This document shows, in pieces, positions 1 through 64,000 of a stretch of 64,000 bases of DNA; positions within the stretch are counted from its first letter, which is position 1; every line of letters begins with the position of its first letter. Made by a program: the position numbers and the translations under genes. The DNA is from Lepidodermella squamata (lineage: Eukaryota; Animalia; Gastrotricha): contig JBLDXI010000033.1 in assembly GCA_047495785.1 (NCBI GenBank), forward strand, positions 186,001 through 250,000, written 5' to 3'. The notes below the pieces were generated by a model. The model ran no database searches, was not told the origin of the DNA, and saw only the letters and a program-made list of their open reading frames with translations.

Positions 1-143
1 GGAAACCCAGAACCCATTCTCTACGATCAACTCGCAATTTCTTTGTACTATTCCGAAGTCTTTTTGCCTGATTCAAAATTCTTATTCGGTCAGTTACATT
101 TTTCCGCACAGGCCCTGGCAAATCCTATCGAAATTATATTTGC

Positions 144-756
144 CCGTTTACAAATGAAAAGTGGGGCTTGGCGAAATTTTCGACTTCGTGAGAATTGTGT
201 ACCACTTTGAAGATTGATGAACAAGGAGTCGAGGGTTAATCTTTTTTCATCTTGCCAAAATATTTTTTCATCTTGCCAAACATCTTTTTCTATCTAACCG
301 AAAATTTCCATCTTTATTCATCTAACCAGCATTTTCTTAGGTTGACATGAATTTAAAAAAAAAAATCTAAAAAATACGATAAGATAAGAAAAATAAAATA
401 AATAAAAAGAGGTTGATTATCAGGGTCGCTGAGAAATCGGGCTTGAAAGTTCACCAGTGAAAAATGCAAATTTCGAAAAAAGTGCGACTAAAATTAAGTT
501 ATTGATGCCTCAATTAATAATTTCCTGCGCAATAAATTCTAGTGTCTCCACATCAACCTGAATCAATTATACTTGAGTGCGACACTCTTGTGTTTACTGC
601 ATTTTAAGGAGAATGGGAGCATCCTAGAGGTCTGAAATTTGTAAATTAAAAATTCTCAAGAAAAAAGTGACAACATGTTAAGTCAACACACTTTTTATAG
701 ATTTGCTGGAAAATGAAAAAAGTTCGCCGAACCTCACTTTTCACTCGTTAAAACGG
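144..756. mobile_element. MITE-like element with imperfect TIRs (TGAAAAGTGGGGCTTGGCGAAATTTTT / AAAAAGTTCGCCGAACCTCACTTTTCA); related copy at 23451-23907
   Basis: Inverted termini at 155-181 and 716-743. The internal sequence resembles 23451-23620. Non-coding. Confidence 0.55.
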
Positions 757-809
757 TCATTTTGGTTGTTTTTGCGGGACTTGACTGCTGATAATTTTAG
801 GCGGACTTA

Positions 810-2186
810 GAGTGAACGGTTCTAACTTCGGACACGAAACAGTCAAAGAATTCTCGGCTTCTGTGGGAATGAAATGGGGGAAAGTGCCAAGTGGCAAACC
901 TGTGGCCTGGCTATCTGGCTACCTGTAGCAATTTTCCAAATTTTTACATCTATTTGCCTTGATTTCCTGTTAATTGTTCAGCCATCATGGCGCTGTCCGA
1001 AGTTAGGGCCCTAAGTGCCCTAATTTCGGACACATCAAGGTAAATCACATTCACCTTGAATTTGGAGTCATTCGAAAGCCCTCTACTAGGCGATGAGGAA
1101 TATCTGGTTTGCCGCTTTAAAAAAGATCACATAGCATCGATAAAAAATATTTATATTTGAAAAAATTCATGAACAATTTGGCGTATTTTGACTAGATTTC
1201 CTTGAGACAAAGGTATACAGTAACTAGATAACAATGGGAGTGGCAAGTGTGCACCTTAAATTTAGGGTTCCAGCACTAATATTGAGACTCCGGCCCTAGA
1301 TTTCCACTAAATATGGGTTTTCGGGTTTCAAGTCTCCACTAGAATCTAAATTTTCCTCTTATCATGCCTAACCGATAGATCGTCATATTACGAGTATTTT
1401 GCGCTATAAGCGGTCCGTTTACGAGTTATACTTAAGCCTGCAGAGCTGATATCGATTCCAAGTATCGATTTAAAAAATCAGTGATTTTACCGATATCACC
1501 CGTTATGGAACCCAACATCGATAGTTTTCTATGCAGCTTAGGGCACCAGGTAGCTAAAATAACAAATCCTAGGTTCAGGGAGGGCATCAGTATCGATCAA
1601 ACTGAAAACACCGAAATCGCATTAAGAATGTTTGTTCGAGCGGCCGAGTGAAAAATGACCAAAAAAAGCTTTAGAATTATGAAATTATAAAATATGAATA
1701 ATGAAATATGAACTATATGAAATATGAAATAGGTAATATAGCGATTTTCAGATTCAAATGCTTCTTGAAGTAAAAACGCGCGCGAAATGCAAGTGATAAA
1801 CACGCGGACCTCTGCTAACCGCAAAGAACGAGGCTAACCGCGAAAAAGCGACGGGAAAATCGTGGCTTGAGAATCACTGAATTAAGTAATCCCCTTTGTA
1901 CCTATCATTTTGCATCATTAGTATCTTGATTTCAGGTGAATTTTCAAAGCTAAAAGCAATAGCTAGATTGAACATCAACAAAAATTAAAAATATAAATTT
2001 CAATTTTTCAGTTTTGATTCATCAACCATTGTTGCGTCACAAAATTGAGCGCGTAAACAGTTAAATTTTGGTTTTTTCAATCGCCGCAAACTTGGCAGCG
2101 CGTGAGCTCTAATTTCGGACGTCCGAAGTTAGGCACACTACCCTGTCCGAATTTGAGGCACTGTCCGAAGTTAGAACCGTTCACTC
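810..2186. mobile_element. Tc1/mariner-type non-autonomous element (MITE) with TA target-site duplication
   Basis: 25-bp TIR GAGTGAACGGTTCTAACTTCGGACA at 810 and its reverse complement ending at 2186. Flanked by TA on both sides. Subterminal TCCGAAGTTAG repeats. Confidence 0.75.
1235..1540 (+). repeat. Dispersed repeat nested in the MITE; second copy at ~49727-50010
   Basis: Shared blocks such as TAAATTTAGGGTTCCAGC, CTAAATATGGGTTT and GATATCGATTCCAAGTATCGATT. Confidence 0.65.
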
Positions 2187-2240
2187 TATCTAAAATTGCG
2201 CTTCTCAAATTATTTGACTATTACTTATTTTTTAATTTAG

Positions 2241-3041
2241 AACTTGCTGCCCTCGTCAGCACGATCCGCCACCAACGCCAGCCAGGCCGCGAATGGTCTA
2301 ACGATAATGATCAAATGAAAAGCACCCTAAAACGGCTGATTTCAATCGGCAGTTTACCCATAGCCGCCGGATCGAAGGCTGAAATGACCTTCCTGTTCAC
2401 TCTTTACGAACTATGCCTCTACGTGAAAACCGGCGCAGGTGGCACTCGGCCGTTGTATAATGCCGGCCTCATGCGAATCTTCAAACAAATACCCCTGGTC
2501 AAACGGCTGTTTTCACCCGATGTAAATTTCATGCAGATGTCATTTTTCGAGACCGTGGTAATGCAACTGGTTTTCAAACTGCTGATTCACCTTGTACCGA
2601 ACGATACCGAGGAACTGGACCTTCGAGACCAGGCCATGCGCGATCTTGTTACCACCCCGAATTTCGTCGAATTCATGTGTGAATTGGGCCGGCAGTTCAC
2701 GAGGCGAGATGTGATGCGACTTTTGACCCAGTCGCCGATACATCGATTCATTTTCAAGCGGTTTGTCGCCCTGATGATTCCGTTAGATGACAGCCCTGTC
2801 ATGCGGGAACGCTTTGTTAAGGGGCACTACCCCTTATGTGACCCTACGTTTGGGGTCTACATCTGGCTGACAGGGTTCTGTACGTCCCCAAGGTTGGACG
2901 TAAGACCTGGTGGGCCGTTTGGCATGGCTTTGGCGAGGCTGGGTAATTTGACGGATGAGTGCTCGAAATGGTACTTGGAACCGTGGCGGAAGGCGTCGAA
3001 AGCCGAACTTGGCAACGCTATAACGATTGCTTCGAATCTTG
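2241..3041 (+). CDS. TPR-family array gene G1, exon B (conserved core, unknown domain); exon A lies upstream of the window
   Basis: Acceptor tttaatttag|AA and donor CTTG|gtaaat. 801 nt, phase 1-1. Motifs RPLYNAGLMRIFKQIP, DQAMRDLVTTPNF, DDSPVMRERFVKGHYPLCDP and KASKAELGNAI are shared with five other copies. Confidence 0.85.
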
Positions 3042-3214
3042 GTAAATATTTTGATTTGAAAATACTGCAAATGCAAACGTATTGTTCCTTGAATACTACT
3101 GAAATATTCTGAAATTCACAAGATTTCAAATTTCAAACTGATACTTTTAAAATCGAATGTTGACGAGTCGGAATTCGGAATTGGTCGGAAAATAGTTGCG
3201 GAGTTAGGCTTCAA

Positions 3215-3778
3215 TCATTGTTTAGACTGCTCTAGGTAATTTATCGATCTACCACGCCGGAACCCAAAAGGATAAAAATCCAGCTGGGCAGGAAGCGACA
3301 ACCTCAACGCATTTATCCACGCCATAGGCGGGACCCTGCGTGCCAACCACACACTCTCGGCTTCAATTAAGAAATCCGTGAGCGTTTGCTTGCCAAGCAC
3401 GAATTTGCCAACCTGCGGAATGGTCGAATCCTCCGTGGGCAGAGTTTTCAGCGTTGCTCCTTGAAAGCTCGCCATCAACCTTATCAACCTTATCCACCTT
3501 GATCCACCGTAAACAACCAAATAAAGGAGGGAGAAAAAAATTCAGCTACTACTACAACCAACTTCCGGGTCTCGGTGCCAGTGTGACGGTCCCCGGTTTA
3601 AGCAACTAGACTGAATTAACAAACAGCTTTATTCGTAAGAGAACTGATCTTCAGGGCCACATAGGGCCAGTTTATATACAGCAGGGGCACGCGACCCTGG
3701 GTTGGCGGGATGTGACAGGTGGTCCCTTGGCAGGGGTGCAGCAACGGGCGCGTGCCAACCAAGTGACCGCCGGTCACA
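3215..3778 (-). mobile_element. Truncated LTR retrotransposon (Ty3/gypsy-like): 5' LTR 3582-3778, PBS, start of gag
   Basis: 197-bp LTR with TGTGAC...GTCACA ends and minus-strand TATATAAA and AATAAA. It is followed by TGGCACCGAGACCCGG (PBS-like) and a gag-like ORF at 3215-3520. Confidence 0.65.
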
Positions 3779-4335
3779 CAGATCTCAAGGACATATTTCA
3801 TTCTTCGGCCTCATCAGCGGCGCGCTGGCGGACGGGCAACAGGTTGGCCAGGTACCTTGCCAGACTTTAAGTCTAAACCATGCTGGTTCACAGACCGGCT
3901 GAGCGAGCGCCACAACCGCTGCCAGTTGTAGCCCTGGTAGAGACGTTGCAATTGGCGGCCGTTTATACCCGGTGGCGCGGCGAGGACGGGTTCATTCATG
4001 TTGTTCTCGGAAATATAGTCGATTAGTAAATTAGATGGCCCTTGAAAACTTTGGGAATCGGCAATTTCACTCATCAATACATGAAAATCAGTATTAACAT
4101 ATCAACCCAGCCGAAAATTGATTAAATTCGGCTGGTTGCAAAAACATTGGTTTGAAAAGAGCGACGTTCGACTAGTAAGAAAACATTGATCTTTTGAGAG
4201 ATCAGTAGACAATTCGGCTAATCAAAGTCGAATTATAAAAAGGAATAAACCTAATGGTACTCAGCCGAGGGGTCCAAGAGACATCTAAATGAACAGAAGG
4301 GTTCAAAATCAACTTCTTCCTAAACTTGCCGAGCG

Positions 4336-5094
4336 TTAAAAGTTCGAAGACATTCGTCTCGGGGTCAACATCAACAAATGAATATTGAAGATTGAAGATT
4401 GAATGAGCAAAGCCACACGCCGAATGTTCGAGGCAGTGTTGTCATCGTCTTTGAAATAAGGATCGCCCTCGATTGGCGACAGGGGCCGGTCCTTGCACAT
4501 CTTGCCAACGATTCGCGCGCGTCGACCAGAACGTCCTGCTAGCAGCCGTTCTTCTTTGTCCACGGGCTCGTTATACATCGTCCGCTTGTAGATGAGAGAA
4601 GTGAAAATTTTGAATTCGCCGTCGCGCTCCGCAAATGATTTAATGACTTGTCTGACACCTTTGCCAAGCTCCTTAAAGACCAGTCCAGTCTCCCGGAAAG
4701 GCGCCAGTATAAATTCTTCGGCAAATGCGATCACCACAACTGCGTTAACTGCATCCGTGAATGACCAGGGCTGAAAGAGGCGGATCGATTGATGTGCTGA
4801 TTTATCCGAGCAAATTTCTTCACATGTTTCGGCGAGGCTAAGTTGTATCAAATATTGAGCAGCGAGTACCTCACCACCCCAAGGAAGAGGTTATGCATGG
4901 GTTCAACCGGGCACTGCTTGGTTGGGCCGAATCCGGGAATGTCGAGAACGCAAGCCCACTCATTTAGGCCTTTTGAGTGAATCCAGTTTCGTGTAGCCGC
5001 TTCTCGCCTCATTTCATCGGTTCGGGTTTCATAGTTACCGTTAGGGTAAACAGTATTGTTGTTGCACCGTTTGCAGTGAAAACAAATCCTTGCT
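4336..5094 (-). mobile_element. CACTA/EnSpm-like transposase remnant
   Basis: Minus strand 5093-4851 reads CFHCKRC...ETRTDEM...GLNEWACVLDIPGFGPTKQCPVEPMHNLFLGVV, matching the (D/E)xMHxxxLG motif of CMC-EnSpm transposases. The frame stops at 4848-4850. Confidence 0.55.
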
Positions 5095-5668
5095 ATTCTT
5101 CTTCCGTATAAACCAATTCCATTACCAATCGCACCGGCGTTCCATTCTGAATGGGCTGTAAATTCCTTTCTGGATCCGTTAACTGTTAGAGATATTCGAG
5201 GATGCTTGCATGTCTGAGCTTGGGATTTAACCGATTCTCCAACAAATTAGCCTATGAAACGCAATTCTTAATAGATTAATTACATTGAATATAAAAATCT
5301 CTATTGGTTGAATGGCGTTTTATCGGCTCAGTAGTTGGTATTCTTAGGCGACCTTTCGTCCTTGGTTCAGTTGAGAATTAATAGGTATCGAAAAAATTCA
5401 AGAAGGCTAACCGGCGTCGAATTTGGTTGCCAATATGTTTAAGAAGGTTTCTGGGGTTTGAAAATAACTCTGGTAGATCCAATGATGTCGATTGATCCAT
5501 TTTAAAATTGGAAAAGTGGATATGGCATGAAGCATTGAAGTTCGAAGGAATTGAATTTTTTAAACATCGTACTGCACCCAATTTTTGAATTTCTGATTTA
5601 AATTGGGTTTCAGATCCGAATATCACTCAACATGATACATTCTAATAAGCTTTTCTCTTCCATTTTAG

Positions 5669-6171
5669 GGCATCTCATTTACTTCATTGCCCGCCAAGAA
5701 CATGAAATCTATATCACCCCAACGTTATTCTGGCAAGGTGCAACTGGGGATAAGACAATTGCCGAAGCTTGCGGCAACAATCCATGCTTTGCGTTTTACG
5801 TTTCTCGCAATCTACCGATCGTAATGCGCGACCTACGCCGACTCTCCCACGATTTTCTTATCCGGAAAGACGCCAATAATTTTGTCCTACTTCTCGCGCA
5901 TGTCACTGCCAGATTGAATAGGTTGGATCCATGCTGGGAATCTCCACCGTGTTACCACGGCTTGAAGGGCAGTTTCGTCGAAGATCTGGCGCTGTTTGCC
6001 AAGTCACTCAAATCTGGATGGTTGCCGAATAACGACCCAGGATACGCTCGTTCATTGCAGTACAACCTCAGTCACGTGCTGTGCGGTTTTTCGAAAATTT
6101 CGAAAAAATTCGAAAATGACATCAATTCTATCGATTCAGCTTGGAGACGACCTAATGAAATCCCTGTGTAA
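5669..6171 (+). CDS. G1 exon C (terminal)
   Basis: Acceptor cattttag|GG CAT restores GHLIYFIARQ in phase 1. Shares FxxYxxxNL, WExPP and KGSFxEEL-type motifs with the other C exons. Confidence 0.85.
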
Positions 6172-6693
6172 CGTGATACTTCGAGCATAATTTTCTGAAA
6201 TTTGATTGAAGCATGCGCCGATGCTTCGAAATTTTGAGCCATAAAATGGTGTTGTTTTTTGAGATTCGATTTTTTTTTATTGACCTCCTAAAGGTAAAAA
6301 GAGGAGGTTTTTTCAGAAATTCGAGTTGCTTCATAACCCAAAATGTATTATTCATGAGGCCTTGATATTGGTGGGAGTAAAAATTCTGGCAAACTGTAAC
6401 CATGAGCTAAATTATGGAACAGTGATTAGAAGGTTTCGCTGCTCTTTGGTCTGGTTTTTTATTTTATTTCGGGGGAAATTATGTCCCATTCTTGCTTATC
6501 AGCGCTGTGAAGCCCAATTTATGACCACGGTAAAAATTGCCGCTTCGACATTTTTTCACTGTCCAGTTCCAAATTTAGGAAATCTAGTAAAGGAACTCGC
6601 GTTTTATTCCGATCATTTAGAATTTTGTAACTTTACTTGAAATCTTTGAATTAGTTACGTTTGAAATTTTAGATAATTTTAAATTTGCGAAAA

Positions 6694-8047
6694 ATGAACG
6701 CGTTTGAGACATTTTTCGGTAAAATTCAATATGGCGACCAAATTTCATCTTCGAATACTTTCAACGATACCGGAATCTTGAAATTACTATCCGAGCTGAA
6801 ATCTGTCGAGGAAATAAAAAAGCTACATCAAGAAATTCGAACGGATTTAAGCGGTGACGAATCAGCTGTGAAAGATATCGCTGATAAACAGGAACAACTT
6901 CGATTGAAAGGCAACGAATTGTACGAATCCGGCGATTTAGAAGGCGCGTTGGAAATGTACAAATCGGCGATTTACTCCCCCGATTGGCCGCCACCTAGCG
7001 ATACTCGCTTCTACACAAATTCTTCTCAGTGTCTTATTCAGTTGAAACGGTATGAAGAGGCGATTCTCTACTCGAAATTGGCGCTTCAAATCGATCCGAA
7101 TTCGTACCGAGCGTGTCAGTTTTGCATGTGGGGTTTCACGCATCTCGGCTATGATCACATGGCAGAGCACTACGGACACATTATGACCATGAAAATCAAC
7201 CCACAAGCCCATCCTGGGTTCGTTGTTCGAGTCATGGCAATTATGCTGAAAATTCGAAAAGCTCGACCGCCTAATTTTCCGACTCGCCACGATTGCCACA
7301 GTTGTCACGATGGCAAAAATTGTGAACATCTTAAAAATTCGATTAAACGGCTTATTTCAATTGGAAATTCAACGATTAACGAGGGAATTTTCCTATTCAC
7401 CCTGTATGAACTGGTACAGCACGAGCATCAATGCGAAAATGGATGTCGACCGTTGTTTGACGCTGGTTTTATGCGAATTTTCAAACAAATTCCAGTGATT
7501 AAACGGCTGTTTTCACCCGAATTTGACTTTTCGAAATTGAATTTCTTCGAGGCGATGGTTATGCAATTAGTTTTGGAAATCACAACTCACATGATTCCGC
7601 AGAAAGTTGAGAATGTGAATCTCAAAGATCAAGCGATGCGCGACTTGGTTACTACGCCGAATTTTCTCGAATTTTTATGCGAATTAGCCCGGCAAGTTGT
7701 TCGACGTGAAAATTTGCGACTTGTTGTTACTTCTCCAATTCATCGATTTATTTTCGAGAATTTCGTGAAATTACTGCTGTGTTTATTTGAAAGCCCAACG
7801 ATGCGTGACCGATTCATTGAAGGTCATTTGCCGCTATGTGACCCGACTTTCGGCATCTATTTATGCATGGCTGCGTTTTGTTATTTACCGATTGATCTGA
7901 AAAATGATAAAAACCAGCTATTTCTTGCGACTTTGGAGTGTCTCGTTAATACGGCTGAAAAATGCCCGGATTGGTACTTCGGGCCGTGGAGGAAAAAGGC
8001 GTCAAAAGAAGAAATTGGAAATGCGATTTCTATCGCTTCAAACCTCG
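6694..8047 (+). CDS. G2 exon 1 (fused A+B): TPR domain plus conserved core
   Basis: ATG at 6694. TPR motif LKGNELYESGDLEGALEMYKSAI...FYTNSSQCLIQLKRYEEAILYSKLALQIDP runs without an intron into the exon-B-like core. Donor CTCG|gtttgt. Confidence 0.85.
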
Positions 8048-8099
8048 GTTTGTATACCTTTCCGAGCATTAATTTGAAATTTTCATCATTTTTTTCAAG

Positions 8100-8608
8100 G
8101 TCAAATAATCAACATTCTAGCCCGGCAAAACGCTTTTCGATCTAATTTTTCTCTGACTCCGTTTTTCGAAATCGTAACCCGGGATAAGAAGTTGGCAGAG
8201 TCATGCACTTCTCAAGCCTCCTTCGCTCTTTACATCTCTGAAAATTTGCGTCATTTCATCCGTGAATTCAGAAAAGAACCGCGAATATTCACCTATAGAC
8301 GTGAAGTCGATAATTTGCTGCAAAGTCTCGCGAGAATTGTGGCGAAAATCGATCATCTGGATGAGTTTTGGGGTTCACCGCCTTGTTACTCGGGTTACGA
8401 GGGTAGTTACCTTGAAGAATTGATATTGCTCGATCAAACAATCAAATCACCCGGCTTTTTTCTTGCGAAGAGCGATCCTGATTTTGTGGCTAAATTGAGG
8501 CGAAATGTCATCGTTATCCTGTCCGGTTTCGCGAATAATTCGAAAAAGCTAAGGAAAGATATCGAGTCAAATGCTAATTGCAATGCATTTTTTCTTAATC
8601 GTGGTTAA
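8100..8608 (+). CDS. G2 exon C (terminal), after a 52-bp intron (8048-8099)
   Basis: Acceptor tttttcaag|GT gives GQIINILARQ...DKKLAESC, in frame with ORF 8192-8608. Spliced CDS is 1863 nt (620 aa). Confidence 0.85.
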
Positions 8609-8930
8609 ATTTGGACGATAAAAATACTCAGTGATTGACGTGATTGTGAAAATTCAGTATTACGCAACTGATTGTTATTTTATCAATGGCACAGTGGCAA
8701 GCCACGCACTGACCTCGATCATTATTACTTTGACCTGGCGGTGCGTAGTTTTTATGAGAGGCTGCTCGGCGCGTGCGTTCCGAGAAATAGAAAATGACCA
8801 CGTCATTCGTTCATAACACAGACGGTTATAAAATCGTTGCTTTTCTCTCTTTTCTACCATGCTTTTACTTTTTGCTATTTTAAGGTTGATTTTTTATTCG
8901 TGTTAGGTCTCGCTTTTTTACGATTAAATA

Positions 8931-9462
8931 ATGAAGACGTTCGAAACCGTGTTCGGAAAATACGACTATGGCGATCCGATTACATCGTCTGATTGCTGGG
9001 GCAGCGCTGACACTCTCAATTTAATCGCTGGTCTCAAATCAGTGGAAGACGTTTACCGACTCCACCAGCAAATTCGAGTCGAATTAAACGGTGGTGAATC
9101 ACTGATGAAAGAAGTCGAGACCAGGCAAAATGAACGCCGCCTCGACGGGAATAAATTGTTCGAGGCTGGCGATTTTGAAGGGGCATTCGGAGCCTACAGG
9201 TCCGGCATTTGTTCCGCCGATTGGCCGCCACCGCGCGATGCTCGTTGGTACACGAATGCTGCTCAATGCCTGATCCAGCTGCAGCGATTCGAGGAGGCTG
9301 TTGTCTACGCGAAATTGGCGTTTCAGATCGATCGGAATTCTCTAAGAGCATGCCAGCTGTGTGCGATCGCTTTCACGCATTTGGGCCACGATGACGTTGC
9401 TAAGGACTACATCAGAGCAATGCTCCTAGTCAAGCCTCGAGCAACTTCCAGTTTTATTAAAG
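8931..9462 (+). CDS. G3 exon A (TPR domain)
   Basis: MKTFETVFGKYDYG...GNKLFEAGDFEGA...WYTNAAQCLIQLQRFEEA. Donor AAAG|gttagc, phase 1. Confidence 0.85.
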
Positions 9463-12090
9463 GTTAGCGTTGCTTTTTTATGTAGGCTTCAAATTATTGT
9501 CAGAAAAACTATATCCAATATGTTTTTGAAAAGTCAATGAGTTGTTCAATGAGTAATAATTGATTAAAGTTGAGCTTTTTTTCTTCTCCATCGAAGCCAT
9601 AATCGAATTTCGAATTTTTTCTACGCCACTGTAAAATAATATACTCGTTTTTGATTACTCTGATAATAGGGCAGGCTATTCGAATTACATTGCGTGGGTA
9701 AAATGGGGTAAATTTTCTTACCATCAATTTTGAGGCCTAATCCCAAATTCTTTCTTCTCAGCAAATGCAATTTTTTACCGCGAAAAGTTGGCTAAATTCT
9801 TGTTGGGTCGAAAAATTTTCCACAGCGTCGCGAGTTTCATCTAATTCTCTGCGATTCGCGTCAATTAGCCTAAATGTTGAACAGTTGCACAAGGAAGGAG
9901 GAATCATATGAGATGAAGCTATAAAGTCGACTAAAATCCTTTGAAACAAGTTAGTTCAATTTCCAAAGGCCATGTAGTGGTTTCCTGTGTAGTAGAAGTG
10001 ATGAGTGCGACCAGTTTCGCGGCTAGCCGGCTAGATTGGCTAGCTTGGAAGGAAGCATAGTCAGATCTTTCTTCAGCACCAACATTCCCATCGGACTCTG
10101 CTTCGGAAGCTGAATCAAACTTCAACGCCTTGGAAGCTTTTTTCGGACGACCACGCGACGCGGTTAAGGTCCTTCTTTGTGAACCCGTTTCGCGACTCCA
10201 AGCCGTTATTTGTAGACGAGTAATTTGAAGCCCCTTCGTGCCAATAGCATAGATCGCCTTAGCTTGAGAGGCAAGTAAATTCAATGAACTCACCAATGAT
10301 TTATCGTTTGCGAAACGACTTGATGAAACTTTTAGCATGCTTATTGACTTGCCACTTGCGAACGAATCAAGGTCAGTTCGTTGCGATCCAGTTCATCCCA
10401 ATACTTGTTAATCCGCTACGAGCGCTACGCCTTTAACTCCTACAACTTCAGTTCATCGGCGTTCATAACCAGACTAGCTTTCGAGCAGTGCGAACAGCGA
10501 TGAACACCACTTTCTTCGACCTAATTGTACAGATAGCCTTTGCAGAAACAAACCTTCCCGCCGCGAGTACTATCAACAAATAAGTCAGGAATTTATTCAA
10601 TCTTCTTCTTGGTTGTAGTGGCAGCAGGTAGGGGATTCGGCGGCGGAAGATTCTCTTGATACACGGCTAACGGCAGATTCTGCTGAATTTGAACAACTCA
10701 TTGCCTTTTCCCTTCGAAAATATGACGCTGCATCTAATACTTGAGTTCGTAAGAAAAGCCGATGAACGGCAAATAGAATTCAAAAATATCAAAGATTCAG
10801 CCTTAGCAGGGCCGAGTCGATTACGCTGAAGACAGGCGACTGAAAACAGATTATTGGAGGGATTGCCAGCAGCTTGCGAGCAAGGCCAGCCATCGAGAGA
10901 TTTTTGTGGCGATTCATTTGTCACCAGAAAAGTTGGTCGTGGTGTGAAATCGACCGAACTTTGTAGAAACCGTGAATCTCATCCTCGTAGGTAGGCCGCC
11001 CTAGCCGAATCGTGATTATTTTTAAGAATTTGTAAAATTCCGAAATAGCTAATTTCTATTCACCAGAAGACAACATTGCCTAACAACGATGTAATCGATG
11101 TGAAATGTGGTTACTGGACGCCGCAAAATTGCACACAAAAAACGCGATTCTTTGTGATCTTATTGCAGAGAGAAAGAGACATAAAATCACAGGTTCGAGG
11201 AGTTGCTGGCCGATGGGCCCAAAGATAACCAAAGATTCCTTAGAGGAGACAACTGTTCTTCTCCAATCGCGAATTCTTTTCAATTCTGAAATAAAAAATA
11301 TTGATCATTTTCGTTCTCTGCACGACTCTCGCCTCAGCCTCATGTCATTGTGAGCAATGCTGTTCAAGTAAAGGTGATCAGTCATTGGATTTCTTTAAGG
11401 CTTATATAGCCGACAGAACGCCTAATTGAATTAATTGTAATGATTATTGTAATGTATTGCGACACGTGATATTGCTGGCACGAGGGATGGCTTGTGATGA
11501 GAAATAACTAATGAATAATAATTGGAATCCAGAACTGGGTCAGAGATCATAGCAATCCTCTTAATTACTTGACTCTCGAGCGAGCCATAGAACCCATGCT
11601 ACTGTCAAGCTTTTCCCAAAGCCTTTTGCTGATATCAGGGTTTTTTTCGAAGAGTTCCAACTATTGAATGAGCTTTCTGTCGAGTTTCCAAGGAGATTCA
11701 TTCGATGGATCGTCCCGCCATGCCGATGTTGACCTGAAAAAGCATAAACGATCCTTTTTCAAAGGGGTGGAATGGACTATTTTCTTTTTGATCATTCAAC
11801 TCGGTGATTTCTCAATTGCCGCGAATCTTTCACGCCCATCCAATTAGAAAGAAAGGTTAGCATCCGTGAGCAACTTTTTCAAATTAGACGTACAGGTCTT
11901 GACTCGTATTAGATAGTTACAAGCCTTAGTATTGAACATATTTTATAAGAGAGAGATTGAAATATGGGCCATGCTTGTATCTGGTTGGATTTTATTATTA
12001 ACGTTGCAACTTATGTATTATATAAGAATATAAGATTATAAGAAGCACCATCAGCCGTGACTGGTTTGGGGCAGTAGTCTGAATTCCATT

Positions 12091-15000
12091 TCGTCGTTGT
12101 CGGTTTGAAAGGGGCCGCAATATTTTTAATTAGCCCGCTTTCGTAGGTACTCATTTATTTTATTGATAAAATTGATATCACCATTTTTGTCTAACTGAGG
12201 CCTATCCATTGGTGACGATTGTGATTTCGTTATCACCTTTGGGTCCAGTTAAAACCGCAATTGGGCGAAATAACGGTTTATTGTTATTATGCCGACTCCA
12301 TCACATAGTTGCTATTATGTGTCGCGCGATGCCGCTCCCTCGGGATTCAGCGTGATTCTGCATTCCAATATAGCCAGTTTTACAAGAAAAAGGGTGTGTC
12401 ATAGATGATACATAGATTGAAATTCTTATTGTGGAGTTGCTCGTACGAGCGGCAGGCTTAGGGATAGCTCACACCTCACACCTCACCCACGAAAAATATA
12501 ATTCCTCTTAACAATTTCCTAAAATTTGATGAGCTCCATCTTTGGAAACTCAAGAAGCGCGAAAATAATTCATCGAAATCGAAATAGAGCTACAACTGAA
12601 AATACTACCAATATAATTAACCCTCAAATAAATTTTTCGTAGTCATGTCTACAAAATTTGTGCCGCTGCAATCGACGCATTTCTGACATGTCTGATAATA
12701 TCGAACTTCTCTAAATAATAAGCAAACCCAATACACGATGATTCAAGCATTTATTGTATTGGTGTTTTCACTTGCTTCAGCTCTTATTTCGGATGAAGAT
12801 GGATGGCATGCTTTCTTGGCCCCAACTGCTCTGTGCTGAGCAGTTTGGCGACGACCCTAAAAAGTCCGCTGAGGCATGCCTTAGCTATCTATCATCTAAG
12901 AGGCTGACTGAAACATACAGCCTGGACCACATTTTATTGTGCTATTAAACGCATCGCACTGAGGATGAATCCGGCCCCGGGTGATCTGTGAAGAGAACTT
13001 TGGCGACGACCCTAAAAAGTCCGCCGGCCTCAGTAAGATGCACCTTAGACGTCCAGAAATGTATATCGCTTACTCGAAAAGTTCGCTTTTTCATCAACTA
13101 ACTAGATGCTGAGATTGCAGCGCTGATTTCTTAATTTTTCCGGAAATTTAGTTCTTCTTTCGCAACGTTATATGGGATGATATTCGTTGTGGCTCTGTTT
13201 CAAGTCTGTATCAAATTTATGGGAAAATTATACCTGAAGAAAAGGGGATTTAGACATCTGCCACTTGTATTGAGCATATTATTATGGTGCTCGGTTAGAG
13301 GGGTTGTGATCTAGTGATACTCATGGTAAAAATTGTTTTCAATCGCTAATTAAGTCATATTAGCCTATTTTGTTGAGTTTCGACCAAGGAAGCTTCAGAG
13401 CTACTACTTTAAAATATAAACATTTGTCTGTAAAAAATTGCAGTTTGCATTTTCATCCGGTTCTTCCGCTAATGCATCTGACGGTATAAAATAAACCCTG
13501 GATTTAACCCTTTCTATTCACAACACAATGCCTGAAATAAGGACGTTAAATGAAGCTTATTCATTTGGTCATTCATTCTAACCCTTTCTATAGCTAGATA
13601 GTTAAGCGCCGATCACAACCCCGTAAAAAAGAGTGTGTATATTTGGATAAAAAAGGAATAAGATTTCGCGTTATTAAAGAATTCCCATGGGACTGCTTCA
13701 CGTCAGAATATAACAAACCATATTCCGCTGAGAACCAAGTGTGGCAAAAAAAACCAGTATGAGACAAAAAACAGCAAAAAACAGAAAACACAAGTTGAAA
13801 TAAAGAAAGCCGGATATTGATCAACGCCAGGCCTCCGGTAATTTAACCATTAACGTAATTTAACGTCGATTGTCTTAGCGCGAGGAAGACGATGGCCGGT
13901 TACAGGCAAAAAATGAAAAATCCACGTTGAAACATAACAATTTCACCTTTTTGCGAATATCTCGTGACATGCTGCAAGTCAAAAGTAGGTATAGTCTCAA
14001 AAAAGTCATTATACGGAACTGGTAGCACAAATTTAACACAACTACGGTAGTGCTACGGTAGCGCTACGGCGAGTGCTATTCCAGTGATAGAACAATATTT
14101 CGTAGCACTTTTGGGTGCTACGGCCAGCATGAAACTTTGAAGAACATCGAAAAAGCCATAGAGATCTGATTAATAAGAGAGGAAATCAGATTAATGTAGG
14201 TACATGGTACATGTAAGTGGCTGAACTTGCCCTTTGTATTCTAATCCATTTTCCTCAATGATTGTTAAACTTAAATTCTGTAATAATTTTTGATTGAATT
14301 AGGAAAATAAAATACAATACAATACAAACTGATGAAGAAAAACCTGTAAAAAATCATTTCGCATTTTTTCATTAAAGAGGAATTTTAATAATATTTGCCA
14401 CATCGAGCTTATGGGAAAACATCAAATTTAGTCATCGCAGGGGGCGTATGTTGGAACCTTCCTTATGTTGGATTAAGGTTTAAGGTTTAAGTTTTCGTCT
14501 CATTTCCAAAGGGATAGCTGTCATGTGCCCGAATGAAAAACACCCGAATGTCATGTAAGCGATGACATATACCCGAAAGCACTTGCACGAATGTACTAAC
14601 GCCCGAAAGCTAATTCCCGAATGACAAACACCCGAATGTCAAACACCCGAATATTTTTTTGGTACATAATCACTGAAACTGGGTGAAAATCAACATTTAA
14701 TACATCAGAGACGATTTTTGATCGATCCCGTGAATGAATTCGGCGGTAGCCGGGCAACCACTACTTGCATTTCTCTGACAAACGACCAGCATGTTTGGCG
14801 TCATCAGGCCGTACCGAAGGGTTCAGGTTCAGCGGCACAAATTCGCGTTCGAAGTTGATGGTTGGCTTTACGGCGCCGACAGGCACTGGGTGAATGCTGA
14901 CAATCAGCGGGTAACTTATCTCGTTTGTCAGAGAAATGCAAGTAGTGGTTGCGGCTACCGCGGAATTCATTCAATGGCTATAACTGTCTAAATAATGTCT

Positions 15001-18000
15001 ACGATCGATTAAACATTTTCTGGTTGTTTTTTTTTATTTTAAATTTCCATATTAATTGTAACGTTAATTAACGTCTAAATCATTCAATTAACGCCTAAAT
15101 CATCATCGCGTAAATCATTTTCCTTATTCCAATGTTAATTCACTATCAGTTTCGGTGATTTTATGTAACTAAAAAAATATTCGGGTGTTTGTCATTCGGG
15201 AATTCGCTTTCGGACGTTTGTCCTTTCGGGTATTAGCGTTCGGCTACGTGGGTTTCGGGTGAATGGCATTCGGTCATCTACCTTCGGGTACCTGACAATA
15301 CACCTTCCAAAGCAATCATTGTTGCATATTGGGACTCACCATGTTAATTTGCCCAATTTTATTTTGTTACGCTCAGGTCATTTGAGGTGAAGTAAGAAAT
15401 GAGGTCATTCAGGATTTTAGAGACATAAACAAAAATTCGTAATCATAATGGAAGGTATCAGGTTTTCATTGGGGTTTCAGCTAGTTGGGGATCATACTGA
15501 TTACAACATGTACATCTTCAAGGCACAAAATTAGCCGACTGGCTGCAGATCAGCTGCAGATTTCATGAATTTTAGGCCATTTTGGAAATGCCCAACTAAA
15601 TCTTTTGATGAGAGTAATGTAAGAAAATTCAAAATTCAGCAGAAGCTGAATTCACCTGAACAACAATAGTCAGGTATTGGCCATGAATTCTCCTTGTTAC
15701 CCAGTTACCCAGCTCAATGGCAAATTGAGAGAGAACTTTTGCCAATGCGCATTATAGTTCAAGAATACTTCTCGTGAGAACTAGAAATGACGAACTGAAT
15801 TGGCATGGTGCAGCAACGCGGCCGCGTTGTCTCACTGTTTCGTAACAATGGGTTGTCCCTTTTTTCCAGGATATATCTACTGATGAAATGATTTTAAAAT
15901 TATTTCAAATTCAAGCGTAGAGGTTCGCCCAAGTTCTTATAATTAATGATCGTTGCCTCGTTGACATGGCTCATGGTCTCAGCGGTGTTTGTGAGAAGCC
16001 ATTATAATTCAGTCGGTTCATCGTTGGCGGAAGATTTTTTCATCAATATTCAAAAGAAAATTGTCCGCGGCCCTGATCGTTCAGCCTTGCCTCCGGTAGG
16101 CCGTCGAGATTCTAAGCGTATATATCGACCTCGAAAGATTTTTGCTGTAACACTGAATGATTTATTATTGTTGATTTTAGCGAATATCGTTTACATTCCT
16201 GAGATTGCCCCACGTGGGGCCGAAACTTTGAGCTCACCTGTAAACAATGCTCAGCGCCAAATGTCCCGGTTTATTTTATAAGTCGACAGCTTATGGTGTC
16301 AACTACTGCTGGTAAATTTTTTAGAGCAATCGGCTTTCAGGTTGACCGGGAATAAGGGGGTCCCAAATCGACGTTAAATTACGTTAATGGTTAAATTACC
16401 GGAGGCCTGGCGTTGATCAATATCCGGCTTTCTTTATTTCAACTTGTGTTTTCTGTTTTTTGCTGTTTTTTGTCTCATACTGGTTTTTTTTGCCACACTT
16501 GGTTCTCAGCGGAATATGGTTTGTTATATTCTGACGTGAAGCAGTCCCATGGGAATTCTTTAATAACGCGAAATCTTATTCCTTTTTTATCCAAATATAC
16601 ACACTCTTTTTTACGGGGTTGTGATCGGCGCTTAACTATCTAGCTATAGAAAGGGTTAGAATGAATGACCAAATGAATAAGCTTCATTTAACGTCCTTAT
16701 TTCAGGCATTGTGTTGTGAATAGAAAGGGTTAAATCCAGGGTTTATTTTATACCGTCAGATGCATTAGCGGAAGAACCGGATGAAAATGCAAACTGCAAT
16801 TTTTTACAGACAAATGTTTATATTTTAAAGTAGTAGCTCTGAAGCTTCCTTGGTCGAAACTCAACAAAATAGGCTAATATGACTTAATTAGCGATTGAAA
16901 ACAATTTTTACCATGAGTATCACTAGATCACAACCCCTCTAACCGAGCACCATAATAATATGCTCAATACAAGTGGCAGATGTCTAAATCCCCTTTTCTT
17001 CAGGTATAATTTTCCCATAAATTTGATACAGACTTGAAACAGAGCCACAACGAATATCATCCCATATAACGTTGCGAAAGAAGAACTAAATTTCCGGAAA
17101 AATTAAGAAATCAGCGCTGCAATCTCAGCATCTAGTTAGTTGATGAAAAAGCGAACTTTTCGAGTAAGCGATATACATTTCTGGACGTCTAAGGTGCATC
17201 TTACTGAGGCCGGCGGACTTTTTAGGGTCGTCGCCAAAGTTCTCTTCACAGATCACCCGGGGCCGGATTCATCCTCAGTGCGATGCGTTTAATAGCACAA
17301 TAAAATGTGGTCCAGGCTGTATGTTTCAGTCAGCCTCTTAGATGATAGATAGCTAAGGCATGCCTCAGCGGACTTTTTAGGGTCGTCGCCAAACTGCTCA
17401 GCACAGAGCAGTTGGGGCCAAGAAAGCATGCCATCCATCTTCATCCGAAATAAGAGCTGAAGCAAGTGAAAACACCAATACAATAAATGCTTGAATCATC
17501 GTGTATTGGGTTTGCTTATTATTTAGAGAAGTTCGATATTATCAGACATGTCAGAAATGCGTCGATTGCAGCGGCACAAATTTTGTAGACATGACTACGA
17601 AAAATTTATTTGAGGGTTAATTATATTGGTAGTATTTTCAGTTGTAGCTCTATTTCGATTTCGATGAATTATTTTCGCGCTTCTTGAGTTTCCAAAGATG
17701 GAGCTCATCAAATTTTAGGAAATTGTTAAGAGGAATTATATTTTTCGTGGGTGAGGTGTGAGGTGTGAGCTATCCCTAAGCCTGCCGCTCGTACGAGCAA
17801 CTCCACAATAAGAATTTCAATCTATGTATCATCTATGACACACCCTTTTTCTTGTAAAACTGGCTATATTGGAATGCAGAATCACGCTGAATCCCGAGGG
17901 AGCGGCATCGCGCGACACATAATAGCAACTATGTGATGGAGTCGGCATAATAACAATAAACCGTTATTTCGCCCAATTGCGGTTTTAACTGGACCCAAAG

Positions 18001-18146
18001 GTGATAACGAAATCACAATCGTCACCAATGGATAGGCCTCAGTTAGACAAAAATGGTGATATCAATTTTATCAATAAAATAAATGAGTACCTACGAAAGC
18101 GGGCTAATTAAAAATATTGCGGCCCCTTTCAAACCGACAACGACGA
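12091..18146. mobile_element. 6,056-bp foldback-type element / giant inverted repeat (arms 12091-13871 and 16366-18146; spacer 2,494 bp)
   Basis: Equal-length 1,781-bp arms. Mirrored identical ORFs (12754+/17483-, 13594-/16413+). No mismatch in the segments compared by eye. ATTT directly repeated at 12088-12091 and 18146-18149. Confidence 0.85.
14512..15304. mobile_element. MULE-like non-autonomous element with 8-bp TSD (TTCCAAAG), CCCGAA subterminal repeats and a FLYWCH/WRKY-like zinc-finger remnant
   Basis: TTCCAAAG at 14504-14511 and 15305-15312. Arrays of CCCGAA(T) on the left and (A)TTCGGG on the right. Internal ORF DGWLYG...TYLVCQRNASSGC. Confidence 0.65.
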
Positions 18147-18383
18147 TTTATTCAGTGATCGAAACAGATCGAGAAGTTCTAACGGCTTGTCGAACAAATT
18201 TTTCCATTTGTTCGGTGAATGCAGGTTTCGCGTTTTTTTTAGTTGATGTTTGTGAGAAAACCAGCCGAGGAATTGCTGCTCCGTTAGATCCTAGATTTTT
18301 TACTTTTCCATTTCATTTATTTCATAATGATTTTGACAATTTTATTGACCAGTTGTTCACCTCTAAAATTTTTATAATCCCAG

Positions 18384-19184
18384 AAATCGCCTCGAAGCTC
18401 GACGCTATTCGAAGCCAGCGTCCGCCTGGACGTGGCCGCTATTTCGACTGCGAATCGCTAAAATCTGCGATGAAACGGCTGATTTCAGTCGGAAACCTCC
18501 CGATGACCAGCGGATCGAATGAAGAAATCACTTTCCTATTCGTCCTCTACGAACTAACTCTGCACGCGAAACAGTGCCCAGGTGGCTGTCGACCTCTCTA
18601 CGACGCTGGTCTAATGCGAATCTTCAAGCAGATTCCACTGATCAAGCGCCTGTTTTCGGCTGATTTCAACTTTTTGAAAATGACCTTCTTCGAAACTATG
18701 GTGATGCAACTCGTTTTCGCATTGCTCGGCAATTTGATGCCACCTGATACGGAAACAGTCGACTTGCGAGACCAGGCGATGCGTGACCTGGTCACTACGC
18801 CCGGTTTTGTCGATTTCATGTGCTCACTCGGCCGGCAAATGGCGAGGCGAGATGGAAGACGGCTTCTATCCCTATCCCCGATTCATCATTTCATCTTGGA
18901 GGGTTACATCGCCTTGATGATTCCGCTAGACGACAGTCCGGCGATGCGGGAGCGTTTTGTGAAGGGCCACATGCCGTTGTGTGATCCAACTTTTGCGGTA
19001 TACATGATGGTGACGGCGTTTTGTTCGTCTCCAGTGATTGCAGCGGAAGTGAAGCATCCGCTTGGAATGGCGATGGCGAGGCTGGGAAATTTGACGGATG
19101 AATGCGCGAAATGGTACATGGATCCGTGGCGAAAGGCTTCAAAAGCTGAGCTTGGAAACGCGATTGCCATTGCTTCGAATCTAG
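18384..19184 (+). CDS. G3 exon B
   Basis: Acceptor atcccag|AA and donor CTAG|gtaaat. 801 nt. Conserved core motifs present. Confidence 0.85.
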
Positions 19185-19363
19185 GTAAATGTTTTTAATT
19201 TAATTTTGCCGCCTGAGAAATTTGTAAGATAGGACCCGCACCAAGAGGTTTCGGACACGAAAACTTGAAGTCAGACTACTAAAGGACAAAGTAAATGATT
19301 AACCAGCAGTACTTGAATTTATTAAACCCCTAGGCATAAACATCATAACATATTTTATTTTAT

Positions 19364-19582
19364 TTATCCGTCAGCCGAGTGTAGTGCTGTGGCGATCGGC
19401 TTAGCCAACTTCCAGCCTTGAATTTCATTTGCTTTGCAAATTGGGATGGTTTCGAATGCTGCTTGCTTTACAGCTTGCACTATTGCCTCCAGGTACTCAT
19501 CGATTTTTGTTGTGAGTCTCCCGGCTGAGGAATTTTGGGATCGGCAAGTTCGCGTAGCCAGTACGCTTCCTGAATATTTCAT
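19364..19582 (-). mobile_element. Probable LINE ORF2 linker remnant
   Basis: IDEYLEAIVQAVKQAAFETIP...GW pattern resembles the post-endonuclease linker of CR1/L2-type LINEs. Confidence 0.35.
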
Positions 19583-19850
19583 TTCTACACTAACTGGAAT
19601 AGATTTATTACCAAAAAATATTTTGTCGAGGCACCGAAAGCCCTGCCGCTTTTCTCAATTGTAGCCCTGATGTCGCTTTTTGAAGCTCCATCCGAAGCAA
19701 TTATGCTACCTTAATATGTGAAACTGCTGACTTCTTCTAATCTTTCGCTGTAAATAACTTGCCCCTTGGCGAATGAAAGCAAATGAGAAAAGATGTTAAA
19801 GTGGAATCAGTGGGTTGAAATAGTAACCTAAGATAATTTGTTGAGTAAAA

Positions 19851-20513
19851 TCAGTGGTCGTCATCAGAGTCGCTAGGGTTGTTCTGATGTGCACCTGAGT
19901 AGATAGTGACCAAGTTGAAGCATAGTGCTATGGCACGCAAGTAGTCGAGAACTAGACGGGTGCCAAACTGCGGGACTAGCTGCTTCAGGCGGCTGTTGAG
20001 ACGCTCGTAGACAACGTTCATGGCTCGCTGAATCGGCAGTCCGGCACTGAGCTGTTGCAGCAACTTCTCCGTCCAACTCTGTTTTGGGCGAAGTAATGAA
20101 GCGAAAGATGACAGGGTGGACGCCGAAAGTTCGGAGAATGGCGAAGTGTTAACCTTCCAACCCAGCTTCCAACCTGGGCAGGCGAGCTGCGATGCAATCG
20201 CATTGGTTCCATTGATCTGCCGGGTAGTTGTGAACAACAGCGACGCCATGAGTTGTCCGACATCAGTATTCAGTTGGCAAGCCCCGCCTCTCGATCTCAG
20301 TTCAACGTGTTCGCTGAAATAAGCCTCGTTGGGCTTCAAAGCGAGTTTCAGCGTGATAAAGCCGGCGACGACAAGTTTTATCAAAGCGATTTTCCGCAAT
20401 GAATTCGATGCCGGGCGTTGGTAAAACCTTGGACGTGATCTTTTCCCTAACCGTAGCCGTTCTATGACCAGGCCCGAGCTTTGAATCCGATTGCACCCCA
20501 ACTTGCGGAACAA
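19851..20513 (-). mobile_element. Possible P-element-like transposase C-terminal remnant
   Basis: 220-aa ORF containing RSRGG, inside an intron. Weak motif only. Confidence 0.25.
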
Positions 20514-21742
20514 TTATCGACATAGTAAGTAATTATCGGGTGTAGCAGCAGCGTCTGTGTAGTTAAGCTACGTCACGTGGCTTGAATGGGTTGACAGACT
20601 AATGTTTTTTGAAGTCGATTTTATTTCGCTGTATTTTTTCGACCGCTTGCATATACGACGCGGCCTGAAGCATCTCTCTTCTTCTTTGAGTCGCTCGATC
20701 AGGCACCAATGATTCTGATGAGCCGTCTTGGCTCGCCGATTTAATTTCGCTTTGAATCCTTCAGAGCATTCCGAGTAATCAAGGCTTAGCTATTCACTAA
20801 TAATTGCGCATGTTGGGTATTACCGATAAGATAGAATAAAAGAAGGCTGTTCCAGAAAAACCCTCCAAAGTGTCGCGAACAAATCGCTTAAGACCGCATG
20901 AGTATAAGGGTATAAGAGGATACAAGAGGATATAAGAGTAGATAACAGTATATGGGAAATATTGGGAATATAAATGGGCATGAAATTTTAATAGGTATTA
21001 TTGGTTCGCTGGAAATGTCGCTTGTTTTCCAGCTCTGAGTTACAAAAAAATGAAATATTCATCGCAACAAAACTTCATGATAGACTGCATTGATGGTGTT
21101 TTGATTTTTTATCATAATTAACGAAAGAAATTAAATTACGCGGATCCCTAAAAATGACGAGGAAGAGCATGGACCACGATAAAGTATCTCACCGGAGCTA
21201 CCTTGAATTAATTAGGGATCATAAACAAAATCAATGAAATAAGATTGTATGACACGAGGTTATCGCATCTTCAATTTGCACTCACTCGCAGTTCGCTCCA
21301 TCGTCTTTAATTTCCATTTTGGCACGATGGGGATGCTCAAAGGTCCAATCATGGACGATTGCCGATGGCCAATTGTTCCCTAGGAGCCGTTGCTTTTCGA
21401 AGTGCTTTTCACAATTGTCCGGTCAGAATCTCGAAGAGTCTTCAGTTCCGTTTCAGTTCCGTTTCATAATCCGTTTTACATTTTGTTGTTGAAGAAAATA
21501 AATAAGTTGGAGTAAACCTTAAGAAAAGGGTCATTTCCCATGTGGAAAATTACCGATTTTCAGCTCGCCGCGATTTCCGGTCAGATGAGCAGTCTAAGGA
21601 GACTGCTCTTATATTAAAAAAATGAATGCGCTCCTTCTGTGTTTAAGTTGAGTTGGAGTTGAATGAGAGACATAAAAATGCTTAGGCTAAATAGACCTAA
21701 TTAATACCACCCTATTATTTCTGATTGATCTTTCAATTTTAG

Positions 21743-22245
21743 GTCATTTCATGTATTTCCTGGCTCGAGAAACCGACTGCGCGTTCTTCATGACCCCAAC
21801 GCTGTTTTGGCGAGTCGCTACCGAGGACAGAAAAATCGCTGAAGCCTGCGTCAAACAACCCGAATTCGCGTTGTACATCGCCAGAAATTTGCCCGGCGTT
21901 ATTCGCGATTTCAAGCGCGAACCTCGAAACTTTTTCTACCGAAATGATATTTTTGGCTCGTTCAACCTGCTCCTGCAAATCGTGGCTTATACGAACAAAT
22001 TGGATTCGTTTTGGGAATCGGAGCCAGTCTACTGCGGCCTGAAAGGCAGTTTCATCGAGGAGATGTGTTCTTTCCTGAAAATCGCGAAATTTTCACCCGG
22101 CAGGCTGCTTCCGGAAGATCTCGAATTTTTGGAAAAATTGTCGCGAAGTGGCGGTGCTGCGATGATGGCTTTGTCATTGGCTTCAAAGAAATTCGATCGG
22201 GAAATTTCGTCAATCATCAAGAAAGAAGATTTAATGTCGCAATAA
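21743..22245 (+). CDS. G3 exon C (terminal); spliced G3 = 611 aa
   Basis: Acceptor aattttag|GT CAT TTC ATG gives GHFMYFLARE. 532+801+503=1836 nt. Confidence 0.85.
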
Positions 22246-22354
22246 TTTGTTATCATTCAAACTTTTATAAGTGGCGCAATTTACAAGCAGAATATTTTCC
22301 TTATATTTCAAATAAAATTAAACATTAAAATTGTTATTTTTTAGGCGATTGAAA

Positions 22355-22889
22355 ATGAAATTATTCGAAACTTTATTTGGTAAATTTGAGTATGGTGAAC
22401 AAGTCACGTCATCATTTTGGGACGGTGATGAAACCTTGAATCTACTCTCCGACCTCAAATCAGCCGATGATGTGCGGAAATTACATAAGAAAATTCGAGT
22501 CGAGCTGAACGGTGGCGAAAAACTGGCCGAAGAAGTCACTGCCCGGCAGGAAGAACGCCGATTGGCGGGTAACAAATTGTATGAAGCTGAGCAGTATGAA
22601 GAAGCCCTTGAAACGTACAAATCAGCAATTTGCTCCGCTGATTGGCCACCGCCTGAAGATTCTCGTTTTTACACGAATGCGTCGATGTGTTGCATTCAGC
22701 TCGAACGATATGAGGAAGCAATAATTTATTCGAAATTGGTGCTCCAAATCAACGATAAGGCGTTTAAAGCCTGCCAACTTTGCGCTATGGCCTTCATGCA
22801 TCTAGGCTATGATGAATTGGCTGTTGGACATATTAACGGTTTGCGCCAGCTGATGGGCGATTCCCGGAAAAGTACAGAAATGTACATAG
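22355..22889 (+). CDS. G4 exon A (TPR domain)
   Basis: MKLFETLFGKFEYG...GNKLYEAEQYEEALETYKSAI. Donor ATAG|gtaaga. Confidence 0.85.
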
Positions 22890-22918
22890 GTAAGATTATT
22901 TGCCCCTATTTGCACATA

Positions 22919-23309
22919 CAGCGCGTCCCAGAAGTTGCGCAACTATTTTTAAATTTGGGAAATTTTTGTAGGAAATCAAAGTAATTTCATCAAATTAAAC
23001 CTACCGAGAGAATATTCTATCTTCTATCCACGATTTAGCCGGAGAAATAGAAAAATTTCCGGAGAAAGCCCGGAAAACCCCGATGGTAACTGGTTCGGTA
23101 ATTTTCGGTATTTTACCCGGTTGGACAGAATTTCTCCGGAATTTTTCAATCCCATTGACAAGTGACGTACTTGATATCTAATCTCGTGATTTTTTGATTT
23201 TTTTCTCGAATTTTTTTTGGCCATGAGATGTGACTTGGTCTCTCATTTTAGAGTTTCTGAACCCTTTGCCGTTTATTTTCTTTCCTTGCGTTACTTATGG
23301 GACACGCTG
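22919..23309. mobile_element. Tc1/mariner-type MITE
   Basis: TA|CAGCGCGTCCCAGAAGTTGCGCAA ... TTGCGTTACTTATGGGACACGCTG|TA. Confidence 0.7.
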
Positions 23310-23450
23310 TATTTATGTGGTACTTATAACCTATTTGTTTATTTTTTACTAAACCTAACCCTAACCCTAACCAGGAATGTCCAGAAAATTCGTGAAATAA
23401 TAAAGTTCAATTTAAAATTTTGTTGAAATATATCCCATAATTATTTAAAA

Positions 23451-23907
23451 GTGAAAAGTGGAGTTTGGCGAAATTTCTGACATGGTGATATTTGATGCCA
23501 CTTGTAAGATCAATGGACGAGGAGTCGAACGATTCAAAAAGAGGTTGATAGTTATCAAGGTTGCTGAGGAAATGGGCATCAAAGTTTATGGGTGAAAATT
23601 GCTAATTTTGAAAAATAAAAAATTCAGTTTTTTATTACAACAAATGAAAATTCGTCGCGCAATAATTCTGATGCTTTTGTCTTTTGTGCACTGTCGAGCT
23701 TTTATAGGGTAATCTGAGGTAAAAAATCTTGCTACATATTCAACAATTTGATCGAATCATCATTCTAGTGCCTCAACGTCAACCTAAATCGATTAGCCTT
23801 TTCGAAGACACACTGGGGTCTCTCGTCTATGGGGGTGAATTGGAGCCTCCTAGAGAAAATGTGAATACAGAAAAATACAGCAAAATACGCAAAATCCCAC
23901 TTTTCAC
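23451..23907. mobile_element. MITE, same family as 144-756
   Basis: GTGAAAAGTGG...CCACTTTTCAC termini and internal similarity to 155-480. Confidence 0.55.
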
Positions 23908-23981
23908 TTGTCAACAAGCGTTCAAACATTGGGCATTTCGCATTTTATTTCCAATTATTGAAAATTTTTGTAAAATTTCAG

Positions 23982-24782
23982 AGCTCTTCAGAAAATGCGA
24001 ATCGATCCAAATCCATCGCCGCCCCGTCCGTCAGAAATTCTGCGACCACGAATCGATGAAAGCCGCCATAAAACGGCTGATTTCACTCGGCAATTCGCCG
24101 ATGAACAATGGATCTCCAGAGCAAACCACGTTTTTATTCTTGCTCTACGAACTTCACGGCTACGCGAAGCAATATCCTTGTGGCGCCCGGCCTTTGTACG
24201 ACGCCGGGCTGATGCGGATTTTCAAACAAATTCCGTTCATCAAGCGATTGTTTTCTCCTGAAATCGATTTTATGAAAATGTCGTTTTTCGAGACAATGGT
24301 TATGCAGCTTGTTTTCTTCCTGTTGCAGTTTCTTATTCCGCCAACGACTAAAGATCTCGATCTCCGAAACATGGCTATGCGTGATTTGTTTACCACGCCG
24401 AATTTCATCGAATTCATGTGCGAATTCGGCCGGCAAATGGCGAAACGGAGTGGCATTCGATTGCTGACCATCTCCCCGATTCATCGCCTGATTTTGAACA
24501 GATTTGTCATTCTAATGGTGCCGCTTGATGACAGTCCTGTTATGCGGGAGCGGTTCGTTAGAGGTCACTACCCGCTGTGTGATCCAAGTTATAGCGTTCA
24601 CATGTGGATTGCGGGGTTTTGTTCGTCGCCTGAGTTGCTGATTGAGGATGGCCATCCGTACGGCATGGCGCTGGGTAGGCTGGGAAATCTATCGAATGAG
24701 TGCTGGGAATGGTGGTTGGAACCGTGGCGGAAAGCGTCGAAAGCCGAACTTGGCAACGCGATTGCTATCACTTCAATTTTAG
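23982..24782 (+). CDS. G4 exon B
   Basis: Acceptor aatttcag|AG and donor TTAG|gtattt. 801 nt. Confidence 0.85.
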
Positions 24783-25515
24783 GTATTTTTGCCCTCATGT
24801 TACAAAGATTCTTATGAATTTTTAGTATTCAAATTTTTATTTTATTTATTTATTTAATAGTAAAATAACTGGCGCCCGCTCACGCTAAAGGCCAAAGTAT
24901 AAGAGAAAACAGTCTTATTTTACGATAAACGATATATTACGATTTATTTATTTCAAATTTTTTGAAAACTATATCTTTTGTAAAGAAATTTATTGTGGAT
25001 TGGAGGAGTTGGACGCCTCCGTTGGGGTGGTTTGCACCAAGGGGGAGATCTGGATGAGATGGGTCCATGGAGTGCATAGAGTCTCATTTAAGTAGGACTG
25101 TCTAAGGACGGGGGTGGGGTGGGTAAGGATTACTCTTTGCCTGCCTTCGTCCTCTTCAAAACCGGATACGGTATATGACGCTCAGTCTAGAAGAGGATAA
25201 ATAAAACTATTATTATTAAATTGAAAGACCGTTTTTTTGGCGGTCTAAATCTGCTAACTTTTTTCGTTGTGCGTTTTCCGTCGCTTTCCGTTTATTGATA
25301 TTTTGCGAAGGATGGCAATCCGTAACCTCATCCTGTTTCTTCAAGACGATTGAATGGCTTGACTCGATCTGACCATTTAATAAGGCGAAGATGATATACC
25401 CGAGTTCGTGTAGCCAGGCAAGATATCTGCATCGAAGCATCGAGCATCGAATATGGCGCGTTTACTTGTATTGAGCAAGGGTACTTGTCGATATATTCTT
25501 GTCGATTATTTGTTT

Positions 25516-25960
25516 CTATAATTCCAAGTCGTAGTTGAGCTCTTTATCGATTAACTGATTTTGATTATCTTCAACTACGGGCAATTGAAAGTTAGCCAAA
25601 TTCTGGCAGTGAGCCGCCAATAGATCAGCTAAAGTCAGCAAACCCTGACGGTAGATTGCATCGGAATAGCCAGCATTCGGATTTTTAGTCTTCTCAATAT
25701 GCATGAAATCAGCACGCAATTCGCCACGGAACTGGGACCACAAGCGTAGCAGTTCTGATGGTTGGCCGTGAATCAGTAGATAAGAGAAAAATTCCCGGCG
25801 AGTTTCGAGTTTTAGGCGACAAAATGAGGGTTAGGTACAAAATAGATTTTATAGCATCAGGTGCCTCGCCAACTCGGGTATATAAGCGTGGCAATATGAA
25901 AATTTCACTTGCCCTGGAGGTCATGCCATTCCAGTTCGCATTGGAGAATATAATTAGAAT
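25516..25960 (-). mobile_element. Helitron Rep/helicase remnant
   Basis: W...LPRLYT...ILYLTLIL and LRADF...GLLTLADLL...LANFQLP...LIDKELNYD resemble the Helitron RepHel linker. Confidence 0.6.
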
Positions 25961-26169
25961 GAACAGGACGACCCGTTTGAATCTCGAAAGCGAGAGAATG
26001 ATAGCAAACGAATTGTTTGCTGAAAAGCCGGCATTGACAGTCCTACTGCCGTTTCTCAGCACAGCTACGTGGTAACTGAGCTTGAACTTGACGAAGTCTG
26101 CCCAGCTTGTAAAGCGGCACTCATTAGAGGGAATGATGAAGCTGATGAAGCTAAGTTCCTCAATCCGTT

Positions 26170-26340
26170 CGCCAAACACGATAACTTGATGAGGGGAAGG
26201 TTATCGTCGACGTTCATCATCACGTGGGCGAAGCACTGAACCTGTTTAACACCGGGAAACACCTTGTTGCACGCAATGACGATCGCCACGGCAACGTCAT
26301 GCACAATCACTGCGGGTGTCGTGTTAGCTTTTAGTTTCAT
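26170..26340 (-). mobile_element. Mutator/MULE transposase remnant
   Basis: PAVIVHD...IACNKVFPGVKQVQCFAHVMMN matches the MULE D...FP...CxxH motif. Confidence 0.65.
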
Positions 26341-27465
26341 CCATCATGGTATTAGGTATTAAAGGTTATCATGTCTGAACCTAACTTTTGGTTGATCAAT
26401 CGAGACAGACAATTCGAGAAAGGCGAATACCAAGGTCGCCTTATACCTAGATCGCATAAAATCCTCGAGTATTTTCTTTTTAACGAGAATAACAATCGAA
26501 CAACAATTTCGACGAGTTATTTTATTTCCCAGCGCCTCCCCACGAGTTATAGTCTAAGTTGGCGACTGTAGTGTAAAACGGAGGCGGGGGCATGCTCACC
26601 ACCGATAGTGTGGTTAGCCAAGTACGTTCTAAACGTCGCCAGTCAAGCATTGTTGAAGTCGTTGTCCTAAACGCTCGGAATCTCCTCATCATAATTTTGT
26701 TTGAACTATACAAATATGAACCAAATTAATGAACTTGCATTTCAAATATCACCTAGGTGGCATTCAACCCAATGTCATTGGAGTTTTGCGACCCTGCTAT
26801 CAACCTGACGGAGGTCGGTAATACCTCTTCCCTCGTAATCGTAGATTTAGAAAAAGTTAAATCCCTGATGCCTGAGAATGAATGTGAGGAGAATTTACGA
26901 ATTCAAAGTCCAGATTAGGCTGAACTTGGTGGGCAAGAACCATTGCCTGTTTTTAATGCGGCTTTTCTGAAATGTGAAATATCTGCTAGCGATAGATGAT
27001 TCTTCTGTTTGGGCATCAGCAGTATGCGACACGAGAATGAGCTGGGGGTTCGAGCCAATGCTATAGTCAGTCCCCCGTTGCTTCCGTTGATCGTTGATCG
27101 AGAGATGCAACCAAATAGCCCTCCGACGCAGCCAAGGCTAAGTTTGAATAAGCCTCGAATGAATCCTGTGATAGAAAAGATGTTGAAAATACCTTGAAGT
27201 GAGAATTACCATGAAAATTTGAATTTTCGAGAATAACTAGAAATTAATTCTTTACGAGCGTTTGACGAGTATAAAAATCAAATCAATGTGCTAATTACAA
27301 TTTTTATTTAGTACGAAAATTTAAATTTGAATTATTATGCTCATTTTTTGTTGCTCAAGAACTAATGATTATAAATTTTGCAGGCCGAATTCTAGGCCGA
27401 AGAACATGTTGAATCATTTTCATTATTTTTCAATTATAAATTCACGTCATTCACTTTTTTTCTAG

Positions 27466-27992
27466 GCCATCTTCTGTATTTCATCGCTCGGCAATGCAGA
27501 AGCGAAGGGATGTATCTGACGCCGAGTCTCTTCTTCCGAATCGTCGCTTCTGAGAAGAAAATGGCAGCAGCGTTCGCCAGACAACCATCTTTCGCTTTTT
27601 ACACTGCTCGAAATTTGCCTGGGGTGATTCGCGACTTCATTCGGGAACCGCTGGATTTCGCCTATCGACGAGATGTCAGAAATTTCACGCTCTTGCTCTT
27701 CCTAGCTGCTAGTCAAATGGAGGACGCTGCTTCGTGCTGGGAAAAGCCTCTTGTTTTCTCCCAGCAAAAGGGCAATTTCATCGAGGAATTGATAAGATTA
27801 CGAAAGGCTCTGAAACCTCCCTGTAATTTGTTGAAAAAAGACACAGATCCGGAATGGAAGAAAATGGTCCTTCAACATGTCAGTGCGGCTATATATTTTT
27901 TGGCTAAAAATTCGAAGAAATTCGACGCCGTTATTCGTTCGATTGACAAGGAGGCATTGCGTGAAATTGGGTCGATCACCATTTTCGAATAG
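27466..27992 (+). CDS. G4 exon C (terminal); spliced G4 = 620 aa
   Basis: Acceptor ttttctag|GC CAT gives GHLLYFIARQ. 535+801+527=1863 nt. Confidence 0.85.
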
Positions 27993-28063
27993 ATGCGAAC
28001 AGTATTTACATTGAGAATTTTCGCTTATTTCTAGTCCTCTATGTATTTATTATTTTTACAAAA

Positions 28064-28420
28064 ATGGGACGGCAATGAACATTCGTACAATATTTCCGAG
28101 CTGAAACCAGTCGAAGATGTGCCAAAAGTGCATTTGGAGATGAGAGTCGATGAATTTGCTGCAAGGCAAGAAGAACATCGATTTATTGGCAATGCATTTT
28201 TTCGAAGCTAAACGATGCGCTGAATTCTGCTCCACATCAATCAGCGATTTGCTCAGCCGATTGTAAATCACCTGTCGAAACTCGGATCTCGGATCTACAA
28301 GGTTTCGCCTTCATTGTGCTCATGGTACGTATCAGGTCGCCGCATGCGCTCTAACCCACAAGGCTTTGATGAAGGGATGGCGGAACCTCGACGCACTTGG
28401 TCACTGCGGCTACATTATAG
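28064..28420 (+). pseudogene. Decayed orphan exon A (TPR) of the array
   Basis: WDGNEHSYNISELKPVEDVPKVH...AARQEEHRFIGN, then SAICSAD after frameshifts and deletions. Ends at ATAG|gtaaat like the intact exon A donors. Confidence 0.7.
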
Positions 28421-29183
28421 GTAAATTTCATTTATATTCATAACTTCAAGCGTATCGAGGTTTCACTCCAGCTCGTGATTTTGACTGGAAGCTAGAGAAA
28501 AGTCTAATATCTTGTGTTTAAATTTAAATCCTTTAAACCCCTTAAAAGCACACTGTATTTACAGTGAAATCTCCTTAATTTAGACACCTTCCGTAAAACT
28601 TTCTAATATTGGAGCTGTCTAAGATACAGAAAGTTCGACCAAACGTTCTACGTATTACTCAATTTGTTCTAATTGTAATGAGTCAATTGTAATTTGTTTT
28701 CTTGTTAATTCGGTCGTAGACTCAATTTCTCAAAAAGAGTCACATGCTTGGAAAGCGACGAATTTGCGGTATATTGAGTTGCATAAGCACGTAAGGTGTC
28801 CCGGGCCGCACGTGCACTAGCGAGCGAAAATTGAAGCACTTTTTACAAGAATCATGAAGACCATTCCATAACCTTCATTTTGACACCAAGCCCAAGCCTA
28901 CATGACGAAAATTCGATTTTTGCCAATTTTTGGAAACTTCCATCAGTGATTATCGCTGTGTAATGAACGCATGGCACAAGATTCTCACGAGCACCTGAAC
29001 AACACGGCGAATCTGAAAACAGGAAATTTATTGATGAAGTTGCAAGGTTAATTTGTTGAGCTTCATCCTAATGGATTTTTCCACGACCGATACCCAAAAG
29101 CTTCCGTCAAAGTACCAATCGGTTAACCCGGTTCGGTTCGCTCGAGCGCTCGGTTTCATTTCCGATATTTGCACTCGACAAGT

Positions 29184-29567
29184 TTATTTATTATTCATTT
29201 TCAATGATGAGCGTAACGTCATCATCGCCTCAACCAGCTCTGATGACGTACGATTTTTAAGTGGAGGCAAGACAAGTTTTATCTGTGAAAATAGCTGTTC
29301 GACGCTGGTGGAAGTCACCGGAACAGCAAGGATTTTCAGCGCAGCCAATGCAAACCGGTGATATTTATGGCTGACCAACTTTGCCACGCTGATCCAGTAC
29401 CTCAACAACTCCTCCGAGTCGTAGAGTTGCATATCTGGAACAACTAAGACCCGGTCGTTAAGATACTCGTCCACCAGGCGCATTCCGGAGTCTGAAACAG
29501 CCGTAGAAATTGTTTGCGGGAGTTGCCCTCTGGGCGGTATCCATAAAATATCAGCCGCTCTCATCAA
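29184..29567 (-). mobile_element. hAT transposase C-terminal dimerization-domain remnant
   Basis: LLRYW...ALKILAVPVTSTSVEQLFS...KNRTSSELVEAMMTL. Confidence 0.75.
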
Positions 29568-30443
29568 TTTATTCTCATAACATTTCTTTCTTCTTCTTCG
29601 TTTTTAATAATTCGTATAGGTAATAATTCAATTTTTACTAGAAAGTTTATATAACTATTTTTCAGTCGGCGGCTGCGGGTAGTGTTGTTGCTGTTAGTGA
29701 AGGGATTACGATAGCCTTGGTTCGTTGGGAGTCTAGGATCGCTGAATCGATTGTTATGTATCGTTGGTCTTGAGAAAGATCCATTGGCATGAAAAGACGT
29801 TAATGAAGGTTGGTTCTTGGGCCATTTTGATTACCCACTGGATATCGAAACAATTAGCAGTTCACAGCGATTACAACTTGGGTTTTTCGAGGCCAAACAA
29901 AATAATTGAATACGAGTTATCTAAGTGAACACATTGGGGACACCTAGAAGAAGATGCATCTGCCCGCAGAATACAGAGAAGAACACAACCAAGCATGCCG
30001 AATGGAAATTGACGATTGCAAATAATTTTTCATGACAACAAAACGACCACATGGTGTTCATTATTATTTAAAATTTAAGGCAAAAAATGAAGAAATTATT
30101 TTCAAAAAAAGCGGGGCACCAGGCCAAAGATTCTTGAAACGGTTCCAACGATCAACGAAGTTTGAACAAAGTATGAAGTCCATGAAGTCGAAGGAGCTTT
30201 TGCAACATATCTACATGAATATTTACACACAGTTTCGACACTCCATTACGCCGAGAATGACACACAGGTTTATTACGCTTTTCTAGATGTTTTGTTATAC
30301 CAAGTGCCGACAACTTGTTTTGTCATCAGAGCCAACCTGCCAAGAACTGAAATGCGGAATCACCACTCCTTTGGATGCTGGGTATCAGCCGAAGAGATGA
30401 CATTTACCCCATTTGGCATCTGCCATTGCCACGAACCCTGACC

Positions 30444-31291
30444 TTATTCAACCGGTTGATTTTCACGTAATTGTTGAACATGTTGGACACTCTGCGTTGC
30501 CCTAGCACTCACGCCCGACTGGTGGTCTTGTGACCAAGCCTGCTGACCATGCGGGGCCATCAGCGATGCTGTTGAAGGTTCTCCAGCTGCTTGGTCTTGG
30601 ATACGCCCTAACTGCACACACAACGACTCGGCAAATTTGCCGGTACTCAAGTCTTCCCTAGCTTGGGGGTCCAAATGAGCTTCAGCCTGCCTACAATAGT
30701 ATTGTAGATGACCGGGTTCCTTGCAAAAAATGCACGCTAACGGGGGAAACAGGCACTCAGCTCTTTCATGATTTTTCTTCCCACAATTGAAACACGTGAT
30801 TTTATTTAGTCTAGGGAGCAACTGAGCTCGATTCGAAGTCGGCAAACTGAATTAATTTAGCAAAACGAGGTATTGAGGCCATCTCGTTGTTGTTGCGATT
30901 TTGGTCCACATCCAATAGGGCAGCTGCTTTCAGGACGGGCTTGACCCGGTGGAGCGGAGCCTGGGCGACTAGCGCCGAGCCGATCGTTTTCTGCGAGCAA
31001 CGCTTGTTGGATTTCGGAGACGGTTGGTTCGGTAATCCAATTTCGAGCATCGACTGGATGGTTGAGAACCGCTCAGGAGCGATTTGAACAGAGCCGATCT
31101 CTGCCAGCGAAGTTCGACCGGTACGTAGGCGTTCTACAGCGCCTGGAGCGGCTGGGCGAAGTCTCGAAAGTTAGCAGATCACGTAGATGACGAGGCCATG
31201 GAGAAAGCGTGGAATCGCGATAAGAGGCGAGATTCCGTGACAGTTGAAGTTTGTAAACTACTGTAATAGATGAGAACTCATTCGAAGACCA
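30444..31291 (-). mobile_element. LTR retrotransposon gag remnant with two CCHC zinc knuckles
   Basis: CFNCGKKNHERAEC and CIFCKEPGHLQYYC. PBS-like TGGTCTTCGAA on the minus strand at 31281-31291. Confidence 0.6.
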
Positions 31292-32122
31292 CAGTATGTA
31301 AATACTGTGAGAGATGAAAACTCTATCAACGCATAAACATTCCGAAAACATTTATCATTTATTAAAAAGTGCGTAAATCATAAACCGGATCCATAAGAAC
31401 TTGCATGTAGAACAAAATAGACTATGGAAACAGCACTCATTAACCTGTCGGCTTCCCAGCTAGAGCAATCAAACGGGACACCAGCTTCGGAACTGGAGGA
31501 CGGTCAAGAGTGCCATTAACAACTGCAATTGTTCAGGCGCCTTCGGCAAATCGCCCAAGTTGGGCAAGCAAGGTTGCGGCTGCGATTGAGGTCGCTGGCC
31601 TTCGGATCGATTTATACGCACGCTTTCATTGCGTTCATCGAACCGGAATTGCTAGAAAATTGATTAATTGACACCAGTTTTTACTGCAGGAAAAGTGTGT
31701 TTCTGCTACTAAAAGGGTTTTCTGCGGGAAAAGGGATATTTCTTTCCACGAAAATAATTGTTATTTTGATTATTTTAGGTATTTTGGTTCTCGCACTGTA
31801 GCCTGAAGCCTGGTGTTTGTTCTGGCAAAAATCCTGTCGGCCCAAAATCTACTCATTATCGTTGTGCGAGAGACTTCCAACGCGAACCGGTCAATCTTTT
31901 ACCGCAGTGATAATGTAAACATTATCAAACGATATCGATCAAGGCTCTGATTGAAGCAGCTTTCTTCAGTTTTGGACTGGTAACTTGAAAGTTATCAAAT
32001 TCTGTGCAAAACTATAATCTTATTCTTCGTCTGATTTATTTCATTGCGAATAAAACCTTGTTTCCGGGGGCTCATGATTTCATGTGTTGTATTATTAGGT
32101 ATTTCTTTATTTGGAATGAAAA

Positions 32123-32651
32123 ATGAAGCTATTCGAAACGCTATTTGGTAAATTTGAGTATGGCGAAAAAGTGACAACTTCAAACTGGGACGGCGAAGAA
32201 ACGCTGAACCTGCTCGCTGGCCTGAAATCTGTCGAAGATGTGCGAAAATTGCATCAGGCAATTCGAATCGAAGTTGGCGGTGGTAAAAAATTGGTCGGAG
32301 AAATTGCAGCTCGGCAAGAAGAGCTTCGGTTAAAAGGCAACAAATTGTATGAAGCTGAGCAGTATGAAGAAGCCCTTGAAACTTACAAATCGGCAATTTG
32401 TTCCGCTGATTGGCCACCGCCTGAAGATACTCGCTTTTACACGAATGCTTCGCTGTGTTGTATCCAGCTGCAAAGATTCGAAGAGGCGGTCGTCTACTCC
32501 AAGTTGGTCCTTCATTTTGCTGAGAGTCCACATAGAGCGTGCCAACTCGCCGCGATCGCTCTAACCCACCTTGGATTTGATGAAATGGCAGAAGATTTCG
32601 TAGGCGTGATGGAACACATGAAGATACCTGCTAAGAAATCTTTTATTCAAG
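32123..32651 (+). CDS. G5 exon A (TPR domain)
   Basis: MKLFETLFGKFEYG... Donor CAAG|gtaaat. Confidence 0.85.
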
Positions 32652-32738
32652 GTAAATGTTAGCACCCTTCTTTTAATTGATAGTTAATCTGAGCAACAGC
32701 GCGAGGAATTTGCGACCATTTTCTTTTTGATTTGAGAT

Positions 32739-32776
32739 TGTGACGTTTCGACGTCATCTGACGTCATCCTCAGACA
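32739..32776 (-). ncRNA. Minimal type-I hammerhead ribozyme (Penelope-like element type)
   Basis: Minus strand: ugu CUGAGGA U GACGUC-AGAU-GACGUC GAAA C GUC aca. Confidence 0.6.
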
Positions 32777-34281
32777 TGCGCTGTTGTTTACATTAAAAAT
32801 TTCAAAAAAGAAACATCTTATCTAATCCGAGCAAACATTGCCTTGCAGTCGGTAATTCTGCTCTTCGGAGGAGCACCGCTAACCGTTACCCTGCGCTTTT
32901 GCGCCTTATCACCTGGAGCAGCGAGTTTTTTCCGCGATTCGTGTTCGCCACTTTCATCATCCGCAGGACAACAAACAAGCTCCTCCTTAGCGACGAGCCG
33001 CTTTCCAAGTGGCTGCTTGGTACCATGCGGGGCCTGTTTTAAATCGAGGCGGTTGAGTCGCTTTAAGGCGCCGATGAAATCACCCCATTCATTCGATCGG
33101 AAGGGTGCGCGCAAAACGAGAGACTGTAACAGAGACCGAAACAAAGGGCACAACGGGTCGTTGGCGATACCGGTCTTTTATTAAGGTAAAATCAAGGCCC
33201 TGTGTAAAAGCATCATGTAAGAAAGAGTATAAAGGGGCGAGGTTGCATACCGGGTTCGATGAGGAACGAAGCGGTCAGCCGGGCGGAAATGGCAACAACG
33301 GTACGGAGATAGGACTGTACGAATAAAGGTGCGTTGAGAACGAGCAATAAATTACCGATCTCGCCTTAGGCAGGCGGAGTGAATGTGGCGGATCGCGATA
33401 CCACGTACCGATGTAACAAATAAAATAGATAAAATGTGTTCTAGATGACAATAGGATTACGAATTAGAGATGGAATCGGCTGATGTAGCAAAGGCGGACG
33501 ATAGGGTGGAAGGACGGCGCAGGTGGCGTCACCGCCACAGAGACCATGAATGATCATTTTTCGCGTCGAACTCGTCAACAATAGACATTAACCGATGCCG
33601 ATCCTCGGGAAACACGGCTTGAACAGCTGGCGGTAAATCGAGTATACGCTTGGACATGATTGCGATTTTATTATTTGCAAAGTTTAGGGCAGTTTTCATT
33701 TCTTTCTTTCCGTCATTTCAAGTCAAACTTGGCGCCAAAATTTGAATTTTAAATCGCGCGAATATATAGCCGAGACCGTAGCCGTGGCGGTGCGGCCAGT
33801 ACCTGCCGGCATAAGACGCGCGGCCACTGAGCATTATGCGCGCGATTATGCGGTGTGGCCGTGCGCTTGCGCATTGGAAAGAGGCAAGCACGAAGAAAAC
33901 GGCAGGCACGAAGAAAAAGGCAGGCACAAAAAAGACGAAGAAGTTGTATATCTGTCGTAAGGATTCTAATCGTTGCGAAACAACTTGGCGACATATTATG
34001 ATATTTCTCGTTTGAGCAGTTTGATTTTGTAGTATTCATTTACATAGATTCGTGATTCGTATCACGGTAGGTAAGAGGCGAAACCGGTCAAAAACAATAG
34101 TTTTTCAGGCGCGAGTAACAAATTATGATCATGAGTTAAAACTGAAAAATATGAAATAAGGCTGGAACGAAAGAAGAAACTGTTCGTTCAAAAAAATCGA
34201 AAATGTACAAAGAATGAAAAATAAGAACGAATATAGCAATAAGAACGAGGACCAGCTTGCTCAAATTAATGTCGGAGCAAT

Positions 34282-34470
34282 CTAATTGTGACAATTGAAG
34301 CACCTTGCGCAAACGCACGCCCCATTACACCGCCGATTGTTTTTACGACAGCCGCACTGGGCTAGGCAGCCGCTTCGGCAATAACAACGAGCGTTCTGCA
34401 CGTGGTCGGACCCGGGGGCAGCCGGAGGAGCGTACTGCATAATATGCTCAGACTCAGAATCTGATTCCAA
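34282..34470 (-). other. CXC/tesmin-like cysteine cluster, probably a transposon-protein C-terminus remnant
   Basis: CYCRSGCLAQCGCRKNNRRCNGACVCARCFNC, preceded by an acidic/Ser tract. Confidence 0.45.
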
Positions 34471-35097
34471 GTCCGATTCGGATTCCGTTGAAGATGAAGA
34501 TAAATGATAGATAAAAGATTATATACCTCGTTTTTATCTGTTCAATTGAGTTTTAAGCCTGTATTGACCGTATTGTATGCCTGGACCTGACTCAACGAAT
34601 CGGGCAATATTCACCTTTTCTTTTTCAAGACGTTGCAGCTTGGACTTGTTAATCCACGACCGAGTTTCAATCGGATTTCTTACAGGCTGAAAAAATATAT
34701 GCTCATTGAAAGTTGAGAATATAGCAAATTCGCTAACCACAACTTGTGAAAGATGATCTATTTTGCGATTCTTCAAATTCGGCGTGAAACTCATCTTATG
34801 AATTTATTCAAATTTTTAAAACTATTTAAATGTGTCCTCCTTTACGCCAGCACAACTGATGCCCATCAAGTGCGAGAAATAAACCAAAAAATCGCACGTG
34901 CTCTGTTTTGACTACATTTCTCCGTCCAGCCCACCGTGCGGAACTTCTGACTGTCTCTGAAGTTTATAAAAATCGAGAACGAAAGTGGTGAATAAAGTGG
35001 GTCACCTTGTCGGACTACCACATTTGGTTTCAAAATAATTTATAAATATCGCCATGTTTCAACTCTGCGCTTTTAAAAAATGTTTATTTCATTATAG

Positions 35098-35901
35098 AAA
35101 CGATGGATAAATGCGACGAGATTGTGGGTCAACGTCCATTGGGCCGCACCCGTTCATTCGATGTCGACAGCATGAAATCGGAACTGAAAAGCCTGATATC
35201 ACTCGGAAATTTGCCAACGCCAAGCGGTTCGAAGGAAGAGATGAAATTCCTCTTCACCCTGGACAAGCTGGTTTCCTTCGCTGTTAAGGACGAGGGCAAC
35301 ATCGACCGACCCCTCTATCAAGCTGGGATCCTGCGAATTTTCAAACAAATTCCGCATGTCAAGCGGCTTTTCTCGCAGGATATTGTTTTTTCAAGCCTGT
35401 CATTCTTCGAGACTGCCGTTATGCTTTTGGTTTTCCGAATTATTCTGTATGTGGTGCCGCGAGATACCACCAATATCGACCTACGTGATCAAGCGATGCG
35501 CGATTTAGTCACCATACCGGGCTTTATTGAATTTATCTGTGAACTGGGCAAGCAGATCGTGGGCCGTGATACGATCCGCTTGTTAACCCTTTCTCCGATG
35601 CATCGACAAATTTTCGAGCACTATTTGGCCCTTTTCCTAGCCTTTGACGACAGCCCAGCCATGCGTGACCGCTTTGTCAAGGGTCATTTTCCGATTTGTG
35701 ATCCAACGTTTTCTATATATACTTGGATAGCGGGGTTTTGTTCTTCGACCAAGTTGGTGATCGAAGATGGCAATCCGTTTCCTATGGTTATGATGAGACT
35801 GGGCAGTCTTGCGGCCGATTGTCCTGAATGGTTTTTGGAACCGTGGCGCCGTGCCAGTGAAGCTCAGCTCGGAAACGCGATCATCATCGCTTCAAATCTA
35901 A
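35098..35901 (+). CDS. G5 exon B
   Basis: Acceptor cattatag|AA and donor CTAA|gtaagt. 804 nt (one extra codon). Confidence 0.85.
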
Positions 35902-37479
35902 GTAAGTGGATTTTTTTAATGTTCTTTTGCCGGAAAGTGTCAATTCTTAATTATGCTTTCTATAATTTGATGATTGATAAATATAATATCAATAGTTTGA
36001 AAAAAATAGTTTGCTTTCTCAAAAAAATTACCGAGGAACGTAACCAGAAAATAGACGATCACCAAACATGTCAGCCTTTTCAAGCTCAATTTCAGAATAA
36101 ACAGGCGCCTACAGCCATTTTTGAGAACTTCCTGAACTGCGATTCCCACGATCTGAAAAATTTGGCTCGATGCAACTTGGTGAGAGGCGGTCCGTTGATT
36201 TCGACGAATATCAGAGCTAGAAATAAAATTATTAGTCAAATTCATAAAGTTACTGCAGATGACAATGTCCTTGTGAGGTGTTGAAGAGTCAGGTATATGG
36301 TAAAAGTGAATGCGAGTGGAAATGAAGCTCAACTGAGGAAGCGACCAAGTTCGGTGATAACATAAGTCCTGGCAAAGGAGACGAATTAGCTTATTTATTG
36401 ATATAAATTGATATATTATTCGCTATAATCAGTTCAACCAACCTGAACCGGTTAACTCTCCCAAATCGATTGTAGCCAGCATCCAATGTAGCCCATGTAT
36501 AGGCTGAAATAGAAACTATAGAGCACAATTTAAGAAGGATGTAACTACAAATGAGAGGAGGAACTCAGGCATGGAATTTTAAATGCAATAAATTAGACAC
36601 ACGAATCCATGGGTAGAGAGCTATTTTCGAAACTTTACACTTACGCAAAAGTTGAATGTTGTAGTGGAAAGCAGTTCGAGAGCGAGGAAATACGGAGTTG
36701 CCGCTGCTGTTAAAGCCGAGTTGTCAGTCAAGTCGAGGTGCATGTCGATCGATGCACATGGAATTAGCGATCCTTCAACGACTACTCCAGCGTACATAGA
36801 CATAGCATAATATAACTTTGATAATAACATTTTTCATTGAACACCTAGTTTCAAGAGAAATTAGAAAATCTTTACTTTCAAGCCGGGTTTTCATACCCGG
36901 GCTAATTAGACAGTTAGGCTTATATAAGCCAATTCAAATTCCTTTGTGTTTTTTGTGTTAATATGTAAAATGTTATGTTATCAGCGACAGTTCAAAAACA
37001 TCTTAATTAAAAAAAATGGTGAAACGTGGAGTGGATAAATTGGTAAAAAAAACTGAGACATGTTAAAACCGTCGTAGTTAAAAACTGGTCGAAATAATGA
37101 GGAAAACAAATATTGCCGCTTCAAGTATCTTGAAAAAATGAAAGGTAAGATGGTAAAAATTGTGTCGCTAACGACTACGTTTGTGAAAAAGCGGAGAAAT
37201 ATTACCCTGATTGCAAAATTGGGGAAAAATGGATGATCTTTGAAGAAGCATGAAAAATAAAATCGGGTGAGCGGTGCACCCTGTACGTTGTTTTTCCTAA
37301 AAAAAAACGACCCGAAAAAGGTTAGAGTTAGTTAAGTAAAGTTAGGTAAAACTTCTCAGTCAGTTTTGTGACGCAAGATGATCATTGATGATCATCTCTG
37401 GCTGCTGGTTACACGTGGACGAGACGAGACAGTTTTTGATGACGTTGGGTTTGCGCTTTAGCTGGCATTGGTGCGGGGC

Positions 37480-37680
37480 GTCGAAGTGATGTTGCCGCTG
37501 GCCTTGGCGCCCGTGTTGCCACCGGTCTTGCCACCCGTGTTGCCGTCCGTATTGGCGAGTGGCGTCACCGCGATCTTGACGTTAGTGTTGCCGCCGGTCT
37601 TGGTGCCGGTGTTGCCGCCCGTGTTGGCACGGGGCGCGACTCCGATCTTGACGCCGGTGCTAGCGTTGCTGGTGTTGGCG
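37480..37680. repeat. GC-rich degenerate 12-bp tandem repeat (CCCGTGTTGCCA-like)
   Basis: Repeated GTGTTGCC/GTCTTGCC units create low-complexity ORFs on both strands. Confidence 0.6.
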
Positions 37681-38087
37681 CGAGACATGAATCCTGGCTT
37701 ATTAGCGCTGATGTATACACCGGTATCGACGCTGGTCTTGTCGCCGGTGACGCGATTCTTCGCCGTAGGCTTTTTGCTGGTTCCCCCTGATCGAGACGTG
37801 CTGTGTAGTCTACGTAGCCGTGGCCCACAGCCCCTCGGATTGTCATCAGCGTTAGACGACGATTCTATAGCCGTTGCAATCGATGGTGCAATCGACTCTT
37901 GTCGGCGTCGGTGTAGCCAACCAGCACCTACGTGGTGGCTTTGGTAGACGAGAATTTGCATTGCAGCCGTTAGGTGAGCAACCGACGAGACGGATGAGGT
38001 AACGGGCAAGAATTATTAGTCGTAATAAGGTATCGTATTGGTGGTATAGCGATATCATGCTATTGACTATAAAACGAATCCAGTCGC

Positions 38088-38134
38088 CTATTCCGACATG
38101 TTTCGGCTTTTATTTAGCCGTCTTCAGGGTCTAG
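38088..38134 (-). ncRNA. Minimal type-I hammerhead ribozyme (Penelope-like element type)
   Basis: Minus strand: cc CUGAAGA C GGCU-AAAUAAA-AGCC GAAA CAU GUC gg. Confidence 0.55.
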
Positions 38135-39601
38135 CAAGTAAAAAATCAACGATTAAGTTTCAGAGCTATTCCAACAAGTATTACCAGTTTTGCCACCAAT
38201 CGTTTTTGCGTTAAGTATCAAAATTAGTCAGAAGAATCGAAGACAGTAAGCATAATCTATAAAAATAAAATATCGCTTGCGCTGGTGTCAGGTACTTTTG
38301 CAAGACGAATTGGGCCGTAGCCCAGGAAAAACTTTCCTGTAGTCCTGCGCATGCCAGACGACGCACCTCTCATTGTCCTTGGGCGCGACTTGTCGTGTTG
38401 AGTCACGACCGTTCAGCCGACTGTCGATTGACTGGCTCCATCTGTGATCACGTGATCCAACATGGTAAGGGGAACTCGGTTTGTGCTAGATTCCGACCAT
38501 GAGATATTTCACAATGCCTGGGCATACCTTAAAATAAAAAAATTGACGTCACGAACCAAATTCAGGGCTGGAAATATTGTCCTATCACGGTATCAGCGGT
38601 AGCGGAAGATTTGGGAAATTTGGAAAAATTTTCAAATCATGATTTTCACTTAATCATTGTCAAAATTACGTTGAGAAATGTGACAACTGAGTAATAATGG
38701 GTTATTTATTAGTTCTTTCATCTCGCATCATCAAAATTCCGAAAATTAACTTTTCCCTCAAAGTGGTCGAATTTCCAAAAAATTGGGAAGCTGACAGCGC
38801 TTGGGGGGATTAGCGGAAGATCGGAATCGCTGAACTGACCTCGGATTCGGAATCAGCGCGAAATTTTGACCAATAACATGTGTTGCACCAACATTTTCCG
38901 GCATTTTTTCAGGGGGCAATAAAATTTATTACCAGAGGTAATTACCGGTAATTAGTATGGCACCTGATGACTGTCGAATTTCCGGAAAATAATGATGCCA
39001 TCGTGATCAGCGACCTTCCTTCCCCTTGGAACCCTCAAGGACACCGGTAATTGCTGATAAGAAATCGGTCCAATTTCCCAATATTCCTGTTCCCTAACCC
39101 GCGGTTCCCAGTTTTCCTCAAATGAGCTGGATTTCTACTTATTTTCATCCATGCCGCAATCTGGACAAGTTTCTTGAGAAATTACGCTGATTTCCTATCA
39201 GCAATTTACTTACCCGAAATTATTAGTTGGTGTTTAAAAATTGAGCAGATGCAACAAATTGCGACCATACCTGAGGAGGGGGGGAGCAATTAGCGGAGTA
39301 ATATTTCTTACATTGTTGAGACGAATTTCCAACGTGTCGATGCGGGCATTCAAACGAATTTCTACGGCATTTAGCCGATTTTTTTAATGCGCCCATTCGA
39401 TTGCCAATTGGACGGTAACCGAGATGCAACCGTGTCGTGGTTTAGCAAACTGACTGTAATACCGAACTCGACAGAAAAAACAATTGTTCATGAAATTTAG
39501 TTTTCCTTTAGTTTTCATTATAAAACCAAGCTGAGTCTAATGTCGTTTTATTTACTCGCCTATCAATTTTCAAAGTTTCATCTTTTTCCTTTTAATTTTA
39601 G

Positions 39602-40119
39602 GTCATATCCTGTACTTCGTATCTCGTGAAAATAAAGGCACTGCGAAATACATGTCACCGAGCTATTTCTGGCAAAAAGCGGCCAAAGACCGCAAAATCG
39701 CTGAAGCCTGTGCCAGACGACCGGCATTCGCGTTTTATGCGGCTCAAAATCTGCCCATCGTAATCCGAGATTTCAAACGCGCACCGACGAATTTCTTCTA
39801 CCGCAAAGATGTCGTCACCATATCGCTGTTGTATCTGCAAATTTTGAGCTTCGTCAAGAAACTCGACTCATTTTGGGAGAAATCACCGATTTTTACTGAA
39901 TCCAAGGGCAATTTCATCGAAGAACTTGTTCTTTTAGCGAAAGATTTTCGACCACCTAGGCAATTTTTGCGAAATGATCCCGAACAAATGCTGATCGCTA
40001 ATATTGTCAATAATGTTTACGTAACAATTCATTTGCTCGCTCAATTTTCGAAGAAATTCGAAGTTCTCATCTTCACTATCGATCCGAACTGCCCGAGGCT
40101 TGAAATGGTATCCAACTGA
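39602..40119 (+). CDS. G5 exon C (terminal); spliced G5 = 616 aa
   Basis: Acceptor aattttag|GT CAT gives SHILYFVSRE. 529+804+518=1851 nt. Confidence 0.85.
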
Positions 40120-40755
40120 AATGAGCAGTTTGATTCTATCATTTTTGAGAGGAAATCAGTTTTTTACTAAAATAAATTGATTTTCCTCATTTTTCCTTAT
40201 AGGTTGGTATCTTATACGGGTTGTATGAAGTTTTACGGCACCCTGTTTAGTCATTTTGAAGAATGAAGAAGCTCTTGACATCTTCAAGTTGGCAAACCTA
40301 TAACCTATACTTAGCTTCTCGGCTTTGGATTCACCTGAATCAGTACGATGATGCGATCACAGAAGTATGTTCAATGTATTTGTATTCATTTGTATTCAAA
40401 ATCAATCAGATTAAATCAAAATTAAAAGGAATACAATTTTGTGACCTATACTTCTGGAATCTCTGTTGATGTGAATCGATTTAATTTTTTCCCACTGTAT
40501 AGCTGCTTGATACTTTCATTGTGCAGGCTTTGCTTTTCCGCTCTAAAAACGTGAGCTGACAAACTCAGATGGTGAGCGTGTTTTCATCAAAGATGTGGTG
40601 TTATTGAACATCCTCTCAATCCCACTGCAGTTGTGTTATGATTGAATTCCGGATGGGTGATATTTTCTATTTCCTGGTAAACATCGCATTTGAGCTTTGC
40701 CAGCGTTTTTTACCTCAACTACAGCCAGTTGATTTCGAAATTTTTTATACCAGGG

Positions 40756-41862
40756 ATGTTTTTCCTACTCATAATGTTCTCGAGCGTAGGCTCTAGCTTG
40801 CAATTCTTGAAGATAGCAAATCTTAGAAGCTTAGGTTTGCTGAAAGTTTGCAGTCAGTTATCTGTTGAAAATATGAATCCTAACTGCAACACTAGCAACA
40901 GTTTCCTATATTCCGACCATTCCTGTAAGCCTACGCGTATTGAAATCGACATGGTGGTCAAGCGCAATTACGGAATTGACGATGTTGCTCAGAGCTCCAA
41001 GTTGCTGGTTCAAATCTATTTTAGTTGGACTGTAAACTGCACACAACTGAGAAAGTATACTGAAGACGTATTCTATCCAAATGCCTCGCTTTACTGGGCA
41101 CCTCTGATATATCACGACAATTCCATGAATGATCCTGCTATGAAATTCTTTCAAAAGGAACTACTTATAAAAACACACGACATTACTGTGAAGTTCCAGA
41201 TGACGCTTCGTGGTATTGCCTTTTCCAAATGTGAAATCGACCTGACGAATTTTCCTTTTGACGATCAATTGTGTTTAATCCGGCTTCGTATTGGAAATAG
41301 ACTGCAAGATGCCACGTTTTTTGGAACTCGCAAAGGTATCTCCGATCCCGCTAGATACTTCGACAACTGGGAGTTGATGAATATCGGATCGCGTTCAACT
41401 GTTGTTGGCGGGGTACAGACGAGATTTAAATTGTCATTCAGACGACGACCCGACTTTTACGTTCGGTTTCTAATGCTTCCTTGCATCATATTAACCACAA
41501 TGCAGTTCCTCTCTATCGCCATTCACGCAGCTAAGCCCTTGAGACCAGGTTTTGCAATTACTGTTCTCCTCGCTATGACCGTTTTGAGGCTTGAAGTGAA
41601 CCGGAGGACTCCAGCAAAGCCCGGACGGATGCTACTAACGGATTTCACGCGCTCTTGTGAACTGTTGACCCTGCTGATTACTGTGTACGCATTTGTAACG
41701 TGCTTCATGACGAAAAAGTACTCCCAATGGTTCAATCGCAACGTCATAGTTCGTGGGCGATTCAAGCTGTCTCTAAATAGGCTGATGGATGCCATAGCTT
41801 GTTCGGTAGCAATTATCGCCTTCAGTCTAATTTGCATTTTTGTTCTTCGAGCTATTCGGTGA
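40756..41862 (+). CDS. Cys-loop ligand-gated ion channel subunit (divergent nAChR/5-HT3-like, non-alpha), copy L1, 368 aa
   Basis: Signal-peptide-like N-terminus, WAPLIYHDNS, Cys-loop CEIDLTNFPFDDQLC, RRPDFY...LPC (M1), ITVLLAMTV (M2), M3, short loop, M4. No coding introns. Likely 5'UTR intron 40677-40753. Confidence 0.88.
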   Translation: MFFLLIMFSSVGSSLQFLKIANLRSLGLLKVCSQLSVENMNPNCNTSNSFLYSDHSCKPTRIEIDMVVKRNYGIDDVAQSSKLLVQIYFSWTVNCTQLRKYTEDVFYPNASLYWAPLIYHDNSMNDPAMKFFQKELLIKTHDITVKFQMTLRGIAFSKCEIDLTNFPFDDQLCLIRLRIGNRLQDATFFGTRKGISDPARYFDNWELMNIGSRSTVVGGVQTRFKLSFRRRPDFYVRFLMLPCIILTTMQFLSIAIHAAKPLRPGFAITVLLAMTVLRLEVNRRTPAKPGRMLLTDFTRSCELLTLLITVYAFVTCFMTKKYSQWFNRNVIVRGRFKLSLNRLMDAIACSVAIIAFSLICIFVLRAIR

Positions 41863-42301
41863 GACGCCACCCGCCCAGATCCTGCCGATTTCCTCGCTAC
41901 GAGGTCAAAATAATAGTGAACTTTAGCAGCTTGACTTACAAGTGGATAAACCTAATGGATAGTCTTTACACATAATAAAAGGAATAAGAAATTGTTAATT
42001 ATCCTCGGGTATCAAACATTCCTGAGAGTCAGCCTATTCGGAATCCCCAAGGTATTTTGAGAATTTCTCGCTAACTTGGTGTAAAGTTTACAGAGGAGCT
42101 GACCAAGGCCGACCGGTGAATATTGGGCATGAAAACGAATCATTAGGGCACCTTACCCTATACTTATGTGAACATTCTAATTAATGTCTGAGACCTCTGT
42201 TTATTTGAATTAATTTAATATTTTTTCACTGGTAGCGGCTTAATGCTTTTATTGCGCAGGCTTTGCTTTTCCGTTATAAAAATTTGAGCTGACAGGAGGT
42301 A

Positions 42302-43196
42302 CCGTAATTTGGGTTGATTTCGGTCAGTGGGTTGGTTATGACATTGGCATAGCTTTTAGCGATCGACTTTCAGTAAATAAATTATTGGCAAATTGATATA
42401 CAAACCCCCTCAATATGGATGTCGCCGGTAAGCTAGTAACGGGTAGAATCAGATATTGCAGTCAAAGTAACTATCAGGTACAAGCATGACTCGCAGTGGA
42501 ACGGTAAAGGTGGCCAAAGTCACCCGAAGCACATGTTAGATGCTGATGGGATGACTTCGTACCACACAACACAGATTTCGAGTTTGATCGCATGAATTCC
42601 TTTGGTTAGTCACCCAAGTTCTACCGGAAATCAAACTTTATAAACAAATTCCCCTAACTTTATCTGCCATTTTTATACTCAAATGGGGTACCGCTGGATA
42701 GCTCGTGTCGGGGGCTGCTCGAACATGACAAGGTTTTTCATTTTGATCACACCTGGCCGACCTTAGAGTCATCTAAATTCTGCCGAAAACTGTGTTTTTT
42801 ATATTAGTTTAATCACCAGGTATGGTGAAGGGCTATGTTCAAGGCATTCCAGTTTGTCTTTTCTTGGGCTTTCCAACGTTATCCCACTCAAGGGGTCTTT
42901 ATCTTGATACCTCTGAGATATGGCTATGCGAAAGTCGCCCTATTTTTGAGTGGCAAAGTGACCCCGGCTGGCAAAGTCGCCCCGTTTTACGGTACTCGGT
43001 GACAAGCCGGACTGGTGTGCATTGGGCACTTCAAGGCCTGGCTTTACTTGGGCTATCCAGCGGTACCCCACTCATGGGGTCTTTAACTTGCCGGCTTAGA
43101 TATTTGCGTGGTCAAAGTCTCCCCTTTTTGAAATGCCGATGTAACCCCACTGGCTAATTTACTCTCAAAGTCACCCCGAGTCACCCCAAATTACGG
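42302..43196. mobile_element. pogo/Tc1-mariner-type MITE (TA|CCGTAATTTGGG) with a nested inverted repeat 42684-43070
   Basis: TIRs flanked by TA. The paralogous empty site is visible upstream of L1 (40555-40605). Confidence 0.7.
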
Positions 43197-43441
43197 TAGT
43201 GGTCGTATTTTCATCGAAAATGTGGTGTTATTAAAAATTGACAAAAATTGAAAAATTCGTTACTGTTTTTTCTTTTTAATTACCAAACATTTACGGCAAA
43301 TATTTGCTAACTTGGGCCTAGCTCCTAGATTCGCTTGCTGCGAATCCTTTCAATTCCTGGTGAATAGCACAGCGTAGCCTAGTCAACGAGTGCGTGGTCG
43401 AACTCTCAAGTCGATTGATTATCGCAATATTTGAACCAGGA

Positions 43442-44551
43442 ATGTTTTTCCTATTCATCATACTCTCGAACGTAGGCTCTAGCTGGCAATTCTCGGAAAT
43501 AGCGAATGCTAGAAGTATAGCTTTGTTGAATAGGTGCAGTCACATGTCAGTTGAATCTATTAATCCACGCTGCAACTCTAGCAGCAGTTTCGCCTACTCC
43601 GACCATTCCTGTATGCCAACGCCTGTTGAGATCAGCTTGATTGTCTATCGCAACTACGGAATCGACGACGTTGCTCAGAGTTTCAAGCTGCTGATCAACA
43701 TTCCAGTCGTTTGGACTGTCGGCTGCAAGGAACTGATATATGACGAAGCAGAAATATTCTATCCAAATGCATCGCTTTTCTGGATCCCTATGATGTATCA
43801 CGACAATTCCATGCATGATCCTGCCATGAAGCATTTTCAGAAGGAACTACTGGTTAAAACGCAAGTGATTACTGCTACATTCCAGATGACACTGCGAGGT
43901 GTTATCACTTCCCAATGTGACATCGACCTGACGAATTTTCCTTTTGACAACCAGAGATGTTCTATCCTTCTTCGCATTGGGAATGAAATGAAAAATGCCG
44001 GTTTTTCTGGGGTTCGCAAAGGCTTCTCACCTTCCGCTAGATACTTTGATAACTGTGAGTTGGTGGAGATTAATAATCGCGCCGCTCGCGGCAGAGGAAT
44101 TGAGCCTAGATTTGAATTATTATTCAGACGACGACCTCACTTCTATGTTTGGTTCTTAATGGTCCCTTGCATCATTTTGACGACGATGCAGTTCCTCTCT
44201 ATCGCTATTCATGCAACCAAGCCTTTGAGGCCAGGCTTTGCGATTACCGTTCTGCTCGCTATGGCGTTTTTGAGGCTTGAAATTAGCCGAAGGACTCCAG
44301 CAAAACCGGGACGGATGCTTCTAACCGATTTCACGCGCTCTTGTGAACTGCTGACACTGCTGATACATCATAGGTACGCATATGTAACGTGCTACATTGC
44401 GAAGAATTTCTCTAAATGGTTCAATCGGAACGTCATAGTTCGTGGGCGATTCAAGCTGTCTCTAAATAGGCTGATGGATGCCATAGCTTGTTCGGTAGCA
44501 CTTAGCGCATTCAGTCTAATTTGCATTTTCGTTCTTCGAGCTATTAAATGA
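43442..44551 (+). CDS. Cys-loop ligand-gated ion channel subunit, copy L2, 369 aa (M3 lesion)
   Basis: Cys-loop CDIDLTNFPFDNQRC. TM region nearly identical to L1 except TV->HHR in M3. Likely 5'UTR intron 43360-43439. Confidence 0.85.
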   Translation: MFFLFIILSNVGSSWQFSEIANARSIALLNRCSHMSVESINPRCNSSSSFAYSDHSCMPTPVEISLIVYRNYGIDDVAQSFKLLINIPVVWTVGCKELIYDEAEIFYPNASLFWIPMMYHDNSMHDPAMKHFQKELLVKTQVITATFQMTLRGVITSQCDIDLTNFPFDNQRCSILLRIGNEMKNAGFSGVRKGFSPSARYFDNCELVEINNRAARGRGIEPRFELLFRRRPHFYVWFLMVPCIILTTMQFLSIAIHATKPLRPGFAITVLLAMAFLRLEISRRTPAKPGRMLLTDFTRSCELLTLLIHHRYAYVTCYIAKNFSKWFNRNVIVRGRFKLSLNRLMDAIACSVALSAFSLICIFVLRAIK

Positions 44552-45315
44552 GGCGCTAACCGCCCAGTCCCTTTATACTTGAGCGACTTGAACAACCCCA
44601 CTGAAAATCTGTTCACGAAATTAAAAATATTGAATAAAATAGTTGATTGTTCCTAGGTGTCAGAGTATTAATATGTTTGGAATTTCAAAGGTAGTTCGAG
44701 GATTTTTTGACCAGTTTATAGTGTAAAGTTTACACGGGAACTAACCAAGGACGTCCGGGAAATAACGTGAAAACGAATGTGTTTTTTATTTAACAGTTCA
44801 TCGGCCATGTAATCGTAGATGAGTAGCCTCCAATTTGCAGAATTTCGTTGTATAACTGATAGATATGTGGACATGAAGTGTTGCTATTTCGCGATGTTTT
44901 GCACGAGGCTTGTGCATCTAAAAAATCCTTTTGTTCTCCCTAAAAATCAGTCACACCTGTAGATCTCAAATCTGAAGACAAAATCACTTTAAACTCATTC
45001 CATGACGAAGAAATCGCTGATTATCGATTATCGATTTTAATAACAAGCCAAGTTTTTTATTTTACCTCTATCGGAATGCGCCATTTTTCTAAGTATTTTA
45101 CGAAGTATTGACGAGTTCTAAGTAGTGACTCAGCACTCAGCTTATTCTTGCATAACTCGCCTTCTATTATAAAATAATCAAAGAAGCTCAACGCAGTGTC
45201 TTTTTAACAACAATGCCACAAAACTAGATTATTGAAAGCACAAAACGCATATCAGCTATGGCGAGTCCCGTAATTTCTCCTATTTCTTTTCTGCTAGGTA
45301 TCTTATATATGCAAA

Positions 45316-45844
45316 ATGAAGTTATACGAGACCTTGTTTGATAATTTTGAGTACGGCGAAAAGGTGAAGTCTTCCAGTTGGGATGGTGATGCAACTTTGA
45401 ACCTGCTTTCTGAGCTCAACTCTCTTGAAGACGTGGAACAATTGCACCGGAAAATTCGAGTTGAATTGGGCGGTGGCGAGAAATTGGTCAACGAAGTCGC
45501 TGCAAGGCAGGAAGAACGTCGAATCCTGGGTAACAAGTTGTTCGAAGCTAAAAAATATGAAGAAGCCCTTGAAACGTACAAATCTGCGATCTATTCAGCC
45601 GATTGGCCGCCGCCTGAAGACACTCGTTTCTACACCAACGCCTCGCAATGCTGTATTCAGCTGAGTAGGTTCGAAGAAGCGATAATCTATTCGAAGCTGG
45701 TCATGCGACTTGTCATGCGGCCTTTGAGAGCCTTTCAGTTGTGTGCTATCGCTTACTCGCATCTTGGCTATGATGAAATGGCTGAAGACTGCATAACCTT
45801 GATGAGAGCGATGAAGCCACCCGCTTCTAGGACTTTTGTTAAAG
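45316..45844 (+). CDS. G6 exon A (TPR domain)
   Basis: MKLYETLFDNFEYG... Donor AAAG|gtattt. Confidence 0.85.
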
Positions 45845-46689
45845 GTATTTCCTTCTTGTTTTTTTTTCTTGAGTTCGCAAACTCTGAATTTGTTTACATT
45901 CTATCAAGTTGCTTGAGTAATTTTCAGGTTTCAAAATTTCTCCATTTTCGAATTCGTCAAATTTGCATTCAATTGTACGCAAATTTGACAAAAAATCGCG
46001 AAATCGTAGTTTTTCTTTTTTTCGCTCAGCTGATGTTGGAAGTAGCAGGACTCACAAAGTTTGATAATGCAACGTTTGATATAAGTAGAAAATAACATAT
46101 TTTAGCTCATTTTCACGGCCCGAACCTATTGAGCGCGCCTGTGCGCTAAGCATGCTGCTTGCTTTTCAAAGAGCTATAAAAAACTAATCGTGTAAAATCG
46201 AGCTCAGTGTCAATAATCGAGAAAAAATTGACTGCATCGTGACCTTATTTGATGATTGACTTTTCAGTTCGTATCGAAAAAATACCGTTTGCAAGCACTC
46301 AAAATGTTGATTTAATGATACGATCGATTTTTTTCTAAGAACATGTTGTTTTAAGAAAAAATATCCAGTTTTAAACAATTAGAAATTGCGGCCGACAATT
46401 TTTAGAAATAATTTTGAAATCGACATTTCACCTTGCTTCGCTTTTCTTCAAATTTCTCTGCCTGAGTTTCTTGGCAGAAATGCGAGCGTGTTAGCCTATT
46501 CGCCACCACTACGCTGGTTACTAACTTTCAATCCGGAAATATTGTTCGATATTTGGCTGACGTTCGAGCGATCGATACCCGAATTGTCCACGTGCATTAC
46601 GGCCAAGACCTCGTCGCATCCACGGGCCATTGAAGCGGTGGTGCTTGTAGATCAGCGAGGTGAAAAATCGTACATCACACCCAGAGCAC

Positions 46690-46860
46690 TCGGGATAAGT
46701 AGCGGTATCGCCCGGGTTTTTTCAGTGCCATCAAACAATCCGTAGCAGTCTTCGCTTCTTAGTCTTAGCGAGCCAATTTTTCAGGCATTCGCCAACGTAG
46801 TAGCTTGTCGAGTAGTAACTAAATGAAACCCGATTAAAGTGCTCGGTTGACTCTGCAAGA
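46690..46860 (-). mobile_element. hAT (ZMYM/DUF4371-like) transposase remnant
   Basis: Minus strand LIGFHLVTTRQATTLANA*...DCYGLFDG, with stops. Confidence 0.4.
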
Positions 46861-48057
46861 CCAACAGTTAATGTCTTAAAATGTGATATCAAATTGTAAC
46901 TTATCGACTGGACGGTTCTACCTTCGAACCTTTTCGAAAATGACAGCTCGTAATTGCACTTCTCGCCCGGCTATTACGAGGAGTAGCTTCTTCAAACACT
47001 GGGGTTCCTAGTAATTGGCCACCAGGGCCACTGTTTTTTAAATCTTAACGGCAGATATAAACCTTCTTTGTTCGAATGTCTTCTTTAGACCATGTTAATT
47101 TATTGAAAGAACTTTGAATAGTAAACACAACTTAATTCAATATACTAATCAATTTCCTCGCCTTTTCCTCGCACTTTGAATGCGTTCTTATCTTCAAATT
47201 TTCCGAAGCAGGCGCGTTGGGCACCGTGCAGGAATTCATAAGAAAGAATAAAGATAGCAACTAATCAAATAAGAACAACATTTCAGTTCGAAGTCATGAA
47301 ACATGAAAAAAGCATCAGAAACATGCGTAGTGTTAGTACATGCGTAGCATAATGATACAGTGGTCATGATATGGTCATCTGGCAAATAACGGGATAGAAA
47401 AGGGTCAAAATTACATGCGAAAAGCATGGAAAGATTTGGAAAAAATTGCCCAATCGCCCAGAAATCATCCGTCGGGCTTGATGTTTAGTTATCCTGGCGA
47501 ATTGGCCGACGACGAGGCACGCGGGGTGAGATGGCTGGCGCGCCCGCAGTAGTTGCATTTTTGAGCGAAACGGCATTCAATAGACTTTGCTTACGCTGCC
47601 GCTCCAGGTTCGCGATTATTTATTAGGTATACATTTTACTGGAAGAGTTTTGCACTCGAATACTTAATGATACAGCCTGGTTGACATTACTTTCACCCGA
47701 AAGCGCCTGCACTCGAGGATTGTCTTTCCTGCTTTGGTTTTGGACCGGAATCCAGCTACATCCAATTATTTTCTTTGAATATGGTGCCGATTTCCATCAG
47801 CGTGACGTAGAAGAATATGGTCAAATATTCCAAAAAAATTCACATGATTCGTAAATATGGCCTTAACAGAGTAAAATTTGAAAATATTAGATACAAAGAG
47901 AGGCCAATTAAATTATCAAAGTTTGGGATGTATATAGCGCTCAAAGAGTGTGATATCTAGCCGCTAGCTAGCCTTTGAAATGTATATTGATGTCGAGATG
48001 CTTGTTATTTTTGGGTCGAAAATTTTCTATCTGTCTAATAGTTTGTGTTCTTTTTAG

Positions 48058-48858
48058 AATCTGCTGAGAAGTGTGAGCTGATAAGAAAACAGCGTCCACC
48101 CGGCCGAAAGCGAATTCTCGGCAGAGAGTCAATGAAAACTGCATTAAGGCGGCTTATTACAACCGGAAATCTGCCGATGAATCATGGCTCGATTGAACAG
48201 ACCACATTCCTCTTCACGTTAATTGAACTTGTGTCCTATGCTATTAAGGGTCCGACTGAGTTACGCCCCCTATATGAAGCTGGGCTCATGCGAATTTTCA
48301 AGCAAATTCCCTTGCTCAAGCGATTATTCTCGCCGGAAATCGATTTGGTGAAACTTTCAATTTTCGAAGCTATGGTTGTTCAGCTGGTTTTAGCGCTACT
48401 TGAGTACCTGGCACCCGAGCAAACCGATGATGTCGATCTCAAAAACATGGCAATGCGTGATTTGGCGACTATGCCTAATTTCATCGAGTTTATGTGCGAA
48501 TTGGGCCGGCAAATGACGAAACGTAGCGGCATTCGATTTTTGACTATCTCCCCGATTCATCGGCTGATTTTGGAACGATATGCTGGTCTCATAATTCCAT
48601 TTGACGACAGTCCGGCGATGAGGGAGCGGTTTGTCCGTGGCCACTATCCACTTTGCGACCCTTCGTTTGCTGTCTACATGTGGTTAGCTGGGTTTTGTTC
48701 ATCCACCGATATGGTCATGCGGCTAAATGAGCCGTTTGCTCGGGCTTTGGCTAGGCTTGGAAATCTGACGGACGAATGCTCAGAATGGTACTTGGAACCA
48801 TGGCGGAAAGCGTCGAAAGCCGAACTCGGAAATGCCATCGCTATCGCTTCCATTTTAG
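48058..48858 (+). CDS. G6 exon B
   Basis: Acceptor tttttag|AA and donor TTAG|gtaggt. 801 nt. Confidence 0.85.
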
Positions 48859-48933
48859 GTAGGTAACTCATTTACTAGCTTTAATATAAATTTGGAATAG
48901 CTTCATAATGTTTAATTAAAAACAATTTTAAGC

Positions 48934-50569
48934 AGGGGCGCAGTCAGGATTTTGGTTTGATAGTTGTTGATAGTTGATAGTTTAGTAGATAGAAAAACAT
49001 TGTAATGTATGAACTATGGGCTTTGATTTTTCAATTTTTGGAATCTTTTTCATCACTCCGCAGTCTCAGCAATCCGAGAACAAGGTTGACGCGCCGTGCC
49101 GCTTCGTGCGCCAAGATATCAAGAATCCCATCAGGGGTAGAATTATACCGTAGTGAAATCAATAAAAGCGGCAGAGACAAAACGCTCTTCCCCACTGTAG
49201 ATCGCAACCAGGCTTTTAGCCTCCAACGCGTCGAAAAGCTCCGCTAAAACATGTAAACAAAAAACACTAACGCCACTGGATCAACTTATACATATAAGCA
49301 ACACAACTTATACAATAAAGTCTAAGCATACAGGAAGTGGAGAATCTTCAGAATTAACAAGTTTACCAGGCTGATCAGAGTAAATTTCCGAAACTAGTTT
49401 TCCGCGATTAGTTGCCGTGATTAGTTGCCTTAGGACACTGAGTAGTTAAATTTTTGAGATTTTACACAAAACATTATTTAATCATCTGTTGTAAATGTGG
49501 TTGTTCACGTTGCGCGTTGAGTCTTTGATCACGGAGATCGCGATGTCGTGTGCAGTAATTGTTGGCAGCTCAAAGCGTTTTAGGAAGTTGACGTTGAAAA
49601 ATGGAAAAGTGGAAAATCTTCAGAATTAACAAGTTTACCAGGCTGATCAAAGTAAATTTCCGAAACTATTTTTCCACGAATTGTTCATCAGCTATGCTAC
49701 CCACCGTCAAATTATCCGTATGTGAGAGAGTGGAATTTGGCGTGCCAAGTGCGCACCCTAAATTTAGGGTTCCAGCTCTAAATTTGAGACTCAAGCACTG
49801 GATTTCCCCTAAATATGGGTTTCGAGATTCCAGTCTTCGCTAGAATCTCTAATATTTTGCTATCATTCTAACCATTAGATCTTCATATTACGCGTAACTG
49901 ACTGCTCATAGAGCCGATATCGATTCCAAGTATCGATTCTACAAATCAGTGATTTTCCAACTGTCAGCCGTCTTGGAACCCAAAATCGATAATTTCCTAC
50001 GTAACAGCTTAGAACATCATCAGTATCGAATTTAGAATCTCTTCAAAATGTTTGTTTAATTTAAAATTAAAATTAAAAATAAAAATTGAAAAAAATGAAA
50101 ATTTCAAATAATTTAAATAATTTAATAATTTTTATTATTAATTTCAAGCGCAGCCAGGATTTGGGTTTGATAGTTTTATTTTCACAAGAGCTAAACACAT
50201 TAGAAAAAGAAAAACTTTGTTATATATGGACTATGGGCTTTGATTTTTATTATTTTTGAGAGCGTTTTCATCTCTCCGCAGTCTCAACTATCGCAGAACA
50301 TGGTTGAGGCGCCGTGCCGCTTTGCGCGCCAAGATATCAAGAATCTCATCGGGGGTTTTATACCGTGGTGAAATTGAATAAAAGCGGCAGAAACAAGATT
50401 TTCCCCATGTTTCTACCGCTACGCTGCCAAGTGGATCGCTGTCAGGCTTTGGATCAAGAAATGCACAACATGATTTCCAACGATCTAATTGGGCTCTTAT
50501 CATCGTGTCGGTTCCAGGAAGGTCTTTTCGATAAATATCTACTAGCGGCTTCATTTTCTCGACTGGCAA
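48934..50569 (-). mobile_element. Two related 3' ends of a hAT (THAP12/P52rIPK-like) element (48934-49250 and 50148-50569)
   Basis: Shared GCGCAG(T/C)CAGGATTT terminus and ~200 bp of similarity. ORF YRKDLP...AQLDRWK...EILDILARKAARRL. Confidence 0.55.
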
Positions 50570-52098
50570 GGGCTTCCCGCGGGTGAAGTCTCGTAGTTTC
50601 GTGTAAAAATCGACGGTAAAATACGCCTGGACAATACAAGATTGTTTCCTATGATTAAATTCGACTTTAGATTAACGTTGTACAGCAAGGAGGAATTAAA
50701 TCTAACTTTTTGCGCGTAATGCTCTAAGCAATAGCTTTAATTACACGGTCTGGACGGGGAAGCGCCAACTTGACGACCACATCGTTTTTGGTAAGATTGA
50801 CTCGGGCATATTCCAGGACTGCGGCAATGTGCGAACATTTGAAAATACCACGTACACAGTCGTTCGAGTCGGAGGAAATACGCGAAAAATGCGGGAGATT
50901 ATTGTCTCTATGCGAATGATCAACCCGGGTACGAATAGAGAGTTCAAAATATTCAAAGGCCCGGATTTTATTCGAGGCCACGAATGGCTTCCCGCGCACA
51001 ATCGTAAGGAGCAGGTTAAAATGATCAAAAGAACTCCAAATTAATCAGAAACCTATCAAGTCAATTTGTAAATTTGTAAATTATATTAACAAAGCGCCTA
51101 TTTTTACATAATCATGTGGTATATTTTAACTAGTTTAAATTATTTTTCAAAGTGAAATTTGTTTTTTCATCAATATTCGGGGTTTTCCTGGTTTGGGTTA
51201 GGGCTAGAGTTAGGGTTGGGTTCAGGGTTGGGTTGGTCTGGATGGGGTCGTGAACGCGCGTATTGTCGCATTTTACACTCAACAAATAAAACGATCCAGT
51301 AAAATGTAACAGGCATATGCGGCCACCGGTCAAACGACATCAGGACGGGCAACAGCCGATGACGAGGATGTAGCAGTGGGAGTCGGAAAGGGAGTTGAAT
51401 TTTCACAATCGAACGAATAGCAGGAATAAGAAATATATTACCCGGGCTAAAAATCCTTCGATTATTATCGACTTCTTTGCAAAGTAAAGAAGTAATGATT
51501 GCACGGGAATATAGATGACTCCAACAACTTTAATAAGGCCCGGAATCCAATTTATTAACATTTCTTTAAATGCTTCTGTATTGATGCAATCGGTCGACAT
51601 ATATCAAAGAAATGTAGTCGATTGCTACTCAGATGAGCAAAATCGTTGGGATTATTCGAAGCTGTTGAGTGTGTCTACAGCTTCGTGGCTTCTGTAGAAA
51701 CAGCTCGCCGATGGTGTCGGAAGGCAACAAGTTATTCGAGCGGACTCAACTTTTTTGAACTGGACACTCGAAGAGCGAGATTCGCACCAGGTTGTCAGAA
51801 ACGGGAATGTTTTGCTTTCTCGCTTGTTCCATCAGCCGAACCACAGCTAAATTTGTTGAATTTGTTGTTATTGAGCTAATCAATAAAAAATGACTGTAGA
51901 AATGCTAAGGTTTAGCTCAAAGAGACATTGAGCAACATAATCGAGAAATTCGAGCATGCCCAGCTCATGTTTTCCCTAACAAAACTTGAGTATGTGCTTC
52001 GTCATAAAAGCCTCAATAAAGATAAATTTATTGTTTGCCTCCAATATTTGAAAAATCAAATTCAGAAGAAATTATAATGCTTTTTTATTATCATTTAG

Positions 52099-52631
52099 GT
52101 CATCTCATGTATTTTCTGGCGCGTCAATGCAAAGGCACCGTTCATTACATGACTCCGAACCTTTTCTGGCATGTCGCGGCTGATGACGTTAAAATCGCAA
52201 GCGCGTGCGTGAAGCAGCCAGCCTTCGTATTTTATATTACCCAGAATCTCGCTCAAGTCATACGGGACTTCCGCAACGATCCTTCCGATTATTTCCTCCG
52301 CAATGACGTCGATCGTTTGATCGACCTGATGATCAAAATCACTTATGGCGATGGCAAGAAACTCGCGTCATTTTGGGAGCGGCCGCCAATAGTCAGCGAA
52401 GATTTGAAAGGCAGCTTCATCGAAGAACTTATCCTTCTGGGCAAAGAATGTGACCGCATGTCAAAAAATGACAAAAAGCCGATTTATTTTGATAAGTTGA
52501 AGAAAAAAATTGTACTTTTCTTGGGATCGATGGCCGGCAAGTCGATGAAATTTGCTACTCTCATTCACCTGGTAGATCCGACTTGCTCGCTGTTCTTCCC
52601 TAACATGGAAGGATCCATTCGTGTTGTATGA
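52099..52631 (+). CDS. G6 exon C (terminal); spliced G6 = 620 aa
   Basis: Acceptor catttag|GT CAT gives GHLMYFLARQ. 529+801+533=1863 nt. Confidence 0.85.
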
Positions 52632-54111
52632 GTGATAACTGGCATCGCATATTTTATTTTGCTCTATTTTCTGCATATTGTTTCTCAGCAATAATTTGGT
52701 TTCAGAAAGTCCGATTTTGATTTTCCAATCTTTGATTCATAGGGCTACCTGGTAATCGTGTTGTTTACATTTTGAGTAAATGCATCATTTTTGTCCGGTG
52801 GAGTACGATGACGCTGTGACACGTTCGAAATGAGACTGATTTAACACGATGAACCTATTGGCCGGTTTTAATCCGATCTCCGACTGGACCGTCACTCTGG
52901 ACGCGATTAACCCAGTTTTTTTACAGGTAACTTCGAGATTTATTTTCAAATTATTTCTGTTGAATGGAGAATCGTGCCATGAGAATCGGAAGCTTTATCG
53001 CGCTTTATCTATTTGGTTTCGACGCGGCTGCTTGGGAAACGTTCCAAGTTCTGGTCCTTGATGAACTTGAGCAGAGGAACTTTAGTGCAGTTGAGCTGTT
53101 TTTTGATTTCACCTATGCGAAGCTTATTGGCAAAAGACACCCTTCGTTAACTTCAAGTGTTTTATTTTTGAAAACGTGCATCAAAGACCCGAGATAATAA
53201 AGCCTTCTTGCTTGAAGTCATAGCTTGTAGATCAATCATAGTAATGGATAATTTTGGTACATCGAAGAAACAGTTGAAGTAGGACTTTGAAGATGATTAC
53301 GCAGAGCAAGCCATGTAGCCTGTCAGCATGGGGAGCTCCTACCTGGCGGCTCTCAGGACGATCCGACGCATCGGTTGGCTACTATTTAGTCAGCCTTCCG
53401 AATTGAACTCTTGTCTTGGTTATTACCTTAAAATTCTCCCATGATTATATATACCATTTACCAATATCCTCTCTTTTTAATTTTGAAGATTCATTTTCAT
53501 TTTGAAATTATAAATGCTACCATGACTTCTCTGCAAAACTCCGTTTTTCGTGTTGAGCTTTCATATTCTTCCTCAGCTATAAGCATGCACGAATTTATAC
53601 AACAGTGCTCCAAAAATCTACCAGGGCATAACTCCTTTGAATATGTCTATCGCTCGCTCTACACAGTCGAAACTCCTGAGGTAGCCTTTTCCAATGGGAA
53701 AAATGGGATTATGTGTCGCCTCCCGTGAATCTGCTTCGAGGTTATTATGAAAATGTTGGAAGTATAGCCATTATCTTACAAACCGTAGCCACGACCGACT
53801 TGTGTCATAGGTTTTCAGAAGCTTTTTACGTTAGTCCACCGTTGCATGACCCGACCGTCAATTCGTCAAATTAGACGTCTACGTGCCACAGCTTAACGCT
53901 TCGACGACGAATTGACTCTCGAGGTCGAAATTCTGAAACACTCATTCAAGACAACTACTTGGAAACCGTAAAGATATACCACGACGACCTCTGTGTATCT
54001 AAGCGTTGCGTCTTCGAAGTCCCCGTTTTTACTATTCAGACTGACAAACTTAAGCAAGTGGCTGATCTAGTCATAAAAACCTTGGTGGAAAAACTCAATC
54101 TCAACAAGTAA

Positions 54112-54230
54112 TGGATATATCCAGGATTTCCCTTTGTAATAACCAAAATAGATGTTGATCATCTTCAGTGTCCGAACTGTATATCAGTACTGAAACATCC
54201 ATTTCTTACTAAGTGTGGTCCACACAAAAC
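54112..54230 (+). pseudogene. TRAF-like RING finger fragment
   Basis: YPGFPFVITKIDVDHLQCPNCISVLKHPFLTKCGPH. The second half of the RING is missing. Confidence 0.35.
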
Positions 54231-56892
54231 AAGCCGGACTAGTATCCTGAACACCTCGAGTGGTACATTACAAGCTACCGACTCATCAAAAAAAGAGATT
54301 TCGTGGCAGAATGGGCGCTTGAGCTCACATCCGATTGGCCGGCGATGGTTGACATTCTCAATTATAGACATATAAATAATTTTAAAACCCCTATAAAAAC
54401 TTTTGCCTATGATCTCTATGAAACACGAATGTGTTTTTGAGTTATTGTTTGATACCGTCAGGTGTCACATTCATTATTTTCTAAAAATCTCGGACGGTTT
54501 TTTCAGCTCAAGCCCGTTATCCACTTTTATCTAACGAAGCGACAGAATAATTTTCTAGAAATCAGATTCTCACACCTACAATCGACCCCAACTTTTAGTG
54601 GTTCCTCGCCCCATTCCAAATCACAGCAATCAATTGTGGCTTGATTGATTCTCGCGAAGAACACCACGCCTAATTTTAATTCTAACTTTAGGACTGATTT
54701 TAGATCAGGCTGATATAGGGTTAGCCGAGCTGCAGATATCTTGGATGTTCTCAGCCATACCAGTCACCATCTCGCTAACTGATTGAACCAATCCGTGAGA
54801 TCTGTGCTGATAATTATGTAGATAAGAATAATTCAAGTGAACATTTCGAAGTTTACCATTTTAGTTGTTCTTTCGCACAGCCAGCGAAACGAATACTGTC
54901 GGGTCGGTGTCTGGTAGCTTGGGTGAAATAGATCATTGTGACCACGTGGCTGCCGACGGGTGCGACACAGGTCGGTGGTTCAAACCCCATCGACGACGCT
55001 TAGCGATAATCGCCCGGAGAGCCCGAGAAGCGCATAATTATGAAACTTTCGATTTCATTTTTCTAAGCGCTCACGAGCCCGGGAAAAATACGTTTAAAAT
55101 TAGCTAATTCCTACATCTAAGATGGATACTAAAATGCGGCGTCATTGTTTGTCACAGCCGGTCTGTGTGTGAGCAGGATTCTATTTACTTATCATTATCG
55201 CCAATAAATTTTCCGATATTTTCAATCGTATTTGCTATTTCATTTCACGTACCATATTGAGTAGCATTAGATTTCGAATAGCAAACAGCGCACAGCAGAT
55301 CAGATCATGGACATAGCGATGTGAACACATCAGGGTTGTTTATCTATGGCTATGGCACAATTAGGGGGTGTTGATACTTGGGTGTGCACGATTTGCTATG
55401 TAAACACACTCATTTATTAAATTTGCAATCGATTGAATGTGGAATTTACGCTCGGAAAATGTAAAACTAATATTTTCTAATTCAAAATTGCTCAAATTGT
55501 CGACAGATGAATGGTTGATTGTGATCGAGGAACCTGGGCCACAAAGACGGCGAAAACCGCGTCCACCCTCGGTCGTTGTCGTGACGGTCTTCAGTCCAAA
55601 AAATGTAAATCGGAACATTGAAAATATCAGACGTGGCACTAGACGGTGGTCGCAAAACTATCGCATTTTTTTCGCGGATAAGTAGCGTTTAGCATTGCCC
55701 TTTTAGTTTAAAGGGAGAAAAATAGAATTGTTGACTTCCACGTGGTCACACATATGCTTTGGAAGCTGAGAAATTTTTAGAAAATTTGAAGTACAAAAAT
55801 ATTTTTACCTGCTGAAAGAAACAGGATCCAGTCGCCTCGGTCGGTAGTACTTCGTCAGGGACTTGGGTCCTGGTAATGCTCACAGGATCTCGTTCATTGA
55901 ATGCGCTGTTGGCCTCGACTAAATCAAAACCAAGCACTTGAACAATCCGCCCCAACCGGCCGTGAGGTCTGTGGTTACCCGACAACGCTGGGACGCTAAC
56001 AAGCTTGCTGACGTTTTTTAATGACGCAAACTGGGTTTGCCATGACTCCAGTAAAAACTCGACAGTCTCAGAGACAGTGTTGACAGCAACGCATTGCCCA
56101 GACAACTCCCGTTACTCCAGTAACTGCCATCGGCTCGCACAGCCTTTTAATTTCCGCCATCAGTTCGTCAGACACAACAAAATGATATTCGAAGATCTCT
56201 CAGGAGATGCACGATTCGGCGGCTCAGCAACATCACTTAAACAGGGCATTGCAGAGAAAAAATTAAATTCTTGAATTGGTGAGATGAACTGTAATCTGTC
56301 AACACAAATCAAGCCTGTCCGAGGATCTCTCTGAAGTAACACCGTCATCTTTCGCAATGTGGAACGCTGCCGATTTTCTTCGGCCGATCGACTTTTCCGC
56401 CGACTGTCCGCTTTTCTGAGTTAGAGCTTTTCCTGGATCATGAAGAGGTTGGCCGTGTTGCCTAGCTTTTGCATTTAATGTTGACCCTCTACCTCGACCA
56501 CGCTGCTAACCGGTAGCAGACTGTCCACGCTTAGAACTCGTAGAAGCTTTACCGCAACCTCGTGATCCACGGCGCTTGGTTTCTGCTGGAGAGTTATCTA
56601 AGTCGTCAAGTGGTTCGAATGTGTCACGGAAACATAAAACAGTCAACTGCTACCCTTAATGATTTATTCATTGAAAATAAACTGAACACCAGTCACTGGC
56701 AAATTGAGAGCTTAAGTACTGACAATACTAGTTTGATAGAACGCACTACACAGCCTAATTAGTTATCACATGATCATATATCACAAGTCCTAGATCTTTC
56801 ACAGCTATGGTTATTCATCTTATTAGTCATGACCGTGATGCCGCCGTAACACCAATCGTTACAGAATGTAACCCTGCTTTTTCGAGTCGGGT

Positions 56893-57030
56893 AGTCATAA
56901 TTATCCTCGTTGTCGTTAGTCATGTTAATCTGTCAAGTCATGTCTCTTTTTGACTATCAGGGAGATAAATTCACCTTGGCCTTGAGAATGAAAGCTGGAA
57001 ATTTTAGGGATATAACATTATGCGATTTAT
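56893..57030 (+). repeat. ~140-bp direct repeat; second copy at ~60026-60152
   Basis: Shared TAGTCATGTTAATC...ATAAATTCAC...GGCCTTGAGAATGAAAGCTGG. Confidence 0.6.
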
Positions 57031-57474
57031 GGGCTTGATATAAAGCTAATTTCGTGCATGAATATTTCATTAATTTTACAACGAAAATGTCTAAATTCAA
57101 ACTAAGTTCGATGATTTTGTCGATTACAGGCTTTTTTGTCTTTTGTTAGCACCAAACTGGCGCATCGCTGCAAGCACTGTCGAAGAGATGTTGAGCTGGG
57201 ATTCGAGGTTGCCGCACGATTGGTTGCAGGTTCCGCTCGAAGTTGAAGCCGATTCCAATCAAGCTCGATCTGCATTCATTTTAAACCTGTTCGGGTCAGT
57301 TGCCATTACTTTTTTCAGTTTTATTCTCAGTGATGATTTCAGTTGATCACTTTATTACGGTTTGAAGCTTGTGCTCGTAAAGCTAGAATATGTTCTAACG
57401 AATGGCCGAGTTGGCTGAATAAATCTTGCTTTTAGAGTACGAGTCAGGGGAAAATCTCATGCCGGTACCAAATT

Positions 57475-58189
57475 TCATTTAGACAACATAAGCCGCGAAG
57501 CAGGCGATGTCCAGAATGTTGAAAAAGAAGACATTCGACCATTTGCGCGAGATTCGACGGCAGGTGTACAGCCGAACAAGATGGTAGCGTAATTGACCAT
57601 CTTTATGTGATCATCGAAGCAGAATCGAGAAGATGCCATAGATCTTGTCTTCGATGCGAGAGGAATGTCCGGGTTGTTGGCTTTCAACGTACCGACCAGA
57701 GTTGTGTTGCTGGCGAGTATCTGCTGAGCAAGTGAACAGCTCGTGGAGTAGTGTAACAGGGTCAAATGGTCTGGGTTCACAGGTCACAGGTGACGTTTCG
57801 ACCAGTGTTGAGAATGCATCGGCATCATCGCATTGTTAGATCGGTAACTTTGTTGCGAAGCCTTCTTGCTTTCCAAGGTACACTTCACCGGCAAGAGGAT
57901 ACGAGATTTCGGCATCGCAAAGCCAGAAGATCTTGATGCCGTACTTGACGGGCTTTGACGGCATGTCCTGGCGGAATGAGCAGCGACCACGGGTGACATT
58001 CGGACCCGGCCGGTACATCGCCTGAAATGCCTGAAGTTGGTAGTGGAACAGTGCCCAGATGTCACGGACGCTTGCCAACTTGTAACCAGTCGCTGATTTC
58101 CCTAATTTCAACAATTCATTGATAAATTGGCGACTAAGAGTTTCACACCGATGGTGTCGGAAGGCAACAACTAACTCCGCATTGAACAT
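57475..58189 (-). mobile_element. piggyBac transposase remnant (frameshifted)
   Basis: GRCSFRQDMPSKPVKYGIKIFWLCDA...EVYLGK and TTLVGTLKANNPDIP. Confidence 0.8.
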
Positions 58190-59019
58190 AGTTTGGACTG
58201 GATAGCTTGTGGAAAATTGTACTCGCCCTTCGCTTAGTTGCAGCCAACTCTCCTTAATAGCGACAATTTTGATGACTTTGAGCTTCAGGGCTTGGTATTA
58301 GCTTCAGCTTACGAGATGTCGCTCTCGTGTTGTGTGCTTTATACCGCTGGTACCGGTTAAGGGAGATGAACGGGTTCGCTTTAAGGAGCCAGTACCGGAT
58401 TGAGGTTGTCTTCAGATTCAGGTGCCGGGTTCTGATCGCCTACAGATGCCGGTGCCAAGATAAGTGCCGGGCCAGTAAGATTGCCGTCAGGTGCCGAATT
58501 AGGATTGCCTTCGTGTGCCAGACTGAGATTTCTTCTGTTGCAGGTGCCGGGTTTAGATTAGCTCCAGACGAGGGTGCCGAGAGTGACTGCAAAGCACCCA
58601 GATCTTCGCAGGAGATCTCCAGTAGGTAATCAAATGTCCCAACATTCTCCACCTCCGCCAGTGTTCCGATGACAACGTGCTTCGAAATAATGCCAAATTT
58701 CTGAAATCATGGCAATTGATAATTGATAAGAAAAAATTTCGCCTAACCTAATATGTTTGGATTACCATATTTGGATGAGGTATAATAGTGGCGATTCAGA
58801 AGAATGAGCATTAGCGCAGGGATGTTGCATTGTAGAGCATTCAGTGATGCATGATGCATAAGATGAATATGCCCACCTCACATCGAGAAGCCTCTGCATT
58901 GTTTTAACGACAACTCCGAAATCCTCGGCGATATCTCTCAGCTGCTAAATTCGAGCTGGGGACGGGCTATAGAACCGATAAATAGCATTTGCGAAAGAGA
59001 TGAAAGCGTTTACCGAATT

Positions 59020-59215
59020 ATTATCTTTTATAGCATCACGGACAGCTTGCTTAAGGCGATGTGCCACGCAATGAAATATCCAGAGCAGACCGGAAATTAT
59101 TTTCAAAATGTTACCTCATCACAAATTACAAATTAAGATGAGTTTTGATCCAGAATAAATCGAACTAAATTACCGACACCTCCAATCACTCCCATCATGA
59201 CGCTAGCAATCCTGT
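59020..59215 (-). mobile_element. hAT (ZNF862/KIAA1586-like) transposase remnant
   Basis: Minus strand ASVMMG...GV and IFHCVAHRLKQAVRDA (CxxH motif). Confidence 0.55.
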
Positions 59216-59639
59216 CCAGTGGGCTTTGAGAAATTGCTCAGTAAGAGAAAGTTGAAACCGAATCAATCATTGATTTATTTAATGCTAATCAGTCCACTCG
59301 ACGATGGCTGGTCGAAAACAGAGCTGAAATTGTAATTAATATTTGTAGGCTGGTCGCCCAGCGCGGGGCTCATGGTCGGAAAAACCCATGTGAGCTTGAC
59401 GGACTCCCAGAACCGCTAGCCTGCAGCAAGTTGAAAATCTGCCCAAGTACACCGGCATTCGATTTTCAATTGCTGATGCTGTTGATGCTCCAGATATATA
59501 AATGGACAGCCGAAGCGTTGAGTTGTCTCAGTGTAGGCGATGCCTTAGCCTCGCCTTTTGGGCGGCGAATTAACAGAGTCTTCGCTGCTCGATGAGCCTG
59601 TCGCCGTGCTTATATATAAAAGGTCGTATTCCATGTGAA

Positions 59640-59930
59640 TTACCAATATTTTTTATGAAAATTCAAAGAAATCTCGTTCAAACAGTCCCAGCAGTCGTTT
59701 ATGATAAACAGTAGGAGTTCCGTACCTTCAGCTTCCTTAAATCTTGCATGTTTTGCGTCGATTTTGAGAAAGCTCAAAGCTTTTGCGACGCTCATTGAAA
59801 AAACTTGAATCGCATACTTGAATTTCATTGGCCATTTCTCCCATTCTGCATGATTTTTAGACAAGGAATTTGCCAGCTGCATGAGCTGCATGCTATCTTG
59901 AAGTTCAATCAGCTTATGGACGAAATTCAC
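59640..59930 (-). mobile_element. P-element/THAP9-like transposase GTP-binding-domain remnant
   Basis: LIELQ...LANSLSKNH...MKFKYAIQVFSMSVAKAL...FKEAEGT...IINDCWDCLN. Confidence 0.75.
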
Positions 59931-60888
59931 GTCAGCAACATATATTTTCTCATCAATATCTTCGAAGAGTGGTATCGTGGTGTCGTGGAGTGGATCGAAT
60001 GTAACACTGCTTTTCGAGGCGTGTTGTCATAACTATGGTCATTATTGGTAGTCATGTTAATCCGTTATCTCTGTTTACTGTCAGGGAAATAAATTCACAT
60101 AGGCCTTGAGAATGAAAGCTGGCAATTTCAGGGATCTTAGATTTGCGATTTATATTTGTAACGGGGGACCGGAGCTGGGAAGAAAAGGCGTCCTTTCTTG
60201 TTTAATTCACCGAAAAGAAAATGCCCTGATGGGAATATAATGAGTAAGCCCTTGGAGTCCCAAAATAGCGGCGAGAACACCTACCTAATGCTGTTCGACC
60301 ACGGCGCCGCTTGGCTCCGACCTTTTCGACTCGTTTCATCGTTTCTACGGTCAATTTTCGGCGGCCGTTGTACAGCTCAAAGCCGACGGTGTGAGAACAA
60401 ACGGATTCGACGTAATTTGTGAATGGGTTTTGTGGCAAAGCATGTGCCGTATCGCACGCGCCTTTTTCATTCTTCAAATTTCTGCGTTAGGTGATTTAAG
60501 TCGATTAGGTGGAATATGTGGATTAGTTGAATTAGGTGGATTCTGTTTCTTGATTTTGCTCCAGTCTTGAGCTAATGAGCTGGCTGGCGAACTCCGAATA
60601 TCAGCGAGAGCCTAGCGTTCAGCAATTCTGTTATAGATTCATTGGTTGATTTAGCTGCTGCTTGGTACCGGTTTTTACGGAGAGAACGGAGAGAAACTTC
60701 TGGTAAACCAAGAAGAAGGATTCTTCTATTTCCGATGTTTCACGTGATTGCGGCGAAGAATTAATAATTATTAATAAACCAAATAATGAACCAAAGAGTC
60801 ATAGAAGGCGCTTGACATTGGCATCGTGACATCGACATTGAATATTTTACTGAAATTGTTTAATACATTTTAATTATTTGCTTCCTAG

Positions 60889-61094
60889 GGCATCTCGTGT
60901 ATAATCTGGCGCGACAATACGAATGCATTATCAAACACATGAATCGGAACCTATTCTGGCCAGGCTTCGCTGGTGATAAGAAAATTCATTACCTGGTAGA
61001 AATTGCTCTGGGCGACTGGGCGATGGCTCGTCTCAGAAACATGAAGGATGCTTGTGAAGGCGAATGGTTCCGGAGGCTGAACTCGGCAATATAG
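60889..61094 (+). pseudogene. Orphan, truncated exon C of the TPR array
   Basis: Intact acceptor cttcctag|GG CAT gives GHLVYNLARQ...NLFWPGFAGDKKI, after which similarity is lost. Confidence 0.7.
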
Positions 61095-61907
61095 TTGCGG
61101 TCGCATCGAAACTTGGTAAATTTCCCATTCACTAAACAATTGAAGTTTTGAAAATACCTCATTCGCCTTGATAAATATGGATGATTAAAGAATGGATTAA
61201 ATAGGGAATAGGGAACTATATAACCCAGAAAGGAAGCTTCATCCCCAATTTGAGTCTATATATAGTATTCAGATTCCGTTGTTCAGTTGAATAATGCATC
61301 CTTATGCATTAGCATTTGATCGGACGCGTTGCTTTGATGTAAAACTTAATACATGAAAATAGCGCGTGTCGAACGGTAAAAAGCAACTGATTGGTTCAAA
61401 ACTGGTTTATTGATAAAGACCGTTAACATAAAACAACCTATTTTATGGCGATATAAGGTTTCATTCTCGTGCTAGCCAGAAACTACGAATCAGTACTGAA
61501 TCAGTGGCCAATCGGGACTCCTTCCTTTGTCCATTTCTCGCATCACTCGCTCGAAGTGAGCATATGAAAGAAAATCTCACGGCACCATACTGATCCTCAA
61601 ACTGTGATTTCAACAATTCCCTCATAATCCCCAGTGCACGGCGTTGAATTTCCGAATGCACTTTCTATGACTCCGAGAAGTGAGTATAAGTAGTGGATTT
61701 ACGAGGATTATGATTGTATTGAGGATTTTGTCGTGCAACTCTTAGTTGTTTCATGATGGAATGCGAAATGTGTGTCGCCATTTGTGGTGAAGTCTTTCAT
61801 TTCCGGGTAAACAACACAGAGGAACCTTGTCGACGAGCGCGCGTTCATTTCATCTGAACTTCAGTCGATTGAATTCCGTTATATTTGTGCCATAAAATGT
61901 CTTTCCT

Positions 61908-62308
61908 ACCCGCCCAGATCCTGCCGCATTTCTCGCTACGAGGTCAAAGTAATAGGAAACTTTAGAAGCTTGACTTACAAGTGGATAAACCCAATCTTTA
62001 CACGTAATAAAAGGAATAAGAAATTGTTTAATTGTCCTCGGGTGTCAAACATTCCTGAGAGTCAGCCTATTTCGAATCCCCAAGGTATTTTGAGAATTTC
62101 TCGCCAACTTGGTGTAAAGTTTACAGAGGAGATGACCAAGGCCGACCGGTGAATATTGGGCATGAAAACGAATCGTTAGGGCACCTTACCCTATACTTAT
62201 GAGAACATTCGAATTATTGTCTGAGACCTCTGTTTATTTGAATTAATTTAATTTTTTTCCACTGGTAGCTGCTTAATACTTTTATTGCGCAGGCTTTGCT
62301 TTTCCGTT
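61908..62308 (+). repeat. Segmental duplicate of the L1-L2 spacer (41869-42275)
   Basis: Near-identical ~400 bp beginning ACCCGCCCAGATCCTGCCG. Confidence 0.85.
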
Positions 62309-62447
62309 GTACGATGAAATGCGGAAAATGGGCGAGGTTCTTTTGCTGCGAATCCTTTCATTTCCTGGTGAATAACAGAGCATAGCCTAGTCAACGAGTG
62401 CGTGATCGAACTCAAGTCGATTGATTATCGCAATATTTGAACCAGAG

Positions 62448-63584
62448 ATGTTTTTCCTATTCATCATACTCTCGAACGTAGGCTCTAGCTGGCTATTCTC
62501 GGAAATAGCGAATGCTAGAAGTATAGCTTTGCTAAATAAATGCGGTCACCTGTCAGTTGAATCTGTGAATCCGAGCTGTAACACTAGCAGCAGTTTCGCC
62601 TACTCCGACCACTCTTGCACGCCAACGCCTGTTGAAATTAGTTTGGTCGTCTATCGCAACTACGGAATTGATGACATAAATCAGAGCTTCAAGCTGCTGT
62701 TCAGCGTTTCAGTTGAGTGGGCTGTCAGCTGCAAAGCACTAGAACACGATGAAGGAGAAATATTCTACCCGAATGCCTCGCTTTTCTGGACACCTCTGAT
62801 ATATCACGACAATTCCATTGATGATCTTTCCATGAAACATTTTCACAAGGATCTAATTATTCGAACAAAGAAAGGTTTTGCGTCTTCCCTGATGGTTCTG
62901 CGAGGTGTGGCTACTTCTCTATGTGATATAGACTTGAGGAATTTTCCATTTGACTACCAAGAATGTTCGATTGGTATTCGCGTAGGAAATCGAATTAAAG
63001 ATGCCATAGTAAAAGGAACAGTAAAAGCCCGTTATGATTTCAATACGCCAACTCGTGACAACTGGGAACTTCTGACAATCCGAATGAATGTAGATCCTCG
63101 TTCCCTGGCTTCTCGTTCTCCCGTTTTCAAAATTGTTCTCAAAAGACGACCCCACTTCTATGTCTGGTTTCTAATTGTTCCTTGCATCATTTTGACCTCG
63201 ATGCAGTTCCTCTCTGTCGCTATTCATGCAACCAAGCCTTTAAGGCCAGTCTTTGCGTTTACTGTTCTCCTTGCTATGACCGCTTTGAGGCTTGAAGTTA
63301 CCCGAAGGACTCCAGCTAAGCCCGGACGGATGCTACTAACGGATTTCACGCGCTCCTGTGAACTGTTGACGCTGCTGATTACTGTATACGCATTTGTAAC
63401 GTGCTACATGGCGAAAAAGTACTCCAAATGGTACAATCGGAACGTCATAGTTCGTGGGCGTTTCAAGCTGTCTCGAAATAGGCTGATGGACGTTATAGCT
63501 TTTTCGGTAGCTGTTATTGCCTTCAGTGTAATTTGCATCGCCGTTCTTGAACCTGTTCGATATACGGATAACACTGCGCATTAA
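62448..63584 (+). CDS. Cys-loop ligand-gated ion channel subunit, copy L3, 378 aa
   Basis: Cys-loop CDIDLRNFPFDYQEC and four TM segments. Likely 5'UTR intron 62368-62445. Confidence 0.88.
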   Translation: MFFLFIILSNVGSSWLFSEIANARSIALLNKCGHLSVESVNPSCNTSSSFAYSDHSCTPTPVEISLVVYRNYGIDDINQSFKLLFSVSVEWAVSCKALEHDEGEIFYPNASLFWTPLIYHDNSIDDLSMKHFHKDLIIRTKKGFASSLMVLRGVATSLCDIDLRNFPFDYQECSIGIRVGNRIKDAIVKGTVKARYDFNTPTRDNWELLTIRMNVDPRSLASRSPVFKIVLKRRPHFYVWFLIVPCIILTSMQFLSVAIHATKPLRPVFAFTVLLAMTALRLEVTRRTPAKPGRMLLTDFTRSCELLTLLITVYAFVTCYMAKKYSKWYNRNVIVRGRFKLSRNRLMDVIAFSVAVIAFSVICIAVLEPVRYTDNTAH

Positions 63585-63727
63585 TAGTCCCATCCCTAGT
63601 CCGTGGTTCGCATGTCAATTGCAAGAAACAAGCCAAGTACGGGGAGGCGCCGATCTCGAACTATTCAATAATACGTGATATACGTATCTATTGTATGCTC
63701 ATTTCTTCTGATATGTATGTGTGTCAC

Positions 63728-63994
63728 CAGAGGCGTAGCCAGGATTTATTTTTGGGGGGTGTTAATGAAACCTGCGGCCTCGAAAATTTCGGGGTCGAAA
63801 AAACACATTAAAAGCCCATTTGCGAGCGAAGCGAGCTTTAGCTGGCGCTTTTTCGGGCATTTTCAAGCTGAAAATAGCCTTAAAATGCGTTAAAAGTTGC
63901 ATGCTTCTCAGAAAATTTGTTACTGGAGACCACTTTCAGGATTTCTTTGGGGGGTGTTTAACACCCAAAACCCCCCCCCCTGTCTACGCCACTG
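63728..63994. mobile_element. hAT-type MITE with 8-bp TSD
   Basis: TGTGTCAC|CAGAGGCGTAG...CTACGCCACTG|TGTGTC (right TSD cut by the window end). Confidence 0.75.
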
Positions 63995-64000
63995 TGTGTC

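Follow-up and report, generated by a model that had tools for sequence, protein, structure and literature searches.

A tandem array of genes for predicted TPR-plus-armadillo-like proteins in the gastrotrich Lepidodermella squamata

A 64,000-nucleotide stretch of contig C33 from the Lepidodermella squamata genome, here called the window, carries repeated copies of three exon types (A, B and C) on a single strand. This arrangement raises the question of whether the exons belong to separate genes or to one locus whose parts are joined in various combinations, and what kind of protein they encode. We consider it probable that each block contains seven separate genes which arose by ordinary tandem duplication and inherited their phase-1 introns, and whose products would be soluble adaptors of about 615 amino acids combining TPR and armadillo (ARM)/HEAT parts.

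Organization of the array

Searches of the window by tblastn with one exon of each type identify five full copies and one fragment of exon A, six copies of exon B, and six copies and one fragment of exon C. Every match is located on the + strand, with E values from 1e-23 to 1e-124. These exons form six paralogs in the window, and there are seven intact genes per block when G7 is counted. The predicted products are 610 (G1), 620 (G2), 611 (G3), 620 (G4), 616 (G5) and 620 (G6) amino acids in length. The introns of the array genes are all of the GT-AG type and in phase 1, as read from the splice sites in the DNA.

Exon A of G1, which encodes the TPR head, is found at C33:184274-184802, about 1.2 kb before the window start, and is followed by exon B at 2241-3041 (801 nt, phase 1-1) and by exon C at 5669-6171, which has a stop codon at its end. 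G2 has only two exons. A clean loss of its A-B intron, which left the junction in the same register as in the other copies, has yielded a fused exon A+B at 6694-8047, and a phase-1 GT-AG intron of only 52 nt (8048-8099) separates this exon from exon C at 8100-8608. G3 consists of exon A (TPR head) at 8931-9462, exon B at 18384-19184 (801 nt) and exon C at 21743-22245, wherein a 6-kb insert expands the first intron to 8.9 kb. The corresponding exons of G4 are located at 22355-22889, 23982-24782 (801 nt) and 27466-27992, those of G5 at 32123-32651, 35098-35901 (804 nt) and 39602-40119, and those of G6 at 45316-45844, 48058-48858 (801 nt) and 52099-52631. The seventh family member, G7, occupies C33:259937-270832, about 10 kb past the window end. 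Two remnants are also present, namely a decayed exon A at 28065-28288 with a stop, a frameshift and an internal deletion, and a truncated exon C at 60885-60986 that retains about 34 codons. Both are on the + strand, as are all of the G1 to G6 exons that lie in the window.

An earlier note on this DNA had described phase-1 introns, an exon B of 801 nt in four copies, a single strand, and one orphan each of exons A and C, and all of these features are confirmed by the splice sites, the tblastn matches and the two remnants. It had also counted six intact three-exon paralogs within its span. The number six stands, but G2 has two exons, exon A of G1 lies outside that span, and a seventh gene is found past the window.

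Each gene has its own ATG and its own stop codon, as well as an acceptor-type AG that is located 10-24 nt upstream of the ATG and is conserved in both blocks. A canonical AATAAA is found shortly downstream of the stop codon of G3 and G5 only. The stop codon of G3 and the ATG of G4 are separated by 109 nt. G5 and G6 are set apart by two unrelated channel genes, and transposon remnants are found in the G4-G5 interval. Minus-strand ORFs within the introns (4339-4851, 19854-20513, 25712-26179, 37461-38009 and 9934-10338) have no Pfam match. The Rfam model for nematode SL1 has no match in the genome, and it is likewise silent on the controls.

Contig C28 carries a twin of this block that is collinear with it at about 95% identity, and this twin may represent either the other haplotype or a segmental duplication of recent date. 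All 20 exons that can be compared between the C33 and C28 blocks are intact. The differences between blocks comprise 160 non-synonymous and 352 synonymous changes (p ~1e-110 against neutrality), and the overall dN/dS of 0.12 indicates purifying selection. The values for exons A, B and C are 0.11, 0.09 and 0.18, and therefore the genes of the array are functional. A pseudogene array is ruled out by the intact frames and by the overall dN/dS. In pairwise comparisons among the paralogs, the amino-acid sequences of exon A are on average 56% identical, those of exon B 54% and those of exon C 36%. Exon C is thus the variable part, as had been claimed, but the strong conservation attributed to exon B is equalled by that of exon A.

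The TPR head and its possible partners

Profile comparison with solved structures shows that exon A encodes three TPR repeats of the kind present in Hsp70/Hsp90 co-chaperones. A profile of the seven copies matches the TPRs of SPAG1 (E 5.9e-11), Sti1 (3.6e-8), FKBP42 (1.5e-7) and CHIP (2e-7), and these are followed by RPAP3, SGT2, TOM70, PP5 and CNS1 over a range that extends to E 1e-3. The Pfam matches of exon A, to TPR_8, TPR_2 and TPR_1, are weak to borderline. Co-chaperone TPRs bind Hsp70 and Hsp90 by their acidic C-terminal tails, and in Hop TPR1 the two-carboxylate clamp is formed by Lys, Asn, Asn, Lys and Arg. Four of these five positions are kept in exon A (invariant R69, N73 and N108, then R/K) and are common to SPAG1, Sti1/Hop and CHIP, whose TPRs are the nearest solved relatives by sequence. 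In contrast, position five is Leu or Phe in all seven copies, where Hop, Sti1 and SPAG1 have Arg, and therefore binding to an EEVD tail is uncertain. The array heads also differ from these relatives by an invariant four-residue Trp-Pro-Pro-Pro insertion (W97-P100) between TPR1 and TPR2, and by what follows them, since SPAG1, Sti1/Hop and CHIP carry RPAP3_C-like, DP or U-box parts behind the TPR and the array proteins carry another body.

The type of TPR head makes plausible the suggestion of the earlier note that the family is chaperone-related. Most likely the proteins would act as adaptors, with the N-terminal head binding a chaperone tail or some comparable acidic peptide. In this scheme, the conserved repeats of exon B would bind a partner that all paralogs share, and the much more variable repeats of exon C would direct individual paralogs to clients or sites of their own.

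One alternative is that these TPR-ARM proteins are scaffolds that have nothing to do with chaperones. They might, for example, recruit substrates to ubiquitin ligases or serve as sensors inside the cell, and the TPR would then bind some other peptide. The incomplete clamp and the invariant insertion are consistent with this view, and ligase or scaffold proteins are frequent among the ARM structural matches described below. However, the nearest solved TPRs all dock on Hsp70 or Hsp90, ligase and sensor domains are absent from the array genes and their neighbours in the window, and a dN/dS of about 0.1 is not suggestive of an arms race. We consider this alternative rather unlikely, though it fares best among those weighed here.

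The helical-repeat body

The body of about 430 amino acids encoded by exons B and C resembles no known family by sequence. Neither exon matches a Pfam family at E<=0.1, and this includes the Arm and HEAT repeats. The exon-B profile gives no hits at E<=0.001 among 1.84 billion protein representatives and only chance matches to PDB sequences (E 0.67 or worse). When the body alone is examined with the ESM Atlas, recognition is low and no clear family emerges. Exons were compared singly, and longer stretches were represented by read-through ORFs, namely G2 A+B from the window and the C28 copy of G2, wherein the B-C intron is 51 nt long and in frame. An alignment of B+C only is usable, but the first ~24 residues are misplaced in six exon-C rows.

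The AlphaFold2 model of exon B is all helix (pLDDT 76, pTM 0.78). The B+C model is also all-helical (pLDDT 76), although its B/C junction is of low confidence and it includes 17 non-native residues from the read-through intron. An armadillo fold is a right-handed superhelix built from repeats of three helices, and the top Foldseek matches are designed armadillo proteins, importin-alpha, beta-catenin and APC (probability 1.0, E 9e-4 to 2e-2). VIA-align gives Z scores of 10-12 to many ARM/HEAT proteins, many of them ligase or scaffold proteins, but scores of ~10-12 are often obtained with helical repeats, and none of the families is prominent. In its predicted structure, B+C belongs with the armadillo/HEAT-like helical repeats and therefore does not represent a new fold class. 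These models agree with the earlier description of an all-helical region lacking a recognisable domain, and of the folds proposed there for comparison, the ARM/HEAT type is the one that the predicted structures favour. The UNC-45-like type does not stand out. UNC-45/She4 (UCS) proteins do have a long client-holding body of armadillo repeats, with a TPR head in UNC-45, but the array body is much shorter and has no Pfam UNC45-central or UCS match, and its match to She4p (Z 10.7) does not rise above dozens of other ARM proteins.

A resemblance in overall architecture is also seen with TTC12, a protein with both TPR repeats and ARM domains (PMC10267457) that acts in the cytoplasm as an assembly factor for dynein arms (PMC8836003). 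The array proteins share with TTC12 a similar size and the order of parts, wherein an N-terminal TPR of the co-chaperone type precedes armadillo-type repeats. This causes us to consider whether the genes are true but very diverged TTC12 homologs that increased in number in an animal with abundant cilia. In the ESM Atlas, the features of the G2 A+B ORF place it closest to TTC12 clusters (score 0.92-0.94, with 200-204 features in common), and SPAG1, the best solved TPR match, is also a dynein-arm assembly factor. However, when the TPR head is removed, TTC12 disappears from the Atlas results, and unnamed clusters, TRPC4AP and Nup192-like proteins are found instead, with no more than 145 shared features. 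The representatives searched with the exon-B profile are expected to include animal TTC12s, and Pfam Arm gives no hit. The body therefore has no sequence similarity to TTC12 that these two approaches, the profile search and the Atlas search of the body alone, can detect. Moreover, the array family differs in being multi-copy, in being found so far only in this genome, and in its changed fifth clamp residue. Descent from TTC12 thus seems improbable to us.

Range of the family and the case for separate genes

Close family members are found in the genome only in this cluster and its C28 twin block. Together with the lack of exon-B profile hits elsewhere, this bears out the earlier proposal of a lineage-specific expansion, and we read the array as a previously undescribed tandem family of TPR-plus-armadillo adaptors. 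More distant arrays exist elsewhere in the genome. One located at C7:1.99-2.08 Mb, with a twin on C32, has the same head-plus-body architecture. Its TPR heads match exon A at E 1e-22 to 1e-5, and in one C7/C32 paralog the body shows homology to exon B over the entire exon (hhalign probability 95.9%, E 6e-9, 239 columns). These genes are longer, with open frames of 612-766 amino acids, and the nearest paralog has a phase-2 intron at a different position and lacks the B/C intron. The exon-C profile does not match the C7 paralog, whose C-terminal part is unlike exon C.

A broader alternative is that all of these genes form a TPR-plus-armadillo superfamily, possibly restricted to gastrotrichs (seven members here and at least 15 on C7/C32), that represents a private expansion of chaperone-docking client adaptors and that additionally yields mixed-exon isoforms of neighbours such as G3 and G4. 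Such isoforms would come from joint precursor RNAs, by way of operon-like packing and the phase-1 symmetric exon B. This combined proposal strikes us as highly improbable.

The least probable of the alternatives is that the array is one combinatorial locus, wherein exon A of one gene is joined to an exon B or C that belongs to a gene farther downstream, to give mixed isoforms. With phase-1 introns and a symmetric exon B of 801 or 804 nt, the reading frame would be maintained across every A-B, B-C or A-C join. The G3-G4 gap, with an AATAAA located 28 nt before the acceptor, is operon-like and makes a joint precursor RNA conceivable. However, tandem duplication alone already predicts equal intron phase, and we attribute the phase-1 introns common to the paralogs to duplication rather than to a device for exon swapping. 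All units are complete genes with their own A, B and C as well as their own ATG, upstream acceptor and stop, G2 lacks any exon A donor, and the channel genes and transposon remnants interrupt the array. The paralog groupings obtained with exons A, B and C are broadly alike (G1 with G3, G4 with G6, and G2 and G7 as outliers), and thus exon exchange is not evident. The protocadherin and UGT1A loci are likewise same-strand tandem repeats of similar exons, and there many alternative first exons splice to a single group of constant exons that all of them use. The array units have no common constant exons of this kind, and each ends in its own stop codon. Combinatorial splicing is an attractive idea that this analysis leaves unsupported. 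A tandem array of separate genes is the reading that we prefer, and from the DNA features each gene would be spliced and expressed independently.

The exon models and the evidence for selection provide a checked gene family for annotators of the Lepidodermella squamata genome. If the proposed role is true, a phylum that has been little sampled assembled several genes for chaperone-docking adaptors of its own from the familiar TPR and armadillo folds, and these adaptors have no detectable relatives elsewhere. The family would then be a useful case for the origin and diversification of client-specific co-chaperones or scaffolds.

Anatomy of the tandem paralogs

There are six intact paralogs in the window (G1 to G6; GC content ~42%), each with an exon A that encodes a TPR head and exons B and C that encode a helical body. 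When one exon of each type was searched against the window with tblastn, exon A was found as five full copies and one fragment, exon B as six copies, and exon C as six copies and one fragment, and all of these matches are on the + strand. The earlier note was right to describe six intact same-strand genes, but exon A of G1 lies outside the span it gave, ~1.2 kb upstream of the window start (C33:184274-184802, C33 being the contig that carries the window), and a seventh gene just beyond the window (G7, C33:259937-270832) was missed.

Every exon boundary was taken from the DNA of the 121.2-Mb assembly (151 contigs), and summed CDS coordinates give proteins of 610 aa (G1), 611 aa (G3), 616 aa (G5) and 620 aa (G2, G4 and G6), all on the + strand. 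These boundaries bear out the claims that all introns are in phase 1, with the codon split after its first base, and that exon B is 801 nt in four copies (G1, G3, G4 and G6); it is 804 nt in G5. All introns of G1-G6 are GT-AG. The proposed three-exon layout holds for the other copies but not for G2, where the A-B intron is absent. In G2, A and B meet exactly where they are spliced together in the other copies, and thus this intron was lost cleanly; the B-C intron of G2 is only 52 nt. Across the seven genes, pairwise identity averages 56% for exon A, 54% for exon B and 36% for exon C, which agrees with the greater variability of exon C over exon B noticed previously.

There are also one orphan exon A and one orphan exon C, as had been reported. 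The first (28065-28288, + strand) has decayed: part of it is deleted, and it carries a stop and a frameshift. The second (60885-60986, + strand) retains ~34 codons. Adjoining the decayed exon A, between G4 and G5, are a hAT transposase dimerisation-domain fragment (29184-29567, - strand, E 7.9e-10) and a gag-like zinc-knuckle ORF (30444-30845, - strand). These remnants probably show where an eighth paralog was lost.

Scattered among the TPR-ARM genes, and on their strand, are intronless genes of ~385-390 aa that resemble Cys-loop ligand-gated channels (40690-41862, 43394-44551 and 62421-63584, +; Pfam Neur_chan_LBD, E 3e-7 to 6.5e-10), and a further one lies outside the window at C33:251736-252728. 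They share 63-69% identity, and the second copy of the cluster, on contig C28, lacks the one at 43394-44551. Overlapping low-complexity ORFs occupy both strands of 37458-38009 in G5 intron 2, with Gly/Asn/Thr-rich repeats on one strand and Pro/Val/Leu-rich repeats on the other, and they have no Pfam match. G3 intron 1 carries a perfect 1,781-nt inverted repeat (12091-13871 and 16366-18146, spacer 2,494 nt), and the 6-kb insert in this intron is wholly missing from the C28 copy. The repeat could be a foldback element. However, the DNA of the probable source assembly had been amplified by MDA (PMC11660948), a method that yields palindromic chimeras (PMC13265396), and therefore an assembly artefact is a rival explanation.

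Folds of the head and body

Pfam matches of exon A to TPR are weak to borderline. A profile built from its seven copies nevertheless matches, among solved structures, the TPR domains of Hsp70/Hsp90 co-chaperones, led by SPAG1 (E 5.9e-11), Sti1 (E 3.6e-8), FKBP42 (E 1.5e-7) and CHIP (E 2e-7) and followed by RPAP3, SGT2, TOM70/71, PP5 and CNS1. Four of the five positions of the two-carboxylate clamp, a residue set defined from Hop TPR1, are kept (R69, N73 and N108, which are invariant, and R/K at the fourth). At the fifth, every copy has Leu or Phe where Sti1 and SPAG1 have Arg, and thus the docking partner is uncertain. An invariant four-residue insertion, Trp-Pro-Pro-Pro, separates TPR1 from TPR2.

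Exons B and C have no match in Pfam, and the exon-B profile has none among PDB sequences or, at E<=0.001, among 1.84 billion representative proteins. Proteins of this genome itself are evidently missing from that library, such that the negative does not cover gastrotrichs, and the family may exist in unsampled relatives. AlphaFold2 predicts an all-helical structure from the seven exon-B copies (pLDDT 76, pTM 0.78).

In the C28 copy of G2 (L031:940-2862, - strand) the B-C intron is 51 nt, GT-AG, in frame and stop-free, and the natural open frame comprises B, 17 intron-encoded residues and C. To judge from the sequence, intron retention would still yield a full-length protein with 17 added residues. 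This read-through frame served for the B+C model without any joining of exons, and the separate copies of exons B and C were added as partial rows. The model is all helix (pLDDT 76, pTM 0.60) with low confidence only at the junction (residues 271-307), and hence it does not fix the relative placement of the two lobes. The earlier description of an all-helical region outside recognised sequence families is upheld.

The best Foldseek matches for B+C are designed armadillo proteins, importin-alpha, beta-catenin, APC and SYS-1 (probability 1.0, E from 9e-4). VIA-align gives Z 10-12 to dozens of ARM/HEAT proteins, including p120 catenin, V-ATPase subunit H, Uso1/p115, Armc8, CNOT9, Ric-8A, HspBP1, She4p and axonemal ARM proteins. 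Because no single family stands above the others and such Z values are common among helical repeats, the models support an armadillo/HEAT-like solenoid as a fold class, not membership of any named family. Of the folds suggested previously, ARM/HEAT therefore fits, but UNC-45 likeness is not singled out, She4p being one match among dozens. TTC12, proposed by an Atlas match, is unlikely, as its signal is due to the TPR and is gone once the head is removed.

A second block and purifying selection

The whole block recurs in collinear order on the minus strand of C28 (C28:1765797-1835909), with 87-97% identity (mostly 91-97%), introns and spacers counted. At ~95% identity, the collinearity continues for at least 315 kb (C33:184-500 kb versus C28:1836-1541 kb), but at C33:1.0 Mb it is gone and there is no twin. 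The published assembly has only 2.8% duplicated BUSCOs (PMC11660948). Two explanations fit the C28 block: a second haplotype left partly uncollapsed, or a large segment duplicated recently.

The per-exon dN/dS comparison suggested earlier was run between the two blocks (Nei-Gojobori), and it gives 0.11 for exon A, 0.09 for exon B, 0.18 for exon C and 0.12 overall, from 160 non-synonymous and 352 synonymous changes (p ~1e-110 against neutrality). In both blocks every exon is intact, apart from exon C in the C28 copy of G1, which goes out of frame after 45 nt through a 7-nt tandem duplication (at the position matching window ~5713); either this copy is broken or the assembly is wrong at the duplication. 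The low dN/dS and the intact exons indicate purifying selection on the genes, and exon C tolerates about twice as much change as A and B.

Splicing, relatives and possible function

The array had also been viewed as a combinatorial locus with splicing across paralogs. Equal phase and a symmetric exon B do keep any A-B or B-C join in frame, as claimed, and A-C likewise, but both properties are just what a three-exon gene passes on when it is duplicated in tandem. Every gene starts at a conserved ATG of its own, with a T-rich tract and an acceptor-type AG 10-24 nt before it in both blocks, and ends at its own stop codon. Moreover, G2 lacks an A donor, G5 and G6 are separated by two channel genes and G4 and G5 by transposon remnants, and per-exon identity matrices give broadly the same groupings. 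Together these features point to separate genes, and cross-paralog splicing is unsupported. Only 109 nt separate the G3 stop from the G4 ATG (22245-22355), with AATAAA at 22311, 28 nt before the acceptor AG at 22344. This spacing is operon-like, and a joint precursor RNA is possible there.

Across the genome, 44 places match the exon A profile: 14 belong to the C33 and C28 blocks, others form a large array at C7:1.99-2.08 Mb with a twin on C32, and a few lie on C59, on C54 and in other parts of C7. With the exon-B profile, one gene of the C7 array is picked up (E 1.4e-7). This gene also has a TPR exon, and hhalign aligns the entire exon B with residues 51-295 of its 664-aa open frame (probability 95.9%, E 6e-9), but there is no match to exon C. 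The C7 gene differs in having a phase-2 intron ~25 codons earlier and no B/C intron. The window family is thus one branch of a wider orphan TPR-armadillo superfamily in this genome, and only this branch has the three-exon, phase-1 layout.

The family is real, intact, selected and undescribed, with known folds in a known type of arrangement, and is ordinary in its genomics. Its architecture, a TPR head of the chaperone-docking type joined to a solenoid of the kind that binds peptides or proteins, is shared with UNC-45 and with TTC12. TTC12 combines TPR repeats with ARM domains (PMC10267457) and is a cytoplasmic dynein-arm assembly factor (PMC8836003). Function we only infer: the proteins may be adaptors in which the TPR head, despite its altered clamp, would dock on an acidic C-terminal tail, the conserved exon-B repeats would bind a common partner, and the variable exon-C repeats would confer paralog-specific specificity.
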